Part shown: positions 1 through 64,000 of the stretch, one piece after another
How the letters are laid out: the number at the start of each line of letters is the position of its first letter
Numbering within the stretch: the first letter of the stretch is position 1
Origin: Flavobacteriales bacterium
GTDB taxonomy: Bacteria > Bacteroidota > Bacteroidia > Flavobacteriales_F > PHOS-HE28
Assembly: GCA_031411095.1 (NCBI GenBank)
Contig: JANOAK010000012.1
Coordinates: forward strand, 13,288 to 77,287
DNA: 64,000 nt
Reading direction: 5' to 3'
Made by a program: the position numbers and the translations under genes
The notes under the pieces: generated by a model
What the model was told of the DNA's origin: nothing
The model's database searches: none
Seen by the model: the letters and a program-made list of their open reading frames with translations, nothing else

Positions 1-1
1 C

Positions 2-1870
2 GATCGTCGACAGGCGGTGGTGGATGCCATCGAGAAGCGCACGGATGCCTTTGCCACCACCACCGGCCTGCCGGTGTACCGCAGTGGCCTGCCATGGATC
101 AGGGTGAAGAGCACCAACCTGGTGAAGGACGAGATGCCCAGGTTCATGGTCATGAGCATGGGCCTTTGCGCCTTGTTGCTGCTTTTCTTCTTCCGTAGTT
201 GGCGGGTAATGGGGATCTGCATGCTGGTGGTGGCCATCAGCGTCATCTGGACGTTCGGATTCATGGCCTTGCTCGACTATAAGATCACGCTCCTTCAAAG
301 CGTGATCGCGCCGTTGGTGATCGTCACGGGTGTGCCCAATTGCGTGTTCCTGGTGAACGCCTTCCACTACGAGTTCGTTAACCACCGCAACCGGGTGAAG
401 GCCCTGCAGCGCGTGATCAGCCGCATCGGGGCCGCGGCCTTCATGACCAACGCCACCACGGCCGTGGGCTTCACCACCTTCTGCGTCACCTACAGCGATG
501 CCCTGGTGCAGTTCGGCTGGACTGCCACCATCGGCATCATGGTACTGTGGCTGCTCAGCATGGTCCTGATCCCGATCTTCTTCAGCTACATGGGCGACCC
601 GAAGGAGCGACACACCCGCCACCTCGATAGTCACTGGCTCGACCGCGCGGTGGAGTGGATCGTGCGCATGAGCCGGACACAACGCCCCCTGATCTATTGG
701 ATCACCGGCATCTTCACCGTGGCCGCGTGTTTCGGTGTGTGGCGCATGAAGGACGAGAGCCGCATCGTGGATGACCTTCCGCAGGACGATCCCGTGCTCA
801 CCGACCTCACCTTCTTCGAACGGAACTTCCACGGTGTGATGCCCCTGGAGATCGTCATCGACACGAAGAAGAAGGGAGGTGCGCTGAAGGACGCCACCCT
901 CAACAGGATCGAAAAGCTCCAGGACACCCTCGCCACCTATCCGGAGTTCAGCCGCCCCATCAGCATTGTGGACGCCGTGAAGTTCACCAAGCAGGCGTTC
1001 TATGGGGGTGACCCCGCCCGTTACGAACTGCTGAACAGCACGGACAAGACCTTCATCCTGCCTTACGTGGAGAACGCCAGCGGCAAGAAGGGCATGGCCA
1101 GCGCCTTCCTCGACAGCACGCGGCAGACCACGCGCGTGACCGTGCAGATGGCGGACGTGGGCACCACGCGCATGGAATCGTTGCTCTCCAAGTTGCGCAC
1201 CCAGACGGACAGCATCTTCCAGCCGGAGAAGTACAAGGTCACGTTCACCGGCACCAGCGTGGTCTTCCTCAAGGGCAGTGGATACCTGGTGAGCAATCTC
1301 ATCACAAGCCTGGTCTGGGCCATCGTGCTCATCGTGGCACTGATGGCGCTGCTCTTCAACTCCTTCCGCATCCTCCTCGTCTCCCTCATCCCCAACATGA
1401 TCCCGCTCGTGTTCACCGCCGGCATCATGGGCTTCGTGGGCATCCCGATCAAGCCCAGCACCATGTTGGTCTTCGGCATTGCCCTGGGCATCGCCGTGGA
1501 CAATGCCATCCACTTCCTCGCGCGCTACCGCCTGGAACTGAAGCTGACCGGCCACGATCTTCAGCGTAGCGTTGACCATGCAACGCGCGAAGTGAGCGTA
1601 GGCATCATCTATACCAGTGTGGTGCTTCTGGCTGGTTTCTGCATGTTCGGCTTCTCGCAGTTCGGTGGCATCCGCGCGCTGGGCATCCTCACCAGCATCA
1701 CGCTGCTGGTGGCCATGTTCACCAACCTGCTCGTGCTCCCATCGTTGGTGCTGTCCTTCAACAAGCGCCTCATGACCAAAGCCTTCGAGGAACCGCTGCT
1801 GGAGATCATGGACGAGGAGGATGACATTGATGTGGGAGAGCTCAAATTGGAAAACAGTCCGGACGAATGA
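2..1870 (+). CDS. MMPL/RND family transporter, 5' truncated by window edge
   Basis: The frame is open from position 2. Two blocks of multiple TM helices are separated by a soluble loop, and repeat 2 has the RND/MMPL motif [10 protein letters not shown]. Confidence 0.85.
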
Positions 1871-2736
1871 AGGGTATCATACTTGCGGGTGGAAGCGGGA
1901 CACGTCTTCACCCATTGACCCTGGCGGTGAGCAAGCAGCTCATGCCGGTGTATGACAAGCCGATGATCTACTACCCGCTCAGCACCCTTATGGCGGCGGG
2001 CATACGGGAGATCCTCATCATCAGCACACCGCATGACCTGCCCAACTTCCGGAAGTTGCTGGGCGATGGCAGCGCGGTGGGTTGCACGTTCAGCTACGCC
2101 GAACAGAAGGTGCCGAACGGCCTTGCACAGGCCTTCGTGATCGGCCGGTCGTTCGTGGGCAACGACAGTGTGGCCCTGATCCTGGGCGACAACATCTTCC
2201 ACGGTAGCGGATTGGGCACCAGGCTCATGGAGCATCGCAGCGTGAAAGGGGGGATGGTCTTCGCGTACCGCGTGAGCGATCCCGAGCGCTATGGCGTGGT
2301 GGAGTTCGATGCTGCGCACAAGGCCGTGAGCATCGAGGAGAAACCCGCCAAGCCCAAGAGCAACTATGCCGTACCCGGCCTCTACTTCTACGACAACACA
2401 GTGCTCGACATCGCCCGCGACCTGAAGCCCAGTGCACGTGGCGAGTACGAGATCACCGATGTGAACAGGGCATACCTGGAACAGGGTATGCTTACCGTGA
2501 ACGTGCTTGATCGGGGCACCGCGTGGCTGGATACGGGCACGTTCACTTCGCTGATGCAGGCCGGTCAGTACGTGCAGGTGATCGAGGAACGTCAGGGTCG
2601 GCGCATCGGCTGCATCGAGGAGGTCGCCTTCCGGCGAGGGTTCATCAACGCCGCGCAACTACGCGCACTGGCGGAGCCCCTCCGCAAGAGCGGATACGGC
2701 GAGTACTTGTTGAAAGTGGCCGACGGCGACGCGTGA
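1867..2736 (+). CDS. rfbA: Glucose-1-phosphate thymidylyltransferase (RmlA/RfbA)
   Basis: [63 protein letters not shown] overlap with the upstream stop. Confidence 0.97.
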
Positions 2737-3680
2737 TGACCGGGCACGCAGCGATGATCGAGGCGCACATCGAACGCTGGTGCGCGGCACTACCACCGGG
2801 TGACCTGTATGCACCCATGGCCTACCTGCTCCGGCTTCCGGCCAAGCGCGTGCGTCCTGCTCTGGTGCTCATGGGTTGCGAACTGTTCGGTGGGCATGCC
2901 GAGGATGCCCTGGATGAGGCCCTTGGCATCGAGCTCTTCCACAACTTCACCCTGATGCATGATGACATCATGGACGCGTCACACCTGCGCCGAGGCAGGC
3001 CAACGGTGCATGTGAAATGGAATGCCAACACGGCCATCCTCAGCGGTGATGCGATGCTGGTGAAGTCCTATCAACTGATGGGCCGTCGCAGTGCCGTGTT
3101 GGGGATCTTCGGTCGTTATGCATTGGAGGTCTGTGAAGGGCAGCAATTGGACATGGAATATGAACGCCGCGATGATGTGCGGGCGGTGGAATACATGGAG
3201 ATGATCCGGCTGAAAACGGCCGTGCTCCTCTCCTGTGCACTGGAGGTAGGTGCTGCGATCGCCGGTGCGCCAGAGGAGGATCGCGCACGCCTTGGAGCCT
3301 TTGGCGAGCACCTCGGACTTGCTTTTCAGCTGCGCGATGATCTGCTCGATGCGTTCGGCGACCCGCTCCTGACCGGGAAGCAACGGGGCGGCGACCTGCG
3401 CAATGGAAAGAAGACATTGCTCCTGATCCGCGGCCTCGACCGGTCCGTTGAGCAGGGCTCGCCTGTGTTGCGTGAAGAGCTGGCCAGACCATCGGCAGAG
3501 CGTGACCTGGACCGTATGCTCGCGGCCCTCGAACAGCTGGGTGTGGTGCAAGAGGTGGAAGCAGAGGCGGTGCGCCACGAAAGGACCGCACTCGCCGAAC
3601 TGCAGGCCGTGAACGTACCGCCCGAACGGAAGGAGGCGCTGAGCGGACTAGCCGCCATGCTGATGGCCAGAGCCCGCTGA
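2736..3680 (+). CDS. Polyprenyl synthetase (trans-isoprenyl diphosphate synthase, IspA/GGPP synthase-like)
   Basis: FARM HDDIMD followed by RRGRPT, GQQLD, KTA, and SARM FQLRDDLLD. Start moved from 2523 to the ATG at 2736 (TGATG overlap with the rfbA stop). Confidence 0.92.
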   Translation: MTGHAAMIEAHIERWCAALPPGDLYAPMAYLLRLPAKRVRPALVLMGCELFGGHAEDALDEALGIELFHNFTLMHDDIMDASHLRRGRPTVHVKWNANTAILSGDAMLVKSYQLMGRRSAVLGIFGRYALEVCEGQQLDMEYERRDDVRAVEYMEMIRLKTAVLLSCALEVGAAIAGAPEEDRARLGAFGEHLGLAFQLRDDLLDAFGDPLLTGKQRGGDLRNGKKTLLLIRGLDRSVEQGSPVLREELARPSAERDLDRMLAALEQLGVVQEVEAEAVRHERTALAELQAVNVPPERKEALSGLAAMLMARAR

Positions 3681-3815
3681 CCGCACCTTCACGCAGCGAC
3701 CGGTCCGTGTTGCGGAATGATACGATCCGCATGAACCCTGCCATCCAGCCAGTGCCGGGAACGAAAAGGGAAGGACCGGGGTCGGCATTGTTGAACGATG
3801 CATAACTTGACGGAC

Positions 3816-4046
3816 ATGAGCGACGCGGTACCGGAAAAAGGGGAGTGGATCATACCCATCTGTGCTTACTGCTTGCACGATCGTCGGGATGGCACATGTA
3901 TCGCGTTTCCCAAGGGTATTCCCTATCGGATCCTGGCGGGATACACGGATCACGCGCAGATCCAGGTGGATCAGGAGGGCGCGACCATCTTTGAGCAGGC
4001 GCCGAACGCCCCGAAGCCGGACCGGAGCCGATGGGCCGGCGAATGA
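3816..4046 (+). CDS. Small Cys/His protein, CxxCxH-x6-CxAFPxGIP-x8-DH (start 3798 or 3816)
   Basis: Fills an otherwise empty gap and has a coherent metal-binding pattern: CAYCLH...CIAFPKGIPYRILAGYTDH. Confidence 0.6.
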   Translation: MSDAVPEKGEWIIPICAYCLHDRRDGTCIAFPKGIPYRILAGYTDHAQIQVDQEGATIFEQAPNAPKPDRSRWAGE

Positions 4047-4080
4047 CCTCCACCGGATCCCGAGCTTGCTGCACGTCCGG

Positions 4081-4989
4081 TCACTTCCCGAGCAGTTCCA
4101 TTGCCAGCGCGTTCTCCAGCTGATCATACTGGAACCGGAGGTCCGTTCCACGTAACCGGTCGCTACTCGCTCGTGAGCCTTCGAGCAGGATCGAGCTCAT
4201 TTCACCCAAGGCTAAGCGCAGTGCGAAGGAAGGAACGTTCGGGAGGAAGAACGGCTTGCGCAGGACCTTTGCAACGGTGCGCATGAACTCCGTGTTCCTG
4301 GGTTGCTCCGCAGCACAAACGTTGTACGCCCCGGACATCGATGATCGCGTGATCGCGCTCAGGTAAGCAGCAGTGAGGTCATCGATATGCACCCAAGGCA
4401 TCCATTGATCACCCGAGCCCAACGGGGAACCAAGGCCCCAGCGCACGGGAGCCGACAGCCTGGGTAGCGCTCCTCCTTCGCGCGCGATCACCATCGGCGT
4501 GCGCAGCTTCACCACGCGTGTGATGCTGCTCCATTCATCCGCCGCTTGTTCCCAGTCCAGCGACAACCGACCGATGGCATCCTGTCCGGCCGGGTCCGAT
4601 TCAACATACACGTGATCACTGGTGATGGCACCGTAGATGCCCACACCACTGGCGCTGATGAACGACTGCGGCACAAAGCCTTGTTCCCTGGCCACATGCA
4701 ACAGCAGCCTGGCCGCGCCCCCACGACTGGCGTACAGTTCCTTCATGCGCGTCGTGGTCCATCGCTTGTCCGCAATGCCGGCACCACTGAGGTGAACGAT
4801 GTGATCCGTGCCGTCGAAGGCCCGCGGATCCACGGTGCCTTTCGCGAGGTCCCACACAAAGCGTGTCACACCGTCCGCGCTTCCTCCGCTCCGGCTGAGC
4901 CAGCGTACTTCATGCTTGTTCCGCAGCAGCAGCGAAGTGAGCCGGCTGCCCACCAACCCACTGCCACCCGTTATCAGGATCGTTGCCAT
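4081..4989 (-). CDS. TIGR01777/YfcH-like NAD-dependent epimerase family oxidoreductase
   Basis: ITGGSGLVG Rossmann motif, VHLSGAGIADKRW, ISASGVGIYG, GSGDQWMPWVHIDD. Confidence 0.92.
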   Translation of the reverse strand: MATILITGGSGLVGSRLTSLLLRNKHEVRWLSRSGGSADGVTRFVWDLAKGTVDPRAFDGTDHIVHLSGAGIADKRWTTTRMKELYASRGGAARLLLHVAREQGFVPQSFISASGVGIYGAITSDHVYVESDPAGQDAIGRLSLDWEQAADEWSSITRVVKLRTPMVIAREGGALPRLSAPVRWGLGSPLGSGDQWMPWVHIDDLTAAYLSAITRSSMSGAYNVCAAEQPRNTEFMRTVAKVLRKPFFLPNVPSFALRLALGEMSSILLEGSRASSDRLRGTDLRFQYDQLENALAMELLGK

Positions 4990-5049
4990 GCTGCCAAGTG
5001 AACACCGCGGGCGGTCGGTCAGTTCAGGATCAACACGGCATTAACGAAC

Positions 5050-6924
5050 TCAGCGGAGGAGGTCGAAGGTCAGGGTATGTGTTCCACCCTCATCAACATA
5101 CCGAAGCAGGTAGGGAGCGTTGGGCAGCAGGGTGGGCAACGGGATGTCCATCACCTGGCTGGGTACAATGGCCGTCAGGGTATGGACCAGGCGCCCTTGC
5201 GTATCCATGATCTCCACACGCTTCAGGTCACGGATACCGGAAAGTCGCAGTACCCCGCTGGTCGGATTGGGATAAAGCGACACGAGCGTGTTCGTTGTGC
5301 TGGCCATGCCCGTGTTCAAGCACTGCGTCTCCGTCGCATCGACCACCGTGATCGACAGGCAGGCGGTGGCATCGGCACATGGCGGAGTTCCCTCTACGTT
5401 GTAGCAGTAAACCCCCGACGGATCATTACCTGGGTCGAAGGAATTGCTGTGCGGCGTGTTGTTCGGTGCGGTCCATGTGCCACCATTCTGTGGAGTGCCA
5501 AGGAGCGAATCGATCATCAGCACAGCGTCGCCGTTCGCGCAGACGTTGATCGCCTGGCCAATGCCGGCATCCGGTGCCTGTAAGATGTTCAGCGTGAGGA
5601 TGGAGGTGTCGGCCGGACAGTCCCCGACAGCGGGTACCACGTAGGAATAGACATTCGGTGAGATCAGCGTGAATGTGCCGTTATCATCCGCAGCGGGGTC
5701 AAGGAACCCGGCGAGGTTGGGCGGCGCATCGCCACAGTAGCTCGCGAACACATCCGCTCCTGCATATGGAGCGGCAGCCACCGTTACGGTATAGGTGATG
5801 ATCTGCGAGGCCGGTTGGGGGCAGGCATCATCCGTTGCAGTGATGGTGAACGCGTACGTACCGGGTAGCGCATTGGACGAGTTCCAGCAGATCAGCGCGG
5901 TGGCCGGGTTGGTGCCCGAAACACTGAGGTCCGCGCCGGAGAGCACATCCGCGACATTGCTTTCAAGGCTGAGCGATTGGGTCGCATCGGCATCCGTGAT
6001 CGCGGCATTGAAGCAGAACGATGCTCCGCCGCACACCACCACATCATGCGGGCCTGTCACCTGCGCCGGTCCGCTCACCACATCGATCTCACCGGAGCTT
6101 TCATCCGGATTGTTGTTGGCGCAGTTGATCACCACGAACACGATGTCGCGCATCACGGTGCCGGTGAGCTCACCGGCCGCGTTGTAGGCGTTGGCCTGCA
6201 CCACCACCACATAGTAACCCACGGCCGTGGGCGTGAATTGCACTTGTCCGGTGGAGGCATCCAGTGTGATGCCCGGGATGGGCGATGCACCGCTGTATCC
6301 GGGAGTATAGCTCACTGTTTGCGGTGAGCCACTGAAGTACCGTGCATTGATGAACGCATAGGCGAGCGAGTCCGACTCAGGGTCGCTCAGCCCGAAGTTG
6401 TAGCTCACAGGCTGGTTCACGCACACGTATGGCAGGGCATCCTCGGCGAACACAGGTGAATTGTCGCAGGGGGCCGTGGCGTTGTTGATGGTGGCTTCCA
6501 GGTACATGCCCGGCACGCCCACCACGTTCAGCGATCCTGCTCGGCAGCAGATGTTCCAGCTCACCGTCCAATGATCGCATTGCGGAAGCGTGACCTCGGT
6601 ATGGAACTCGTATAGCCGCATGCCGGGGAGGTTGCCTCCGTTACACGTACTGTTGCCCAGTTGGGCCGGGCAGAGCTGCGACACCTCCACCCCTGCAGAG
6701 GCGGGGATATCGGTTACTGTGAAACTGGTACCACAGGTGCTGGTGAAGTTCAACGTCTGTGGAACGATGGCGGCTCCGCTGCAATCAACGAACAGCTGGA
6801 GGGTGACGTCGTACGTGTTGTTCAGCTGGCAGGTCCAGGTGATATTCCCGCCGGAATAATGCCCTGCATACAGGTTACCGGCAAGGCACAGAGCAATAAG
6901 CAAGGAGTAGAGGTTCCGGACCAT
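5050..6924 (-). CDS. T9SS type A CTD protein with HxxGG/WxxCCR head domain and ~1.5 copies of the 79-aa stalk repeat
   Basis: Signal peptide ending LYA-GHYSGG. The head aligns by eye with 37758..45170. The C-terminus LYPNPTSG...IMDTQGR...YLLRY matches a type A CTD. Confidence 0.85.
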   Translation of the reverse strand: MVRNLYSLLIALCLAGNLYAGHYSGGNITWTCQLNNTYDVTLQLFVDCSGAAIVPQTLNFTSTCGTSFTVTDIPASAGVEVSQLCPAQLGNSTCNGGNLPGMRLYEFHTEVTLPQCDHWTVSWNICCRAGSLNVVGVPGMYLEATINNATAPCDNSPVFAEDALPYVCVNQPVSYNFGLSDPESDSLAYAFINARYFSGSPQTVSYTPGYSGASPIPGITLDASTGQVQFTPTAVGYYVVVVQANAYNAAGELTGTVMRDIVFVVINCANNNPDESSGEIDVVSGPAQVTGPHDVVVCGGASFCFNAAITDADATQSLSLESNVADVLSGADLSVSGTNPATALICWNSSNALPGTYAFTITATDDACPQPASQIITYTVTVAAAPYAGADVFASYCGDAPPNLAGFLDPAADDNGTFTLISPNVYSYVVPAVGDCPADTSILTLNILQAPDAGIGQAINVCANGDAVLMIDSLLGTPQNGGTWTAPNNTPHSNSFDPGNDPSGVYCYNVEGTPPCADATACLSITVVDATETQCLNTGMASTTNTLVSLYPNPTSGVLRLSGIRDLKRVEIMDTQGRLVHTLTAIVPSQVMDIPLPTLLPNAPYLLRYVDEGGTHTLTFDLLR

Positions 6925-7007
6925 GGGAGTTGGGTTGTTCCGGAAAGGTAATGTTCCACGCGATCGCCTGTTCCCTTGGACAGGTCACACGTACCCCGGC
7001 ACCAGGA

Positions 7008-7877
7008 CTACCTCGACTGCTCCATCATCCGCAGGTCCTCAGCGATGAAGCCTTCCTTCTTACCGAAGAGTGCGGCATCATCGCGCAGGTACATCAACTC
7101 ACCCGTGCTGGCGTTGAAGACGCGCTTGAAGCACCACTTCGTCTTGTATTCGCCGGTCATGACCACATCGCTGATGGCCACAGCATTTCCCTTGGTGGCC
7201 GCGGCCATCAACTGCGACAGGTCCATCATCTGCAGACCCTTGGTGTACGTCTCCTTTGCCTTGGCCGCATCAGGCACGGTCTTGTCCAGGTGTTCCTTGG
7301 CGATCCACAGGTCCATGTCCTTGATGAAGCGGTTGCGGCTGGCATAGAGCCGGTCGGCGGTCGCCTTGTCCGTGATCTTGCCGTTCTCCACGTTCTTGAG
7401 GAAATCCTGCAAGTGCTTTACGTAGATCGGAAGCATGGCGCTGTTCGTGCTACCCATGGCCTTCGCATCGATCATCAAACTGGCGAGCTCCTGTGTGGCG
7501 GGGATGTTCACCACGGCACCATCGGCCACATCCAGCACCTCACCCCTTTTCTGCTTCCAGCCCTGCACGAGGGCGAGGAAGATGGCGTCGTGCTTTTCAG
7601 CATCCGAGCGCTTGATCTTCATCAGGTAGAGCTTCGTAGGGTCGATCGGCTGCGTGGCCAGGTCGGCCGCATTGATGAAGTCGAAGGCCTTGGTGAACTT
7701 CCAATCGGCCTTCATGGCGCTCGTGAGCGCCTGGTTGTAGGAGGTGTTGCCATCATCCAGCACCACCACCGTGGTGGCGGCCTTCGCTGTGATCACCGCC
7801 TTGGTATCGAACGTGCCGTATTGGGCATGGGCGGTCAGCAGCGCGAAGCCAGAGAGGAGGAGAAGGGGTGATCGCAT
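7008..7877 (-). CDS. Hypothetical secreted protein (289 aa)
   Basis: Signal peptide MRSPLLLLSGFALLTAHA-Q. A TATGTTTG promoter element lies at 7908-7915 on the minus strand. The upstream extension to 8411 is the antisense of the next gene. Confidence 0.75.
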   Translation of the reverse strand: MRSPLLLLSGFALLTAHAQYGTFDTKAVITAKAATTVVVLDDGNTSYNQALTSAMKADWKFTKAFDFINAADLATQPIDPTKLYLMKIKRSDAEKHDAIFLALVQGWKQKRGEVLDVADGAVVNIPATQELASLMIDAKAMGSTNSAMLPIYVKHLQDFLKNVENGKITDKATADRLYASRNRFIKDMDLWIAKEHLDKTVPDAAKAKETYTKGLQMMDLSQLMAAATKGNAVAISDVVMTGEYKTKWCFKRVFNASTGELMYLRDDAALFGKKEGFIAEDLRMMEQSR

Positions 7878-7907
7878 GGTCGGTATGGAGGTGAACGCGG
7901 GAAGGGC

Positions 7908-7915
7908 CAAACATA
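7908..7915 (-). promoter_or_regulatory. Bacteroidota -7 promoter element TATGTTTG
   Basis: Exact TAnnTTTG match 30 nt upstream of the ATG at 7877. Confidence 0.6.
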
Positions 7916-7955
7916 GTGCCAGTAAAAAGCGACCTTCGACCGAGTTTTCGACAGC

Positions 7956-8315
7956 ATGCACGGAGAACTGTCCAAAAGCCAGGGCGAGGGACTGCGAAAG
8001 CGTCTGGATGAGGCCGTTGTGCTGCATGAGACCGTGCTGCAATTGCGCAAGGACCTGAACGAGGAGGAGATCCCCCTGCCGAAGACCGATGCGGAGGCCT
8101 TTGAGCGGCTTCGCGCCAGCGTGATGGCCCACATGGGTGCGTGGGAACGCGGCGAACCATCGCGGTTCTCCAGGGCCATCAACCGGGTGGACCTCACGGA
8201 GCGGCAGGTGAACGAGGCCATGGCACAGGGGGGACTGCCGGAGCTCGCCGGGCGCATGGTGCTCCGGTGCCTGCAGAAAGTGCTGATACGCAAGCGCTTC
8301 GCCGGGCTCGGATGA
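7956..8315 (+). CDS. Hypothetical helical protein (119 aa)
   Basis: Codon use is typical. The C-terminal RVDLTE...LAGRMVLRCLQKVLIR resembles a small conserved Bacteroidota family (from recall). Confidence 0.7.
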   Translation: MHGELSKSQGEGLRKRLDEAVVLHETVLQLRKDLNEEEIPLPKTDAEAFERLRASVMAHMGAWERGEPSRFSRAINRVDLTERQVNEAMAQGGLPELAGRMVLRCLQKVLIRKRFAGLG

Positions 8316-8383
8316 CCCCGGTTTTCCACATGCGCAAGGCAACAACCGGCCTCCGCGCGCGTATACCGGCCCACTCTGAGGGC

Positions 8384-8391
8384 TAACTTTG
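8384..8391 (+). promoter_or_regulatory. -7 promoter element TAACTTTG for sucAB
   Basis: Exact TAnnTTTG. The TTG start at 8389 in the ORF track lies inside it, so ATG 8404 is preferred. Confidence 0.65.
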
Positions 8392-8403
8392 GCCTCTGTT
8401 CCT

Positions 8404-11190
8404 ATGGACAAATACTCCTATTTGAGCAACGTCGACAGCGCCTGGCTGGACGACCTGTACCAGCAATACCTCAAGGATCCCGCCAGTGTCGAGACCGGTT
8501 GGGCGCGTTTTTTTGAGGGATTCGAGTTCGCCAAGGCCCTGCATGAGGAGCCCCAGGCGGGCGGAGCCTCAGCCGTGGTGGAGAAGGCGGCCAATGCCGC
8601 CGGAGGCAACGAGCGGTTCCAAAAGGAGTTCCGGGTGCTCGAACTGATCAATGCCTATCGCACGCGCGGCCACCTGTTCACCGACACCAATCCGGTGCGC
8701 GAACGGCGGAAGTACACGCCCAACCTGGCGCTGGAGACCTTCCAGCTAAGCGAGGCGGATCTGGACACCGTGTTCACGGCCGGTAACGAAGTGGGCATCG
8801 GCCCCAGCAAACTGCGCGACATCGTGGCGCTGCTGGACCAGACCTATTGCGCGAGCATCGGGGTGGAGTTCAAATACATCCGCAACCCGGATAAGATCAA
8901 GTGGCTCGTGGAGCGCATGGAGGGCACGCGCAACACGCCGTCCTTCACGCTGGACCAGAAGAAGGAGATCCTGGAGAAGTTGAACGAGGCGGTGGTCTTC
9001 GAGAAGTTCCTCGGAAAGAAGTTCATCGGCGCGAAGCGTTTCAGCATTGAAGGGGCCGAGGCCTTGATCCCCGCGCTGGACACGGTGATCGAGCATGGTG
9101 CGGAGCTGGGCATCACGGAATACGTGATCGGCATGGCCCATCGCGGGCGCCTCAACGTGCTGGCCAACACCATGCGCAAATCATACGATGCCATCTTCAG
9201 CGAGTTCGATGGCAAGGACTATGAGGATGCCTTGGTGGAAGGGGATGTGAAGTACCACATGGGCTACAGCAGTGTGGTGCGTACCAATACTGGTAAAGAG
9301 GTACGGCTCACGCTGGCCCCGAACCCGAGCCATCTGGAGGCGGTGGGACCGGTGATGCAGGGCATCTCCCGTGCCATCATCGAACACGACGATCATTTCG
9401 CGAAAGGGGTCACGGCGCCGATCATCATCCATGGCGATGCCGCCGTTGCCGGTCAGGGAGTGGTGTACGAAGTGGTGCAGATGGCCGGGTTGAAGGCCTA
9501 TGAAGTGGGCGGCACGATCCACATCGTGGTGAACAACCAGGTGGGCTTCACCACCAACTACATCGACGCGCGCACCAGCACCTACTGCACCGATGTGGCG
9601 AAGACCACGCTGTGCCCCGTGTTCCACGTCAACGGTGATGACGCGGAAGCGGTGGCCTACACCGTGAAGCTGGCCATGGATTACCGCCAGCGCTTCGGCA
9701 CCGATATCTGGGTGGATATCCTGTGCTACCGCAAACATGGCCACAATGAAGGCGATGAGCCCAAGTTCACGCAACCATTGCTGTACAAGGCCATTGCCGC
9801 ACACGCCGATCCGCGCGAGATCTACACGCAGAAACTGATCGACAGCGGCGTCGCGGGTGCACGTGAAATGGCGGAGGAGATGGAGCGGTCCTTCAGCGAG
9901 ATGCTGGATGCACGGCTCACCGAGGCCAAACAGGTGCGGGTGGGCAGCATCAGCAACTTCATGGCCGAGCGGTGGAAGGGCTTCAAGCGCGCGCAGGAAA
10001 GCGACTTCGCGAACTCGCCTGTGACGGGGGTGAAGAAGGAGACGTTGCGGATGATCGGCGAGAAGCTCACGGTGATCCCCGAGGGCAAGAAGTTCTTCAG
10101 CAAGCTGGAGAAGATCCTCAACGATCGCAGGAAGATGATGGCCGATGGGACCTTGGACTGGGGCATGGCCGAGCTGCTCGCATACGGGTCACTGCTCGTG
10201 GAAGGTCACCCGGTGCGCTTCACCGGCCAGGATGTGGAACGTGGCACCTTCAGCCACCGCCATGCCGTGGTGCGCATGGAGGACAGCGAGGAGGAGTTCA
10301 TCCATCTCAAGCACATACAGGAAGGACAGGCACTGCTGCAGATCTACAATTCGTTGCTCAGCGAATATGCCGTACTTGGATTCGAGTATGGATATGCATT
10401 GACGAACCCCGATGTGCTCACCATCTGGGAGGCGCAGTTCGGCGATTTCGTGAATGGGGCACAGATCATCCTCGATCAGTACCTGTGCTGCGCGGAGGAG
10501 AAGTGGAACACACAGAACGGCATCGTGCTGCTGCTTCCGCATGGCTACGAAGGCCAGGGGGCGGAGCACAGCAGCGCGCGCATGGAACGCTTCCTCAGCA
10601 GTTGCGCGGATGGTAACATGGTGGTGGTGAACTGCACGACCCCTGCGAACTTCTTCCACGCACTTCGCCGCCAGCTTGCCTGGAACTTCCGCAAACCGTT
10701 GGTGGTCTTCACGCCCAAGAGCCTGTTGCGGCACCCGCGCTGTGTGAGCAAACTGGATGACCTTGCCCAAGGTGGCTTCCGGGAGCTGATCGAGGATGCT
10801 GAGGTGGATCCGGAACAGGTACGCACAGTGGTGTTCACCCAGGGGAAGATCCATTATGACCTGGCCGAGCACCGCGAGAAGAACGGCATCACGGACACGG
10901 CACTGGTGCGGATCGAACAACTGCATCCGCTGCCCGTGGAACAGATGCGCGCCGTGATCCGCAGCTACACCAAGGCCGAGCGCTACCTATGGGTGCAGGA
11001 GGAGCCGCTGAACATGGGCGCATGGGGGTACATGGCCTTGAACTTCACCGATGTGAAATGGGAGGTGGTCGCCCGCGCTGCAAGCGGGGCTCCGGCCACC
11101 GGTAGCAGCAAGCGCAGCGCCAACCAGCAGATCGCGATCATCGAAAAGGCGTTCTCCAGGTCCGTGACAACGGCGAAGGTCAAGGCCTGA
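8404..11190 (+). CDS. sucA: 2-oxoglutarate dehydrogenase E1
   Basis: GAKRFSIEG, GMAHRGRLNVL, GDVKYHMG, NPSHLE, TPP motif HGDAAVAGQGVV..NNQ, WEAQFGDF, HGYEGQGAEHSSAR. Confidence 0.98.
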   Translation: MDKYSYLSNVDSAWLDDLYQQYLKDPASVETGWARFFEGFEFAKALHEEPQAGGASAVVEKAANAAGGNERFQKEFRVLELINAYRTRGHLFTDTNPVRERRKYTPNLALETFQLSEADLDTVFTAGNEVGIGPSKLRDIVALLDQTYCASIGVEFKYIRNPDKIKWLVERMEGTRNTPSFTLDQKKEILEKLNEAVVFEKFLGKKFIGAKRFSIEGAEALIPALDTVIEHGAELGITEYVIGMAHRGRLNVLANTMRKSYDAIFSEFDGKDYEDALVEGDVKYHMGYSSVVRTNTGKEVRLTLAPNPSHLEAVGPVMQGISRAIIEHDDHFAKGVTAPIIIHGDAAVAGQGVVYEVVQMAGLKAYEVGGTIHIVVNNQVGFTTNYIDARTSTYCTDVAKTTLCPVFHVNGDDAEAVAYTVKLAMDYRQRFGTDIWVDILCYRKHGHNEGDEPKFTQPLLYKAIAAHADPREIYTQKLIDSGVAGAREMAEEMERSFSEMLDARLTEAKQVRVGSISNFMAERWKGFKRAQESDFANSPVTGVKKETLRMIGEKLTVIPEGKKFFSKLEKILNDRRKMMADGTLDWGMAELLAYGSLLVEGHPVRFTGQDVERGTFSHRHAVVRMEDSEEEFIHLKHIQEGQALLQIYNSLLSEYAVLGFEYGYALTNPDVLTIWEAQFGDFVNGAQIILDQYLCCAEEKWNTQNGIVLLLPHGYEGQGAEHSSARMERFLSSCADGNMVVVNCTTPANFFHALRRQLAWNFRKPLVVFTPKSLLRHPRCVSKLDDLAQGGFRELIEDAEVDPEQVRTVVFTQGKIHYDLAEHREKNGITDTALVRIEQLHPLPVEQMRAVIRSYTKAERYLWVQEEPLNMGAWGYMALNFTDVKWEVVARAASGAPATGSSKRSANQQIAIIEKAFSRSVTTAKVKA

Positions 11191-11237
11191 TCCATTCATC
11201 CGTTAACCTTCCGCACTTACACTTCACACTTCAGTAG

Positions 11238-12482
11238 ATGGCAACAGTCGACATCAAGGTCCCCAGTCCAGGAGAGAGCATCAGTGAGGTGCGCATTGCG
11301 CAATGGCTGGTGAAGGATGGTGATGTGGTCGCCAAGGACCAGGTGATCGCCGAGATCGACAGCGACAAGGCCACGCTTGAACTGAGCGCTGAGGCAGGCG
11401 GGCAGATCAAGATCCTGGCCGCTGCGGACCAGACGGTGAACGTGGGTGATGTGGTCGCGAAGCTCGACACGAGCGTTGCCGCGCCGGTGAGCGTTGCCAA
11501 AAAGGAACCCGTGACCGCTCCTGCTACTGCCTCTGCTCCTGCTCCTGCCCCTGCTCCTGCTCCCGCTACTCCCCCCGCGGCAGTAGCGCACGCCACACCC
11601 GTGGCGAAGGCCATGCTCGATGAGAAGGGCCTGAGCGCGGACAAGGTGAAAGGCAGCGGTCCCAATGGGCGCATAACCAAGAGCGATGTGTCTGCCTATA
11701 TCGCCGGTGGAGTACCCGCGGATGCGGTCACCATGAACGGATGGGGAGGTAAGCGCGAGCAGAGCCGGGTGAAGATGACCACCCTGCGCAAGAAGGTGGC
11801 CGAACGACTGGTCGCGGTGAAGAACCAGACCGCCATGCTCACCACCTTCAACGAGGTGGACATGAGCGCGGTGATGGCGTTGCGCGACAGATACAAGGAC
11901 AAGTTCAAGGAGCAGAAGGGCGTGAACCTGGGCTTCATGAGCTTCTTCACCAAGGCCTGTACCGAGGCGTTGCGCCGCTTCCCCAGTGTGAACGCGCAGA
12001 TCGACGGGGAGGAGATGGTGATGTTCGATTACGCGGATGTGGGTATCGCCGTGAGCAGTCCCAAGGGCCTCATGGTACCTGTGGTGCGCAACGCCGAGCG
12101 CATGTCGCTGGCGGAGATCGAAGCGAAGATCAAGGAGCTTGCCGTGAAAGCGCGCGACGGAAAACTTTCGCTGGAGGAAATGACCGGTGGAACCTTCACC
12201 ATCACCAACGGCGGTGTGTTCGGCAGCATGCTCAGCACGCCGATCCTCAACCCTCCGCAGAGCGCCATCCTCGGGATGCACAACATCGTGGAGCGTCCGG
12301 TCGCGGTGAACGGACAGGTCGTCATCCGCCCTGTGATGTACGTGGCCCTGAGCTATGATCACCGCATCATCGACGGCAAGGAGAGCGTGAGCTTCCTGAT
12401 GGCCGTGAAGCAGATGATCGAGGACCCCAGCAAGATGGTATTCGGCGGCAAGGAGCCGGGCGAGGTGTTGCTCGGGCTCTGA
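11238..12482 (+). CDS. sucB: Dihydrolipoyllysine-residue succinyltransferase (E2o)
   Basis: Lipoyl domain DSDKAT, PA-rich linker, E3-binding [13 protein letters not shown], catalytic SYDHRIIDG. Confidence 0.97.
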
Positions 12483-12550
12483 CAGCAAAGGAACTTCAGG
12501 GGCGAACGGCGCCGGTCGGTGGGACCAACGGCGTGGTGATCCGACGCATC

Positions 12551-12596
12551 ACATCCGCCGACCATACCAAGTTGTTGGTATGGTCGGCGTGGATGT
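12551..12596. terminator. Strong hairpin between convergent genes (probable bidirectional terminator)
   Basis: Perfect 14-bp stem cgccgaccatacca/tggtatggtcggcg with a 6-nt loop and an acatc/gatgt extension. No clear U-tract. Confidence 0.55.
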
Positions 12597-12606
12597 ATGT
12601 CCAGCC

Positions 12607-13038
12607 TCAGGCCGCCGCAGTGCTCTTTCCCCTGCCCAGCATCAGCCCGATGACGGCCCCTATCACTGCCGCCCACAACGTGTTCGCCAACACGTCCACC
12701 ACCACCATCGTGCTATCGGAGAACATGTTCATCATGGCGAGGAAGCCCAGATCGAGGCTCAGATACACGAGGAAACCGATGATCGCTCCCGCCATCAGGC
12801 CGCCCATCAGGTCGTTCACACCCATTCGGTCGGCCACATAGGCCAGCATCATGCTGAACGCAAGGTTGCTCAGGAAGATCAGGCCCAGGTTCATCTCACC
12901 TTCACCTTTCATGAGGCCCTCGTAGTGGATCATGTGTGCTTCGTAATAGCCCATGAGGAACATTCCGAACAGGACCCATCCCAGCAGGAAAGCAGCGATA
13001 GCACCGGCGAGGCCGGCCAGAAGCACTTTCGTATTCAT
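12607..13038 (-). CDS. Four-TM membrane protein (DUF1761-like)
   Basis: MNTKVLLAGLAGAIAAFLLGWVLFG followed by further hydrophobic helices. Start moved to ATG 13038. Confidence 0.75.
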   Translation of the reverse strand: MNTKVLLAGLAGAIAAFLLGWVLFGMFLMGYYEAHMIHYEGLMKGEGEMNLGLIFLSNLAFSMMLAYVADRMGVNDLMGGLMAGAIIGFLVYLSLDLGFLAMMNMFSDSTMVVVDVLANTLWAAVIGAVIGLMLGRGKSTAAA

Positions 13039-13265
13039 GTGGTTGCGTGTTTGGTGTACTGCCAAACTAGTACAACAACACAGTACGGATGGCTGATCGT
13101 GAGCATTGATCCAACCCACGGATGTTCATGGACGGACCGGTCGACAGGGACCTCCGCGACCGGTCCTGCGATCGCGGAGGGGTGGGCATAGCGCTTGGGC
13201 TTGCTTCCAGGCTACATTGCGGCCGCCTCCGCCTATCGCTCGGACCCAACCGTCATCATATCATC

Positions 13266-14192
13266 ATGGCCGACCAGAAAGACCTCGACGCGCATTACAC
13301 CACGATGGACAAGATCTTCCGGCTGAGCCTGGGGGAAAAGGGCGGATACAGCGGTGCGCGCTTTGATGGCGACTTCTCCCTGACGCTGGAAGAGGCACAG
13401 GAGAGGAAGCACAAGTTCATCATGGACAACTGCAACATCAAGCCGGGGAGTAAAGTGCTCGATATCGGTTGTGGCTGGGGGGCCTTCATCGATTATTTGA
13501 ACAGGCACGGGGTATCCACCACCGGCGTGGTGCTGGCCAAGGGCCAAGCGGACGCCTGCCGCAAGAACGGATTGAACGTGCACCACATGGACTCCAAGGC
13601 CATCAAGCCGGAGACCTTTGGGAAGTTCGATGCCGTGTGCGCCATGGGCAGCCCTGAACACCTGTGCTCGGTGGAACAATACCGCGAGGGAAAACAGGAC
13701 GAGATCTACAGGACCTACTTCAAGCAAGTGAGCGACCTGCTACCGGTGGGCGGACGTTTCTATTGCCAGACCATGGTGTTCGGTCCCAACATGGTGAAGT
13801 TCGAGGACATCAAATTCGGGCAGACCAATGTGTGGAAGAAGCGTACCGACTACACGGGTGAGGAGCTGATGGACCTGGTGTGCGATGTGTTCCCGGGTTC
13901 ATGGCTGCCATACGGAAGCGAGGGCATGATCGAGCCCGCCAAGGAGCACTTCAAGCTGGTATCGATCGATAGTGGACGGTTGGACTACATCGAGACGATC
14001 GACCGCTGGACGAAAGCCTTCAACAAGTTCAATCTCCAGAAGTACCTGTTGTACGTCTCATTGTTGCCCAAGCTGCTGAGCAGCGACTTCCGCAAATGGG
14101 TGCGGCGTTACCAGATCGCTCCGAACCTCCAGGTCTTCGAGCGCCAGATCTTCGAGCATTACCGCATGGTGTTCGAGAAGGTGAAGGATTGA
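13266..14192 (+). CDS. Class I SAM-dependent methyltransferase, cyclopropane fatty acid synthase family
   Basis: AHY, YSGARF, LEEAQERK, VLDIGCGWG, MGSPEH, FPGSWLP, YIETIDRW. Start moved to ATG 13266. Confidence 0.85.
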   Translation: MADQKDLDAHYTTMDKIFRLSLGEKGGYSGARFDGDFSLTLEEAQERKHKFIMDNCNIKPGSKVLDIGCGWGAFIDYLNRHGVSTTGVVLAKGQADACRKNGLNVHHMDSKAIKPETFGKFDAVCAMGSPEHLCSVEQYREGKQDEIYRTYFKQVSDLLPVGGRFYCQTMVFGPNMVKFEDIKFGQTNVWKKRTDYTGEELMDLVCDVFPGSWLPYGSEGMIEPAKEHFKLVSIDSGRLDYIETIDRWTKAFNKFNLQKYLLYVSLLPKLLSSDFRKWVRRYQIAPNLQVFERQIFEHYRMVFEKVKD

Positions 14193-14206
14193 ACAATACC
14201 TTTCGA

Positions 14207-15328
14207 TCAAGGGAGCTCATGGGCTAGTTGCCGGAACACCTCCGGCCAATCCACCCCCCCGTAATTCGTGCCTAGCCGTACAATGACCAGGGCGCGTACG
14301 GGATCGACATAGATGTACTGCCCCAATATCCCTTGGGCCATGAAGGCGTTGTCCTCCCCCGGTAGCCACCATTGATATTGATAATAGGGACTGCTGCCCG
14401 GTGTGTTGGACGCATGTGTACTGCGCATCACCCAATCGCGGGGCACGAGCTGCTTGCCCCTCCACTCTCCGTTGTGCAGATACAAGGACCCCAGTTTAGC
14501 GAAGTCCAGCGCAGGTGCGTTCACGCAACAAAAGGTCTTTTCCAGGCCACCCTTCTTCCTGTCGATGCTCCATGAACCAGGGAATTCCATGCCCAACGGC
14601 GACCAGAGTTTGTCATGGAGATACGCGGTGATGGTCCTGGTGCTATCTCCTTGGGATCGGATGGCGCGTTCCAGGATCAGTCCCAGCAACTGGGTTCCTC
14701 CGCTGACATATTCGAACTGTTCCCCGGGTGTGCGCTTCAGCTTAAGGTGGGTGATCTGCTTGTAGAGCCTCCGCCCGTAATAGAATTTGGCGGTCGGCCC
14801 GAACGGGTTCACATAGCTCTCCTTGTGATCCATGCCACTCGTCATCTGCAGCACATGTTCCACGGTTACCCGGTCCCATCCATTCTTCCGCATTTCCGGC
14901 ACGAAGTCCGTAACGGGTTGCTGAACATCGCGGATGTAGCCATCGGCAATGGCACAGCCAATGAGGATACTGGTAATGGATTTCGCCATGGAGAAGGACG
15001 GATGTACAACACGCTGGTCGTAGCCTTTGAAGTACTGTTCATACTTCACCGAGTCGTGCTGGATGATGAGGAAGGCGACCGTTCGATGCGCTTCAAGGAA
15101 TTGATCGAAGGGAAGTGAACGGCCCTCTTCGGTCATGGGACGCGGGGCTGCCGGTCGCCGACTGACGGGATAATGGAACGGCGCAGGGGAGGCGGGTAAG
15201 GGACGTGAAGGGAATTTGCGGTCGTCGCGGGTATCGGCGAAGTTGTAGATGAAGAAACGCCCCACGGTGCAGCCGCTGAGCAGGAATGCCAACAGCGGAA
15301 GCAGACCGAGCGCTCGTACAGGCGACAT
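14207..15328 (-). CDS. Serine hydrolase, beta-lactamase class C-like lipoprotein
   Basis: Lipobox LLSGC, SxxK motif SFSMAKS, LQMTSG, FEYVSG, FMAQGILGQYIYVDP. Confidence 0.88.
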   Translation of the reverse strand: MSPVRALGLLPLLAFLLSGCTVGRFFIYNFADTRDDRKFPSRPLPASPAPFHYPVSRRPAAPRPMTEEGRSLPFDQFLEAHRTVAFLIIQHDSVKYEQYFKGYDQRVVHPSFSMAKSITSILIGCAIADGYIRDVQQPVTDFVPEMRKNGWDRVTVEHVLQMTSGMDHKESYVNPFGPTAKFYYGRRLYKQITHLKLKRTPGEQFEYVSGGTQLLGLILERAIRSQGDSTRTITAYLHDKLWSPLGMEFPGSWSIDRKKGGLEKTFCCVNAPALDFAKLGSLYLHNGEWRGKQLVPRDWVMRSTHASNTPGSSPYYQYQWWLPGEDNAFMAQGILGQYIYVDPVRALVIVRLGTNYGGVDWPEVFRQLAHELP

Positions 15329-15363
15329 GGCACACAAGATGCGAGATCCCGCGGTGCACAGGA

Positions 15364-15371
15364 TACCTTTG
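15364..15371 (+). promoter_or_regulatory. -7 promoter element TACCTTTG
   Basis: Exact consensus ending 6 nt before ATG 15378. Confidence 0.65.
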
Positions 15372-15377
15372 CCGTCC

Positions 15378-15749
15378 ATGTTCGGCAAGGGAAGCAAGCT
15401 GTACAGCATCGTCCACCTCAAATGCCCCTTCTGCCAGGAGGGTGATTTCTTCGTGGCTCATCCCTATGACCTCAAGCTGGTGGGGGAGTTGCATCCGACC
15501 TGCCCGGTATGCCATCGCACGTTTGAAAAGGAACCCGGTTTCTATTGGGGGGCCATGTTCGTGAGCTATGCGTTGAGCGTAGGTTTCAGCTTGATGGCCT
15601 TTGGCATCATCTGGTGGTTGCAGCCGGGCATGGGGCTCCTGGGTTATTTCATTGGGGTCGTCGGCGCCACGGTCCTTGTGGCGCCTTATCTGTACGCCTT
15701 GTCGAAGATCATTTGGGCGAACATGTTCTTCGCATATCAAGGAAAATGA
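15378..15749 (+). CDS. DUF983 family protein
   Basis: KCPFCQEGDFF, CPVC, EPGFYWGAMFVSYAL, two TM helices. Confidence 0.85.
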   Translation: MFGKGSKLYSIVHLKCPFCQEGDFFVAHPYDLKLVGELHPTCPVCHRTFEKEPGFYWGAMFVSYALSVGFSLMAFGIIWWLQPGMGLLGYFIGVVGATVLVAPYLYALSKIIWANMFFAYQGK

Positions 15750-15901
15750 TCTCCGCCCATCGGCCATTACGAGGCCATCAGCGAACATGATGGATCACAC
15801 GCTGTGCGTTATTGAATCCGGATAAGTTCCGGAGCATCAACCCAACAGCCCCGTGTTCACAAGTGAGAACATGCCCACGGATCTCCGGAAGGTCAGGGGT
15901 C

Positions 15902-15909
15902 TAGGTTTG
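15902..15909 (+). promoter_or_regulatory. -7 promoter element TAGGTTTG upstream of the giant adhesin
   Basis: Exact TAnnTTTG, 140 nt before the preferred ATG. Confidence 0.5.
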
Positions 15910-16048
15910 CCGTGCACCTCTCCGGGCGACGTGTGCGACATCCGTGACCAGACAAGCGGATGAGCATATCGGCACAAGCCGAATTGGGGGGATCCCAGCC
16001 GAGCTGGGCCCCAGTGTGACCGGGCAGGAGCGAACATACTGCAGGTAC

Positions 16049-19000
16049 ATGGCTTCAACCGTACGCGCCTTCCGCAACCTGGTCCTTCCGACCCGCTCCT
16101 TCGTCCGCAACCTGGCGATCGCCGCAATGGCCCTGTTGTTGGGCAGGCAGGACGCCCTGGCCACACACGCCATGGGCGGCGAACTCACCTACGCCTGTCT
16201 GGGTGGGAACCAGTACAAAGTGACCTTGAAGTTCTATCGCGACTGCAACGGTGTTGCCGCTCCGACGAACTGCAACAATGGTCTCTCGTTCAACGTGAGC
16301 TCACCGAACTGCGGAGCGAACTTCAACCAATGCTTCGTCCTGGAAAGTGTGCAGGTGATCACCCCGATCTGCCCTACGGAGATCGATCGCTGCTCCAGTA
16401 CCAATGGCGTTTACGGCGTGGAGGAATACACCTTTTCCAAGGTTGTGAACCTGAGCGCATATGCGGGATGCACGACGGGGAGTGATTGGGTGATCAGCTG
16501 GACGCTTTGCTGCAGGAACAACGCGATCACATCACTGCAGTCGCCGGGAACACAATCGCTGTATCTCAGCACACGGTTGAACACCACTGTAACGCCGTGC
16601 AACAACTCGCCCGTCTTCAACACGGACCCTACTCCCTATTACTGCCTTGGTCAATCGCTGAGCTATAACCCAGGCGCTTCCGACCCGGATGGTGATTCGC
16701 TCGCCTTCAGCATCATCCAGCCGCGCACCACCAACAACCAGCCCATTGCATTCGCGGCCGGTTATACGCTGTCACAGCCGATCCGCAACAATGGCGGTGC
16801 TGGCGCGGTCACGCTCGACCCGATCACCGGTACCCTCACTTGTACGCCGAGCATCCAGCAGGTGGCCGTCGTGACGTATCAGGTCTCCGAGTACCGGAAC
16901 GGTGTATTGATCGGCACCATCACCCGCGACGTCCAGTTCGTCGTGCGCCAATGCACCGGTAACACCTCGCCCACAGCAACGGGATTCAACGGGACCAATA
17001 ACTATGTCACCACAGTCTGTTCCGGAACACCCGTTACCCTCACCATCAATACGAGCGACCCGAACGCTGGCCAGAACACATCCATCGTATGGAACAACGG
17101 TATTCCCGGTGCCACCTTCACCACGAGCGGATCACCCTTCCAGACGGGCACATTCAGCTGGACGCCTACCGTGGCTGACATCGGCCAGAACCTTTTCGGT
17201 ATTTCGGTCTCTGACAATTCGTGTCCACTGGTCGGCAACAACCAGTACGGATACACGGTCATCGTCACGCCGCCGTTAACGCCCGCGAACGCGGGTCCGG
17301 ACCTTCAGGCTTGCGGACAAGTGGCATTGCAAGGCGTACAGCCTTACGTACAAACGCCGGGGCTGTGGTCCGTGGTGAGCGGCAGTGGCACTTTCGCGAA
17401 CGCGAGCAATCCCACCACACTAGTGACAGGTCTCGCACCGGGCAACAACGTTTTCGCCTGGAGCCTGGATTATTCGCCTTGCGGCACCACCACCGACCAA
17501 ATGACGGTGGTGAACTTCAATGCGGCCCAACCTGCGGCCGATGCGGGTCCGAACCAGCAACTCTGTACTCCCAGCACAACAGCGCAGTTGGCAGGTAACG
17601 TGGCCGTGGCCCCTGCCGTGGGAACATGGACATTGGTCAGCGGTACGGGGACGATCACCAATCCCAACTCACCCAACAGCACCGTAACGGGCCTGACCAT
17701 TGGTCAGAACATCTTCCGTTGGACCATTTCGAATGGGCCCTGCGGTTCGCCGACATCCGACCAGGTCACGCTCATGCTGTATGACTACGCTTTGCCTGCG
17801 GCCGGTGCCGGACCCGATCAGGTATTCTGCGCACCTGTGGCCAGCGTGACGATGAATGCACAACCATCCAGCGGTACGTGGACGGTGGTTACTGGTACGG
17901 GAGTATTTGCGAACCCGAACTTCCGGAACACCACCGTAACGGGAATGAGCATCGGGGTGAACACCTACTTGTGGACCGTTACCAACGGACCATGCACTCC
18001 ACCCTTCACGCAGGATGCCGTGAATGTTACCGTTTACGACCCCAACAGCCCCGCAGCGAACGCTGGTCCCGATCAGCAGCTCTGTACCAGCTCCACTTCT
18101 CTTGCAGGTAACGCGCCGATAGCCCCCGCCACAGGACAATGGGTCCTGGTAAGTGGTTCTGGCACGATCACCACGCCGACATCGCCCACCTCGGGTGTTA
18201 CCGGACTGGGATTCGGTCCGAACGTTTTCCGATGGACCTTGACCAACGGGCCCTGTGCGAATGGTCTTACAAGTGATCAGGTCACGATCACCCGCTTCAA
18301 CCCAGCTGCACCGGTGGCCAACGCGGGTCCGGACCAGAGCACCTGTAGCACTTCGCCGACCGTAACGATGTCGGCCAACACCCCGGTGGCACCGAGCACC
18401 GGAAGCTGGACGTTGGTCAGTGGTGCGGGAACGATCACCTCGCCGAACAGTCCCACCACCACCGTCACCGGACTTGGTATCGGTACGGTCGTCTTGCAAT
18501 GGTCCATCAACAATGGTCCCTGCGGTGCTCCGAGCGTGGATCAGGTGACCATCAGTGTATTTGATCAGAACGCTGTGACGGCCACCGCCGGTCCGGATCA
18601 ACAACTGTGCACCCCCGCCAATTCCACCTCGCTCGCTGGCAACACGCCGACGGCCCCAAGCACGGGAGCGTGGGGCTTGATCAGCGGTGCGGGCACCATC
18701 ACCACCCCGGGCTCACCTACGAGCGGCGTTACGGGTCTGGGCGTTGGTGTCAATGTGTTCCGTTGGACCATCAACAATGGTTCCTGTGCGAACCCGGTGA
18801 GCTTCGATGAGGTGTCCATTGTGGTGAACAACAACGGCCAGGCCGCAGCCAATGCGGGCGCTGACCAGAACTCCTGTTCCACCACGTCCAGCGCCACGCT
18901 TACGGCCAATGCAGCGGCCGCACCCGCCATCGGCACATGGAGCTTGGTGAGCGGATCAGGGACGATCGCCACACCCGGTAACGCCACCACAACGGTGAGC

Positions 19001-22000
19001 GGCATGGGTGTCGGCCAAAACGTGTTCCAGTGGACGATCACGAACGGCGCTTGCGGCAACAGCAATGATCAAGTGAGCGTGTTCGTGTACAACGTGAACA
19101 ACCCCACCGCCAACGCAGGTCCCGACCAGAACTTCTGCACACCTGTGGGTACCGTCACCCTCACGGGAAGCAACCTCATCTTCCCGGCAACCGGAGCGTG
19201 GACACGCACCAGCGGCACGGGCACCATCACGTCGCCCACCACCTCCAGCACAACGATCACAGGCCTCTCGCCTGGGCCTAATGTGTTCCGCTGGACGGTG
19301 AACAACGGGCCGTGTGGTGCGGTCACCTTCGATGAAGTGACGATCAACATCTTCGATAGCAACAATCCGGCGGCAGCGGCAGGCCCCGACCAACAGATCT
19401 GCTCAACCACCACGTCCATCGCCATGGCTGCCAGCCCTGCAGGGGGACTTGCCATCGGCAGCTGGACGCTCCTCAGCGGTGGCGGCACGATCACCGCACC
19501 CAACTCCCCCTTTACCACGGTCACCGGTCTTCCTGTCGGGGAGAACGTGTTCCGTTGGACGGTAAGCAATGGACCTTGTGGTACCACAGTTGATCAGGTG
19601 AGCATCTTCGTGTTCAGCGCCAGCAATGCGAGCGCCAATGCGGGTCCCGATCAAAGTCAATGCACGCCCTTCACCACCGCCACCATGGCGGGCAATGTGC
19701 CCACCTTCCCAGCAACAGGCACATGGACATTGGTGAGCGGCACGGGCACGATCACCACACCGGGATCGCCCACCACCTCCGTGACCAACTTGGGCATAGG
19801 CAACAATGTGCTTCAGTGGACCGTGAGCAATGGACCCTGTGGTCCGGCGACCGCGGATCAAGTGACGATCACCATCTATGACCTGAATGCCCAACCGGCG
19901 AACGCTGGACCCGATCAGAGCGTCTGCTTCGCCAGTCCGATCGCGAACCTGTCGGGCAACGTCCCTCTCGGAAGTGCCACCGGCAACTGGAGCGTGATCA
20001 GCGGTACCGGAACGATCACCTCGCCGAACTCCCCGAACACGACCATTACCGGATTGGGAGTTGGAACGGTGGTGGTACAATGGTCCATCAATAACGGTTC
20101 CTGCGGAACGTCCACTGATCAGATGACGATCAGTGTGTTCGATAACAGCAACCCCGTCGCCAATGCAGGTGCGGACCAGTCGTTGTGCACGCCGCTTTCC
20201 TCCACCGACCTTACGGGCAGTGCGATGATCTTCCCCGCAGTGGGCACGTGGACCGTGATCCAGGGGTCGGGCCAATTCACGAACGCAAATGAGCCGGGTA
20301 GCGAAGTCACAGGTCTGAGCGTTGGGCAGAACATCTTCCAATGGACCGTGAACAACGGCCCCTGTGCCAATGGCATCACCACCGACCAGGTCAGCATTTA
20401 TCTGTTCGACGCGAATACGGCGGCCGCGAATGCAGGTCCCGACCAGGAGCTCTGCCGTCCGAACCTCAGCACCACCATGGCGGGCAGCCCACTGATCATC
20501 CCCGCAACGGGCACCTGGACCTTGGTGAGCGGTGCAGGCACCATCATTACGCCGAACTCGCCCACCACGGCGATCACGGAACTCGTGGTCGGTGACAATG
20601 TGTTCCGTTGGACGGTGAACAACGGTCCCTGTGGACCCGTCACCTTCGATGACGTTCTAATCCGTGTATACGATGACCGCCAGGATGCTGCAACGGCCGG
20701 ACCGGACCAGAGCATCTGCGTACCCACCTTCCCCAACACGGTCGTGCTCAATGGTATGCCGCCGATCTATCCGGCCGTTGGAACATGGACCCTCGTAAGC
20801 GGTACGGGTGTGATCACATCGCCGAACGCTTACAACACCACGGTCACCGGATTGGATGTGGGCACGAACATCTTCCAATGGACCATCGACAACGGGCCAT
20901 GCGCCAACCCGGTCACGAGCGACCAGGTGAGCATCCTCGTGTTCGACGCGGCCGCGCCGGTGGCGGACGCAGGACCGGACCAGGGGTTGTGCACCCCGAT
21001 CGTGAACACCGTCATGGCCGGCAGCGCCCTCGTGGGACCACAGACTGGCGCCTGGACATTGGTGTCCGGAAGTGGCACTATCGTGAACCCGGCGAACCCA
21101 CAGACCGAGATCACAGGACTGGGCTTGGGCAGCAATGTGTTCCAATGGACCGTGAGCAACGGACCATGTCTGCCGGGTATCACCACGGACCAGGTCAGCA
21201 TCAACGTCTTCAACGGAGCCGGTCAGCCCGCCTTCGCCGGACTTGATCAGGACATCTGCAGTGATGCAGGAGGAACAACGGTCATCGGCAATCCCCCGAC
21301 CGGGCTGGCCACGGGGCTCTGGACCGTGCAACAGGGGACGGCCGTGTTCACCGACCCCACCCAATTCACCACCACCGTCACCGGCCTGAGCATCGGTGTG
21401 AACGTTCTGGTGTGGAGCATCGACAATGGAGCATGTGGTGTTAGCAGCGATGTGGTGAGCATCAATGTGTACGATGCTGACCAGGCACCTGCCGACGCGG
21501 GTCCGGACCAGTCGATCTGCGATGTGGGAACGGGAGTACAGACGAACATGAACGGCAGCAATGTCATCTTCCCGGGCCAGGGTTCGTGGACCGTTGTGAG
21601 CGGAACGGCGAACATCGACAACCCGAACGATCCGAATACTCTGGTGTTCGGGCTTCAGGTCGGGGTCACCGTGCTTGAATGGACCGTTGAGAACGGACCT
21701 TGCATCCCCAACACGACCAGCGATCAGGTCTCGATCCTGGTGTTCGACAGCAATGACAGCCCTGCATCCGCAGGCACTGACCAGGAATTCTGCACACCCA
21801 CCGCCACCACGGCGCTCTTGGGCAGTGCCGTGAATTTCCCGGCCACCGGTCTCTGGACCGTGGTGCAGGGTACGGGTGTCTTCGCTGATGCGACCATCCC
21901 GAACACCACAGTGAGCGGGCTGAGCGTGGGTGAGAACATCTTCCAATGGACCGTGAACGTCGGCCCTTGCGCCAATCCCATTACGAGCGACCAAGTGAGC

Positions 22001-25000
22001 GTGTTCATCTTCGATGCGAACAACCCCGTGGCCAACGCAGGGCTCGATCAGCAACTGTGCACGCCCACCACCCTCACGATCCTGGCAGGCAGCAACCTCA
22101 TCTTCCCGGCCACAGGTCAGTGGACCGTGGTGAGCGGCCCGGGTGTGATCGCGAACCCGTCCGACCCCAACACAGTGGTGTCCAACCTCGGTGTGGGCAA
22201 CAACATCTTCGCATGGACCGTGAGCAATGGCCCCTGCGCCAATAGCACCACCACCGACGAGGTCAACATCATCCTCTTCGATTCGAACAATCCCAATGCG
22301 GGTGCAGGTCCAGACCAGGACCTGTGCGGTGTAACGAGCTCTGCCACCATGGCCGCAAGCGCACCGGTGCCTCCGGCTACGGGAACCTGGACCGTCGCTG
22401 CCGGAACCGGGACCTTTGCTTCCGCGAACGACCCACAGAGTGTGGTCACCGGCATGTCGCTGGGCCAGAACCTCTTCGTATGGACCGTAAGCAATGGTGC
22501 ATGCGCGAGCGGACTGACCACGGACACGGTGGCCGTGAACATCTATGATGATGCCGCACCCGATGCCAATGCCGGAAGCGATCTTTCCGTATGCGGCATC
22601 ACCTCGTCAGTGCCCATGGGGGCCAATGCGCCCACAGGTGTAAGCCAGGGCTTCTGGACCGTGCTGAGCGGTAGCGCTACGTTGAGCGACCCCTTCGACC
22701 CTCTGGCCATCGCAAGCAATTTCGCCGTGGGCGAGGTGGTGCTGCAATGGACCATTGACAATGGCCCTTGTGGAAGCACCACGGATGTCATGAGCATCTT
22801 CGTGTACGACGACCAACAGCTCGTTGCCAACGCAGGATCCGACCAGAGCATCTGCCTCCCACAGAGCAGCACTGCGCTCAATGCAAGCGCCTACACCGGC
22901 CCCTCCACCGCTTCGTGGACCTTGGTGAGCGGACAGGGTACCATCCAGGATCCGACGCAGCCCAACAGCACCGTCACGGACCTCGCCGTTGGAGAGAACG
23001 TATTCCAATGGAGCGTGGATAATGGAGCGTGCTCCGGCACCACCACGGACCTCGTGAGCATCATCGTGTATGACAATCAGGCGGCCGATGCGAATGCCGG
23101 CCCGGACCAGGAGCTTTGCACACCTGCATCAAGCACCACGCTCGCCGGTAATGCGCCGGTGGGTGCATCCGTGGGAACATGGACGATACTTTCGGGCAAC
23201 GGTGTACTCGCCGATGCGAACGACCCGAGCACCACCATCTCGGGGCTGACGGTGGGCGAAGTGGTCTGTGTCTGGACCCTCGACAACGGGCCATGTGGCA
23301 CGAGTTCCGACCAAGTGAGCATCTTCCTGTTCGACGAGAACAACCCCGTTGCGGATGCCGGACCGGACCAGGAGCTCTGCACACCCACCACTTCGACCAC
23401 CTTGGCTGGAAGCGCTATCACCTTCCCAGCACAGGGTACCTGGAGCGTGGTCCAGGGCACGGGCGTGTTCGCGGACATCAACGACCCCAACACCACGGTG
23501 GACAGCTTGTCCGTTGGCGAGAACATCTTCCAATGGTCCGTGGATAATGGTCCATGTGGCATCGGTACCACCGTCGATCAGGTGAGTGTCACGTTGTTCG
23601 ATGCCTCCAGTTCACCGGCCTCCGCAGGTCCCGACCAGGAACTCTGCTCTCCTCTGAGCACAACATCACTTGCAGGGAACACTATCATTCCTCCGGCCGT
23701 GGGCGTGTGGAGCCTCATTGGCGGAACCGGTGTGATAGCCGATGTGAACGACCCGAACACCGGCGTGAGCGCGTTGGCCGTTGGCGAGAACATCTTCCTG
23801 TGGACCGTTGCCAATGGACCCTGCACAGCGGGTCTGACCAATGATACAGTGCGCGTGCTTGTGTTCGATGAGAACAACGCGGTAGCCGATGCGGGTCCGG
23901 ACCAGGAGATATGCACCCCGGACAGCGATGCTGTGATGGCCGGTAGCGTGGTCACCTTCCCTGCGCTGGGAACATGGACGGTGGTGCAAGGCACCGGTGT
24001 GTTCGCTGATGTGAACGACCCCAACAGCACGGTGAGCGGCCTCACCGTAGGGGGGAACATCTTCCAGTGGAGCGTGAGCAATGGCGCATGCACCAATCCG
24101 CTCACGACCGATGTGGTCAGCATCTTCGTCTTTGATGAGACCAACCCTGTTGCCGATGCCGGTGTCGATCAAGAGCTCTGCCTGCCGAACGAAAGCACCA
24201 CACTCGCCGGCAGCAGTGTCATCTTCCCCGCTTCGGGCAGTTGGACGTTGGTGAGCGGCAACGGTATCGTCACAGATGCCACCAACTCATCGAGCACGGT
24301 GACCGGTCTGGGTATCGGCGAGAACCTGTTCGTATGGACCGTGAGCAACGGCCCATGTGCGAACGGCATCACAAGTGATACGGTCGCCATCTACCTTTTC
24401 GACATCAACAACCTTGGTGCGAACGCAGGTCCCGATCAGGAGCTCTGCACCCCCGCAAGCACCACGGACCTGGCAGGCTCGGCGGTCACCTTCCCGGCGG
24501 TGGGAACATGGACACTGGTCTCCGGCTCCGGTGTGATCGCGAATTCCAATGATCCCAACACGGGCATTACCGGACTGTTGATCGGGGAGAACATCTTCGA
24601 ATGGTCCGTGCAGAACGGTCCTTGTGGCGCACCCACGACGGACCTGGTGAGCGTCTTCGTCTTCGACGAGAACAATCCCGCAGCTGATGCCGGCCCCGAT
24701 CAGGAACTCTGTACGCCAGAGAGCACCACGTCGCTGGCCGGAAGCGCGATCACCTTCCCTGCCATCGGTACCTGGTCGGTTGTTTCGGGCACCGGCTCGG
24801 TGGTGAACGTGAACGATCCGAACAGTGCGGTCACCGACCTCACCATCGGCGAGAGCATCCTCGTATGGACGGTGCAGAACGGCCCATGTGTCAATGGCCT
24901 CACTACGGACACGGTGAGCATCCAACTGTTCGATGCAGCCAACCCTGTCGCGGCAGCTGGCCCCGACCAGGAGCTCTGCACCCCAACGACCACAGCACAA

Positions 25001-28000
25001 CTGACCGGCAGCGCCGTGACCTTCCCTGCAACAGGTACATGGACCCTGTTGCAAGGCGCGGGGACCTTCGCCGATGCCTATGATCCGAACACCACGATCA
25101 GCGACCTGCAGGTGGGCGCAACGGTGATCCGGTGGACGGTGAGCAATGGGCCATGCGAAAGCGGCGTGAGCACGGATGATCTGACGATCCTCCTGTACGA
25201 TGAGAACAACCCCACGGCGGATGCCGGGGCGGATCAGGAACTGTGCTCCACGTCCCCGAACACCAACCTGGCCGGCAGCGCGGTCACCTTCCCCGCAACA
25301 GGCGAATGGTCGCTGGTCACGGGAGCGGGGACCATCGCCGACGTGAACGACCCCAATACGGCCGTGTCGGATCTGGCCGTGGGTGAGAACATCTTCCTCT
25401 GGAGCGTCAGCAATGGTCCATGCAGCAGTGGAGTCACCACGGACCTCGTTAGCATCTTCGTGTTCGACGAGAACACGCCGGTGGCCAACGCGGGCGCCGA
25501 CCAGCAGGTATGCACTCCGATCACCAGTGCAACACTGGCCGGCAGCGCCGTGGCCTTCCCGTCATCGGGCCTCTGGACCATCGTGAGCGGTACGGCCACC
25601 ATCACCGACGCCACCGATCCCAACACAACGGTCACGGACATCGGCATCGGTGTTCTGCTCCTTGAATGGGCCGTGAGCAATGGACCGTGTACCAACGGCG
25701 CCAGTGCGGACACCATGCAGATCGAACTCTTCGACCTGAATTCGCCACCTGCGGCGGCAGGTCCCGACCAGGAGTTCTGCACCCCTGCGAGCACGGCGGT
25801 CATGGGTGCCAACGACGCCACAGCGCCGGGCTTCGGTGTGTGGACCGTGGCACAGGGCAGCGCGACCTTCGCTGATGCATCAAGTCCCACCACGGACGTA
25901 AGCGACCTGGTGGTTGGGGAGAACATCCTCGTATGGACCTTGGAGAACGGCGTATGCGGCATCAGCCATGACTCGGTGAGCGTGTTCATCTTCGACGAGA
26001 ACAACCCACCCGCCAACGCCGGTCCCGATGTGGAGATCTGCGTACCGCAGGATAGCCTCTATCTGTCCGGAAACACGCCGACCTTCCCTGCAACGGGTAC
26101 CTGGTCGATCATTGAGGGCGCAGGCTTGTTCGAGGACGTGAACAGCCCGACCTCGAAAGTGGTAGGCCTCGCCATCGGCGCGAACACCTTCGTTTGGACG
26201 GTGGATAACGGCCCATGCGTAGATCCCATCACCACGGATACCATGACGGTGATCCTCTACAGCGACAGCACAGAGGCTGCGGATGCTGGACCGGATGTTG
26301 AAACATGTCTGCCGCTGACCTTCGCTCAACTGCAGGCAACAGCGCCATTGCCGCCGGGCTCCGGATCCTGGACCTTGATCGGCGGCACTGGTACTATTGC
26401 CGACCCCACGAACCCGACCACCCTGGTCACCGATCTCGCCGTGGGGATCAGCACCTTGGTATGGACGCTTGATCTGGGCCCATGCCCGAACAGTGGCCTC
26501 CTGAGCGACACCGTGCAGATCTACATCTACGACCCCACCGCTCCTCCGGCCGATGCGGGCCCGGATCAGGAGCTGTGCACACCCAACACCGCCACCACGT
26601 TGCAGGCAGCGGTACCGAGCTTCCCCGGCGAGGGAACGTGGACCCTCATCAATGGCACAGGTGACATCAGCGACGTGAACGACCCGTCGGCATCGGCCTC
26701 AGGCTTGAGCATTGGACTCAACAGCTTCGTATGGACGGTGTACAACGGCCAGTGCGGCCAAGGACCTCCCACGGCCGACACGGTGGTGGTCGCCGTATAT
26801 GATGCCTCCGCACCGTTGGCCGAGGCCGGCCCCGATCAGCAACTGTGCACGCCGAACATCATCACCACGATCTCCGCCAACAATGCCACACCACCCGGTG
26901 TGGGCACTTGGACCGTGGCGCAGGGAAGCGTGGTCTTCGCTGATGCCAACGACCCGAACACGGGCGTGAGCAACATCGCCGTGGGGGTCAATGTCCTTAT
27001 ATGGACCATCTACAATGGCCCCTGCGGAACGTCCAGCGACACCCTGGTCATCGAACTGTATGATGGTAGCGCAGCACCGGCGAGCGCTGGGGACGATGTC
27101 GCCATCTGCATACCCACTCAGCCAAACTCCGTGAACCTGGTTGCCAATGCTCCGGTGGTACCGGGCACGGGCAGCTGGACCGTGATCAGCGGAGCTGGTG
27201 TGCTCACCGATGCCAGCGATCCCAACACGGAGGTCACAGGCCTTGAGGTAGGGGTCAGCGTATTCGAATGGACCATCGATAACGGTCCTTGCGGTACGAC
27301 CACCGACCAGGTAACGATCACGGTGTATGATGCGGCCTCGCCGAACGCCAATGCAGGAGCCGATCAGCAATTGTGTGCACCGGAGAACAGCGCAGCTCTG
27401 ACGGGTAATGCGCCCGTCTCACCGGCCACGGGAGTGTGGACGGTCCTGAGCGGCAGTGGAACGATCGGCGATCCTGCTGCGCCGAGCACCACGATCAACG
27501 GCCTCACGCCGGGTGTCACTGTCCTGGTCTGGACGCTGAACAACGGGCCATGTGCCAATGGGATCACCACGGATACGGTGCAGGTGACCGTGTTCGATGG
27601 AACGGCCGGGAACGCCGATGCAGGGGAGGACCAGACCCTTTGCGAGGGCGGACCCTCCGATGTGGTCATGAGCGCATCCTCCGTGGTGCCGCCGGCCCTC
27701 GGCGTGTGGTCGCTCGTCAGTGGCAATGCGACCATTGTCGATCCATCGTCGCCTGTGACACCGATCACGGGACTGGGCTTTGGTGAGAACGTCTTCCTGT
27801 GGACCGTGAACAACGGCGACTGCGGCAGCAGCACGGACGAGGTCATCATCTCCGTCTTCGATGCCTCCGAACCAAATGCCAATGCGGGACCCGACCAGAC
27901 CTTCTGCCAGGATACTACGGAGACCTATATGGCAGCGGTGGAGTTGGTTACCCAGACCGCGACCGGCCTCTGGTCACGCTTGGATGGAACGGGTAACATC

Positions 28001-28411
28001 ATCACCCCCAATGATCCGCTTACGCAGGTCACGGAACTGGAAGTGGGTACCAACGTGTTCCTCTGGACGGTGAACAATGGACCATGCGGCACCACCAGTG
28101 ACAGCGTGTTGATCGTGGTGAACGATTGCACGGAGCTCATCGTGCCGGATGCATTCAGCCCGAACGGCGACGGCGTGAACGACACGTATGTGATCGAGGG
28201 ATTGGAGTACTATCCGAAGAACTCCATCCTCATCTATAACCGCTGGGGCACGCTGGTCTACGAGAGCAGTCCGTACCGCAACAATTGGGATGGTCGCAGT
28301 CAGGCCGACCTCAATTGGGGCGAGGAACTGCCCGAGGCCACCTACTACTACATACTGGACCTCGGCAATGGCGATGAGGCCTTGACCGGATTCATCTATC
28401 TGAAACGCTAA
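16049..28411 (+). CDS. Giant T9SS type B CTD (gliding motility-associated C-terminal domain) adhesin, ~4120 aa
   Basis: Signal peptide ending ALA-THAMGG, Cys-rich head, about 41 Ig/PKD-like repeats, and C-terminal VPDAFSPNGDGVND..IYNRWG..WDG..TYYYIL..GFIYLKR. Exact start uncertain (15944, 16049 or 16127). Confidence 0.92.
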   Translation: MASTVRAFRNLVLPTRSFVRNLAIAAMALLLGRQDALATHAMGGELTYACLGGNQYKVTLKFYRDCNGVAAPTNCNNGLSFNVSSPNCGANFNQCFVLESVQVITPICPTEIDRCSSTNGVYGVEEYTFSKVVNLSAYAGCTTGSDWVISWTLCCRNNAITSLQSPGTQSLYLSTRLNTTVTPCNNSPVFNTDPTPYYCLGQSLSYNPGASDPDGDSLAFSIIQPRTTNNQPIAFAAGYTLSQPIRNNGGAGAVTLDPITGTLTCTPSIQQVAVVTYQVSEYRNGVLIGTITRDVQFVVRQCTGNTSPTATGFNGTNNYVTTVCSGTPVTLTINTSDPNAGQNTSIVWNNGIPGATFTTSGSPFQTGTFSWTPTVADIGQNLFGISVSDNSCPLVGNNQYGYTVIVTPPLTPANAGPDLQACGQVALQGVQPYVQTPGLWSVVSGSGTFANASNPTTLVTGLAPGNNVFAWSLDYSPCGTTTDQMTVVNFNAAQPAADAGPNQQLCTPSTTAQLAGNVAVAPAVGTWTLVSGTGTITNPNSPNSTVTGLTIGQNIFRWTISNGPCGSPTSDQVTLMLYDYALPAAGAGPDQVFCAPVASVTMNAQPSSGTWTVVTGTGVFANPNFRNTTVTGMSIGVNTYLWTVTNGPCTPPFTQDAVNVTVYDPNSPAANAGPDQQLCTSSTSLAGNAPIAPATGQWVLVSGSGTITTPTSPTSGVTGLGFGPNVFRWTLTNGPCANGLTSDQVTITRFNPAAPVANAGPDQSTCSTSPTVTMSANTPVAPSTGSWTLVSGAGTITSPNSPTTTVTGLGIGTVVLQWSINNGPCGAPSVDQVTISVFDQNAVTATAGPDQQLCTPANSTSLAGNTPTAPSTGAWGLISGAGTITTPGSPTSGVTGLGVGVNVFRWTINNGSCANPVSFDEVSIVVNNNGQAAANAGADQNSCSTTSSATLTANAAAAPAIGTWSLVSGSGTIATPGNATTTVSGMGVGQNVFQWTITNGACGNSNDQVSVFVYNVNNPTANAGPDQNFCTPVGTVTLTGSNLIFPATGAWTRTSGTGTITSPTTSSTTITGLSPGPNVFRWTVNNGPCGAVTFDEVTINIFDSNNPAAAAGPDQQICSTTTSIAMAASPAGGLAIGSWTLLSGGGTITAPNSPFTTVTGLPVGENVFRWTVSNGPCGTTVDQVSIFVFSASNASANAGPDQSQCTPFTTATMAGNVPTFPATGTWTLVSGTGTITTPGSPTTSVTNLGIGNNVLQWTVSNGPCGPATADQVTITIYDLNAQPANAGPDQSVCFASPIANLSGNVPLGSATGNWSVISGTGTITSPNSPNTTITGLGVGTVVVQWSINNGSCGTSTDQMTISVFDNSNPVANAGADQSLCTPLSSTDLTGSAMIFPAVGTWTVIQGSGQFTNANEPGSEVTGLSVGQNIFQWTVNNGPCANGITTDQVSIYLFDANTAAANAGPDQELCRPNLSTTMAGSPLIIPATGTWTLVSGAGTIITPNSPTTAITELVVGDNVFRWTVNNGPCGPVTFDDVLIRVYDDRQDAATAGPDQSICVPTFPNTVVLNGMPPIYPAVGTWTLVSGTGVITSPNAYNTTVTGLDVGTNIFQWTIDNGPCANPVTSDQVSILVFDAAAPVADAGPDQGLCTPIVNTVMAGSALVGPQTGAWTLVSGSGTIVNPANPQTEITGLGLGSNVFQWTVSNGPCLPGITTDQVSINVFNGAGQPAFAGLDQDICSDAGGTTVIGNPPTGLATGLWTVQQGTAVFTDPTQFTTTVTGLSIGVNVLVWSIDNGACGVSSDVVSINVYDADQAPADAGPDQSICDVGTGVQTNMNGSNVIFPGQGSWTVVSGTANIDNPNDPNTLVFGLQVGVTVLEWTVENGPCIPNTTSDQVSILVFDSNDSPASAGTDQEFCTPTATTALLGSAVNFPATGLWTVVQGTGVFADATIPNTTVSGLSVGENIFQWTVNVGPCANPITSDQVSVFIFDANNPVANAGLDQQLCTPTTLTILAGSNLIFPATGQWTVVSGPGVIANPSDPNTVVSNLGVGNNIFAWTVSNGPCANSTTTDEVNIILFDSNNPNAGAGPDQDLCGVTSSATMAASAPVPPATGTWTVAAGTGTFASANDPQSVVTGMSLGQNLFVWTVSNGACASGLTTDTVAVNIYDDAAPDANAGSDLSVCGITSSVPMGANAPTGVSQGFWTVLSGSATLSDPFDPLAIASNFAVGEVVLQWTIDNGPCGSTTDVMSIFVYDDQQLVANAGSDQSICLPQSSTALNASAYTGPSTASWTLVSGQGTIQDPTQPNSTVTDLAVGENVFQWSVDNGACSGTTTDLVSIIVYDNQAADANAGPDQELCTPASSTTLAGNAPVGASVGTWTILSGNGVLADANDPSTTISGLTVGEVVCVWTLDNGPCGTSSDQVSIFLFDENNPVADAGPDQELCTPTTSTTLAGSAITFPAQGTWSVVQGTGVFADINDPNTTVDSLSVGENIFQWSVDNGPCGIGTTVDQVSVTLFDASSSPASAGPDQELCSPLSTTSLAGNTIIPPAVGVWSLIGGTGVIADVNDPNTGVSALAVGENIFLWTVANGPCTAGLTNDTVRVLVFDENNAVADAGPDQEICTPDSDAVMAGSVVTFPALGTWTVVQGTGVFADVNDPNSTVSGLTVGGNIFQWSVSNGACTNPLTTDVVSIFVFDETNPVADAGVDQELCLPNESTTLAGSSVIFPASGSWTLVSGNGIVTDATNSSSTVTGLGIGENLFVWTVSNGPCANGITSDTVAIYLFDINNLGANAGPDQELCTPASTTDLAGSAVTFPAVGTWTLVSGSGVIANSNDPNTGITGLLIGENIFEWSVQNGPCGAPTTDLVSVFVFDENNPAADAGPDQELCTPESTTSLAGSAITFPAIGTWSVVSGTGSVVNVNDPNSAVTDLTIGESILVWTVQNGPCVNGLTTDTVSIQLFDAANPVAAAGPDQELCTPTTTAQLTGSAVTFPATGTWTLLQGAGTFADAYDPNTTISDLQVGATVIRWTVSNGPCESGVSTDDLTILLYDENNPTADAGADQELCSTSPNTNLAGSAVTFPATGEWSLVTGAGTIADVNDPNTAVSDLAVGENIFLWSVSNGPCSSGVTTDLVSIFVFDENTPVANAGADQQVCTPITSATLAGSAVAFPSSGLWTIVSGTATITDATDPNTTVTDIGIGVLLLEWAVSNGPCTNGASADTMQIELFDLNSPPAAAGPDQEFCTPASTAVMGANDATAPGFGVWTVAQGSATFADASSPTTDVSDLVVGENILVWTLENGVCGISHDSVSVFIFDENNPPANAGPDVEICVPQDSLYLSGNTPTFPATGTWSIIEGAGLFEDVNSPTSKVVGLAIGANTFVWTVDNGPCVDPITTDTMTVILYSDSTEAADAGPDVETCLPLTFAQLQATAPLPPGSGSWTLIGGTGTIADPTNPTTLVTDLAVGISTLVWTLDLGPCPNSGLLSDTVQIYIYDPTAPPADAGPDQELCTPNTATTLQAAVPSFPGEGTWTLINGTGDISDVNDPSASASGLSIGLNSFVWTVYNGQCGQGPPTADTVVVAVYDASAPLAEAGPDQQLCTPNIITTISANNATPPGVGTWTVAQGSVVFADANDPNTGVSNIAVGVNVLIWTIYNGPCGTSSDTLVIELYDGSAAPASAGDDVAICIPTQPNSVNLVANAPVVPGTGSWTVISGAGVLTDASDPNTEVTGLEVGVSVFEWTIDNGPCGTTTDQVTITVYDAASPNANAGADQQLCAPENSAALTGNAPVSPATGVWTVLSGSGTIGDPAAPSTTINGLTPGVTVLVWTLNNGPCANGITTDTVQVTVFDGTAGNADAGEDQTLCEGGPSDVVMSASSVVPPALGVWSLVSGNATIVDPSSPVTPITGLGFGENVFLWTVNNGDCGSSTDEVIISVFDASEPNANAGPDQTFCQDTTETYMAAVELVTQTATGLWSRLDGTGNIITPNDPLTQVTELEVGTNVFLWTVNNGPCGTTSDSVLIVVNDCTELIVPDAFSPNGDGVNDTYVIEGLEYYPKNSILIYNRWGTLVYESSPYRNNWDGRSQADLNWGEELPEATYYYILDLGNGDEALTGFIYLKR
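17282..28129 (+). repeat. Coding tandem array of about 41 diverged ~88-aa repeats
   Basis: I counted 41 AG(P/A/x)D(Q/x)xxC starts. Consensus ANAGPDQxLC..GTWTxVSGxG..PxxPxTxVTGLxxGxNxFxWTVxNGPC..DQVxI, with two Cys per unit. Confidence 0.85.
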
Positions 28412-28454
28412 GCATCCACGGGCCTGTTCCTCTTAGGACCCAAATAACGAACCG

Positions 28455-29405
28455 ATGAAACCGACCGCCAAGCGATGGAAAGGGATACTGCTCGGGCTTC
28501 TGCTCAGTGGCAGTGCGTTCGCGCAGCAGGATCCGCAGTTCTCGCAATACATGTTCAACCTGCTGGCCATCAATCCGGCTTATGCTGGCAGCGCGGAACG
28601 TGTAAGCCTGAAGGCCTTGAGCCGCCACCAGTGGGTGGGCTTCGAAGGTGCTCCTACAACGCAGACGCTCACAGCGCACAGCCCGTTCCTGATGGAAAGC
28701 CTCGGGTTGGGAGGGACCATCATGCGCGATGAGCATGGACCTGTTGTGCAGTACGGGTTCATGGTGGATGTGGCCTATCGCATGTTCCTGACACGGAACA
28801 CCAAGCTGTCGTTCGGCATCAAGGGTGGCATGAACCTGTTCCAGGGGAAGTTCGCTGACCTGAACCCCCTCCAGCAGGGTGATCAGGTGTTCCAGCAGAA
28901 CGTGCAGCAGAAGCTGGATCCACAATTCGGATTCGGTGTCATGTGGTATGGCGACCGTCACTATCTGGGTCTGAGCACACCGAAAATGTTGCGCACCAAG
29001 CTGTTCGAGGATCCAGCGCTCACCGATTCCATCATCGGCACGGTATGGCAGGCGGGGCAGCGGGCACACTGGTTCCTCACCGGCGGCTATGTCTTCAACA
29101 TGGGCATGTACAACAAGTTCAAGCCCAGCTTCCTGCTGAAAGCGGTGAACGGCGCTCCGATCAGCTTCGACCTCACCGCCAACTTCCTGTTCTATGAGAA
29201 GTTCTGGTTGGGGGCCATGTACCGTCATACTGACGCGGTGGGCCTCCTGGCGCAATACCACATCAGCAACGACCTGTCCGTCGGCTACGCCTACGATTAC
29301 CCGATCTCCAAGCTGAACAACTATACCGGCGGGTCGCATGAGTTCATGCTGGGCTTCGAGTTCGGCAACAAGTTGAAAGGCATTCGTTCACCGCGCTACT
29401 TCTGA
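28455..29405 (+). CDS. PorP/SprF family T9SS outer membrane beta-barrel
   Basis: QQDPQFSQYMFNLLAINPAYAG, RHQWVGFEGAPTTQ, WLGAMYR, GYAYDY, GSHEFMLG, C-terminal SPRYF. Confidence 0.95.
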   Translation: MKPTAKRWKGILLGLLLSGSAFAQQDPQFSQYMFNLLAINPAYAGSAERVSLKALSRHQWVGFEGAPTTQTLTAHSPFLMESLGLGGTIMRDEHGPVVQYGFMVDVAYRMFLTRNTKLSFGIKGGMNLFQGKFADLNPLQQGDQVFQQNVQQKLDPQFGFGVMWYGDRHYLGLSTPKMLRTKLFEDPALTDSIIGTVWQAGQRAHWFLTGGYVFNMGMYNKFKPSFLLKAVNGAPISFDLTANFLFYEKFWLGAMYRHTDAVGLLAQYHISNDLSVGYAYDYPISKLNNYTGGSHEFMLGFEFGNKLKGIRSPRYF

Positions 29406-29409
29406 TCAC

Positions 29410-31677
29410 ATGCATCCGTCCATCATGAAGCGGTCCATCTTCCACCAACAGTCCCTCACCCCCCTGCCCACCATCGGGGACCGGGCATGGGTGCAGCATG
29501 TCTTGCGCAGCGTCGGGGTCTGTGGACTGCTGATACTGGCCGTGTTGCAGCCCCATGCTGCCCAGGCGCAAAAGTTGAAAGAGCGTCTAGCCGAAGAGGC
29601 CGCCGCGGATTTCGATTACCCCAGGATGGCGGCCATCTATGAGGACATCACCACGAGCAAGAAGGGCACTGCGGATGACTATCGCCGGCTGGCCTTCGCG
29701 TACAAGCGCATGGGACAGCTGCTGAAGGCGGAGGCGGCATACAAGCAGATGGCGAACATGGGCCCGTTGAGCCCGCCCGACATGTTGGACTATGCCGATG
29801 TGCTTCGGGCGAACGGTCACTATGCCGAAGCCCTGCTGGTGTATGAGGCATATGCCGGATCGCATCCGGACGATGTGCGGGTGAAGGGCTATCTGGCACA
29901 AGGTGACTTCTTCATGCGGCTCAAGCGGGACAGTACCCGAAATGAGGTACGAACGGTGCCGATCAACAGCCCCCAGGCCGACCTGGGCATGACCGTGATG
30001 GATGACCTGCTGATCTTCAGCAGCGCGCGTGGCGAAGGCGTGGGCGGAAAGAACGAGTACAAATGGGACGACCAGCCCTTCCTGAACCTGTACACCGCCC
30101 TGCTCAAGGGGCGCACCGCCGCCGAGCCGATGGTCATGCGCAAGGACCTCAACAGCCGGTACCATGACGGTACGGCCTCGTATGATTCGCTGGCCCACCG
30201 GCTCTACTTCACCCGTGACAATGTGTTCTATGGCACCCTGCACAAGGCCAGCAACGGGGAACTGAAGTTGGGGATCTTCCATTCCGACATCACGGCCGGC
30301 GAGTTCAATCAACGCGAATGGGATGGCCTGGTGCCGTTCGAGCACAACGATCCGGAGTACAACGTTGGCCATCCAGCGATCAGCCCCGACGGCAAACGGC
30401 TGTTCTTCGCAAGCGATCGACCCGGAGGCCAGGGAGGGACCGATATCTGGTACAGCGATAACCTCGGAAATCGCTGGGGCGTACCGCAGAACATGGGAGC
30501 CAGGGTGAACACCCCGGGCAATGAGATGTTCCCGTACCTCAGCCAGGACAGCGTGCTCTATTTCACCAGCAACGCGCACCCCGGCCTGGGGGGCTATGAT
30601 ATCTTCCAATGCCGCCTAACGCCAAAAGGGCCGAGCTCCGTTATCAACATGGGTTATCCGGTCAACTCGCGATTCGATGAGCGGAACCTGATCATCCTGC
30701 AGGACGACAGTTCTGGCTTCTTCGTCAGCAACCGTCCAGGCGGCCAGGGCAGCGATGATATCTATGGCTGCACGGTGCATCCGCCCATGGAGCACATCGC
30801 GGGCCGTGTGGTCGATAGCCAGACAAGGGAAGGGCTTGATGGCGCGCTGCTCGATATCAAGGACGGTACAGGGCGCTACCTGGATGATGCGCGTATCAAT
30901 ATGATGGGTGATGGTCGGTTCGAGATCGACGCACCCTATCGTAACGCCTATGACGTGACCGCTACAAAGAGCGGGTACCTGCAGAACAGCGTTACGCTGA
31001 ACCCGGATACCGATGCGCTGGATGATGTGACCATCTCCTTGCAGAAGTACGAGTACGGGGCGGAAGGTGTCGTGATGCACGGCGAGACCCGCGCACCGCT
31101 CGCAGGCGCCAAAGTGATGTTGCTGGATGCGAGCGACAAGGTGGTGAATGAACTGGTCACCGGTGATGACGGGAAATATGCCTTCAGCCTTCAGCAGAAC
31201 ACCGACCATCGCCTGAAAGTGGAGAAGGAGGGCTTCTTCAAGCAGAGCGCTCGGATCAGCACGAAAGGCAAGACCGCCACGGTGATCCGTACGGACTTCA
31301 AGCTTTTCCCATTGGAAGTGGACCAGGTGGTACGCTTGGATAACATCTACTACGACCTGGCCAAGTGGAACATCCGCCCGGATGCAGCGCTGGAACTGGA
31401 TAAGCTGGTACAGACGCTCATTGATAACCCCACCGTGAAGATCGAGCTGAGCGCCCATACGGATTGCCGGGGTAAGGACTCGTACAACATGGACCTAAGT
31501 GCCAAGCGTGCGAAAAGCGCGGTGGATTATCTGATCAAACAGGGCATTGCCAAGGAGCGCCTTGTGAGCAAGGGCTACGGCGAGACGAAACCCATGGAGA
31601 CCTGCGAATGCAAGAAGTGCAACGATGAGGAACACCAGCGCAACCGCAGAACGGAATTCAAGGTGCTGAGCAAGTAG
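29410..31677 (+). CDS. PorE-like OmpA family protein (TPR, PD40 propeller, carboxypeptidase-regulatory-like, OmpA-C)
   Basis: TPR helices, HPAISPDGKRLFFASDRPGGQGGTDIW, NIYYDLAKWNI, IELSAHTDCRG..YNMDLSAKRA, NRRTEF. Start is 29410 or 29425. Confidence 0.92.
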   Translation: MHPSIMKRSIFHQQSLTPLPTIGDRAWVQHVLRSVGVCGLLILAVLQPHAAQAQKLKERLAEEAAADFDYPRMAAIYEDITTSKKGTADDYRRLAFAYKRMGQLLKAEAAYKQMANMGPLSPPDMLDYADVLRANGHYAEALLVYEAYAGSHPDDVRVKGYLAQGDFFMRLKRDSTRNEVRTVPINSPQADLGMTVMDDLLIFSSARGEGVGGKNEYKWDDQPFLNLYTALLKGRTAAEPMVMRKDLNSRYHDGTASYDSLAHRLYFTRDNVFYGTLHKASNGELKLGIFHSDITAGEFNQREWDGLVPFEHNDPEYNVGHPAISPDGKRLFFASDRPGGQGGTDIWYSDNLGNRWGVPQNMGARVNTPGNEMFPYLSQDSVLYFTSNAHPGLGGYDIFQCRLTPKGPSSVINMGYPVNSRFDERNLIILQDDSSGFFVSNRPGGQGSDDIYGCTVHPPMEHIAGRVVDSQTREGLDGALLDIKDGTGRYLDDARINMMGDGRFEIDAPYRNAYDVTATKSGYLQNSVTLNPDTDALDDVTISLQKYEYGAEGVVMHGETRAPLAGAKVMLLDASDKVVNELVTGDDGKYAFSLQQNTDHRLKVEKEGFFKQSARISTKGKTATVIRTDFKLFPLEVDQVVRLDNIYYDLAKWNIRPDAALELDKLVQTLIDNPTVKIELSAHTDCRGKDSYNMDLSAKRAKSAVDYLIKQGIAKERLVSKGYGETKPMETCECKKCNDEEHQRNRRTEFKVLSK

Positions 31678-31728
31678 GGTTGGGTTCCCCTGGGCCTATG
31701 GCAAGGGGTTGTTCAGCGAAAGGGAGCA

Positions 31729-31760
31729 CGCGGGCCGAGTGATCGGCCCGCGCGCTTTTC
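31729..31760 (+). terminator. Intrinsic terminator after adhesin-porP-porE-like
   Basis: 10-bp stem cgcgggccga/tcggcccgcg with loop gtga, followed by cgctttt. Confidence 0.65.
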
Positions 31761-32219
31761 CAGCCGGTCCGTTGCTTCCAAACAAGTGCCCAATGCGCCG
31801 TTCACCGTAACGTATGCATCCGCATCAGGTCATGTATGAGCGCTCACCGTTCGACGGACCTCCATGCCCACGACCTGTCCACATCGCCGGGGTTACTCAT
31901 CCTCGTAGAAAGCAGCGACGCACGTATGGCTAGAGGGTATCTCATGATCAGTTGCGCTCCGCATGGCCTTTGACGCCATTTCTTCAGCTGCAGAAGGCTT
32001 CCGATAGCTCAGGCTATTCACAGTTCCTTCGCCACACTCGCCGCCAGTTCCTCCTCGCTTACTACCAAGAACATTTCTGGGCTGCCCTTCAGGTGGATGA
32101 GCACCATGACACGTCGTACATCGTTGCGGAAAATGGTCGGTCTGCATCCCAGAATGACATGAAGCTGGCCATGTGCAGCATCGATCGATCGGCAACCCCG
32201 CATCTTTCCAACGCACGCC

Positions 32220-32257
32220 AAAAGGAAGGGGCCGTCTCTTTCGAGACGGCCCCTTCC
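32220..32257 (-). terminator. Intrinsic terminator for the TBDR-DUF5689-OB operon
   Basis: Perfect 15-bp stem ggaaggggccgtctc/gagacggccccttcc, a GAAA loop on the minus strand, then TTTT. Confidence 0.85.
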
Positions 32258-32273
32258 CGGGGATCTCAGGGGA

Positions 32274-33611
32274 TCAGCGGATCACCTGCAGGCTCATGGC
32301 CTTTGCGGAGGCGTCGCTGCGCAGTGTCACGGTGTACAGGCCTGAAGTGAGGCTACCCACTTCAATGCTCGTGCGGGTGCTGCTCAGGTTGCCGTTCAGG
32401 ACAACGCGGCCGCTCAGGTCGCTCACCGTGTACAACACATTGCCGAGCGTAACACCCAGGTCGATGGTCAGCTGTTCAGAAGCGGGGTTCGGGTACAGGC
32501 TGGATGCTACGAGCACACCCGCTTCGCCGATGCCCGTGGCCACCACTACATCGTTCTCGTCGCGGGGTTCGATCTTCCATGCGCCGTTGGCATAATGCAC
32601 GATGCCAGTGACATCGTAGTCGGTACCGACGGTGGGGTTGTACAGGTACATCAGGTCGTCCACCGGCAGGCTTCCGGGGGCCTGGTTGATCGTCCATTCA
32701 CCGAAACCATCGGGCAGGCTGGTGCAGGTCGCGTTGGCGATCACCGCCAGCACACCTTCCCACTGTTCCTGCGTTGCGCCGTCGGTACCCAGCAATTGGG
32801 GTGCTGGCGTGGCGAACTGGCCGACCACGGTGAGGGAGGTAACGGCGGTCAATTCGGTCAGGCTGTTGAATTCCGTGACGGTGGCCTGGAGGACCACGCT
32901 GTCGCCGATCGCCACAACGCCCGTGGCATCAAAGCAATAGATGCCGCTCCATGGGCCGCTGCCGCTCTGGATGAAATAGGAGTTCTGTCCGATCGTGTCC
33001 ACACCGGTGACGATACCGCCGGTCAATACCACCTGGCCGTTCAACGGTGAGTTGCCGTTCACGTCGGTGGTATTCTGGATAGCGTAGATGCTGGCGTTCA
33101 CGGGTCCACCACCCGAGGTGATGTTGACATCGTCCACCACGAGATGCTCGGGGCCGGAGGTGCTGCGCACGGAAAGGATGAACTCGGCGCCGGTCGTATC
33201 GTTCTGGCACGTGATGCTCTGCGTCACCTGTGTCCATGTGTTGCCGGTGGATACCGCATATGCATTGTAGGGCGCATAACCGAAACCGGTGGTGCGACCA
33301 TCGAACAGGCCCGTACGGATCTCACCGGTGCCACGTACCCAGAAGCTGATCTGGTAGATCGCGGCTTCCGTCACCGTCACCGGTTGCGTTGTGAAACGTT
33401 TGTGGCTGGTAGTGGTGTTCGTGAGGCGAACTGCATAGGTGCCACCATGTACGTTGGTGCTCACCTGTTCAACGCTGTCCGCGCTGATGGACGATTTAAC
33501 GCCCATCCAGTCGGATGGCACCGTATCGGTCCAGTTCTCGAAGCCGCTGCTGAATTGCGCGCTGGCGATCGTGGCGACCGATGCGGCAAGAATGAGTAGA
33601 GTTGATCTCAT
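32274..33611 (-). CDS. T9SS type A CTD protein with a CBM-like beta-sandwich and nuclease-associated OB-fold domains, no catalytic domain seen
   Basis: Signal peptide, FENW..VHGGTYAV..ISFWVRG..VVDDV, SIYAIQ..SPLNGQVV..GIVTG..YFIQ..SGIY (OB-fold as in ExeM/YhcR-type nucleases), and LYPNPASEQL CTD. Confidence 0.8.
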   Translation of the reverse strand: MRSTLLILAASVATIASAQFSSGFENWTDTVPSDWMGVKSSISADSVEQVSTNVHGGTYAVRLTNTTTSHKRFTTQPVTVTEAAIYQISFWVRGTGEIRTGLFDGRTTGFGYAPYNAYAVSTGNTWTQVTQSITCQNDTTGAEFILSVRSTSGPEHLVVDDVNITSGGGPVNASIYAIQNTTDVNGNSPLNGQVVLTGGIVTGVDTIGQNSYFIQSGSGPWSGIYCFDATGVVAIGDSVVLQATVTEFNSLTELTAVTSLTVVGQFATPAPQLLGTDGATQEQWEGVLAVIANATCTSLPDGFGEWTINQAPGSLPVDDLMYLYNPTVGTDYDVTGIVHYANGAWKIEPRDENDVVVATGIGEAGVLVASSLYPNPASEQLTIDLGVTLGNVLYTVSDLSGRVVLNGNLSSTRTSIEVGSLTSGLYTVTLRSDASAKAMSLQVIR

Positions 33612-33653
33612 GTGTTCTGGGTATTGAGGTTGGGTGCTGCGCTTGTCAGCGGG

Positions 33654-34904
33654 TTATTGGGCGAGGATCTTGATGTCGTCCAATTCCCAGGTCTTTCCAT
33701 CCGCACTGGTGCCGGTGTACTTGAACCCGATGTGGACGTTACTGGAAATGTAGGACGAGAGGGACAATGCACCCGAGGATGTCCATGTCCACGCGCCGGG
33801 GCTCACAGCTGCGGGGAGCGATGTCCATGTGGCACTGGCGGGAGCACCACTGGTGTAATCCGTGCTGACGAACACCTGCAGATTTGCGCCGGTGTAGTTG
33901 CAACCGGTGATGAACGACAGGATGGGCGCGGTGGTGGTGGTAAGGTTGATCGAGGGCGAAATGAGCCAGGTCTCGCAGGGAATGTTCGCACCGTTCACAT
34001 AGTTCTTGATCTGGCCGTAGGGCGTTCCATCGTTCGAACCGACCGTGTTGGTGGTCCAGAGGACCGTCGTATCGGACCACTGCGTCCATCCACCGGATGT
34101 CGCGCTACCGTCGTTGAAGTTCTTGCCGAAGAAGGGCAGTTCCTGACCGGGGCAACGCGGGCCCGTCATATTCACCTCGGCGAGGCTGCGGTTGTACAGT
34201 TGCAAGGTGGAGCCGAAGACACCGACCACTGCCACCATGCTGCCTTTGCCCTGCGGAAGTGGCTGGGCGGCGTAATTGGAATAATCACTGCTGCGCACCA
34301 GGACCTGGTTGCCGTTGCAGTCCTCAATGGTGCGGTTGGTGGAGGAGCTTCCTCCGGCTGTGGCCCAGGTACTGCCTGCAGCATCCGCTGCGATGAACTC
34401 CACGCTGTCCAAGCGGATCAGGGTGCTCTGCATATCGGGCGTGATCTCGTCGATGGTCACCACGCGCGGCTGCACATAGCGCAGGGTGGCCTGCTTCACC
34501 ACGTTATTGTCCACGCTTACACTATCCAGCTGCATCAAGTTCTGGTATGGACGACAGACCGTACCGGGCAGGTAGATGCGGATGCTGTCACCCACGTAGA
34601 GCCCGCCGCTGTTGAGCAGGCGCAGGCAGATGCCGCCGGTGGCATCCTGCACATAGATGTTCTTGTAGAAGTTGCCGTCCAACTCATCGTTGATCACGGT
34701 GGCGTACACGCTGGCATCGCCGGTGAAGCGAACATCACCGAGGGTGTCGTACATGTTCTTCAGGTCCTGGATCGTGTAGATCTGTCCTGTCGGAATGGTA
34801 CGGGTGGTCGGCGTGTCGAGGTCCTTTTCACAACCAGCCAGCACGGCCAGCAGGGGAAGGAACAGCAGAGTGCGAAAGGCGGAAGGGAAGGTCATGCGGT
34901 GCAT
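33654..34904 (-). CDS. DUF5689-type OB-fold lipoprotein with a C-terminal beta-sandwich
   Basis: Lipobox LAGC, VINDELDGNFYKNIYVQDATGG, VGDSIRI, LIRLDSVEF, WLISPSINL, HIGFKYT..WELDDI. Confidence 0.8.
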   Translation of the reverse strand: MHRMTFPSAFRTLLFLPLLAVLAGCEKDLDTPTTRTIPTGQIYTIQDLKNMYDTLGDVRFTGDASVYATVINDELDGNFYKNIYVQDATGGICLRLLNSGGLYVGDSIRIYLPGTVCRPYQNLMQLDSVSVDNNVVKQATLRYVQPRVVTIDEITPDMQSTLIRLDSVEFIAADAAGSTWATAGGSSSTNRTIEDCNGNQVLVRSSDYSNYAAQPLPQGKGSMVAVVGVFGSTLQLYNRSLAEVNMTGPRCPGQELPFFGKNFNDGSATSGGWTQWSDTTVLWTTNTVGSNDGTPYGQIKNYVNGANIPCETWLISPSINLTTTTAPILSFITGCNYTGANLQVFVSTDYTSGAPASATWTSLPAAVSPGAWTWTSSGALSLSSYISSNVHIGFKYTGTSADGKTWELDDIKILAQ

Positions 34905-34918
34905 GGGTTGTTTCGTGA

Positions 34919-37504
34919 TCAGAAGCTGTAGGTGAGCATGAGGAAGTACGTACGGCCGAACATGTAGCCGTATTTGGGAGGGAACTTGTCCGGATCCAGT
35001 CGCTCGTAGCGCAATTGCTCGAAGCCGCCGGTCCTCAGCTCCTGGTTGTCCAGCAGGTTGCTGATGCTGGCATTGAGGCCCAGACGGTATTTGCGCTTGA
35101 ACAGCCAGCTCTTGTAGAAGAACACATCGATGGTGTACCCATCATCCAGCTTGGTCTGGTCCAGCAGCTGGTCCCACTGCGGATCGTCCGTCACCAGATT
35201 GGTAAGCGCCTCGGCGGTGCGGCGGTCCGGATTAGGGTCCAGGTAGATGTTGCCGAAGTAGTTCACGTTGGCTCCCACGCGCCAGAACTTCGGGGAGTTG
35301 TATTGGGCGCCCACGGAGGCTGCGGTCTGTGGCATTCCGCCCACGCGATAGTTCTTCCAATAGACCGTTCGGCCCGTAGCGATCGCCGTATCCAGGTTGT
35401 CCCGGGTGATGGTGGCCGTAGGGCGGGAGCTATAGCGATACTGTCCTTGGGCGAGGACGGCGGTGGCGGTAACGGTGGGTGAAAGCTTGGCTTCCAGCCC
35501 GAGCTCCAGGCCCATATGCGTCTGATCCACGCCGGTCATGGCATAGTTCACCAAGGTGAGGAACTGTTCGTTGAAGTAGCTGCGGCTCCACAGCTGGTTG
35601 GAGATCTGGGCATAGTAGAGCGTGGCGCGGCCCTTCAACCTCGGCATGCGTGCCAGATAGCTGATGTCGCCCGAGAGCACGCTCTCGTTAGTGAGCCCGG
35701 TAATGGTCGTCTCCCGTGTGCGCGGGCTGATGAAGGCTGTGCGCGGGGTGGGGGGGCGGGTGATGAACGCTGCGTTGCCGGTGATGTAGTTGCGGCCATC
35801 GACCTTGTACACCGCACCGGCCTTCACCCCGATGTTCGAGAATGTCTGCTTGGGGCTCTCGCCCTTGGAGGTCTCGGGGAACAACCCGTTGGTGAATCGA
35901 CTTTCGCGCCAGAAGCTCGTCTGCGAAAGGCTCAGGCCGGCATAGCCTTCCACGCGCTGCCATTTCTTTTCCACCTGCCCGAACGCGTTGATCAGCTGGG
36001 TGTGGATGTCGTAATCGTATCCGAAGGTGTCGCCTTCACGCACCACGTGGTTGGGGGTGTCCAGGTTCTGCTGTGAACCGTTCGGATCCTGGCTGTCCAG
36101 TTCCGCGAACTGGTTCAGGTCCACCCAGAACTCTCCGCCCAACAGGTCGTTCAACACCTTGTAGTTGTGCGTCCTCTGCTTGTTCCAGCTGGCTCCTGCG
36201 GTCAAGTGATAGCCCGCTTGCATCTCCCGGCTCCACACCGTGTTCAACGCGATACGCGTGGGGTCGGTGCGCTGATCCTCCACGATGTATTTGCTGCGAA
36301 GACCTGTGACGTTGTTCCCGCTGATGCCTTCTGCATCAAGTACGGTGTAGAGGTTCTTGCCATTGGCGAAGTACAACTGGTCCCAGTCGATCTGTTGGGT
36401 GTTGACGTTGTTCTGCCAGGCGCTGGTGAGCTCAGCAGCATATCCCGTGTTCTCCTGATCGTAATAGCTGGGGAAATAGCGGTAATAGTCGGGGCGCGGA
36501 TCCCGTGCGTCGAACCAGTTGAGGTTCGTGTTCCCATCGCGGCCGAAGGAGTACAGCGCGGTTGTCGTCCATTCGGTGCTGTCATCCGGTGTGAAGATGT
36601 GTGTGAGCAACAGGATGGGCTTGTGGTCAAAGCTCACGCGGCTGTTGCGTTTTTCGCCGGCCTGATAGCCCCACGAGGGATTGTAATAGTTGTCGCCGGT
36701 CAGGTCGTAGGCCTCCTGGATCGCGAGCGTCTGGCGGCCTTGGCGCACGGGGGCCCCCAGCCCGGTGAAGGCGATGCTGTGGCGGGCGTTCAGCTTCTTC
36801 TCGGCGCTCACGAAATAGGCTCCCGCGTCGTAGAATGTCCCGGGCACGTACCCTTCATTGGCCCAACGGCGCGAGCCGCTGATGCTGAAGGCCCATCCAT
36901 TGGCCATCATGCCCGTGTTGTGGGTGCCCATCAAGCGGTGGGTGTAGGCCCGGTTGGTCAAGGCATAGGAAAAGCGTGTGCCGCGGCGCAACTCGCTGGC
37001 ACGCAGGGAGATCTCTGAATATCCGCCCACTCCCCCGAAGTTGTACCGCGAGGAGGTGACGCCCGTGCGTGTCTCCAGCCACCGGGTCACATCATTCAAC
37101 CCACCCCAGTTGCTGAAGGAGGCGAAGCCGCTCTCCAGATCGTTCATCAGCACCCCGTTCAGGCTGATCAGCGTGTTCTCGCCATCAAATCCACGAATGC
37201 GGAACCGGGCCGCTCCAAAGGTGAATCCGGCGGTGCTGTTGAAGATGTCCCGTGAACTTTGCAGCACCCCGCTCACATCCTGGCTGTTGAGCTCAGCATC
37301 CAGTTCGCTCGCGCTCACCGTGAACGCTGCCGAACGCTGGTCAGCGCTGGCCTGGGCCGTATCTGGCGCCACGGTCAGGGAGGTGTCCGTCTGGGCGACC
37401 ACCGTGCCAACGAACATGAAGGAAAGGAGCAGTCCGCTGCAACGACCTCCGATAAGAGGTGATCGAACAGGTGTTCCGGAGGGGCGAGGTGTAGCCAAGG
37501 GCAT
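34919..37504 (-). CDS. TonB-dependent receptor-like outer membrane beta-barrel (nuclease-locus type)
   Basis: Plug-like RFRIRGFDGEN..LNGVLMND..WGGLND, beta-strand periodicity, and C-terminal GRTYFLMLTYSF. The promoter at 37539-37546 supports a start at or below 37504. Confidence 0.85.
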   Translation of the reverse strand: MPLATPRPSGTPVRSPLIGGRCSGLLLSFMFVGTVVAQTDTSLTVAPDTAQASADQRSAAFTVSASELDAELNSQDVSGVLQSSRDIFNSTAGFTFGAARFRIRGFDGENTLISLNGVLMNDLESGFASFSNWGGLNDVTRWLETRTGVTSSRYNFGGVGGYSEISLRASELRRGTRFSYALTNRAYTHRLMGTHNTGMMANGWAFSISGSRRWANEGYVPGTFYDAGAYFVSAEKKLNARHSIAFTGLGAPVRQGRQTLAIQEAYDLTGDNYYNPSWGYQAGEKRNSRVSFDHKPILLLTHIFTPDDSTEWTTTALYSFGRDGNTNLNWFDARDPRPDYYRYFPSYYDQENTGYAAELTSAWQNNVNTQQIDWDQLYFANGKNLYTVLDAEGISGNNVTGLRSKYIVEDQRTDPTRIALNTVWSREMQAGYHLTAGASWNKQRTHNYKVLNDLLGGEFWVDLNQFAELDSQDPNGSQQNLDTPNHVVREGDTFGYDYDIHTQLINAFGQVEKKWQRVEGYAGLSLSQTSFWRESRFTNGLFPETSKGESPKQTFSNIGVKAGAVYKVDGRNYITGNAAFITRPPTPRTAFISPRTRETTITGLTNESVLSGDISYLARMPRLKGRATLYYAQISNQLWSRSYFNEQFLTLVNYAMTGVDQTHMGLELGLEAKLSPTVTATAVLAQGQYRYSSRPTATITRDNLDTAIATGRTVYWKNYRVGGMPQTAASVGAQYNSPKFWRVGANVNYFGNIYLDPNPDRRTAEALTNLVTDDPQWDQLLDQTKLDDGYTIDVFFYKSWLFKRKYRLGLNASISNLLDNQELRTGGFEQLRYERLDPDKFPPKYGYMFGRTYFLMLTYSF

Positions 37505-37538
37505 GGTCCGCAATGGGGATGGATCAACGAAAGGGCGC

Positions 37539-37546
37539 CAAAAGTA
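37539..37546 (-). promoter_or_regulatory. -7 promoter element TACTTTTG for the TBDR operon
   Basis: Exact TAnnTTTG on the minus strand, 34 nt before the ATG. Confidence 0.6.
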
Positions 37547-37666
37547 CACCCGAGCATGGCGTGTAATGGGCAAGCCCGAGTTATTTCTGTATGCTGTTCA
37601 TAAAGTCCTAAGGACCTGAAGGTTGAATTCCGTCGCCCAGGTCTGGCCATCCGGAACGGACCGCGA

Positions 37667-37674
37667 TACATTTG
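37667..37674 (+). promoter_or_regulatory. -7 promoter element TACATTTG for the second adhesin
   Basis: Exact consensus. It argues against the 37623 start. Confidence 0.55.
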
Positions 37675-37757
37675 TTAGCTTGGCCAAGGCCAAGGCGAAT
37701 CCACCGGATGTGATCGGAAAGGTAATAACACAATTGGGGTCCTTTGCGCAGTGGCGC

Positions 37758-40700
37758 ATGACCCGGCATGCCGTGTTGATCTGTGGCGTGAGCTTCCTGT
37801 TCACGACCGCACGGGCCGCGCACTATGCAGGTGGGAGTATCACCTATGAATGCATTGGACCCGACCAGTTCCTTATCAATCTGGACCTCTTCCTTGATTG
37901 CGCGGGTGTGCCAAGTGTTGCCCAAACGCTGACGTTCTCCAGCACGTGTGGCACCACGTTCACGGTGCCGAGCATCCCGCCACCGGTGCCTACGGAGGTG
38001 AGCCAGCTCTGCGCGGCCGCCATGTCCAACAGTACATGCAACGGGGGTACGTTGCCGGGTATCGAGTATTACCACTTTGAAACGATCGTCACCCTGCCGC
38101 CCTGTGACCACTGGACGGTGAGCTGGAACATCTGCTGTCGGGCCGCAACGGTGGATCTCGTCGGTGTGCCAGGGATGTACATCGAGGCGGAGATCTACAA
38201 CGCCACCGATGCGTGCAACAATTCCCCGGAGTTCACCGACCAATCGATCCCCTACGTCTGCCTCAACCAACCGGTGTACTACAATTTCGGGGTGAACGAA
38301 CCGGATGGGGATGAATTCACCTATGCGCTCATCAACGCCCGGTACTTCGCGGGCACACCACAGGACGTGAACTACCAGCCGGGTTTCTCCGGTGGAGCGC
38401 CGGTCCCCGGTATCACCCTCGATCCGGTGTCAGGGCAGATCGTATTCACCCCAACGGTCAGCGGGAACTATGTGGTGGCGGTGGAGGTGGAGGAGTACGA
38501 CGTCAACGGCAACTTGATCGGGACCGTTATGCGGGATATCATGTTCGTGGTGCTGCCCTGCACGGGAAGCGTGCCCATCAGCCAGGGTGCGGTGAATAAT
38601 ACAGGCGGGCTGATCACCGGGACCAACAGCATCGAAGTGTGCGAGGGTGAAGCGTTCTGTGTGGACATGGAGTTCACCGATGCGGATCCCGGAACCGTGC
38701 TACAGGTGGTATCCACGGCCACGGCCATGCTTCCCGGTTCCACGTTCACGGTGATCGGGACCAACCCGGCCATCGGACGCATCTGCTGGACAGGCGACCT
38801 GAACTACTCCCCCATCAATGTGCTGGTGCAGGCGGACGATGGCTCATGTCCGGTGGAGAACACGGCCACTGTGGCGTTGAACATCACCACGGTCAGCGGC
38901 GGAGGGCCGTTGCCGTCCCCTGGGACCAATGGGTCCGTTCAGGTCTGTCCCAATTCCCTGGCCTTCATGCTTATCGATGAGCTGGGCGGAACACCCGATC
39001 CCAGTGGGTTCTGGACAGGCCCTTCAGGATCCCCTCATAATGCACAGTTCGATCCCATTACCGATCCGGCAGGGGTCTACACCTACACCGTGGGCAACTC
39101 CTGCGCGAGCGCCACCTCCACCGTTGCGGTGAGCTACGTGAACGTGCCCAACCCGGGAACCGATGGGGCGCTGAGCCTTTGTTCCAATGTCGTTCCGGTG
39201 AACCTGCTCACCGGCCTTGGGGGAACACCTTCTGCCGGGGGCACGTGGACCGCGCCGGGCGGTGGTGCGTTCGGGGGCAGTTACGATCCGGCCGTTCATG
39301 GCCCAGGCATTTACATGTATTCGGTCCCGGCGCTCTCGGGTTGTCCGGGATCGAGCGCAACGGTGACCGTAACGGAGACCCCCGCCCCGAATGCGGGCAT
39401 CAACGGGCTGATGAGCGTGTGCTCCGATCAGGGGGTCACATCCATGTTCGGGTACCTCGGAGGCACCCCGGCAGTGGGTGGAACATGGACCGCCCCGGGA
39501 GGTGGTGCGTTCAGCGGAAGCTTCAACCCGGCTGTGCATGCGGCCGGTGTTTATACCTACAGCGTGACCGGCACGCCCCCGTGCGTCAACGCACAGGCCA
39601 CGGTAACCGTTACCATTAATCCAGTACCGAACGCTGGCGCGAACGGCTCGCGCACCGTGTGCTCATCCGCCGCGCCGGCCAACCTGTTCACCAGCCTGGG
39701 CGGCACTCCCCAAGCGGGTGGGTCATGGACCGACCCCGTGGGCATGCCCCACAGCAACATGTACGACCCGGCTGTCGATGGTCCGGGTGTGTATGTGTAC
39801 ACCGTGACCGGCGTTGCACCTTGCGCGAATGCTGCCGCTACGGTGACGGTCACGGAGACACCCGCACCTAACGCAGGGGCGGATGCGATCTTCTCCATTT
39901 GCAGCAACGGGCCGGTCACGAACCTGTATACTCTGTTGGGCGGTGGTGCCCAGGCCGGTGGCACATGGACCAATCCGGGCGGCGCCGCGTTCAGCGGATC
40001 CTACGACCCCACATTACATGGCCCCGGCATCTATACCTACACCCTCGCTCCCAGCGCTCCCTGTCCGGGAGATCAGGCCACGGTGACAGTAACGGAGCCT
40101 ATGGCGCCCAACGCAGGGGTGGATGCGGTCTATTCCATCTGTTCATCCAATGCGGCCACCAACCTGCTCTCCTTGCTCACTGGCGCGCAGGCCGGGGGTA
40201 CGTGGACCGCACCGGGCGGGGGCGCCTTCTTCGGTACGTATGACCCTGCCGTGCACGGCAGCGGCGTATTCACCTATACGGTGAACGGCGCTGCACCCTG
40301 TGTTGCCGATCAGGCCACGGTGACGGTCACGGAGAACGCTGCTCCGAACGCCGGCACCGATGGTGCCCTCGCGCTCTGTTCAACTTCGTCCGCCACAGGG
40401 CTTCTGGCCTCGCTGGTAGGTGCGCAGGCCGGCGGCATGTGGAGCGCTCCGGGTGGAGGGGCCTTCAGCGGTACGTACGATCCCGCCGTGCACATGAGCG
40501 GCGTTTACACATACACGGTGCCGGGCATTTCACCCTGCGCATCCGATCAGGCCACGGTCACGGTGACGGAGAACGCAGCACCGAACGCGGGAACGGATGG
40601 CACGCTTGCGCTATGTTCCAGCTCCGCGGCCACGGGGCTCTTTGCTTCGCTCACGGGTGCCCAGGCGGGTGGCACGTGGACCGCTCCAGGTGGAGGTGCC

Positions 40701-43700
40701 TTCACGGGCACCTATGATCCTGCGGTGGACGCGAGCGGCGTGTACACGTACATGGTATCGGGTACAGCACCCTGCGCAGCGGACCAGGCCACAGTGACCG
40801 TGACGGAGAACGCGGCACCGAACGCCGGCACGGATGGCAGCCTTACACTGTGTTCCACCTCTGCGGCCACGGGGCTCATCACTTCGCTCACGGGCGCCCA
40901 AGCGGGAGGCACGTGGACGGCACCAGGCGGAGGCGCATTCGCTGGCACGTATGATCCGGCCGTGCACGATGCCGGTGTCTACACATACACCGTGGCCGGG
41001 GCGGCACCCTGCGCATCCGATCAGGCCACGGTCACGGTGACGGAGAACGCGGCACCGAACGCGGGAACGGATGGCACCCTTACGCTGTGTTCCACCTCCG
41101 CGGCCACGGGGCTCATCACTTCGCTCGCGGGCGCCCAGGTGGGAGGCACGTGGACGGCCCCAGCCGGAGGCGCATTCGCTGGCACGTATGATCCTGCCGT
41201 GCACGATGCCGGTGTCTACACGTACACCGTGGCCGGGGCGGCCCCGTGCGCATCCGATCAGGCCACGGTCACGGTGACGGAGAACGCGGCACCGAACGCG
41301 GGAACGGATGGCACCATCACGCTATGTTCAACCTCTGCGGCCACAGGGCTCTTTGCTTCGCTCACGGGTGCACAGGCGGGTGGCTCGTGGACGGCTCCAG
41401 GTGGAGGGCCCTTCACGGGCACCTATGATCCGGCGGTGGACGCGGGCGGCGTGTACACATACGTGGTATCGGGTACAGCGCCATGCGCAGCGGACCAGGC
41501 CACAGTGACCGTGACGGAGAACGCGGCACCGAACGCGGGCACGGATGGCAACCTTACGCTGTGCTCCACCTCTGCGGCCACAGGTCTCTTTGCTTCGCTC
41601 ACGGGCGCACAGGCGGGTGGGACCTGGACGGCGCCCGGTGGAGGCGCCTTCAACGGCACCTATGATCCATCGGTGAACAGTGGTGGGGTGTATACCTACA
41701 CGCTCAATGCCACTGCCCCGTGTGTGAGCGACCAGTCCACGGTAACGGTGACCGAGAACACAGCACCCAACGCCGGCGCTGACGGGTCCATCACGATCTG
41801 TGAACTGAGTGCTCCCACGCCCCTCTTTCCTTCGCTCATGGGCGCCGATGCCGGTGGTTCGTGGAACGCACCCGGAGGCGGTGCATTCAGTGGCACCTAC
41901 GATCCGGTGGTGAACACGAGCGGGGTATACACCTACTCCGTATCAGGTACGGCTCCCTGCGTTGCGGACCAGGCAACGGTCACGGTCACTGAAACGAGCG
42001 ACCCGGACGCGGGCACCGACGGATCCATCACACTTTGTTCAACTTCCGCAGCCACCGACCTTTTCGCTTCGCTCAGCGGTGCGGATGGTGGTGGAACGTG
42101 GACCGCTCCTGGTGGAGGTGCGTTCAGCGGCACATACGACCCGTCCGTGAACAGCGGTGGCGTTTATACCTACACGCTCAATGCCACGGCCCCCTGTGTG
42201 AGCGACCAGTCGACGGTAACAGTGACGGAGAACGCGGCGCCGAACGCCGGTGTGGACGGGTCCATTACGATCTGCGACCTCAGCGCACCTACAGGGCTCT
42301 TCGCTTCGCTCTCGGGCGCACAAGCTGGTGGGACCTGGACGGCTCCCGGTGGCGGCGCTTTCTCCGGGACCTATGATCCGGCCGTGAATGTGACCGGCGT
42401 GTACACATACTCGGTAGCAGGTACACCGCCGTGCGCGGTGGACCAGGCCATGGTGACGGTCACGGAAACGACCAGCCCGTACGCGGGCATCGACGGGGCG
42501 ATCACGCTCTGTTCCACTTCCGGGGCGATCGCGCTGTTCGCTTCGCTCACAGGCGCCCAGGCCGGTGGCACCTGGACGGCTCCCGGTGGAGGGGCGTTCA
42601 GCGGCACCTACGATCCGGCAGTGAATAGCAGTGGCATCTATACCTATACCCTGAATGCAACTGCACCGTGTGTAAGCGATCAGGGTACGGTGACAGTGAC
42701 GGAGCTTGCAGCGCCGTTCGCCGGATCGGATGCATCCGTCACGCTCTGCGACCTGGGAGCGCCCACGGCACTGTTCGCTTCACTTACGGGCGCGGATGGC
42801 GGTGGGACGTGGACCGCGCCGGGTGGCGGGGCGTTCAGTGGCACCTACGATCCGGCCGTGAACACGAGCGGTGTGTACGCGTACTCAGTAGTAGGTACAC
42901 CGCCGTGCATAGCGGACCAGGCGACGGTGACGGTCACGGAAACGAGCAGCCCGAACGCGGGCACGGACGGGGCGATCACGCTGTGTTCGAATGCCGCACC
43001 CACATCCCTGTTCGCGCAGCTGGGCGGGGGTGCCCAGGCAGGTGGTACATGGACATCCCCAGCGGGAACTTCGCACACGGGCACGTTGGATCCAGCCGTG
43101 GACGCGTCCGGATCCTACCAATACACCCTTGATGCCGCCCTCCCGTGTGTGGCGTCCACCGCCGCGGTGATGGTGACCATTGAACCAGTCCCCGATGCAG
43201 GAACGAATGGCAGCGTTGAGCTGTGCACGGGTGATGGACCTGCGGATCTGTTCACGTTCTTGGGTGGTTCACCCGATGCGGGCGGTACATGGACCGCAGC
43301 GGGCGGGGGCGCGTTCAGCGGTACGTTCGATCCCGCGCTCGATGCTCCAGGGACCTACACTTACAGCATCGGCACTGCAGTGTGTTCCACCGTGCAGAGC
43401 AGTGTTCAGGTCACTGTTCTGGTCGGCCCGGATGCAGGGCAGGGTACTGACTTGGCGCTCTGCAACAGCAATGCATCGGTGACTTTGTTCAACTACCTGC
43501 TCGGCACCCCTGACCCTGGTGGCACCTGGTCCGCTCCCGGAGGGGGGGCGTTCGCCGGAACCTTGGACCCAGCCATTGATCCTGCCGGCGCGTATACGTA
43601 CACAGTTGCGGGCAATGCGACCTGTCCCAACGCTGTTGCCATCCTTAACGTGAGCATCAATGCCGCGGTCTCCGCCGGGGTGCCCGGTGCGGTGATCCTG

Positions 43701-45170
43701 TGCACCACCAACACTCCGCAAGCGTTGATCGCCAGCCTGGGAGGATCACCTCAGCCCGGTGGAACGTGGAGTGCGCCGGATGGATCGCCGTTCAGTGGAA
43801 CCATCGATCCCGCGACCGATGCACCGGGTCTTTACACCTACCTGGTGCAAGGGCCTGATCCCTGCCCCGATGCCTCGGCCACCGTGAATGTGCAATTGAA
43901 CCAGGCTGCGGATGCCGGCGAGGACGGGTCTGGATCGGTCTGCAGCGACCATGCCCCCATCAGCTTGATCACGCTATTGGGCGGTACACCGCAGGTCGAT
44001 GGCACATGGACAGGACCGGATGAATTGCCTGCTTCGGGCACCTTCACCCCAGGTGTTTCGTTGGTGGGAGGATATACCTATGAAGTAATTGGACAAGGGC
44101 CTTGCGCGTCAGATATGGCCACGGTCACCATGTCCGTATCCCCAGCTGCCGATGCCGGTGATGATGGTGCCATCACGCTCTGCGCAGATGCGGACGCCTT
44201 CGACCTCTTGCCCCTGCTGGAGGGCAACCCTGATCCCGGCGGCACCTGGACCTACCCCGATGGTTCACCATGCAATGGATCGGTCGATCCGGCCACGGAT
44301 ATGTCCGGGGCATACACGTACACGGTGGTCGCGCCCGCACCTTGCCTGGCCGACCAGGCGGTGGTGATGGTCACGATCCATCCGACACCACTGCCGGAGA
44401 TCCTTGTGCAGACCGACGGGGGCTGTTCGCCGGTGACCGCCATGTTCACCAATGGGTACGATGGACCGGGAACGTGTTACTGGACGTTCGGCAACGACAG
44501 CACCTCCGGGGATTGCATACCACCACCTGTTGTGTACGACCAGACCGGTTCGTACACCGTAACGCTCACCATGGATGCGGGCAACGGCTGCACGGCCATG
44601 GTGACGCTCTCCGAGCCGATCGAGGTGGTCGAACGACCTGAAGCGATGTTCCTGGTTACACCGGAGAACCTGAACACCGGGGCACCGCAGGCGATCTTCC
44701 AGAATGGCAGCACGGGGGCGGTGAGCTATTCGTGGCAATTCGACGAGCTTGGAGAGAGTGAGGAAGCGCAACCCACGTTCACCTTCCCGTCCGAAGTGGA
44801 AGGGCTGTACACCGTGTGCCTGACGGCTTATGCGAACGAAGCGTGCTTCGACACGGCGTGCGCCGATGTCCTCGTGCCTGCGGGAGCCGGCGTGTTCGTG
44901 CCCAATGCGTTCAGCCCCGACGGCGATGGCGTCAATGACACCTTCATGCCCATCGTATCGGGCATAACATCTGATATGTATGAATTCCTGGTGTTCGATC
45001 GCTATGGGCAGCAATTGTTCCGCACCTCGATGATCGGTGAGCCGTGGACCGGCCAATTCGGCGACGGAACGCTCACCCCGGTGGGCGTATACATCTGGAA
45101 GGTCACCGGACATGATAGGTACAACGGCCAGCGTGTGGACAGGACCGGTCATGTGACCTTGGTCCGCTGA
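37758..45170 (+). CDS. Large T9SS type B CTD adhesin, ~2470 aa (head, 23 x 79-aa repeats, 2 PKD-like domains, CTD)
   Basis: Signal peptide ending ARA-AHYAGG, WNICCR head, PKD-like YWTFGND and YSWQFDE, and VFVPNAFSPDGDGVNDTF..FDRYG..GVYIWKV..GHVTLVR. Confidence 0.92.
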   Translation: MTRHAVLICGVSFLFTTARAAHYAGGSITYECIGPDQFLINLDLFLDCAGVPSVAQTLTFSSTCGTTFTVPSIPPPVPTEVSQLCAAAMSNSTCNGGTLPGIEYYHFETIVTLPPCDHWTVSWNICCRAATVDLVGVPGMYIEAEIYNATDACNNSPEFTDQSIPYVCLNQPVYYNFGVNEPDGDEFTYALINARYFAGTPQDVNYQPGFSGGAPVPGITLDPVSGQIVFTPTVSGNYVVAVEVEEYDVNGNLIGTVMRDIMFVVLPCTGSVPISQGAVNNTGGLITGTNSIEVCEGEAFCVDMEFTDADPGTVLQVVSTATAMLPGSTFTVIGTNPAIGRICWTGDLNYSPINVLVQADDGSCPVENTATVALNITTVSGGGPLPSPGTNGSVQVCPNSLAFMLIDELGGTPDPSGFWTGPSGSPHNAQFDPITDPAGVYTYTVGNSCASATSTVAVSYVNVPNPGTDGALSLCSNVVPVNLLTGLGGTPSAGGTWTAPGGGAFGGSYDPAVHGPGIYMYSVPALSGCPGSSATVTVTETPAPNAGINGLMSVCSDQGVTSMFGYLGGTPAVGGTWTAPGGGAFSGSFNPAVHAAGVYTYSVTGTPPCVNAQATVTVTINPVPNAGANGSRTVCSSAAPANLFTSLGGTPQAGGSWTDPVGMPHSNMYDPAVDGPGVYVYTVTGVAPCANAAATVTVTETPAPNAGADAIFSICSNGPVTNLYTLLGGGAQAGGTWTNPGGAAFSGSYDPTLHGPGIYTYTLAPSAPCPGDQATVTVTEPMAPNAGVDAVYSICSSNAATNLLSLLTGAQAGGTWTAPGGGAFFGTYDPAVHGSGVFTYTVNGAAPCVADQATVTVTENAAPNAGTDGALALCSTSSATGLLASLVGAQAGGMWSAPGGGAFSGTYDPAVHMSGVYTYTVPGISPCASDQATVTVTENAAPNAGTDGTLALCSSSAATGLFASLTGAQAGGTWTAPGGGAFTGTYDPAVDASGVYTYMVSGTAPCAADQATVTVTENAAPNAGTDGSLTLCSTSAATGLITSLTGAQAGGTWTAPGGGAFAGTYDPAVHDAGVYTYTVAGAAPCASDQATVTVTENAAPNAGTDGTLTLCSTSAATGLITSLAGAQVGGTWTAPAGGAFAGTYDPAVHDAGVYTYTVAGAAPCASDQATVTVTENAAPNAGTDGTITLCSTSAATGLFASLTGAQAGGSWTAPGGGPFTGTYDPAVDAGGVYTYVVSGTAPCAADQATVTVTENAAPNAGTDGNLTLCSTSAATGLFASLTGAQAGGTWTAPGGGAFNGTYDPSVNSGGVYTYTLNATAPCVSDQSTVTVTENTAPNAGADGSITICELSAPTPLFPSLMGADAGGSWNAPGGGAFSGTYDPVVNTSGVYTYSVSGTAPCVADQATVTVTETSDPDAGTDGSITLCSTSAATDLFASLSGADGGGTWTAPGGGAFSGTYDPSVNSGGVYTYTLNATAPCVSDQSTVTVTENAAPNAGVDGSITICDLSAPTGLFASLSGAQAGGTWTAPGGGAFSGTYDPAVNVTGVYTYSVAGTPPCAVDQAMVTVTETTSPYAGIDGAITLCSTSGAIALFASLTGAQAGGTWTAPGGGAFSGTYDPAVNSSGIYTYTLNATAPCVSDQGTVTVTELAAPFAGSDASVTLCDLGAPTALFASLTGADGGGTWTAPGGGAFSGTYDPAVNTSGVYAYSVVGTPPCIADQATVTVTETSSPNAGTDGAITLCSNAAPTSLFAQLGGGAQAGGTWTSPAGTSHTGTLDPAVDASGSYQYTLDAALPCVASTAAVMVTIEPVPDAGTNGSVELCTGDGPADLFTFLGGSPDAGGTWTAAGGGAFSGTFDPALDAPGTYTYSIGTAVCSTVQSSVQVTVLVGPDAGQGTDLALCNSNASVTLFNYLLGTPDPGGTWSAPGGGAFAGTLDPAIDPAGAYTYTVAGNATCPNAVAILNVSINAAVSAGVPGAVILCTTNTPQALIASLGGSPQPGGTWSAPDGSPFSGTIDPATDAPGLYTYLVQGPDPCPDASATVNVQLNQAADAGEDGSGSVCSDHAPISLITLLGGTPQVDGTWTGPDELPASGTFTPGVSLVGGYTYEVIGQGPCASDMATVTMSVSPAADAGDDGAITLCADADAFDLLPLLEGNPDPGGTWTYPDGSPCNGSVDPATDMSGAYTYTVVAPAPCLADQAVVMVTIHPTPLPEILVQTDGGCSPVTAMFTNGYDGPGTCYWTFGNDSTSGDCIPPPVVYDQTGSYTVTLTMDAGNGCTAMVTLSEPIEVVERPEAMFLVTPENLNTGAPQAIFQNGSTGAVSYSWQFDELGESEEAQPTFTFPSEVEGLYTVCLTAYANEACFDTACADVLVPAGAGVFVPNAFSPDGDGVNDTFMPIVSGITSDMYEFLVFDRYGQQLFRTSMIGEPWTGQFGDGTLTPVGVYIWKVTGHDRYNGQRVDRTGHVTLVR
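38918..44388 (+). repeat. Coding tandem array of 23 repeats of 237-240 nt
   Basis: Consensus NAGTDGxLxLCS..LFxSLxGAQAGGTWTAPGGGAFSGTYDPAV..GVYTYTV.G..PC..DQATVTVTE. The period is exactly 237 nt from 40584 to 42954. Confidence 0.9.
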
Positions 45171-45257
45171 TCGGGCATCGCGCTGGTGGAGGGGAGAGCG
45201 CTCCACGGTCCGGCGCGCTGCAGGGGCCCTCTATCTTCGCGCCACTTCCCCTGCAAC

Positions 45258-45989
45258 GTGCCGGACCGCCTCGTCATCATTCCTACCTATAATGAGCAGG
45301 AGAACATCCGTGAGATCCTTGCGCATGTCCTCAACCTCCAACCAACGTTCCACGTGCTGGTGGTGGACGATGGATCACCGGATGGCACGGCCGGAACGGT
45401 GAAGGAACTGATGCCCATCCATGACGGACGATTGCACCTGATGCAGCGCGCGGGCAAGCAGGGCTTGGGTACGGCCTACATCGCCGGATTCCGTTGGGCC
45501 CTGGATCGCGACTACGCCTACATCTTCGAGATGGATGCGGATTTCAGTCACGACCCGAATGACCTCGTGCGTTTGTTCAATGCATGCGACCGGGAAGGGG
45601 CGGACATGAGCGTGGGCTCGCGCTATGTGAAAGGCGGCCACGTGCGCGACTGGTCATGGGACCGCATCCTGCTCAGCTATTGTGCATCGCTCTATGTGCG
45701 CATGATCCTGTGGCTGGGTGTACGCGACACTACGGCGGGATTCGTGTGCTATAAAGCGAAGGTGCTCCGCGTGTTGGAGCTTGAGCAGATCCGGTTCGTC
45801 GGGTATGCGTTCCAGATCGAAATGAAGTATCGTGCGGTACTCGCGGGTTTCCGCATCGCCGAGGTCCCCATCACCTTCATCGATCGGATGAAGGGCACCA
45901 GTAAAATGAGCGCGAACATCTTCCGCGAGGCCGTGCTTGGGGTATTGAAGATGCGGTTCAATGTGAAGCAACGCAAGGCCGTACCCTGA
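45258..45989 (+). CDS. Polyprenol monophosphomannose synthase (DPM1-like GT2)
   Basis: IIPTYNEQENI, VVDDGSPDGT, GLGTAYIAGF, EMDADFSHDP, GYAFQIEMK. GTG start at 45258 follows TATCTTCG at 45232. Confidence 0.92.
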   Translation: MPDRLVIIPTYNEQENIREILAHVLNLQPTFHVLVVDDGSPDGTAGTVKELMPIHDGRLHLMQRAGKQGLGTAYIAGFRWALDRDYAYIFEMDADFSHDPNDLVRLFNACDREGADMSVGSRYVKGGHVRDWSWDRILLSYCASLYVRMILWLGVRDTTAGFVCYKAKVLRVLELEQIRFVGYAFQIEMKYRAVLAGFRIAEVPITFIDRMKGTSKMSANIFREAVLGVLKMRFNVKQRKAVP

Positions 45990-45992
45990 TCC

Positions 45993-47330
45993 ATGGAACG
46001 TTGGTCGATCCGCAATGCCCGCGTGGTGAATGAAGGTCGCACGTTCGAGGCCGATGTGATCATCCGCGATGGGATCATCGAACGGGTCTCGGTCGAAGGG
46101 GTGGGTGATGCCCCCGGTGCCACTGAGGTCGACGCGAAAGGGATGCTGCTGCTGCCCGGAGCCATCGATGACCAGGTCCACTTCCGCGAACCCGGGCTCA
46201 CCCACAAGGACGATATCGCGCACGGCAGTGCCGCTGCGGTGGCCGGCGGCATCACCAGCTTCATGGAGATGCCCAATACGGTGCCGAACGCGCTCACCCA
46301 GGAACTGCTTGCGGACAAATACGACCTGGGCGCAGCGCACAGCGTGGCGAACTACTCCTTCTACATGGGAGCGGGGAACAGCAACCTGGATCAGGTGCTG
46401 CGCACGGATCCACGTACCGTGTGCGGACTCAAGGCCTTCCTTGGAAGCAGCACAGGCGATATGCTCGTGAACGATGAGCGCACGCTCGACGGGTTGTTCA
46501 GCAAGGCGCACATGATCCTGGCCGTTCATGCCGAGGACGAGTCCACGATCCGGACCAACACGGAGAAGGCGCTCACCCGATACGGCGAGGACATTCCCAT
46601 CGAGGAGCATCCGTTGATCCGCAGCGCCGAGGCCTGTTACCTGAGCAGCAGCTCCGCCGTTGCCCGGGCGCGGGAGCATGGTACCCGGTTGCACGTACTG
46701 CACATCAGCACGGCCCGTGAGCTTGAACTGTTCGCACCGGGTCCATTGGAGGGCAAGCGCATCACGGCGGAAGCATGCGTTCATCACCTCTGGTTCACGG
46801 ATGCCGAATACGCGCGGCTGGGCACCCGGATCAAATGGAATCCCGCCGTAAAGAGCTTGGCGGACCGCGAGGCCATCCGCCAGGCGGTGGTGGAAGGGCG
46901 GATCGATGTGGTGGCCACGGATCACGCGCCACACACGCTCGAGGAGAAGTCCCAGGCCTACCGCAAGTGCCCCAGCGGCGGACCGTTGGTGCAGCACGCA
47001 CTGCCCGCCATGCTCGAGCTGGTACACCAAGGCGTGTTCACGCTGGAAGGGGTCGTGGAGAAGATGTGCCACGCACCGGCACGCCTGTTCCAGGTCTCCC
47101 GTCGCGGTTTCATCCGCGAAGGCTACTTCGCCGACCTGGTGCTCGTGGACCCTGATGCACCTTGGACGGTGGCACCGGAGAACATACTCTACAAGTGTGG
47201 CTGGTCACCGTTCGAGGGTCAGGGCTTCCGTTCACGCGTATTGCGCACGTGGGTGAACGGCCGGCAGGTGTATCACAAGGGCAGCGTGGACCGTTCAGCG
47301 CGCGGCATGCGCCTCACCTTTGACCGATGA
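45993..47330 (+). CDS. pyrC: Dihydroorotase (multifunctional-complex type, DxQVH variant)
   Basis: PGAIDDQVHFREPG, EMPNT, LKAFLGSSTG, HVLHIST, KWNP, ATDHAPH, KCGWSPFEG. Confidence 0.9.
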   Translation: MERWSIRNARVVNEGRTFEADVIIRDGIIERVSVEGVGDAPGATEVDAKGMLLLPGAIDDQVHFREPGLTHKDDIAHGSAAAVAGGITSFMEMPNTVPNALTQELLADKYDLGAAHSVANYSFYMGAGNSNLDQVLRTDPRTVCGLKAFLGSSTGDMLVNDERTLDGLFSKAHMILAVHAEDESTIRTNTEKALTRYGEDIPIEEHPLIRSAEACYLSSSSAVARAREHGTRLHVLHISTARELELFAPGPLEGKRITAEACVHHLWFTDAEYARLGTRIKWNPAVKSLADREAIRQAVVEGRIDVVATDHAPHTLEEKSQAYRKCPSGGPLVQHALPAMLELVHQGVFTLEGVVEKMCHAPARLFQVSRRGFIREGYFADLVLVDPDAPWTVAPENILYKCGWSPFEGQGFRSRVLRTWVNGRQVYHKGSVDRSARGMRLTFDR

Positions 47331-47665
47331 AATACGCCGCAGCGCTCATGATCCCCCTGCTCGCCCTTGCGTGCGGAAGGGAGGAAGAGCGACCGGCCGA
47401 TCTGCTGGACCGATCTTCGTTCAAGGCGGTGTTGGTTGAAGCGCAATTGATCGAGGCGCGCGTGAACAGGGAAATGACGGTGGACAAGCGGCAGGACATA
47501 CCGGTGAAGCAGTACTATGCGGAGATGTTCGCACAGAAGGATATTCCGGCGGAGGCCTTCCACAGGACCTTCAACTGGTACGCCGAACATCCAGAGGAAT
47601 TGAAAGCGGTGTATGCTGATGTCCTCACCGAACTGCAGCAGCGCAGCGACACCATCCCTCACTGA
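47327..47665 (+). CDS. DUF4296-like lipoprotein
   Basis: Lipobox LALAC, YYAEMFAQKDI..F..TFNWY. ATGA overlap with pyrC. Confidence 0.75.
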   Translation: MKYAAALMIPLLALACGREEERPADLLDRSSFKAVLVEAQLIEARVNREMTVDKRQDIPVKQYYAEMFAQKDIPAEAFHRTFNWYAEHPEELKAVYADVLTELQQRSDTIPH

Positions 47666-48657
47666 GCGCGGAGGAAATCCTCCACGTTCCGCACCGCCTC
47701 GGAAGCATCCCGGAAGGAAAGGCCCAGGGCGCGGGCCTTTGAGCCGTCATATAGCCGCGGTCGATAGGCCGTTCGTGCGGTGTGGCGCGTGATGAATGGA
47801 CGGCCGCCGAAGAGCGTCCGCACGCGTTCCATGCGCCAGCCCAGTTCCAGCATCCATGGGCGCAGCGCCCAGGTGGGGGCCTCCTTGCCTGCCGTCCTCG
47901 CGATGATGCTGAAGAGCCGTTCATATCCCAGGTTCTCGCCGATCAACAGGTGACGTTCGCCACAGGCGCCCTTCTCGATCAGCTCCACCATCGCGCTGGC
48001 CACATCGCGGGCATCCACCACGGCGTTGCTACCGGGCGGGAAATAATGCGACCCCTTGCGTACGTGCTCCACCATGGTCATGCTACTGCGGCCCTTTGCG
48101 CCGGGACCCAGCACGATGCACGGGTTCACCAGCACGGCGAACAGGCCTTCCGCGATGCCGCGCTGCACTTCCATCTCGGCCTCGTGCTTGCTCACTGCGT
48201 AAGGCGATGAGTGCTTGTCGCTGACGAATGGCACGGATCCATCGTTGGCAGCGCCATCAGGACGGGAACCGATGGTGGCGGTGCTGCTCACATGGCACAG
48301 CTTCGGCACTCCGGTCTCCAGCATGGCGTTCACCACGTTCGCGGAGCCGTTGATATTGTGGGCGAACATCGCGTTGGCATCGCGCGGATCGAACGATACG
48401 ATGGCCGCACAATGGAACACGCGTTGCACCCCGTCCATGGCATCCGTAAGGCTGGACATGTCGAGCAGGTCGCCCTCGGCCCATTGGATCCGTGCGTAAC
48501 GCGCCTCGCCATCGGCATGGTAGTGCTTCAGGACCTTGCGCACAAGGTCGCGATCACTGCCTGCGCGTACTAACGCGCGCACCGGCCTTCCCTGGGCGAG
48601 CAGTTCGTTCAATACGTGCACGCCGACAATACCCGTTCCGCCGGTCACCAGATCCAT
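47659..48657 (-). CDS. NAD-dependent epimerase/dehydratase family protein
   Basis: LVTGGTGIVG, VFHCAA, CHVSS, YxxxK motif YAVSK, VNPCIVLG, VDARDVA. Confidence 0.92.
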   Translation of the reverse strand: MDLVTGGTGIVGVHVLNELLAQGRPVRALVRAGSDRDLVRKVLKHYHADGEARYARIQWAEGDLLDMSSLTDAMDGVQRVFHCAAIVSFDPRDANAMFAHNINGSANVVNAMLETGVPKLCHVSSTATIGSRPDGAANDGSVPFVSDKHSSPYAVSKHEAEMEVQRGIAEGLFAVLVNPCIVLGPGAKGRSSMTMVEHVRKGSHYFPPGSNAVVDARDVASAMVELIEKGACGERHLLIGENLGYERLFSIIARTAGKEAPTWALRPWMLELGWRMERVRTLFGGRPFITRHTARTAYRPRLYDGSKARALGLSFRDASEAVRNVEDFLRAQ

Positions 48658-48725
48658 TCATCGGTCGCCAGGACAAAGGCCAAGGCCACGCAGCTAAGAT
48701 GAGGTGAAGATCCCTTTCCGGACCG

Positions 48726-49096
48726 TTTTCCCCTCCTGCTGATCGAACCATGGCTTAGCGCGGGGTAGCGATCAGCCGTGGAACTTGATCAGCAGGGAAA
48801 GGAGGGGCCAGGGGTGGTTTCCGCTTTGCATTTTATTGAAGACTTGTCGACCCCCATCGTTGAAAAAAGGAACGTTGAATGTTGAACTGAAGAAGTTGAA
48901 ACCACCCCCAACCCCTCCTTGTGTAGCTGATCGCGTCCGCTTCGCAGAGCCTCGCGACGATCGGCAAGGAGGGGAGAACACTTGGTTGTGAACTAGTTGT
49001 TTTCCCATCCTGCTGATCAAGCTACCGGTGAGCGCAGGAGTGATCGCCCGTGGAACGTTATCAGCAAGGCCTGGAGGGGTGGGGGTGGTTTCCGCT
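48726..49096. repeat. Cluster of three REP-like hairpin elements (direct, inverted, direct)
   Basis: Copies lie at ~48726-48825 (+), ~48899-48978 (-) and ~49000-49096 (+). The core is tt(t/c)ccc(c/a)tcct..gc.gatc...atcagc...ggagggg..ggggtggttt. Confidence 0.75.
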
Positions 49097-49142
49097 CAAC
49101 GCTGCCCGCACTCCCGATATCTTCGCCGCCGTCAAGACCCCC

Positions 49143-50423
49143 ATGAGCACCGTTCGGAACCACGTTGAAGAGCTGCGCTGGCGCGGTTTGCTGCACGACA
49201 GTATGCCCGGCACCGAGGAACACCTGATGAAGGGCCCGGCCAGCGGCTACATCGGCTTCGATCCCACAGCGGACAGCCTGCACGTGGGCAACATGGTGCA
49301 GATCATGATGCTCACGCACTTCCAGCAGAGCGGGCACAAGCCCATCGCACTCGTGGGGGGCGCTACAGGCATGGTGGGCGATCCCAGTGGAAAGAGCAGC
49401 GAACGCAACCTGCTCGACGAGGAGGCCCTTCGTCACAACCAGGACTGCGTGGGCAAGCAGCTCGCACGCTTCATCGACTTCGACTCGAGCACGCGGCCAG
49501 CGGAGATGGTGAACAACTACGACTGGTTCAAGGACATGGGCTTCCTGCGCTTCATCCGCGAGGTGGGCAAGCATATTCCGGTGAGCTACATGCTGGCCAA
49601 GGACAGTGTGAAGAACCGTATGGAGACCGGCATCTCCTTCACGGAGTTCACCTACCAGCTGGTGCAGGGCTACGACTATTACTGGTTGTACAAGAACAAA
49701 GGCTGCAAGCTGCAGATGGGTGGCAGCGACCAGTGGGGCAACATCACCACCGGTACGGAATTGATCCGTCGCATGGATGGTGGCGAGGCCTACGCGCTCA
49801 CCACACCCTTGCTCACCAAGGCCGATGGAACCAAGTTCGGCAAGAGCGAGGGCGGCAACATCTGGTTGGATGCGAAGCGTACATCACCCTACAAGTTCTA
49901 TCAGTTCTGGGTGAACGCGAGCGATGCCGATGTGGAGCGCTACACGCACATCTTCACCACGTGGGAAAAGGACGAGATCGATGCCCGCATTGCTGAGCAT
50001 CGCGCAAAGCCCGGCACATTGCAGAAGTTGTTCGCAGCTGACATCACGCGCCGAACACACGGCGACGCTGAACTGGCCAACGCGATCGAGGCGAGCAATG
50101 TGCTCTTTGGCAATGCAACGACCGAAGCGCTCGCGCGCTTGAGTGCCGATCAGTTGCTCGACATCTTCGACGGTGTACCGCAGGCCGAAGTATCGCGCGA
50201 TGCCATCACCGGCAACGTGCCCATCATCGACCTGCTCAGCGACCGGTCGGGCTTCCTGCCCAGCAAGGGCGAGGCGAAGCGCGCGCTGAAGGAAGGCAGC
50301 ATCAGCGTGAACAAGAGCAAGTGCGCCGAGGATCGGGTAGTGGGTACGGACGACCTGCTCAGTGGCAAGTTCATCCTGCTACAGCGAGGGAAGAAGAACT
50401 ACTTCCTGGTGAAGGTGATCTAG
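49143..50423 (+). CDS. tyrS: Tyrosine--tRNA ligase
   Basis: [30 protein letters not shown]4-like C-terminus. Start ATG 49143 follows TATCTTCG at 49118. Confidence 0.98.
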
Positions 50424-50534
50424 CCGCTTTCGCGAGGTGTTGTGCATTCAACAACGCCGAAGCGATCATTGATCATCCGCACCTCAGCAATGATCGCTTC
50501 GCGGCCAAAAGCGCCGCTCGCGAACACGGTTCGG

Positions 50535-51539
50535 CTACTCCACCATCAGATTACACCCTCTTACATCGCTGTTATCGAAGCGTCCGAGCACTTCGAACGA
50601 ACCATCGGCGTGCATGCGGCCCAGGTCCTGTGTGCTGATGAACGGGCAGCTGGCGACATTGCAGAGGTCGATCACATCGATGCCGCCGGTGCGCCCTTGT
50701 TGAACAGGTGAGAGCGGATCGTTCACATCGCGCAGCGAGACACGCATCCACGGCGGACAACGATAAAGCCCATCGCCTTGGGACCACGCTTGGGAGAGCA
50801 GTTCCGTCATGCCATACTCGCTATGAACGGCGCTGATGGAAAAGGCCTTCTTCAGGATGGCATGCAGTTCATCACGCACCAGCTCCGGCCGTCGTCCCTT
50901 CATGCCACCGGTCTCCATCACCACAGTGTGCTTCAGCCCCATCGGATGTTGTTCCGCGAGGTCCAACAGCGCGAACGTCACCCCGAGCAACAACGTGGGC
51001 TTTCCTTCCGCCTCGCTGTGGCCCAGCACCTCCGCCAGCTTGTCGTACTGATACAGGTAGGTGCCGCTGAGCGGATCGCCGCTGGCCGCGATCAGCTTTT
51101 CGGCCATGTACACCAACGAGCTTCCCTGGCGTTCGAGGTACGCGGGAAGCAAGGCCAGCACGCGCCATTTCGATAGCGGTCCGTATTCCGCGGTGAAGGA
51201 GGCGAGAAATGAGTGCTCATACAGCTCCGTCCAGGGGACGTGGTGGCTGCTCGTAACCGCACCCGTTGTGCCACTGCTGGTAAAGGTCACGTTGGGCTCC
51301 AGTCCTTCTAACAGAACGCGCTTGTCCCGAAAGAAGCCGATGGGCAGGAAGGGGATCTGGTCCACCTGGTGCACCTGGCCGGGGTCGCGCCCCAGGGCAT
51401 TCAGGAATCCACGGTACACCGGGTTCTGGCCGGCGTGCAGGTGGAATAAGTCCAACGCCAGTGCGTTGAAGTCCTCGGCGGTCCGTAGGGAGAACGGTCG
51501 CTCCCTCCATGACAGGTCGAGGGAGTTGCCATGGGCCAT
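50535..51539 (-). CDS. LuxE/acyl-protein synthetase-like acyl transferase
   Basis: FTSSGTTG P-loop, METGGMKG, HSEYGMTELLSQAW, FISTQDLG, VLGRFD..RGCNL. Start moved to 51539, downstream of TACTTTTG at 51584-51591. Confidence 0.85.
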   Translation of the reverse strand: MAHGNSLDLSWRERPFSLRTAEDFNALALDLFHLHAGQNPVYRGFLNALGRDPGQVHQVDQIPFLPIGFFRDKRVLLEGLEPNVTFTSSGTTGAVTSSHHVPWTELYEHSFLASFTAEYGPLSKWRVLALLPAYLERQGSSLVYMAEKLIAASGDPLSGTYLYQYDKLAEVLGHSEAEGKPTLLLGVTFALLDLAEQHPMGLKHTVVMETGGMKGRRPELVRDELHAILKKAFSISAVHSEYGMTELLSQAWSQGDGLYRCPPWMRVSLRDVNDPLSPVQQGRTGGIDVIDLCNVASCPFISTQDLGRMHADGSFEVLGRFDNSDVRGCNLMVE

Positions 51540-51561
51540 GGGGGCTGTACCTTTGGAAGCG

Positions 51562-52059
51562 ATGGGGAAGCGTTGGATGGCATCAAAAGTAGCGGCTCTG
51601 GCGGCCGTGACGCTCGTATTGGGCGCCTGCCTGAAACGGGAGAAATATCCCGTTGAGCCGGTGATCTCCATGAAGTCGATCGAGATGACCGGTGACAGCA
51701 CGTTGATCACGATCGCATTCACGGATGGCGATGGCGATATCGGCCTGGCCGAGAGCGACACGTTCCCCCCGTTCGACACGTCGTCGCTGTACTATTTCAA
51801 CCTGTACTTCGATCCCCAGCGGTTGGAGAACGGTACGTGGACGAACGTGGACCTGCCCTATTACTACCGCGTTGCGCCGATCACTCCCACGGGGCAGGAC
51901 AAGTCGCTCAATGGTGAGATCGCCTGGGCGTTGCGCACGCAGTTCTTTCCGTTACCGCCACTGGCACAAGGTGATACCGTGCGCTTCAACATCAGGCTGG
52001 TGGACCGGGCGTTGCACGTGAGCAACACGGTCACCACGGAAGCCTTCCGCATCCCGTAA
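51562..52059 (+). CDS. Hypothetical lipoprotein (start 51562 or 51577)
   Basis: Lipobox VLGAC, FTDGDGDIG, and VDRALHVSNTVTT. TACCTTTG promoter at 51548-51555. Confidence 0.8.
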   Translation: MGKRWMASKVAALAAVTLVLGACLKREKYPVEPVISMKSIEMTGDSTLITIAFTDGDGDIGLAESDTFPPFDTSSLYYFNLYFDPQRLENGTWTNVDLPYYYRVAPITPTGQDKSLNGEIAWALRTQFFPLPPLAQGDTVRFNIRLVDRALHVSNTVTTEAFRIP

Positions 52060-52138
52060 TTACCGGACGATTCGACCGGGTGTCATGCGTGCATGTGCCC
52101 CATGTTCGCATGGTCACATGCCCACATGTTCGCAAGCC

Positions 52139-53827
52139 TCAAACCATCCCCACCAACGCTTCGCTCACGTTGATCAGGTGGTCGCCGAGCTTTTCGCAAC
52201 TGTTGAAGAGGTCGTTGTAGATCATCCCGCTCTTCATGTTGTGGTCGCCGCTCTCCACGCTGCGCAGGTGCGAACGGCGCAGTTCATCGCGGAACTGGTT
52301 GATGCGCTGTTCGGCATCCATGGCCTCGTCCAGGCGCACTCCGTCGGGCTCGGCCTCGAGGTTGCGGATCATCACGGCGAAGGCCTTTTCCAGCAAGCGC
52401 ATCATGTCGAGCAGATGAACGCGCTGTTCGGGTGAGAACCACAGCCGCTCGTCGCTCTTGCGCTCGAGGCTCTTGCTCATCTGGAAGAGGATGTCGCCCA
52501 CGCGCTCCAGGTCCCCGATGATGCTGATCTGCGCCCGGATGCGTTCGCTCAGGCGCTCATCACCGGCCTCGGCAGCGGTCTTGGTGAGGAAGCGGCTCAC
52601 CTCCACCTCGATGCGGTCCGTGATGTCCTCATACTTGGCGATACGCTGGAGCAAGTTGGCGCGCTCGGCATCGTCCTTCTCGATCAACAGGTCGCGCACC
52701 AGGCCGAGCATACGCTCACACAGCCTCCCGAACTTGATCACTTCCTTGTTCGCCTCCAGCAGGCTGAGCTCAGGGCTCAGGTGCATCATGGGGTCCTCGA
52801 TGTACTCGAGGTGGTACTCCTCCTCGGGGGCGCCGCGCACGGGCACCATCCGGGTGACCACCTTCTCGATGAATCCCGTGAAGCGCACCAGGAGAAGGGT
52901 GTTCACGATGTTGAACGCGATATGCAGGTAGGTGAGCGACCAGCGCAGCGCGTCCGTGTCGGTGAAGGGGGAGACATGATTCACCCGTTCGGTGAAGAGC
53001 GCCACGGCGGCCAGAGCGGGTTTGAAGAGGAGCAGTATCCAGATCGCGCCAAAGAGCTTGATGATGAAATGTGCACGGGCCGCCCGCTTGGCCCACGCAT
53101 TGCCCACCAGTGCTGCGATGTTGGCCGTGAGCGTGGTGCCGATGTTCTCACCCACCACCAGGGCGGCGGCCATTTCGTAGTTGATGATGCCCTTCTCGCA
53201 CATGAGCACGGTGAGCACGAGGGCCACGCTGCTGCTCTGGGTAAGGATCGCCAAGGCGGCACCAAAGACCACGAACAACAGGTCGGAGCCGATGCCGAAC
53301 CGCGCAAGGCCCTGCAGGAAGCTCAACGCCTGGGCCGATGGCGTGGGCACATATTCCTTCAGCAGGTCGAGGCCAAGGAAGAGGAGGGCCGCACCCATCA
53401 ACAGTTCACTCACCGCTTTCCACTTTCCTCCGCGCATGAACAGCAGGGGCAGTGCCAGGCCCATGATGGGCACGGCCACCAGCGAAAGTTTCACCGACGA
53501 GAAGCCGATCCAAGCGAAGAGCAGGAGCTTCACCGTGGTGCCGATGTTGGCGCCGAACAGTACGGGGATCGCTTGGCGTAACGACAAAAGGCCGGCGTTC
53601 ACGAAGCTCACCACCATCACCGATGTAACGGATGAATACTGGACGATGACGGTGGTGATGAATCCGGTGAAGATCCCACGGGAACGGTCCTTGGTCATGG
53701 TTCCCAGCACCCGCCGCATGCGGGATCCGGCCACCTTCTGCAGGCCTTCGCTCATCACCTTCATCCCGTAGATGAACAGCCCGAGCGAACCGGCGAGGAG
53801 AAGAAGTTGGAGCAGGCCGAAATGCAT
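52139..53827 (-). CDS. Na/Pi cotransporter family protein with PhoU-like C-terminus
   Basis: QYSSVTS/GANIGTT and QSSSVA/GENIGTT repeats. Soluble tail with LERVGD and EKLGDH. Confidence 0.92.
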   Translation of the reverse strand: MHFGLLQLLLLAGSLGLFIYGMKVMSEGLQKVAGSRMRRVLGTMTKDRSRGIFTGFITTVIVQYSSVTSVMVVSFVNAGLLSLRQAIPVLFGANIGTTVKLLLFAWIGFSSVKLSLVAVPIMGLALPLLFMRGGKWKAVSELLMGAALLFLGLDLLKEYVPTPSAQALSFLQGLARFGIGSDLLFVVFGAALAILTQSSSVALVLTVLMCEKGIINYEMAAALVVGENIGTTLTANIAALVGNAWAKRAARAHFIIKLFGAIWILLLFKPALAAVALFTERVNHVSPFTDTDALRWSLTYLHIAFNIVNTLLLVRFTGFIEKVVTRMVPVRGAPEEEYHLEYIEDPMMHLSPELSLLEANKEVIKFGRLCERMLGLVRDLLIEKDDAERANLLQRIAKYEDITDRIEVEVSRFLTKTAAEAGDERLSERIRAQISIIGDLERVGDILFQMSKSLERKSDERLWFSPEQRVHLLDMMRLLEKAFAVMIRNLEAEPDGVRLDEAMDAEQRINQFRDELRRSHLRSVESGDHNMKSGMIYNDLFNSCEKLGDHLINVSEALVGMV

Positions 53828-53937
53828 GGTTCCCGAAAGGAGCGCGAAACTACCGGGGCGATGTTAGGTGGAGGTTAAGCCGCTTTCCCTTGACAGGAGC
53901 GGCATGCAGGCCGGCGAAGGGCTACTTTCGCCCGCTG

Positions 53938-54972
53938 ATGGACCTGCGCTCCCCTGGCCGTCTGGCCCTGTTGTTAGCGGTGTGCACCGCCACCTGCATC
54001 GTGGCCGTGCTGTTCGTCATGGCGCAGTTGCAGCGCTCAACGTTCGACCTGGACAAGGCGATCCTGGTCGGTGGTCCTACAGGCTTCCTGGTCTTTCTGC
54101 TGTCGCACTACCTCATCCGTCGATTCGTACAGGCCCGTGTGGACCTTATCCATCGTACCATCCATGACACGCAGAAGGGCGGACCGCTATCGGCCGTGAA
54201 AGGCGAGGACCCCTTGGGGGCCGTGGGAGAGGAGGTGGGCGCCTGGGCGGCGGAAAAGCGCACGGAGATCACCGAACTGAAGGAGCGGGAGCGTTACCGT
54301 CGGGAGTTCATCGGCAACCTGGCCCATGAGATGCGCACGCCGATCTTCAGCATCCAAGGCTACATCCTCACCCTGCTCGAAGGTGGATTGGAGGATCCGA
54401 AGGTGAACCGCGATTTCCTGGGACGCGCCAGCAACGGTGTGGATCGCCTGATCCGCATCGTGGAGGACCTGGACGTTATCTCGCAATTGGAGAGCGGGGT
54501 GATGACGATGGATATTACGCGCATGGACCTCAACGGATCGGTGCGGGAGGCGATCGAGGCGTTGGAGATGAAGGCGGCGGAGAAGCGGATCGCCTTGAAG
54601 AACGAACTGGATATGGAGGTGATGGTGAGTGCCGACCACGACCGCTTGTTGCAGCTGTTCAGCAACCTGTTCAACAACGCCATCAACTATGGGCACGAAG
54701 GGGGGCATTGCACCGTGCGCTCATTCGACCTTGGGGATCGCGTGCTGGTGGAGGTGGCGGACGATGGCATCGGCATCGCTGATGAACACCTGTCGCGCCT
54801 TTTCGAGCGTTTCTATCGCGTGGGCAAGAGCCGCTCGCGCAACGAAGGGGGCAGCGGCTTGGGCCTTGCCATCGTGAAGCACATCGTGGAGGCGCACCAC
54901 GGCACCATCGGCGCGAAGAGCGCGGAAGGACAGGGCACCACCTTCAGCTTCACCCTGCCAAAGGCCAGGTAG
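53938..54972 (+). CDS. PhoR-like sensor histidine kinase
   Basis: Two N-terminal TM helices, H-box LAHEMRTP, N-box NLFNNAINY, DDGIGI, LFERFYRV, GSGLGLAIVKH. Start at 53938 follows TACTTTCG at 53923. Confidence 0.92.
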   Translation: MDLRSPGRLALLLAVCTATCIVAVLFVMAQLQRSTFDLDKAILVGGPTGFLVFLLSHYLIRRFVQARVDLIHRTIHDTQKGGPLSAVKGEDPLGAVGEEVGAWAAEKRTEITELKERERYRREFIGNLAHEMRTPIFSIQGYILTLLEGGLEDPKVNRDFLGRASNGVDRLIRIVEDLDVISQLESGVMTMDITRMDLNGSVREAIEALEMKAAEKRIALKNELDMEVMVSADHDRLLQLFSNLFNNAINYGHEGGHCTVRSFDLGDRVLVEVADDGIGIADEHLSRLFERFYRVGKSRSRNEGGSGLGLAIVKHIVEAHHGTIGAKSAEGQGTTFSFTLPKAR

Positions 54973-54990
54973 TTCGTTCCCGGCGAAGCG

Positions 54991-57900
54991 CTATTTCCGC
55001 GCGGCCGGACCGGCGTTCGTGCCCGAGCCAAAGGCTTGGAGCGGTCCGTTGTTGTTGGCCACCACGATCAACGGTCGCTTGTTGGCTCCGACGTGGAGCA
55101 GCGCGAGGTCCTTCGCATTTCCCCAGGCGAAGAAACCGCTGCGCATCACCGGTAGCGCTATGAAGCCGCCTTTTCCATCGCCTTTCAGCACGAGTCCTGT
55201 GCCTGCGTCGTAGCGCGCGGTCTCCACCTCCGCCCCCCAGTTGTTCCCGGCGCAGACCAGGTCCACATGTCCATCGCCATCGGCATCCATGGGGATGATG
55301 GCGTTGATGGGCGCCACCTGCGCCTGGTTCGGGAGAGCCTGCGCCCTGAACTTGCCATTGCCATCGTTGAGGAACACGGTGGAGCGCATCATGCTTGCGG
55401 TGAGATGCACCGCTGACTCCAGCTTTTCCTTGGTGTAGATGCCCGCGAGGTCGGAGTTGGCATAAGCGTCGTAGGTGGGGAACTTCTGCAGGATCATGGG
55501 GCATTGTTGCGAGGAGCATTCGCGGCCGCGTACGGGCAATTGCTTCCCGTTCTTCTCCTTTGCCAACACGATGTCATGTCGCCCATTGTCATCGAAGTCC
55601 GCCCAATAGATGTGTACGGGATGTTCCACGGTGCCGTGGAACTTGCTGTTCCAACCGATGTTACCACCGATGATGTCCGGATGCCCGTCCTCGTTCACAT
55701 CCGCAGTGGCGATGCTGTACCACCAACCATGCGTGTTGTTTAGTCCGGCCTCCTTGCTGTTGTCCGTGAAGTGCCCGCGTTCATTGCGCAGGTATATCAC
55801 GCTCATCCATTCGCCACAGAGCAACAGGTCCGGGTCCTTGTCGCCGTCCATGTCGGTGAAGGTCATGCCCGTCACCATGCCCGGTTGGCGGGCCGCGGGA
55901 GCCAGTTGGTCGGTGGCGTCCCTGAAGTGGCCTTTGCCATCGTTGACGAGCAGGAAGCTGATGGGTGATGAAGGGTAGTGCGCGGGGGTTGTGCGGCCAC
56001 CGACGAACAGGTCCATGTCCCCATCACCATCGATGTCCGCGGCCGCTGCGCGTTGGGCACTTGCCATGAGCGGGGGGATCCGGTCGGTACCTTCCACGAA
56101 GTTGCCCTTGCCGCCATTGATGTAGAGTCGCTGCGTGTAGACAGGGTCGCGCAGGTCGAACTCATTTCCTCCGGCCAGCATCAGCAGGTCCTGATCACCG
56201 TCCTTGTCCGCATCGAAGAACACACCGCCCATGGTCTCCTGTTCGGCATATGCCGCCCATGGCTGTGATGGTGCCGCCAGGAATGTGCCATCGGCCCTTT
56301 GCAGCCACAGCACACTGGTCTGTCCGTGTGCGCCGCCCACGAAAAGGTCCTCGCGACCATCGCCGTTCGCATCACCGGTGGTGAGCATCGGCCCCAGCTC
56401 GCTCTGTTTGTGGGGTAGCAGGGGCTCCAGCTCGAAATCGTTGTACGGATCCTCTTGGTGTATCCAACCGAGGCCCGAGGTGATCGTGGCATCCGACAAC
56501 ATCGCAGGCGCGGGAGGGGGTTCAACGAATGCCACGCCATCCTCCTGTTGTACGGTGAGCAGTTGATCGGCCTTCACGTTGGTCAGCAGTGTTCGTTCGC
56601 CCATGGGCCATCGCACTTCCAGCGTGTCGATCACAGCGGCCTTGTCCAGGCCAAAATGCAGCACAGGTTCCACGCAACTTTCATATCCGCGTGAGGGATA
56701 CAGCTCCTGGTATTGAACGGTGCCCCCTGTATGCGCATACACCTTGGCACCGAACGCCGCGCTTTTCCCGTTCATCGGTCTCACGCGCAGCCAGTGCCGG
56801 TCGGTGAAGGCCTCGGTCGCATGATTGGTGTAAATCGTTGCTGCGTCATTGATGTTGTTGATCACGAGGTCCAGGTCACCATCGTTGTCCAGGTCGGCAT
56901 ACGCTGCACCGTTGCTGTTGATCGGCTGGGTGAAACCCCAGGCCTGAGAGCTGTCGGCGAAGGTGAGGTCGCCGTTGTTGCGGTAGAGGTAGTTGCGGAT
57001 GCGCGTGCTGGGCACAAGGGGAAGCGCCCCGATGTAGCCGGCACCGCTGCTGATGGTGTCATACACGTTGCGTGCGAAATCGTTGTTCCGCACATCATGC
57101 AGGTAGCCATTGGTGATCAACAGGTCCTTCCAGCCGTCGTTGTCGAGGTCGCAGAACAGCGGCGCCCAGCTCCAATCCGTGCGCGCGATGCCGGCCAGCT
57201 GCCCCACCTCGCTCCACGTGCCGTTGCCGTTGTTGAGCTGCAGTGTGTTCAACATGTACTGGAAGAAGTAGCCACCGGCCACGAGCTTCCAGAACTTCTC
57301 CGGGTTCATGCTGGCCATGTTGGTCTTGTTCCGCAGGTGATCGTCGGCGGTCATGTCCAGCGTGATGATGTCCGGCAGGGCGTCGTTGTTATAATCGGCC
57401 ACATCGCAGCCCATGCCGAAGTTGCTGATGTGCCGTGTACGGAACTGGATCTGCTCGGCGAAGGTCCCGTTGCGTCGGTTGAGATACATCAGGTCGGGAG
57501 CATCGAAATCGTTCGCGGTGTACACGTCCGGCCAGCCATCCTGGTCGAGGTCGCTGATGCCCTGGCCCAGGGTGTAGTCGTAGTTCTGCAGGCCTGCATC
57601 GTAGGTGGCATCCACGAAGTGCCCGCCATCGTTGCGGAAATAGCGGTCCGTGGGCGCGCGATGCTCCTGCACGGCCCGGAGGGCGGTGAAGTTCGACAGG
57701 CCCTTCATGCGGCCCAGGGGATGGTTGATCACGTGGAGGTCGAGGTCGCCATCGCGGTCGGTGTCGAGGAAGGCGGCCTGCGTACTGTGCGAGGTGTCGG
57801 CCACGCCCAAGGCCTGGGCGCGCTCGGTGAAGGTGCCGTTGCCATTGTTCATGTACAGCAGGTTGCGCGTAAGTGCGGTGTCGTTCGTGTTCCCGCTGCG

Positions 57901-58341
57901 GCACACATAGATGTCGAGGTTGCCGTCCGCGTTCACGTCGGCCATGGTCACACCCGTGCGCCATCCGGCCTGCGCGAGCTTGCCAATGGCCTTTTCGGTG
58001 ATGTCCTCGAACTTCATGTTACCGAGGTTCCGGTATAGGCGGTCGCTTACCTGGTTCCCCGTGAAGTACACGTCCGCCAGTCCGTCGTTGTCGACATCCC
58101 CCACCGCCACACCTCCTCCGTTGTAGGCATACACATACGTGAAGTAGTTCACCTCAGGCGATTCGGTGATCGTGTTGTTGAAGTGGATCCCGCTGGTACT
58201 GGACGGAACGGAGGAGAGCAGGGGAGTGGAGTTCTTCGCCTTTGCGTCGGAGGAATGTTCCACGCCCGGCTTCGTGCCGCAGGAAGCGAGGAGCAGCGCA
58301 AGACCGACGGTAAGCCAAAGGGAACGGAGCATGGGTTTCAC
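54991..58341 (-). CDS. VCBS/FG-GAP repeat lipoprotein with ASPIC/UnbV domain (CRTAC1-like)
   Basis: Lipobox LLASC, NGGGVAVGDVDNDG, many DxDxDGDxD repeats, RGYESCVEPVLHFGL..LEVRWP. Confidence 0.9.
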   Translation of the reverse strand: MKPMLRSLWLTVGLALLLASCGTKPGVEHSSDAKAKNSTPLLSSVPSSTSGIHFNNTITESPEVNYFTYVYAYNGGGVAVGDVDNDGLADVYFTGNQVSDRLYRNLGNMKFEDITEKAIGKLAQAGWRTGVTMADVNADGNLDIYVCRSGNTNDTALTRNLLYMNNGNGTFTERAQALGVADTSHSTQAAFLDTDRDGDLDLHVINHPLGRMKGLSNFTALRAVQEHRAPTDRYFRNDGGHFVDATYDAGLQNYDYTLGQGISDLDQDGWPDVYTANDFDAPDLMYLNRRNGTFAEQIQFRTRHISNFGMGCDVADYNNDALPDIITLDMTADDHLRNKTNMASMNPEKFWKLVAGGYFFQYMLNTLQLNNGNGTWSEVGQLAGIARTDWSWAPLFCDLDNDGWKDLLITNGYLHDVRNNDFARNVYDTISSGAGYIGALPLVPSTRIRNYLYRNNGDLTFADSSQAWGFTQPINSNGAAYADLDNDGDLDLVINNINDAATIYTNHATEAFTDRHWLRVRPMNGKSAAFGAKVYAHTGGTVQYQELYPSRGYESCVEPVLHFGLDKAAVIDTLEVRWPMGERTLLTNVKADQLLTVQQEDGVAFVEPPPAPAMLSDATITSGLGWIHQEDPYNDFELEPLLPHKQSELGPMLTTGDANGDGREDLFVGGAHGQTSVLWLQRADGTFLAAPSQPWAAYAEQETMGGVFFDADKDGDQDLLMLAGGNEFDLRDPVYTQRLYINGGKGNFVEGTDRIPPLMASAQRAAAADIDGDGDMDLFVGGRTTPAHYPSSPISFLLVNDGKGHFRDATDQLAPAARQPGMVTGMTFTDMDGDKDPDLLLCGEWMSVIYLRNERGHFTDNSKEAGLNNTHGWWYSIATADVNEDGHPDIIGGNIGWNSKFHGTVEHPVHIYWADFDDNGRHDIVLAKEKNGKQLPVRGRECSSQQCPMILQKFPTYDAYANSDLAGIYTKEKLESAVHLTASMMRSTVFLNDGNGKFRAQALPNQAQVAPINAIIPMDADGDGHVDLVCAGNNWGAEVETARYDAGTGLVLKGDGKGGFIALPVMRSGFFAWGNAKDLALLHVGANKRPLIVVANNNGPLQAFGSGTNAGPAARK

Positions 58342-58404
58342 AGCGATTGGTGGAGCGCGCGAACAAAGTAACGAAGCCCGGAGCCCCGCGTGATGGAAGA
58401 GTCC

Positions 58405-58598
58405 CGCAGAGCCTGCCTACGGCAGGCTTTCATTGGTTTTTAACCGCTGATGGACACTGATGAACACAGATGGATGCCGATGAAAGCACTCCCCGCGCCA
58501 CCGCATAAGTCTCCTCATGCCGTTGCACCCCCGTTGCACTCGTTGCGCCGTTGCGGTCAGCCGGCATTCTCTGCGCCTCTCTGCGCCTCCGCGTGAGG
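58405..58598. repeat. Degenerate microrepeat patch with a possible GxxExxY-gene N-terminal remnant
   Basis: gatggacactgatgaacacagatgg, (cgttgc)x4, (ctctgcgcct)x2, and hairpin agcctgcc-tac-ggcaggct. Confidence 0.6.
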
Positions 58599-58614
58599 CC
58601 TTCAGCCCCGCTCC

Positions 58615-59850
58615 TCACTTAACGATCTCATCCCACAACTCGATCTCGTTCTCGTTGTTCACGCTGATCCGCGGAATGTCGTTGTAGATCGTGACCTTTC
58701 CCGTGATGCAGACCTTCTTGTTCATCAGGTAGGTCACCGGATCGTAGTGGAAGTTGGGACCGTTGTAGTCCCAGACGGTGGCATAGAACTCCTGGTTCGG
58801 ATGGCTACGGTCCAAGTTCAGGTAAACGGCATTGGCCTTGGTGGTGCGACGGGTGCTGATGACGGTACCGCAGATGGTGGCCGTTTTGCCGATCTGGTAT
58901 TTCGCCTGCGAGGTGTTGAAGCGTCCGCCTGGCAATGGCGCGGGAATGGGTGCCACGTCCGCTGCGAGCGGATCGCCTTCGGCCTGCCAGGCCTTGGTGT
59001 CGTTCTGTGCTTCGATGCGGTTCTCGAGCGTATCGTCGAGCGACGGGAACAGATCAAGCCCGGTGAGCTTTTCCACGCTGTCGATGGACACGGCGTAGCC
59101 CATCATGTTGCGATCGGCCGGACCGTTGTTCATCACGAAGGCGATGCCTTTTTTCTCGGGTCCATCGATGTCGATGAAGGCCTTGAAGCAGTAGGTGGGA
59201 ATGCTCACCTGCTCCTTGGCGGTAGGGGTGCTCAATGTCGGCAGTCCTTCGGCGAGGACCGGACCGGTGACGATGAACACGCGCTCCTTGGCGTAATGCA
59301 CATAGCGGCGGCCCCAGTCCTCGAGATCGGCCCAGCTCTCGCGGTTCATCTCCGCTTTCTGTGGCGTGATGTTGCTGTAGAGATAGGTCGCTTCCAACGC
59401 CTTCTGGCTCCACCGCATATCGGCGCTGGGCACCATGTGGCCCCGGTCGTAGCCGCTGTTCCAAAACTCGTCGAACAGGTCCGTTCCGCCCTTCACCAGG
59501 GGATCGGGTTTGAAGGAATCGATGCGGGCCAGGTTGCCTTTCATGATGTCGGGCATCACGATGTGCGCGGTCCACTTCGGACTATGGAAATGATCGTTCC
59601 ACACCAACGCGTGTCCCGGGTGCATCACCACCTCATCGCCCGGCGCCAATGCGGGAAGTCCGTATGCTTTCAGGTCGCGTTGCATGATGGCCAGCTTCAG
59701 GTCCTCGATGGGCCCCAGGAGCACACTCTGCTGCGATTCCAACTGGTCGTACTGGGCCTGTAGCTTCTGCAGTTGTTGTTCCTGCACTTGCGCGTGAACG
59801 GCGGTGCCGACACAAAGGACGGCCAGGATGAATAGGGATCGTAAGGTCAT
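58615..59850 (-). CDS. Secreted DNA/RNA non-specific endonuclease (NucA/EndA, beta-beta-alpha-metal) with C-terminal OB-like domain
   Basis: Signal peptide ending VHA-Q, YDRGHMVPSAD, YSNITPQ, NRESWADLE, VTGPV, IPTYCFK, EKLTGLDLFP. Start 59850 overlaps the upstream stop (ATGA). Confidence 0.9.
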   Translation of the reverse strand: MTLRSLFILAVLCVGTAVHAQVQEQQLQKLQAQYDQLESQQSVLLGPIEDLKLAIMQRDLKAYGLPALAPGDEVVMHPGHALVWNDHFHSPKWTAHIVMPDIMKGNLARIDSFKPDPLVKGGTDLFDEFWNSGYDRGHMVPSADMRWSQKALEATYLYSNITPQKAEMNRESWADLEDWGRRYVHYAKERVFIVTGPVLAEGLPTLSTPTAKEQVSIPTYCFKAFIDIDGPEKKGIAFVMNNGPADRNMMGYAVSIDSVEKLTGLDLFPSLDDTLENRIEAQNDTKAWQAEGDPLAADVAPIPAPLPGGRFNTSQAKYQIGKTATICGTVISTRRTTKANAVYLNLDRSHPNQEFYATVWDYNGPNFHYDPVTYLMNKKVCITGKVTIYNDIPRISVNNENEIELWDEIVK

Positions 59851-60947
59851 CGTTGAGCGAATGTAATCGGGTGGCGCGAGGCGATCAGTGCGGCCAGCTC
59901 CTGCAAGGCCTGTTCCAGAAGCTGCGGATCGCCCTCGGCGGCCTGAACAGTGGGACTGGTGGAGGCCAGCGCTGTGGCCACATCCAGGCGGTCCTGGGCC
60001 TGCGCCACAAAGCGCCCTGATCGTGCGTGCAGTTCGCCGAGGTACTCCTGCTCCTCCTGTCCTGGTGTGGGCACCACCAGCGCATTGCGACCAATTCGCG
60101 CGAGGTCCATCAGTGTGGTGTAGCCCGTGCGGCTTACGATCAGCTCCGCTTGCAGCAACGCGCCGGTGAGCGCATCGCCGCCGAGGTGCCCCAGGCGTCG
60201 CACATTGCCCACGACCTCGTCCAACGGAGGATCCGGCTTGCCGAGCACGAGCAGGTGGTCGCCATCGATCCGTGGCAGTTGCTTCATCAGTTCCTGTTCC
60301 AGCAAGGTGCGCTGCGGCTCGGGCCCGCTGATCACGCACACCACGCGGTAGAGCTTCGCTGGCGCGATCGCACGCGCACGATCCATGCGGCTCACGGGCC
60401 CGATGTAGCGGGCGTTCGCGGGAAGCATGGCGCCATGCGAAAGCTCGCCGGCCAGACCGGGGGCTTGCGGATCATCGGGGATCCAGCAGCGATCGAACGG
60501 ACGGATCTGGTGCAGGTTGAAGCGCCGCAGCAGACCTTGCGCAATGGGCGTGAACGGAAAGACCTGGTGCGTGATGATCACACTGGGCAGCCCATCGGCG
60601 CGAATGCCGAAGCGTTGGTCGCTGATCACCGCATCGAGCTGTAGCGAACGCCGCAGGTCGAGGAACAGGTGATGCTCTTCGCGTAGGCTGCGCAGCATCG
60701 CCGGGAACTGTTTCGCCATGGCCCAGCCTTGCGAGCGCCCCTTCGCGTAGCGCACCTCCACGCCGGGAATGCGCACATGCTGCAACTCCGGGAAGGCATC
60801 ACGCAACAGTGCAAACGGTCCTTTATCCGCCCCGATCACCGGGCGTGCGTCCAACTCCAGCAACCGCCGGATGATGGGAATGCAGCGCGTGCTGTGCCCA
60901 AGTCCCCAATCCAGGGGAGCAACGAGAATGCGTGCGCCGTTGAACAT
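59847..60947 (-). CDS. GT-B glycosyltransferase (GT28 C-terminal / MJ1255-like)
   Basis: APLDWGLGHSTRC, VISDQRFG, SGPEPQRT, VSRTGYTTLMD, PTPGQEEQEYL. Confidence 0.88.
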   Translation of the reverse strand: MFNGARILVAPLDWGLGHSTRCIPIIRRLLELDARPVIGADKGPFALLRDAFPELQHVRIPGVEVRYAKGRSQGWAMAKQFPAMLRSLREEHHLFLDLRRSLQLDAVISDQRFGIRADGLPSVIITHQVFPFTPIAQGLLRRFNLHQIRPFDRCWIPDDPQAPGLAGELSHGAMLPANARYIGPVSRMDRARAIAPAKLYRVVCVISGPEPQRTLLEQELMKQLPRIDGDHLLVLGKPDPPLDEVVGNVRRLGHLGGDALTGALLQAELIVSRTGYTTLMDLARIGRNALVVPTPGQEEQEYLGELHARSGRFVAQAQDRLDVATALASTSPTVQAAEGDPQLLEQALQELAALIASRHPITFAQR

Positions 60948-60962
60948 TACCGTCTCTTGTCA

Positions 60963-61055
60963 GGTCGAGCATTAGCGAAGCGGCACTCCGCAGAGCGCGA
61001 AGCGATCGAGGAGTCGAGACCCTTGCTGAACTTCTCGACTTCGCTCGAAGTGACA
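60963..61055. repeat. REP-like doublet (GTCACTTCGAGCGAAGTCGAGAAG family)
   Basis: An intact copy lies on the minus strand at 61031-61055 and a degenerate forward copy ends at 61019. agtcgaga and tctcgact can pair. Confidence 0.5.
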
Positions 61056-61093
61056 GAGGTTTCAAATCTACTTTCGCCGCCCCGATGAAATAA

Positions 61094-61230
61094 ACCAGAA
61101 GCTCGAGGCTCGCAGCTCATGGCCCACACCGCAGATCCCAGCACAGATCAGTCCGCCAAACAGTACCTGCGGAGAATGAGCCAGAAGCCAGAGGCCAGCA
61201 GCCAGCGGCCACACCGCAGATTCCAGCACA
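61094..61230 (+). repeat. Two imperfect ~52-bp direct repeats separated by 34 bp in the trmB leader
   Basis: ccagaagc(tc/ca)gaggc(tc/ca)gcagc..ggc-ccacaccgcagat(c/t)ccagcaca at 61094-61145 and 61180-61230. Confidence 0.7.
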
Positions 61231-61238
61231 TGTAACAA

Positions 61239-61919
61239 ATGGGAAAAGGAAAGATCGCCCGCTTCACCGAGAACGCCACCTTCGATCACGTGGTGCAGCC
61301 CAGCTTCCAGGAGCTGATGGCCACGGGTTTTCCGCTGAAAGGGAAGTGGAACAGCGACTTCTTCAAACGCGAAGCGCCGCTCGTGTTGGAACTCGGTTGC
61401 GGCAAGGGCGAATACACCACGGGCCTCGCGGAATTGCATCCTGAGCGTAATTACGTGGGCGTGGACATCAAGGGTGCGCGGATCTGGCGCGGGGCACGAA
61501 CAGCGAAGGAGAAGGGCCTGAACAACGTGGGCTTCCTGCGCACGCACGTCGATCATTTGCTCAAGGTCTTCGGTCCACATGAGGTCAGCGAGATCTGGCT
61601 GACCTTCAGTGATCCGCAGATCGGCAAGGACCGCAAGAAGCTCACTTCGCCGCTGTTCCAGGCGCGCTACAGGGAAGTGTTGAAGCCCGGCGGCATCATC
61701 AACCTGAAGACGGACAGCGTGGAGCTGTACACCTACACCATGGAGCAGATCGCCGAGCACAAGCTGCCGCTCTACGAAAATAGCGATGATGTGTATGGCG
61801 AACTCGTCAAGCGGTCAACACCCGAAATGCAGGCCGTGCTGAACATCCGCACCTTCTACGAGCAGATGTGGCTGGGGGAGGGGAAGCGGATCCACTATTG
61901 CCGGTTCGGGTTGGGGTAG
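61239..61919 (+). CDS. trmB: tRNA (guanine-N7)-methyltransferase
   Basis: LELGCGKGEY, VGVDIKGARIW, IWLTFSDPQ, LKTDS, TFYEQMW. Confidence 0.95.
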   Translation: MGKGKIARFTENATFDHVVQPSFQELMATGFPLKGKWNSDFFKREAPLVLELGCGKGEYTTGLAELHPERNYVGVDIKGARIWRGARTAKEKGLNNVGFLRTHVDHLLKVFGPHEVSEIWLTFSDPQIGKDRKKLTSPLFQARYREVLKPGGIINLKTDSVELYTYTMEQIAEHKLPLYENSDDVYGELVKRSTPEMQAVLNIRTFYEQMWLGEGKRIHYCRFGLG

Positions 61920-62153
61920 GGCCCAGCGGGGCAAGCCTCGCTTCTCGTAACCTTGTTGTACGTCAATGGCGCGATCCCAACCCCCACCCAGCCTGACTTT
62001 CCGCCCCGCCACCCCCACAGCCCCCTATTTCCGGGGCGGGGCTTGCACCGATCGAAGATCCCCCTACCTTCGCCCCGCTCCGAGCGGCCGGTTCTTTGGC
62101 GAGAGTCCATGTAAGGAGCACCAACCTAAAAACTCACTCAGTCAGTCGAACTC

Positions 62154-62582
62154 ATGAACATTTACGTCGCCAACATCGCGTACAGCGCGAAGGACCAGGA
62201 TCTCCGCGAACTTTTCGAAGCTTTCGGTGAAGTGACCTCGGCCAAGATCATCATGGACAAAGCCACCAACCGTAGCCGCGGCTTCGGGTTTGTGGAAATG
62301 GCCGACGATACCGCTGGCAAGGCGGCGATCGAGGGCACCAACGGCAAGGCCTTCCACGGTCGTGATCTGGTGGTGAACGAGGCTCGTCCCCGTACCGAAG
62401 GCGGTCCCGGCGGCGATCGCGGCGGCTTCCGCAGCGGCGGTGGAGGTGGCGGAGATCGTGGCGGTTACCGCGGAGGCGGTGGCGGCGGCGGAGATCGTGG
62501 CGGATACGGCGGCGGTGGTGGCGGTGGCCGCGATCGTGGCGACCGCGGTGGTGGCGGTGGATACCGTCGCGACGAGTACTAA
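62154..62582 (+). CDS. RRM RNA-binding protein with Gly/RGG-rich tail
   Basis: RNP2 IYVANI, RNP1 RGFGFVEM, VNEARPR, GGDRGG repeats. TACCTTCG promoter at 62065. Confidence 0.95.
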   Translation: MNIYVANIAYSAKDQDLRELFEAFGEVTSAKIIMDKATNRSRGFGFVEMADDTAGKAAIEGTNGKAFHGRDLVVNEARPRTEGGPGGDRGGFRSGGGGGGDRGGYRGGGGGGGDRGGYGGGGGGGRDRGDRGGGGGYRRDEY

Positions 62583-62597
62583 GATCAAGCAACATCC

Positions 62598-62632
62598 AAA
62601 AGCCCTTCCGCCGTTCGGCGGAGGGGCTTTTT
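62598..62632 (+). terminator. Intrinsic terminator (A-tract and U-tract, potentially bidirectional)
   Basis: aaaagcccttccgcc-gttc-ggcggaggggcttttt. Confidence 0.85.
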
Positions 62633-62694
62633 CATTCCATCACTTCAGGTACTTCAACGGCAACGGCAGCCCATACCAGTAGCTTCGCCCCTTC

Positions 62695-64000
62695 ATGATC
62701 ACACGCGTTCGAGGCATTGCACTTCTGTTCCTGCTGACATTCGTCGTGCTTACCACCAGCGCCCAGCGTCCCGGTGGTCCCGGTGGACAGCGGCCGGCCA
62801 TCGCGCGCGTGTATGGCCGTGTGCTGGATGCCACCACACGCAAGGGGGTGGAGTTCGCCACCGTGAGCCTCATCTCCACCCGCAACGATAGCGTGGTCGG
62901 TGGCGCGCTGGCCGAGGCCAATGGTGATTTCAGCATGGACCGCCTGCCCATGGGCCCCTTTCACCTGCGCATCGCCTTCCTTGGGTACAAGACCCTGGAA
63001 CAGGACGTGATGATCACACCCGATCGCATCGAACAGGACCTCGGCAACCTGCTGCTGCAGCCCGAGGCTGTGTTGCTCAAGGAAGCCGAAGTATCCGCAG
63101 AGCGTGCGCAGAGCACCTTGCAGGTTGACCGCCGCGTGTACAACGTGGAGAAGGATCTGGCCGTGCGTGGTGGCACCGGAGTGGACGTGATGAAGAACGT
63201 GCCCGGCCTCACCGTGGATGCCGATGACAACGTGCAACTGCGCAACAACACGCCCCAGATCTTCATCGATGGACGTCCCACGGTGCTCACCTTGGAACAG
63301 ATCCCGGCGGACGAGATCGAACGGGTGGAGGTGATCACCAACCCGGGCGCGGCCTTCGATGCCAGCAGCAGCGGCGGCATCATCAACGTGGTACTGAAGA
63401 AGAGCACGCGGCCGGGCTACAACGGACAGGTTCAGTTGGGCGTGGGCACCAACGGACGATACCAAGGGAATGCAAGCCTCAACGTAAAGGGCGGTCGCTG
63501 GGCCTGGAACCTGAGCGGCAACGGCAACTTCACCGACAACAACACGCAGACGGGTCTGCTGCGCGATGTGTTCCTCCCAGAAGGCGTGGCCTCACGCTTC
63601 CGGCAGAGCGGCGCCTCGGACAATGAGCGGAACAACTTCGGGGGCCGCATGGGCGTGGAATACAAGGTGAGCAACCGCAGCACCGCCAGCCTCAGCGGCA
63701 ATGTGCGTGGAAGGGCCTACCGGACGGATGAGCTGCTCACCTTCACCGAACGCGATGGAGCGGATGCGCTGATCGGCAGCGGTGACCAACGGAATCTGGG
63801 GGAGAACAGCGGCACCGAGAGCAGCGTGCAGGCCGGCTTCAAGCACAAGACACCGAGGGAGGGCCGGGAGTGGAACACGGATCTCACCTACAACCTCTCA
63901 CGCCGTGAGAGCGATCAGGTCTTCAACACGCGAACGCTCGATGGCGCCGGAAGTCCCGTGGCCGGTGGCACGCGCGACCAGGTGAGCAAGGGCACCACGG
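62695..64000 (+). CDS. TonB-dependent receptor / outer membrane beta-barrel family, 3' truncated, absent from the ORF track
   Basis: Manual translation: MITRVRGIALLFLL..SA-Q, VYGRVLD..VEFATVSL..FLGYKT, DRRVYNVEKD, KNVPGLTVD, IERVEVITNP, GGIINVVLKK. No stop before the window end. Confidence 0.9.
   Translation, partial: MITRVRGIALLFLLTFVVLTTSAQRPGGPGGQRPAIARVYGRVLDATTRKGVEFATVSLISTRNDSVVGGALAEANGDFSMDRLPMGPFHLRIAFLGYKTLEQDVMITPDRIEQDLGNLLLQPEAVLLKEAEVSAERAQSTLQVDRRVYNVEKDLAVRGGTGVDVMKNVPGLTVDADDNVQLRNNTPQIFIDGRPTVLTLEQIPADEIERVEVITNPGAAFDASSSGGIINVVLKKSTRPGYNGQVQLGVGTNGRYQGNASLNVKGGRWAWNLSGNGNFTDNNTQTGLLRDVFLPEGVASRFRQSGASDNERNNFGGRMGVEYKVSNRSTASLSGNVRGRAYRTDELLTFTERDGADALIGSGDQRNLGENSGTESSVQAGFKHKTPREGREWNTDLTYNLSRRESDQVFNTRTLDGAGSPVAGGTRDQVSKGTT

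Follow-up and report, generated by a model that had tools for sequence, protein, structure and literature searches.

Three T9SS cargo genes with homologous N-terminal tips, unlike stalks and two CTD classes in a Flavobacteriales genome

Gene layout and the shared tip

Three T9SS cargo genes, referred to as S, M and L, lie in the window (the whole 64-kb stretch of DNA that was analyzed), and the ORF calls and translations returned the same coordinates for all three as the sequence-only reading had given. Their features are listed below.

5050..6924, minus strand: gene S, 624 aa; putative Sec signal peptide, head domains D1-D2, Ig-like D3, about 1.5 repM units, linker and type A CTD
5062..5277, minus strand: type A CTD of S, residues 550-621
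5347..5799, minus strand: stalk remnant of S, residues 376-526, a partial 79-aa repM unit and then a complete one
5800..6114, minus strand: Ig-like D3 of S (He_PIG; PF05345 at 24.7 bits, cut-off 24, residues 339-382)
6115..6864, minus strand: head of S, D1-D2, residues 21-270 (alignments, AF2, Foldseek)
16049..28411, plus strand: gene L, 4120 aa from ATG; putative signal peptide, head, D3, 41 K319L-like PKD repeats and type B CTD
16163..16960, plus strand: head of L, D1-D2, residues 39-304 (head HMM E 5.6e-120)
17285..28126, plus strand: stalk of L, residues 413-4026, 41 units of ~88 aa
28136..28408, plus strand: type B CTD of L, residues 4030-4120
37758..45170, plus strand: gene M, 2470 aa; putative signal peptide, head, D3, 23 repM units, two PKD domains and an orphan type B CTD
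37818..38567, plus strand: head of M, D1-D2, residues 21-270
38910..44375, plus strand: stalk of M, residues 385-2206, 23 units with a period of 79-80
44433..44831, plus strand: two PKD domains of M between stalk and CTD, residues 2226-2358
44892..45167, plus strand: type B CTD of M, residues 2379-2470

The countable details of the sequence-only reading, namely the heads, the repeat counts and the CTD classes, were all borne out by HMM searches and alignment. Up to residue 548 of M, S and M align colinearly (blastp); beyond that point S changes to a type A CTD. By inspection, the N-terminus of S (MVRNLYSLLIALCLAGNLYA followed by GH) has a basic n-region, a hydrophobic core and Ala at -1. The start codon of L agrees with that of its orthologue P0001, which begins at the same Met; an internal start at residue 19, which would parallel the S start MVRNL, was ruled out, the codon being GTC.

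Over ~250 aa, the heads of S and M are 58.8% identical with no indels, and identities of 37.6% and 39.5% were obtained for S-L and M-L, respectively. The blastp E-values of 1e-126 (S against M) and 3e-43 (S against L) extend the homology well past the generic Cys motifs. No further head copies were detected by the head HMM within the 64-kb window. The 250-aa head folds as a pair of beta-sandwich domains, of which D1 is rich in Cys and D2 is cadherin-like and carries a DPDGD motif; what the earlier description named the second domain is in fact the third, the Ig-like D3.

The structure prediction and fold search that had been proposed for the heads were carried out on the S tip. The AF2 model, built on an MSA of 117 sequences, is all-beta with three beta-sandwich domains (pLDDT 95.4, pTM 0.86), and a single-sequence AlphaFold model (pLDDT 37) was set aside in its favor. 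The top Foldseek matches of the three-domain model were cadherin-23 EC1-2, protocadherins and Ig arrays (E ~1e-7), which are generic tandem Ig/cadherin arrays matched with low TM scores. D2 and D3 are similar beta-sandwiches to the cadherin, He_PIG and dystroglycan-type cadherin-like domains, with the DPDGD-type motif in D2, and with a He_PIG score barely over the cut-off and a weak cadherin-23 match of the profile in the PDB sequence search for D3. D1 differs from these domains in being Cys-rich with a predicted N-terminal X-His; no Pfam or NCBIfam family covering D1 was found, and the PDB sequence search gave no match with either D1 or D2.

One His is kept in 217 of the 220 heads (99%), and Ala stands at -2 from it in 197 of the 213 heads scored, so that the mature protein would start X-His; 10-11 near-invariant Cys together with invariant Arg and Asp residues were also observed. 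Conservation is highest in the tip, with dN/dS values down to 0.03 (0.03-0.06 for the M head against its nearest orthologues), which counts against a fast-evolving ligand-binding tip. Since the three heads are just 38-59% identical, a common ligand specificity cannot be assumed, and the proposal that the three genes present one binding head was not supported.

Stalk repeats and stalk length

Repeat units were counted by iterated HMMs, which confirmed about 1.5 copies in S and 23 copies in M of one 79-aa repeat (repM), and 41 copies of an 88-aa repeat in L. The partial unit of S (residues 376-446, model positions 23-76) scored 42.8 bits and the full unit (450-526) 98.7 bits, while the M units scored 87-116 bits each and the L units 84-123 bits each, the latter matching Pfam K319L-like_PKD (PF22352) with an E-value of 1e-130. 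The M and L repeats had been called unrelated; they do belong to distinct families, but they have a motif skeleton in common and their profiles cross-match weakly (hhalign E 4e-4, probability 34%), so the term is slightly too strong. Of the two PKD domains behind the M stalk, the one at 2226-2280 matches PF18911 at 29.8 bits, and that at 2316-2358 matches PF00801 at 18 bits, under the cut-off.

Substantial differences in the identity of the units were observed between the two long stalks. The L units are on average 46% identical, with a maximum of 67% for any pair and 37-65% for adjacent units, and no DNA-level repeat was found in the L stalk by TRF. In the M stalk, TRF detected a DNA repeat spanning 40175-42988, with periods of 237 nt and 474 nt and 75% matches; identity to the best-matching partner is 77-95% for the core units 7-17 and 45-59% for the flanking units, with adjacent units reaching 80-95% for units 7-12 only, and 36-71% elsewhere. 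Stalk length would change by unequal recombination inside the arrays; it would be labile in M, and of greater age and stability in L. As read from the assemblies, in which arrays may have collapsed in short-read MAGs, perhaps including the window, the syntenic M orthologues hold 15, 15, 16, 20, 23, 28, 30, 31, 32, 33, at least 37 and at least 41 units, with 30 in the nearest relative compared to 23 in the window, and the L-type proteins of other MAGs hold 21, 31, 41 and at least 37 units.

Taking ~4 nm per domain, S with 5 domains would reach ~20 nm, M with 28 domains ~100-125 nm, and L with 44 domains ~150-200 nm. The sequence-only reading saw in this series a ruler-like system. As a molecular ruler or periscope model, this means that a functionally identical head is presented at three selected distances, close to the cell or set free from it, at middle range and at long range, and that stalk length is the selected variable. 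We regard this as unlikely. The stalks do differ about tenfold in their domains, two contigs from related MAGs (CAWFCK010000016 and JADKGB010000001) each show the short, M-type and L-type genes again in that order, the L-type length is similar in the nearest relative judging by contig coordinates, with 41 units also in P0138, and the units of the M core share 80-95% identity, a level like that of Periscope Proteins (PMC8201768). However, the length of the M stalk varies among syntenic orthologues from 15 to at least 41 units, including the nearest relative, and overlaps the L-type range of 21-41, which speaks against this model. The divergence of the heads likewise speaks against a ruler, as do the continuum of lengths across the family for both CTD types, the L units, which at ≤67% identity fall under the 80% Periscope criterion (PMC8201768), and a 90%-identity M-type cluster with four MAGs at 3023 aa and one at 3028 aa, in which no strain-level difference in length is seen.

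The likeness to known fibrillar proteins is a more general one. A tandem-domain stalk combined with a surface anchoring signal, which fibrillar adhesins have besides an adhesive domain, was found in M and L in the form of 23 and 41 Ig/PKD-like units followed by a T9SS CTD. SasG, Rib, Sgo_0707 and CdrA, among the Periscope Proteins and fibrillar adhesins, resemble S, M and L in their N-terminal module, tandem-domain rod and C-terminal anchor, and a further likeness is that the repeat number differs between related genomes, for the M-type at the level of species orthologues. In contrast to these proteins, the different lengths here belong mainly to separate paralogs with their own secretion or anchoring signals, not to alleles of one gene, and anchoring would be by T9SS, and not by sortase or T1SS. 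S, M and L show the architecture of putative T9SS-secreted fibrillar surface proteins in having a homologous N-terminal tip, unlike stalk lengths and two CTD classes.

CTD classes, neighboring genes and predicted destinations

The assignment of a type A CTD to S and type B CTDs to M and L was upheld by Pfam and NCBIfam, with marginal scores for S in Pfam and for M in NCBIfam. The S CTD matched TIGR04183 over residues 550-618 at 25.8 bits (cut-off 23) and PF18962 at 23.8 bits (under its cut-off of 27), and scored 79.5 bits with the local type A HMM. The M CTD matched PF13585 at 44.4 bits (cut-off 27) and TIGR04131 at 33.9 bits, ~1 bit under the cut-off of 35, and the L CTD matched PF13585 at 97.7 bits and TIGR04131 at 60.1 bits. 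In public records, close relatives bear the names 'T9SS type A sorting domain-containing protein', given by NCBI, or 'gliding motility-associated C-terminal domain-containing protein'. The claim that type A and type B CTDs route cargo differently agrees with the literature, in which the destination after secretion is set by CTD type and swapped CTDs reroute cargo in experiments (PMC12618676). The place to which the CTD would send each protein is the better-supported functional difference among S, M and L. The CTD end is probably handled at the outer membrane, and the N-terminal tip would therefore be the distal end. With its type A CTD, S would take the route of PorV and a PorU-type attachment complex, and be either covalently anchored near the surface or released.

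Two genes directly downstream of L bear on its predicted destination:

28455..29405, plus strand: PorP/SprF-family outer-membrane protein (PF11751 at 265 bits, full length), 44 nt downstream of L and its predicted cognate shuttle or anchor
29410..31677, plus strand: PorE-like protein of 755 aa with TPR (TPR_14), PD40 beta-propeller, CarboxypepD_reg and OmpA C-terminal domains (Pfam)

The L locus thus contains a type B cargo gene, a PorP/SprF-like gene and a PorE-like gene with TPR, beta-propeller, CRD and OmpA_C domains, the last of these matching the four-domain PorE architecture described in PMC9143113. This operon layout has been tied to static anchoring (PMC12618676) and to the PorE-PorP-PG1035 complex (PMC9143113), and the prediction for L is accordingly a static attachment to the cell through a PorE-PorP-cargo complex linked to peptidoglycan. 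A PorP homologue also follows the L-type gene in locus L060, and in loci L057 and L058 it lies downstream of the L-type gene on the same strand, past interrupted ORFs. The same combination of type B cargo, PorP/SprF-like and PorE-like protein is seen in Fjoh_3952/Fjoh_3951/Fjoh_3950 of F. johnsoniae and PG1035/PorP/PorE of Porphyromonas gingivalis; five operons of this kind exist in F. johnsoniae, where Fjoh_3952 gives static foci (PMC12618676). In comparison with Fjoh_3952 and PG1035, the L passenger is unrelated in detail, having 4120 aa, an unnamed tip and 41 K319L-like PKD units.

The sequence-only reading held that a type B CTD needs a PorP/SprF partner, the gene of which is often, though not always, found beside that of the cargo. 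In L the predicted cognate gene indeed lies directly downstream, but M has none adjoining, neither in the window, where the L-linked gene is the one PorP homologue, nor in any of the seven orthologous loci with a visible 3′ end. M is thus an orphan type B cargo, a point that reading did not contain. The context of M is kept in ~25 related loci, with a TonB receptor upstream, plus DUF5689 in most, and wherever the 3′ side is visible, a GT2 glycosyltransferase gene lies downstream, as it does in the window, plus an amidohydrolase in most. With a divergent type B CTD and no linked shuttle, M must depend on an unlinked PorP/SprF-like protein; as the CTD regions of M and L are 27.6% identical, crosstalk of M with the L-linked shuttle is doubtful. 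[quoted passage not shown] By analogy with these orphan substrates of a single species, M may be loaded on the gliding track. SprB, the gliding-motility adhesin on the surface of F. johnsoniae, which binds its PorP-like partner SprF (PMC9143113), is like L and M in its very large size, its repeats and its type B CTD. It differs from L, whose operon has a PorE-like gene that dynamic substrates lack, and in the tip module; at E≤0.01 none of the three proteins gave a match to SprB repeats (PF13573), and no sprC/sprD-like neighbors, as in an sprCDBF-type operon, were found at the three genes.

Family-wide distribution and age of the paralogs

Far from being peculiar to this locus, the head is an unnamed N-terminal module present in thousands of Bacteroidota protein clusters. 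A total of 10,255 representatives of 50%-identity clusters were obtained at E≤1e-3, 7,291 at ≤1e-10 and 1,978 at ≤1e-30. The head starts at approximately residue 20-45 in nearly all matches listed, and it was found ahead of varied stalks, such as PKD, Reelin subrepeat B, SprB repeat, Ig_7 and CarboxypepD_reg, with some proteins harboring two heads in tandem. Family members range from ~480 to >4,100 aa with either CTD type; of the 143 representatives that were new among the best 150, 73 have a type B CTD (481-4119 aa) and 32 a type A CTD (478-2727 aa). Proteins of <470 aa in the first head-profile list were mostly contig-end fragments or frameshifted calls, and lengths were taken from the exhaustive representative search instead. 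The Pfam CTD family agreed in all eight of the typed members sampled, one of them under the Pfam cut-off.

A head tree of family members (Kimura-corrected NJ) gave at least 22 CTD-type switches among 138 typed leaves by Fitch parsimony; deep nodes reached a bootstrap of 2-41% (100 replicates, 89-sequence subset), so the number and direction of the switches are approximate. CTD type would have been exchanged many times in the head family. The S orthologues (556-679 aa, type A CTD) form one clade with 96% bootstrap, and the clade bearing repM sits inside type B outgroups, as would be expected if the short form arose through loss of stalk units and replacement of the CTD. The earlier proposal of assembly by stalk deletion and CTD swapping is consistent with the tree, but a recent local event is contradicted: S-, M- and L-type genes are each syntenic over several MAGs, with identities over the head and third domain (residues 20-385) of 85-91% for S and M in the nearest MAGs and of 64-76% for L, and dN/dS values against the nearer orthologues of S, M and L range from 0.03 to 0.16. 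The paralogs are thus old and stably inherited. Synteny of S on both the sucA and the epimerase side holds in loci L001, L002, L033 and L034, with a dN/dS of 0.084 against L002, and a decaying truncated pseudogene was ruled out for S by this conservation, synteny and purifying selection.

We consider it probable that S, M and L are old paralogs of an unnamed T9SS cargo family, likely fibrillar adhesin-like surface proteins, whose best-supported difference lies in the destinations set by their CTDs. All three would be built from a Sec signal peptide, a rigid all-beta tip of the domains D1 to D3, a stalk of Ig/PKD-like domains in tandem and a T9SS sorting domain at the C-terminus. Judged by these predicted domains, they are T9SS fibrillar adhesin-like proteins of an ordinary kind whose tip domain is undescribed, and the locus is a tidy local instance of a pattern widespread in Bacteroidota. 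A bolder view, which is possible though rather doubtful, is that the shared tip is an undescribed phylum-wide T9SS tip module with a conserved role of its own (e.g., metal-dependent or glycan binding), and that its three copies are deliberately routed to three destinations. These would be the PorV route (released or covalently attached), a static fibril tethered through PorE, and an orphan shuttle with a possible lead onto the gliding track; the locus would then be a natural counterpart of laboratory CTD-swap experiments and a testable system for how CTD address and stalk length jointly position one class of binding module.

A rival reading is that the module is not a ligand-binding head. It lies directly after the signal peptide in nearly all matches listed, whatever the stalk type, it is under strong purifying selection, its His, the Ala at -2, its 10-11 Cys and the invariant Arg and Asp are retained, and it occurs in tandem in some proteins, all of which would suit a structural or processing module, such as a cap for the folding of the fibril, a site of self-association from tip to tip or from tip to surface, or a metal-dependent or enzymatic domain, with the specific functions carried by the variable stalks and internal domains. 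Against this stand the modeled tandem Ig/cadherin-like fold, which is typical of adhesion modules, the order of N-terminal non-repeat module, repeat stalk and C-terminal anchor, which is the standard layout of fibrillar adhesins (PMC8286594), and the failure of searches of Pfam, NCBIfam and PDB to match the tip to any catalytic family, and we judge a role other than ligand binding quite improbable.

Read as an old family of adhesin-like T9SS cargo, the three genes have a wider bearing. Much of the cell surface of Bacteroidota consists of T9SS cargo, and to our knowledge most giant 'gliding motility-associated C-terminal domain' proteins carry no annotated passenger function. The unnamed N-terminal module defines a very large family and is thereby a candidate new domain family at the level of Pfam; the module has repeatedly been moved between type A and type B signals and onto stalks of ~5 to >40 domains. 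A single lineage stably retains the short type A form, the orphan type B form and the PorP/PorE-linked type B form together, which makes the locus a natural test bed for the post-secretion address encoded by the CTD (PMC12618676), although it reveals no new secretion or anchoring principle.

That the copy numbers, above all the 23 units of M, are unreal, with arrays collapsed or expanded in metagenome assemblies, is very unlikely: the M core (up to 95% protein identity, ~75% DNA matches over 2.8 kb) is hard for short reads, long-read or consensus-style contigs ('tig...', 'contig_...') carry 30 to at least 41 units with frameshifts where several short-read-style MAGs carry 15-20, and many family matches are fragments ending within repeats, but the L and M ORFs of the window are intact and without frame switches across 12.4 and 7.4 kb, the L units are too diverged for collapse, four independent MAGs agree on the 3023-aa M-type, and the conclusions on head, CTD and synteny are independent of copy number.

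A mobile-element or horizontal-transfer origin was also considered and rejected, since all three genes lie between housekeeping neighbors (sucA/sucB, tyrS and polyprenyl synthase) whose order is conserved. The GC content around S, L and M runs without a sharp break.

Three cargo genes, their heads and their sorting domains

The GC content of the window is ~60%, with no sharp compositional break, and ORF calls bear out the three large genes named in the sequence-only reading, here termed short (S), medium (M) and long (L). Their features, together with those of the N-terminal domains (D1 to D3) and of the C-terminal sorting domains (CTDs), are listed below.

5050-6924 (-): S, ORF of 624 aa
37758-45170 (+): M, ORF of 2470 aa
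16049-28411 (+): L, ORF of 4120 aa counted from ATG, with the same start Met as its orthologue P0001
6859-6864 (-): conserved X-His of S (residues 21-22, head alignment)
37818-37823: conserved X-His of M
16163-16168: conserved X-His of L
S residues ~21-150: D1, Cys-rich (AlphaFold model)
S, to residue ~268: D2, cadherin-like, with a DPDGD-type motif (AlphaFold model)
S, D3: Ig-like, He_PIG score barely over the cut-off (model and Pfam)
S CTD: type A, TIGR04183 25.8 (cut-off 23), PF18962 23.8 (cut-off 27)
M CTD: type B, TIGR04131 33.9 (cut-off 35), PF13585 44.4 (cut-off 27)
L CTD: type B, TIGR04131 60.1, PF13585 97.7

The same reading had claimed a common head and a type A CTD for S against type B for M and L, and both claims hold, the former by blastp and the latter by the NCBIfam and Pfam scores. 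S matches M at E 1e-126, with S 1-540 colinear with M 1-548, and matches L at E 3e-43 over about the first 380 residues. Over the 250 residues after the signal peptide, head identity is 58.8% for S and M, indel-free, 37.6% for S and L and 39.5% for M and L, with 11 Cys and many further positions invariant across the three. No extra copy of the head was found in the 64-kb window with the head HMM.

The structure and fold check envisaged earlier was run on the S tip (head plus D3). AlphaFold with a 117-sequence family alignment of residues 21-385 gave an all-beta model of three sandwich domains (pLDDT 95.4, pTM 0.86); a single-sequence model was discarded (pLDDT 37). Foldseek matches in the PDB (E ~1e-7, TM scores low) are to cadherin-23 EC1-2, protocadherins, Dscam and titin Ig arrays, and the predicted fold is a generic tandem Ig/cadherin architecture. 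The sole match in a profile search of PDB sequences was a weak one to cadherin-23, on D3, and D1 belongs to no family in Pfam or NCBIfam.

Of 220 aligned heads, 217 have the His of S residue 22, which lies at median position 27 of the protein, and of 213 heads scored, 197 have Ala at -2 of it. This suggests a signal-peptidase cleavage after which the mature proteins probably start with X-His-x-x-Gly. Also invariant or near-invariant are 10-11 Cys, Arg128, Gly226 and Asp260; the X-His, the Cys, Arg128 and Asp260 hint at a defined metal or ligand site in D1.

Stalk repeats and stalk length

Iterated HMMs, each seeded from a single unit, exactly reproduced the repeat numbers of the sequence-only reading (~1.5, 23 and 41 in S, M and L). 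The S stalk carries one partial (376-446) and one full (450-526) unit of the 79-aa repeat (repM), the M stalk 23 repM units (residues 385-2206, period 79-80) with two Pfam PKD domains preceding the CTD, and the L stalk 41 units (residues 413-4026, period ~88) of K319L-like PKD (PF22352). No Pfam family was found for the 79-aa repeat. Profiles of the two repeats cross-match weakly (hhalign E 4e-4, probability 34%, 63 columns) on a common skeleton of NAGxD..C ... W ... PC, and they are distinct families, distantly related at most.

The mean identity of the M units is 55%; core units 7-17 share 77-95% with their best partners and flanking units 45-59%, and the core is visible at the DNA level as TRF periods of 237 and 474 nt (40175-42988, +). 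The core is young and partly of a two-unit (474-nt) higher order, with old diverged units on either side, a pattern expected of recent mid-array unequal recombination. The L units have a mean identity of 46% and a maximum of 67%, and TRF did not detect them at the DNA level. Assuming ~4 nm per Ig/PKD-like domain, the predicted spans of S, M and L would be roughly 20, 110 and 175 nm.

Counted in three forward frames from the head to the GT2 gene, syntenic M orthologues contain 15, 15, 16, 20, 23 (window), 28, 30 (nearest relative), 31, 32, 33, at least 37 and at least 41 repM units, counts in which the young core may be collapsed in short-read MAGs, and L-type proteins contain 21, 31, 41 and at least 37 units. 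Since the two ranges overlap (15 to at least 41 and 21-41), the "mid range" and "long range" assigned to M and L are not conserved classes. Members of the M-type P0125 cluster (≥90% identity) are 3023 aa long in four independent MAGs and 3028 aa in a fifth, suggesting that copy number is stable inside this species-level group, though widely different between groups; rapid strain-level length variation was not seen in these five MAGs. The proposal of a modular ruler, by which S, M and L would show one head at three distances, is still conjectural, and it is weakened by how far the heads have diverged and how labile the M stalk length is. Its closest published analogue is the Periscope Protein concept (PMC8201768); by the repeat identity used there, M qualifies in its core only and L does not.

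The head family and the age of the paralogs

The head profile was run exhaustively with HMMER against 1.84 billion cluster representatives. Matches number 10,255 at E≤1e-3, 7,291 at ≤1e-10 and 1,978 at ≤1e-30, and part of the weaker ones may stem from the cadherin-like D2 alone. The head begins at residue 20-45 in nearly all matches listed, and total lengths range from ~240 to 4,119 aa. CTDs were typed with local HMMs, for which the window CTDs, verified by Pfam, served as seeds; for eight of eight sampled typed members Pfam agreed with these HMMs on the CTD family, one of them under the Pfam cut-off. Of the best 150 representatives, 143 were newly returned, and among these 73 carry a type B CTD (481-4119 aa) and 32 a type A CTD (478-2727 aa), with none detected by these HMMs in 38. 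Stalks of sampled members are diverse, including PKD, Reelin subrepeat B, SprB repeat, Ig_7 and CarboxypepD_reg, and in two members, P0142 (884 aa) and P0166 (838 aa), two complete heads stand in tandem, those of P0142 at residues ~24-280 and 408-663. Fitch parsimony on an NJ tree of the 220 heads requires at least 22 changes of CTD type among 138 typed leaves, an approximate count because the deep nodes are weakly supported. Given these diverse stalks, both CTD types and repeated changes, the combination of one head with many stalks and either CTD is a trait of the entire family and is not specific to this locus.

Four "complete" short database proteins (P0001, P0026, P0053 and P0058) finish in out-of-frame garbage, and giant-gene orthologues on "tig..." or "contig_..." contigs at six related loci (L001, L007, L011, L014, L025 and L030) have 1-3 frame switches. 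Both have the look of errors in assembly or consensus, not of pseudogenes; such errors inflate the count of short family members in databases.

A motif-seeded scan, with one genome per GTDB species, gave 78 loci, all in MAGs, from Flavobacteriales, Saprospiraceae, Aureispira, Chitinophagales and other Bacteroidia. The nearest (CAWFCK010000016, uncultured Flavobacteriales MAG) has an S head 90% identical and the same S-to-M spacing as the window. In L001, L002, L033 and L034 the S-type gene is flanked by the sucA side and by an epimerase gene; M-type genes, at ~25 loci, lie between a divergent TonB receptor and GT2 (usually then amidohydrolase); and in L060, L057 and L058 a PorP homologue is found downstream of the L-type gene. 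A third MAG, JADKGB01, holds an S-type protein (MBK9758378.1) on a contig equal in length to that of its M-type and L-type loci. On head plus D3 (residues 20-385), compared with nearer orthologues, dN/dS was 0.084 (L002) and 0.158 (L033) for S, 0.03-0.06 (L006, L007) for M and 0.12-0.16 for L, rough values with synonymous sites near saturation, which indicate purifying selection on all three tips. S, M and L are old paralogs, stably inherited.

In a bootstrapped head tree, the S clade (556-679 aa, type A throughout) has 96% bootstrap, a second short type A clade (~560 aa) 93%, and M with its two nearest orthologues 100%. The short form had been attributed to stalk deletion and CTD swapping; the repM-bearing clade as a whole is nested among type B outgroups, which fits that proposal, with short type A forms arising from longer ancestors of type B. 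The event is old and probably occurred more than once. The novelty is modest overall, and comprises an undescribed, very widespread tip domain, marked by a fixed Cys framework and by a conserved X-His at its N-terminus, its documented repeated shuffling between two CTD classes, and a single lineage keeping three differently addressed copies side by side.

Gene neighbourhoods and predicted destinations

The neighbouring genes are as follows.

44 nt downstream of L: full-length PorP/SprF protein (PF11751, 265 bits)
next after this gene: PorE-like protein of 755 aa (TPR, PD40, CarboxypepD_reg and OmpA domains)
7008-8411 (-): conserved hypothetical protein with an apparent signal peptide, directly upstream of S on the same strand
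32274-33611 (-): CBM4_9 protein with a type A CTD, divergently upstream of M
33654-34904 (-): DUF5689 protein, divergently upstream of M
34919-37573 (-): TonB-dependent receptor, divergently upstream of M
54991-58341 (-): protein of 1116 aa (FG-GAP repeats, ASPIC/UnbV domain)
58615-60339 (-): DNA/RNA non-specific endonuclease family protein, 574 aa

The 755-aa protein has the same four-domain architecture as PorE (PMC9143113). Gorasia et al. (PMC9143113) showed that PorE, PorP and PG1035 form a complex and that SprF binds SprB, and proposed that type B cargo is anchored via its PorP-like partner. According to Paillat et al. 2025 (PMC12618676), type B CTDs are specific for cognate PorP/SprF-like shuttles, and five operons of F. 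johnsoniae combine a cargo with a shuttle and a PorE-like gene. Static foci are formed by Fjoh_3952, the cargo of one of them; three orphan substrates of type B reach the gliding track with one unlinked shuttle in common, and CTD swaps redirect cargo among helical movement, static anchoring and release. S, M and L all belong to the known class of T9SS fibrillar adhesin-like cargo, L fitting the PorE-linked type B operons and M the orphan type B substrates; unlike SprB, they contain no SprB repeats (Pfam). By analogy we infer that L would form a long, statically anchored fibril, and that S would take the PorV/type A route and be covalently anchored or released. M would depend on an unlinked shuttle, since the single PorP homologue of the 64-kb window adjoins L and the CTD regions of M and L are 27.6% identical.

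The 7008-8411 protein, which likely starts at the internal Met of MRSPLLLLSGFALLTAHAQ, has no Pfam match and occupies the same position beside the S orthologues in L001, L002, L033 and L034; it may be functionally linked to S. At the ~25 loci related to M, DUF5689 genes in most and CBM4_9 genes in more than 20 lie beyond the TonB receptor, and the trio (32274-37573, -) may be a small nutrient-capture unit. The products of 54991-58341 and 58615-60339, with no match to the local CTD HMMs, may be additional secreted or surface proteins.

What the first reader, a model, noticed from the sequence alone, without database searches (positions are those of the whole stretch)
32274..37546. Candidate extracellular-DNA uptake operon with OB-fold binders but no nuclease
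Seen: one promoter (37539), a TonB-type receptor, a DUF5689 OB-fold lipoprotein and a T9SS-secreted CBM+OB+OB protein, with 14- and 42-nt gaps and a strong terminator. No catalytic nuclease motif is visible in any of them. Known or recalled (verify): this receptor type with DUF5689 normally clusters with endonucleases in Bacteroidota and has been linked to DNA utilisation in gut Bacteroidales. Inference: a variant where a T9SS-exported, non-catalytic nucleic-acid-binding protein captures substrate and the DRGH nuclease at 58615-59850, which also ends in an OB-like domain, works in trans.
Basis: partly seen in the sequence, partly recalled or inferred. Interest (0 to 1): 0.65.

Follow-up and report, generated by a model that had tools for sequence, protein, structure and literature searches.

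The report
Minimal DNA-uptake operon lacking nuclease genes
A three-gene operon in an uncultured freshwater-sediment Flavobacteriales bacterium encodes an outer-membrane transporter, a surface lipoprotein with a DNA-binding-type fold and a secreted relative of that lipoprotein; it belongs to a recently described family of DNA-uptake systems, but this lineage lacks the nuclease genes that normally sit next to such operons.

Summary
Three minus-strand genes (34919-37504, 33654-34904, 32274-33611) are separated by 14 and 42 nt, preceded by one Bacteroidota -7 box and followed by a strong hairpin. They encode a divergent TonB-dependent transporter (TBDT), a DUF5689 + choice-of-anchor-J lipoprotein, and a T9SS-exported jelly-roll + tandem-OB protein. 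No nuclease domain is detectable in any of them.

The transporter/DUF5689 pair is the published DdbC/DdbD type. That type is needed for DNA catabolism in Bacteroides and for natural transformation in Riemerella.

New here: the T9SS protein is a domain-permuted paralogue of the DUF5689 lipoprotein. Its first OB domain matches the DNA-binding heads of the ExeM/NucH and SpnA nucleases. It is a core third gene in 49 of 53 related species loci.

Most of those loci do carry nucleases. 45 of 53 have an Exo_endo_phos_3 gene, 17 have a T9SS-secreted EEP nuclease, and 13 have a periplasmic 5'-nucleotidase. The window belongs to a monophyletic subclade without any of these.

So the binder does not replace a nuclease, and the proposed partnership with the DRGH nuclease 21 kb away has no synteny support.

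One caveat: the secreted tandem-OB region has almost no Lys/Arg, which is odd for a DNA binder. Verdict: a new variant of a known kind, of moderate interest.

The parts
37539..37546 (-). Candidate Bacteroidota -7 promoter box TACTTTTG (TAnnTTTG), 35 nt upstream of the ATG at 37504
   Evidence: Sequence. Pattern scan: it is the only match on this strand between 32274 and 37600. The window-wide count (9) is not above chance (7.0 +/- 2.4), so the call rests on position only.
34919..37504 (-). Divergent TonB-dependent transporter (861 aa). It has a signal peptide ending ...VVA/Q, a candidate TonB box AFTVSA, a Plug domain, about 700 aa of putative barrel, and a C-terminal ...LTYSF.
   Evidence: Translation. 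Pfam Plug E 1.3e-6. Plug is found in 36 of 37 family members, with no CarboxypepD_reg or Pfam barrel hit. The family profile aligns to a canonical TBDT over the plug and first strands (32 bits) and weakly in the barrel. No PDB sequence match.
33654..34904 (-). Lipoprotein (416 aa): lipobox LAGC with Cys25, a DUF5689 tandem-OB domain (aa ~40-246) and a choice-of-anchor-J/DUF5017-type jelly roll (aa ~260-413). It is the DdbD / RA0C_RS04920 counterpart.
   Evidence: Pfam DUF5689 E 1.5e-42. NCBIfam choice_anch_J E 1.6e-17 and a partial M949_1556 lipoprotein match of 147.7 bits. Cys25 is invariant in 40 homologues. AF2 pLDDT 90. Foldseek hits Teb1 AB tandem OB (3u58, E 4e-5) and CBM/Kgp-adhesin jelly rolls.
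32274..33611 (-). T9SS type-A cargo protein (445 aa): signal peptide, jelly roll, tandem OB and a C-terminal sorting domain. No catalytic domain is detected.
33108..33554 (-). N-terminal CBM_4_9-like jelly-roll domain of the T9SS protein (aa 20-168)
   Evidence: Pfam CBM_4_9 E 1.4e-8. Foldseek CBM16/CBM4/CBM22 with TM to target ~0.6. In some orthologues this domain scores as choice-of-anchor J (L033).
32526..33107 (-). Tandem OB module of the T9SS protein (aa 169-362). It is DUF5689-like and ExeM/NucH-N-terminal-like, and is strongly acidic and nearly free of Lys/Arg.
   Evidence: All 22 of 22 family members hit the N-terminal part of NCBIfam ExeM_NucH_DNase (best E 3.9e-16). 4 of 22 hit Pfam DUF5689 (E 2.9e-7). 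The profile hits SpnA OB3 (PDB 9sf8 residues 4-82, E 7e-6). hhalign to the DUF5689 lipoprotein family gives E 7.6e-5. Many orthologues score on both HMMs. Charge analysis.
32277..32498 (-). T9SS type-A C-terminal sorting domain (aa 372-445)
   Evidence: Por_Secre_tail E 7.4e-12. TIGR04183 E 1.3e-7. PDB 5jvk C-terminal domain (CTD) match.
32220..32258 (-). Intrinsic-terminator-like hairpin: GGGAAGGGGCCGTCTC-GAAA-GAGACGGCCCCTTCC, then TTTT
   Evidence: Sequence. RNA fold dG -40.6 kcal/mol, z -5.6, and 0 of 200 shuffles fold as well. The consensus scanner missed it because the T run has only 4 T.
58615..59850 (-). Unlinked DRGH Endonuclease_NS (411 aa) with an SPI-type signal peptide. It is a possible periplasmic nuclease acting downstream of uptake. 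The association with the operon is not supported by synteny.
   Evidence: Pfam PF01223 E 3.2e-39. Translation with SGYDRGH. No homologue lies within 10 kb of the triad in 84 related loci.

Best explanation
This is a minimal, enzyme-less version of a Flavobacteriales-type extracellular nucleic-acid capture and uptake locus. It is homologous to the DdbC/DdbD (Bacteroides) and RA0C_RS04915/04920 (Riemerella) systems.

Proposed mechanism:
1. One promoter drives the three genes.
2. The 861-aa TonB-dependent transporter sits in the outer membrane.
3. The lipoprotein (tandem-OB DUF5689 plus jelly roll) is its surface substrate-binding partner.
4. The third protein is a domain-permuted, T9SS-exported paralogue of that lipoprotein (jelly roll + tandem OB + CTD). 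It acts as an accessory surface or secreted binding protein, comparable to SusE/F or DdbE, that gathers nucleic acid, or nucleic acid in its cation- or matrix-bound state, and passes it to the transporter.
5. Degradation happens with enzymes encoded elsewhere in the genome. In relatives these enzymes sit beside the triad: a signal-peptide Exo_endo_phos_3 enzyme, a T9SS-secreted EEP nuclease, and a Tat/lipoprotein 5'-nucleotidase pair. That context points to nutrient (P/N/C) scavenging.

Shown: the anatomy, the homologies and the synteny statistics. Inferred: ligand, direction of transfer, surface exposure and physiological role.
For: Pair identity:
- DUF5689 E 1.5e-42, followed by choice-of-anchor J. 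This is the architecture reported for RA0C_RS04920 (PMC8459023).
- A Plug-domain transporter lies directly upstream.

Fold:
- The model of the lipoprotein matches tandem-OB Teb1 AB.
- Conserved basic residues K81, R95, R109, K137, R204 and R239.

Third protein:
- High-confidence model with two OB-like barrels.
- Every family member hits the ExeM/NucH N-terminal region.
- The profile hits SpnA OB3, and OB2/OB3 of SpnA are reported as essential for DNA binding.
- The ExeM two-OB region is essential for activity (PMC6085458).
- Homology to DUF5689.

Synteny. Among 53 species loci with at least 2.5 kb of flank on both sides:
- the triad is complete in 49;
- Exo_endo_phos_3 is adjacent in 45 (42 within 300 nt);
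- a T9SS-CTD EEP nuclease is present in 17;
- a Metallophos + 5_nucleotid_C pair is present in 13.

The enzyme-less clade is monophyletic and spans about 47-82 % protein identity, so the triad persists without adjacent enzymes.
Against: - No experiment has been done on any member of this clade.
- No sequence comparison with DdbC/DdbD or the Riemerella proteins themselves was possible.
- The lipoprotein scores far below the cut-off of the Riemerella-named NCBIfam family (147.7 vs 475 bits).
- The transporter barrel is not recognised by Pfam or PDB sequence searches. It also lacks the CarboxypepD_reg domain reported for RA0C_RS04915.
- The secreted tandem-OB region has net charge -17 and a 195-aa stretch with no Lys/Arg. 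The family mean K+R is 1.9 %, with only one invariant basic residue. This is unusual for a DNA binder. It is partly a general property of this organism's T9SS cargo.
- No nuclease, nucleotidase or competence gene is linked in this window.
- No expression data exist.
Confidence: 0.6

Rival explanations
1. The triad is an outer-membrane DNA import apparatus for natural transformation, as in Riemerella anatipestifer. On this view the absence of adjacent nucleases in this lineage reflects selection for importing long, intact DNA that is then passed to ComEA/ComEC.
For: RA0C_RS04915 (TBDT-like) and RA0C_RS04920 (DUF5689 + DUF5017 / choice-of-anchor J) are essential for transformation in a Flavobacteriales species (PMC8459023). 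The window lipoprotein has that same domain architecture. The nuclease-less state is stable across a clade.
Against: Related loci are linked to a secreted EEP nuclease (17 of 53) and a periplasmic 5'-nucleotidase pair (13 of 53), which fits catabolism better. The Riemerella locus itself has an adjacent ddbB-like nuclease (PMC12478041), so nuclease absence does not point specifically to competence. No ComEC, DprA, ComF or ComEA-like gene is in the 64-kb window. The two roles are not mutually exclusive.
Confidence: 0.15
2. The ligand is not nucleic acid. The jelly-roll (CBM_4_9 / choice-of-anchor J) domains bind a glycan or another matrix polymer, and the acidic OB modules bind a cationic ligand such as a metal, a polyamine or a basic protein. 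On this view the operon is a PUL-like system for that substrate.
For: The N-terminal domain matches CBM_4_9, and Foldseek finds CBM16/CBM4/CBM22. The lipoprotein C-terminal domain matches carbohydrate-binding and adhesin jelly rolls. The OB region of the secreted protein is nearly free of Lys/Arg, with pI about 4.05.
Against: There is no SusD, glycoside hydrolase or lyase in or beside the operon in the window, nor in the gene tables of loci L001-L004. The recurrent neighbours identified in related loci are EEP-family enzymes and 5'-nucleotidases. Experimental data for the homologous pair all concern DNA (PMC12478041, PMC8459023). K/R depletion is shared by all T9SS cargo in this window, so it need not reflect the ligand.
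Confidence: 0.12
3. The T9SS protein is itself a nuclease, with a catalytic site that current profile libraries do not recognise. Its conserved acidic residues could bind catalytic metal ions. The operon would then be self-sufficient.
For: The OB region has invariant acidic or polar residues (D237, E247, E282, E285, D354, Q179, Q215). JGI annotators named two relatives 'predicted extracellular nuclease' and 'DNA/RNA endonuclease YhcR'.
Against: Those names come from the OB-region match only. No EEP, SNase, NUC, HNH or Endonuclease_NS domain is detected. The model contains only a jelly roll, two small beta barrels and the CTD. No His is invariant. The conserved residues are shared with the non-catalytic OB heads of ExeM/NucH/SpnA. 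Most relatives keep dedicated nucleases next door.
Confidence: 0.05

Closest known systems
DdbC/DdbD of the ddbABCDEF DNA-utilisation locus of Bacteroides thetaiotaomicron (Sharan et al., PNAS 2025, PMC12478041)
   Same: A TonB-dependent transporter gene is followed directly by a DUF5689 lipoprotein with a tandem-OB/HIN-like predicted fold. A further predicted extracellular non-catalytic protein (DdbE) occupies the same position as the third gene here. The logic is PUL-like.
   Different: No nuclease gene is in or beside the window operon, whereas ddb has three. The third protein is exported by T9SS through a type-A CTD instead of being a lipoprotein. Homology of the third protein to DdbE was not testable. 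Sequence identity to DdbC/D is unknown. The host is an environmental Flavobacteriales bacterium, not a gut Bacteroidales.
RA0C_RS04915 / RA0C_RS04920 natural-transformation proteins of Riemerella anatipestifer (PMC8459023)
   Same: The order is Flavobacteriales. The lipoprotein partner has DUF5689 plus a DUF5017 / choice-of-anchor-J domain, exactly as here. The genes are adjacent, with the transporter first.
   Different: RA0C_RS04915 carries a CarboxypepD_reg domain that is absent in all 37 members of this clade. The Riemerella locus has a ddbB-like nuclease neighbour and no reported T9SS tandem-OB gene. The window lipoprotein scores 147.7 bits against the Riemerella-named NCBIfam family, whose cut-off is 475.
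ExeM/NucH extracellular nucleases and Streptococcus pyogenes SpnA (PMC6085458, PMC13601614; PDB 9sf8)
   Same: The tandem-OB module of the T9SS protein is homologous to the OB head that precedes the EEP catalytic domain in these enzymes. That head is needed for DNA binding and activity.
   Different: The EEP catalytic domain and the lamin-tail domain are absent. The module is fused instead to a CBM-like jelly roll and a T9SS CTD. It is far more acidic and nearly free of Lys/Arg.
SusE/SusF-type surface glycan-binding proteins of polysaccharide utilisation loci
   Same: A non-catalytic, multi-domain, cell-surface or secreted binding protein is encoded directly after the transporter and its partner lipoprotein. 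Its presumed role is substrate capture.
   Different: There is no sequence or fold relationship. The export route differs (T9SS versus lipoprotein). The presumed ligand is nucleic acid. There is no SusC/SusD pair.

Membership tests
Ddb / RA0C-type DNA-uptake locus (TBDT + DUF5689 partner) | A DUF5689-domain protein is encoded directly next to the transporter gene | tested here: met
   PF18942 E 1.5e-42 with a full-length profile match. The gene starts 14 nt after the transporter stop.
Ddb / RA0C-type DNA-uptake locus (TBDT + DUF5689 partner) | The partner is a lipoprotein (SPII) with a lipoprotein export signal C(x/xx)(D/E)(D/E) | tested here: inconclusive
   Lipobox LAGC with Cys25, invariant in 40 homologues. 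The residues after Cys are EKDLD, which is acidic but not a strict match to the published pattern. No signal-peptide predictor was available.
Ddb / RA0C-type DNA-uptake locus (TBDT + DUF5689 partner) | The DUF5689 domain has a tandem OB / HIN-like fold resembling DNA binders | tested here: met
   AF2 model with pLDDT 90. Foldseek finds Teb1 AB tandem OB, 3u58, E 4e-5. The top hits are dominated by the C-terminal jelly roll. p202 itself was not among the top 50.
Ddb / RA0C-type DNA-uptake locus (TBDT + DUF5689 partner) | The transporter is a TonB-dependent outer-membrane protein (plug plus barrel) | tested here: inconclusive
   The Plug domain passes the Pfam cut-off (29.3 vs 23.9 bits) and is found in 36 of 37 relatives. 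The family profile aligns to a canonical TBDT over the plug and first strands, and weakly in the barrel. The protein ends in a C-terminal Phe. No Pfam barrel or PDB sequence hit was found.
Ddb / RA0C-type DNA-uptake locus (TBDT + DUF5689 partner) | N-terminal carboxypeptidase-regulatory-like domain on the transporter (as annotated for RA0C_RS04915) | tested here: not met
   0 of 37 family members match PF13620/PF13715. Only about 20 residues separate the signal peptide from the candidate TonB box.
Ddb / RA0C-type DNA-uptake locus (TBDT + DUF5689 partner) | Secreted or periplasmic nuclease genes in the same locus | tested here: not met
   None is in the operon or its flanks. No Exo_endo_phos_3, T9SS-EEP or 5'-nucleotidase occurs anywhere in the 64-kb window. 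The feature is met in 45 of 53 related loci.
Ddb / RA0C-type DNA-uptake locus (TBDT + DUF5689 partner) | Direct sequence homology to DdbC/DdbD or RA0C_RS04915/04920 | not testable with these tools
   Those sequences could not be retrieved. The indirect evidence is a partial match to NCBIfam NF052645, the 'M949_1556 family lipoprotein' (M949 is recalled from memory as a Riemerella locus-tag prefix). It gives E 4.6e-43 at 147.7 bits, below the 475-bit cut-off.
Ddb / RA0C-type DNA-uptake locus (TBDT + DUF5689 partner) | A DNA-depletion or transformation phenotype depends on the genes | not testable with these tools
   The organism is uncultured, from freshwater sediment metagenomes, and no RNA runs are available.
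ExeM/NucH family extracellular endonuclease | N-terminal YhcR-like tandem OB region | tested here: met
   NF033681 positions 3-109 match aa 199-292 (E 3.2e-7). All 22 of 22 family members match, best E 3.9e-16. SpnA OB3 is hit at E 7e-6.
ExeM/NucH family extracellular endonuclease | C-terminal endonuclease/exonuclease/phosphatase catalytic domain | tested here: not met
   Only the first ~110 of 546 profile positions match, at 29.6 bits against a 300-bit cut-off. There is no EEP Pfam hit. The model has no such domain. The protein is therefore not a member.
T9SS type-A cargo | N-terminal signal peptide plus C-terminal type-A sorting domain, in an organism with T9SS | tested here: met
   PF18962 E 7.4e-12 and TIGR04183 E 1.3e-7. 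The signal peptide is MRSTLLILAASVATIASA/Q. A PorP/SprF gene and three other CTD proteins lie in the window.
SusC/SusD polysaccharide utilisation locus | SusC-type transporter paired with a SusD-family lipoprotein and glycan-active enzymes | tested here: not met
   There are no SusC or SusD NCBIfam/Pfam hits. There are no glycoside hydrolases in the operon or in the gene tables of related loci L001-L004.

The most novel reading that the evidence does not exclude
The T9SS-exported, Lys/Arg-free tandem-OB protein could be a diffusible or surface-tethered 'nucleophore'. This would be a hemophore-like shuttle that captures cation-coated or protein-coated extracellular DNA without cutting it, and delivers it to the DUF5689-capped transporter. 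A whole clade of Flavobacteriales could then import DNA across the outer membrane with no dedicated extracellular nuclease. A variant of this reading is that its DNA-like negative surface strips basic proteins off matrix DNA.
Probability: 0.15. Interest if true: 0.7.

Novelty: new variant of a known kind. Interest (0 to 1): 0.45.

Why it matters
Extracellular DNA is a major phosphorus and nitrogen pool in sediments, sludge and biofilms. How Bacteroidota move it across the outer membrane was described only in 2021-2025, for one pathogen and for gut Bacteroides.

This locus and its about 80 analysed relatives extend that system to environmental Flavobacteriales (Crocinitomicaceae, Vicingaceae, Parvicellaceae and uncultured families). 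The survey shows a T9SS-dependent layout: a conserved secreted paralogue of the DUF5689 binder as a third core component, plus modular accessory enzymes (a T9SS EEP nuclease, an Exo_endo_phos_3 enzyme with an N-terminal signal peptide, and a periplasmic 5'-nucleotidase).

The nuclease-less clade offers a natural test of whether binding and transport can be uncoupled from local degradation. That test bears on the open question of whether these transporters carry long DNA (transformation) or only fragments (nutrition). Two cultured carriers of the full locus make the question experimentally tractable.

Tried and rejected
- **Foldseek on the full models.** For both proteins the results were dominated by the jelly-roll domains.
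- **PDB sequence searches.** Two transporter profiles gave only spurious hits to designed repeat proteins. The single lipoprotein sequence gave nothing.
- **Remnant search.** tblastn of the accessory enzymes against the whole window found nothing better than E 0.26. The 600-nt spacer after the operon has no such remnant.
- **Endonuclease_NS linkage.** There are no homologues within 10 kb of the triad in 84 loci. The partnership was therefore rejected as a conserved feature. Linkage at 21 kb could not be tested.
- **C-terminal domain of the DRGH nuclease.** No PDB sequence hit, so the 'OB-like' claim stays unverified.
- **Expression evidence.** Only DNA metagenome runs hold the sequence, and no RNA runs were found.
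- **Sigma-70 promoter scan.** It is irrelevant for Bacteroidota and found nothing at the operon start.
- **M949_1556 literature.** The papers found describe an antigenicity and virulence phenotype in Riemerella. I could not confirm that M949_1556 is the orthologue of RA0C_RS04920.
- **Glycan PUL reading.** Rejected for lack of SusD or CAZymes, and because of the nuclease/nucleotidase neighbourhoods.
- **Unused searches.** The last homologue search and the representative-library search were left unused, because their top lists would have been filled by close relatives and would not have changed the verdict.


Full report
**1. What is in the sequence**

Three ORFs lie head to tail on the minus strand:
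- 34919-37573 as listed from a TTG. The first ATG, at 37504, gives an 861-aa protein with a signal peptide ending VVA/Q and a C-terminal ...LTYSF.
- 33654-34904 (416 aa).
- 32274-33611 (445 aa).

The intergenic gaps are 14 and 42 nt.

The motif TACTTTTG at 37539-37546(-) fits the Bacteroidota -7 consensus TAnnTTTG and lies 35 nt before the ATG. The window holds 9 such motifs against 7.0 +/- 2.4 expected. The motif is therefore not significant by count. It is, however, the only one on that strand along the operon. A second motif at 37667-37674(+) faces the divergently transcribed giant gene.

A 16-bp GC-rich hairpin followed by TTTT starts about 15 nt after the last stop codon. Its dG is -40.6 kcal/mol with z -5.6.

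**2. The three proteins**

*Protein 1 (transporter).* It has a Plug domain above the Pfam cut-off. The same holds for 36 of 37 relatives. None shows a Pfam barrel or a CarboxypepD_reg domain. The family profile aligns to a canonical TonB-dependent receptor found on two related contigs. The alignment covers the plug and first strands at 32 bits, and a barrel segment weakly. PDB sequence searches find nothing meaningful. I read it as a divergent TonB-dependent transporter, with AFTVSA as a candidate TonB box (inference from the sequence).

*Protein 2 (lipoprotein).* It has a lipobox (LAGC; Cys25 is invariant) and a full-length DUF5689 match at E 1.5e-42. It also has a C-terminal choice-of-anchor-J domain, which several homologues score as DUF5017 (PF16409). 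Its AF2 model (pLDDT 90) matches jelly-roll CBM and Kgp-adhesin domains, and matches the tandem OB folds of Teb1 AB for the N-terminal half.

*Protein 3 (T9SS cargo).* It has a signal peptide, a CBM_4_9-like jelly roll, and a T9SS type-A sorting domain. Its AF2 model (pLDDT 89) places two five-stranded beta domains, preceded by a short helix, between the jelly roll and the CTD. A sub-alignment of that middle region (A4) gave these results:
- All 22 members match the first ~110 positions of NCBIfam ExeM/NucH extracellular endonuclease, best E 3.9e-16.
- 4 of 22 match Pfam DUF5689, E 2.9e-7.
- The profile hits residues 4-82 of PDB 9sf8 at E 7e-6.

9sf8 is Streptococcus pyogenes SpnA resolved from OB3 onward, and OB2/OB3 are reported as essential for DNA binding and cleavage (PMC13601614). 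In Shewanella ExeM the equivalent two-OB region is essential for activity (PMC6085458).

hhalign links aa 196-357 of protein 3 to aa 65-246 of the DUF5689 lipoprotein family at E 7.6e-5. In many related loci the third gene scores on both HMMs, for example L078 with A1 266 bits and A2 211 bits. One such variant has a choice-of-anchor-J N-terminal domain (L033).

Protein 3 is therefore a domain-permuted, T9SS-exported paralogue of the DUF5689 lipoprotein. None of the three proteins shows a nuclease catalytic domain.

**3. What is known about the pair**

Two papers hold the term DUF5689.

In Riemerella anatipestifer, transposon and deletion mutants of RA0C_RS04915 and RA0C_RS04920 lose natural transformation (PMC8459023). 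RA0C_RS04915 is an outer-membrane protein with a CarboxypepD_reg domain. RA0C_RS04920 carries DUF5689 + DUF5017 and is annotated choice-of-anchor J.

In Bacteroides thetaiotaomicron, the ddbABCDEF locus is required for depletion of exogenous DNA and its conversion to uracil and xanthine. It comprises three nucleases, the transporter DdbC, the DUF5689 protein DdbD, and an extracellular protein of unknown function, DdbE. [quoted passage not shown]

**4. Related loci**

The T9SS protein has more than 200 homologues of about 445 aa. All named ones come from uncultured Flavobacteriales. The triad is conserved on four contigs with gene calls.

A scan of one genome per species with the lipoprotein alignment found 436 species with a relative. 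The best 80 loci were fetched. They include Crocinitomicaceae, Vicingaceae, Parvicellaceae, many unclassified Flavobacteriales, and two cultured strains: Crocinitomix algicola and Putridiphycobacter roseus.

HMMs built from my alignments were run over six-frame ORFs of all loci. Of 53 species loci with at least 2.5 kb on both sides:

| Feature | Loci (of 53) |
|---|---|
| Complete order transporter > DUF5689 lipoprotein (1-3 copies) > T9SS tandem-OB protein (1-2 copies) | 49 |
| ~350-aa Exo_endo_phos_3 gene (PF19580, E about 1e-115 to 1e-132) beside the triad | 45 |
| ...of which within 300 nt, divergent upstream or convergent downstream | 42 |
| ~405-aa EEP protein with a T9SS CTD and a partial MnuA-nuclease match | 17 |
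| Metallophos + 5_nucleotid_C pair (UshA-like) | 13 |
| None of these enzymes | 8 |

In the 5'-nucleotidase pair, a twin-arginine motif is visible on the first protein and a lipobox on the second. Most of the six Exo_endo_phos_3 proteins examined start with an ordinary signal peptide.

This context strongly supports a nucleic-acid substrate and a catabolic role for the family.

**5. Where the window stands**

The window has none of these enzymes anywhere in its 64 kb, by HMM or by tblastn (best E 0.26).

On a neighbour-joining tree of the transporters, the window groups with L022/L023, L029, L005 and L002. All of these that have adequate flanks lack the enzymes. A second enzyme-less group (L020, L012, L017) and L034 lie elsewhere.

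The nuclease-less layout is therefore an inherited trait of a clade whose members are about 47-82 % identical at protein level. It has arisen at least three times.

In L001/L009, transposase fragments and a ParE gene separate the triad from its Exo_endo_phos_3 gene. This suggests how the linkage gets broken.

**6. The proposed in-trans nuclease**

The gene at 58615-59850(-) is a genuine DRGH Endonuclease_NS with an SPI-type signal peptide.

No homologue lies within 10 kb of the triad in any of 84 loci. It is 21 kb away here, separated by unrelated housekeeping genes. Its C-terminal domain gave no PDB sequence match.

It may well digest imported or external nucleic acid, but nothing ties it specifically to this operon.

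**7. An unexplained property**

The tandem-OB region of the secreted protein has net charge -17 and pI 4.05. A 195-aa stretch contains no Lys or Arg. Across 45 homologues, K+R averages 1.9 % and only R350 is an invariant basic residue.

By contrast, the lipoprotein's OB region keeps 7.3 % K+R, with six invariant basic residues.

This is unusual for a DNA binder. It lowers my confidence that protein 3 binds naked DNA directly. Cation-bridged binding, base stacking, or a different ligand (DNA-associated cations or proteins, matrix polymers) remain possible.

Part of the effect is a class property. All four T9SS-CTD proteins in the window have 0.8-3.6 % K+R, against 8-14 % for the cytoplasmic proteins.

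**8. Most likely mechanism**

The T9SS exports protein 3, which is either released or tethered at the surface. Protein 3 and the lipoprotein gather extracellular nucleic acid. The lipoprotein caps the transporter, and TonB-energised transport brings fragments into the periplasm.

There, nucleases and nucleotidases encoded elsewhere release nucleosides and phosphate. Alternatively, DNA is handed to the competence machinery.

The homologies and synteny are shown. Binding, surface exposure, transport and physiological role are inferred. I put 0.6 on this reading.

Rivals:
- A dedicated transformation role: 0.15. This is not exclusive of the main reading.
- A non-nucleic-acid ligand: 0.12.
- A cryptic catalytic activity of protein 3: 0.05.

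**9. Comparison, novelty and verdict**

The pair is a member of the DdbCD / RA0C_RS04915-20 kind by domain content and gene order, with three reservations:
- The CarboxypepD_reg domain is absent.
- Locus-encoded nucleases are absent here.
- Direct sequence comparison with the characterised proteins could not be made.

Protein 3 is not an ExeM/NucH nuclease, because the catalytic domain is tested and absent. It does share their DNA-binding head.

I found no paper describing a T9SS-exported DUF5689-like tandem-OB protein as a core component, the T9SS/EEP/5'-nucleotidase layout in environmental Flavobacteriales, or the nuclease-less clade.

I rate this a new variant of a known kind, with interest 0.45. 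It is solidly interpretable and not surprising in principle. It does offer a concrete handle on whether these transporters need local nucleases, and on what the odd acidic OB protein does.

Noticed in passing
window 5050-6924(-), 15944-28411(+), 32274-33611(-), 37623-45170(+): The four genes in this window read as T9SS cargo (5050-6924 and 32274-33611 have Pfam CTD hits; the two giant repeat proteins are inferred from synteny) are strongly depleted in Lys+Arg (0.8-3.6 %, with 195-aa stretches containing none) and highly acidic. Cytoplasmic proteins of the same window have 8-14 % K+R. This looks like a class-wide compositional bias of secreted proteins in this organism.
   Followed up: partly
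window 15944-31677(+) and 37623-45170(+): Two giant repeat proteins (4155 and 2515 aa) flank the operon. The first is followed by a PorP/SprF gene (28455-29405) and a TPR/PD40/CarboxypepD_reg/OmpA protein (29410-31677). The same block lies next to the triad in loci L002/L003, where the giant protein carries a CHU_C domain, so this is a syntenic T9SS type-B cargo cluster.
   Followed up: partly
window 37667-37674(+): A second TAnnTTTG box (TACATTTG) faces the divergently transcribed 2515-aa gene and lies inside the ORF as listed from TTG 37623. The true start of that gene is probably further downstream, and the 37504-37700 region is a divergent promoter region.
   Followed up: no
window 31678-32273, especially 32018-32221(-): The ~600-nt spacer downstream of the operon has no convincing gene. 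A 67-aa ORF ends ...VLIHLKGSPEMFLVVSEEELAASVAKEL and may be an antitoxin-like remnant. In L001/L009 the equivalent position holds transposase fragments, an HTH gene and a ParE toxin.
   Followed up: no
window 52139-54972: A Na+/Pi cotransporter with a PhoU domain (52139-53827, -) sits beside a histidine kinase (53890-54972, +), about 4-6 kb from the Endonuclease_NS gene. This is a possible phosphate-acquisition context for that nuclease. It was not examined further.
   Followed up: no
L033 11236-12894; L075 5085-7387; L031, L038, L056, L057, L066, L076, L080, L082: The core genes vary in related loci. The third gene may carry a choice-of-anchor-J N-terminal domain plus a cupredoxin-like (plastocyanin/pseudoazurin) insert (L033). 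It may also be enlarged: the L075 ORF of at least 767 aa, cut by the contig end, has three ExeM-N-like stretches. The DUF5689 lipoprotein gene is duplicated in tandem in the Crocinitomicaceae-type loci that also carry the 5'-nucleotidase pair.
   Followed up: partly
L068, L069, L073, L077 (and L060): A small clade of loci has the transporter, the DUF5689 lipoprotein and the adjacent Exo_endo_phos_3 gene but no T9SS tandem-OB third gene, despite 3.5-10 kb of downstream sequence. This is the reverse of the window's situation and a natural comparison group.
   Followed up: no
L022 10193-12691: In the closest species-level relative (82 % identity), both the lipoprotein gene and the third gene appear split into two ORFs each. 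This could be assembly indels or real pseudogenisation. It was not resolved.
   Followed up: no
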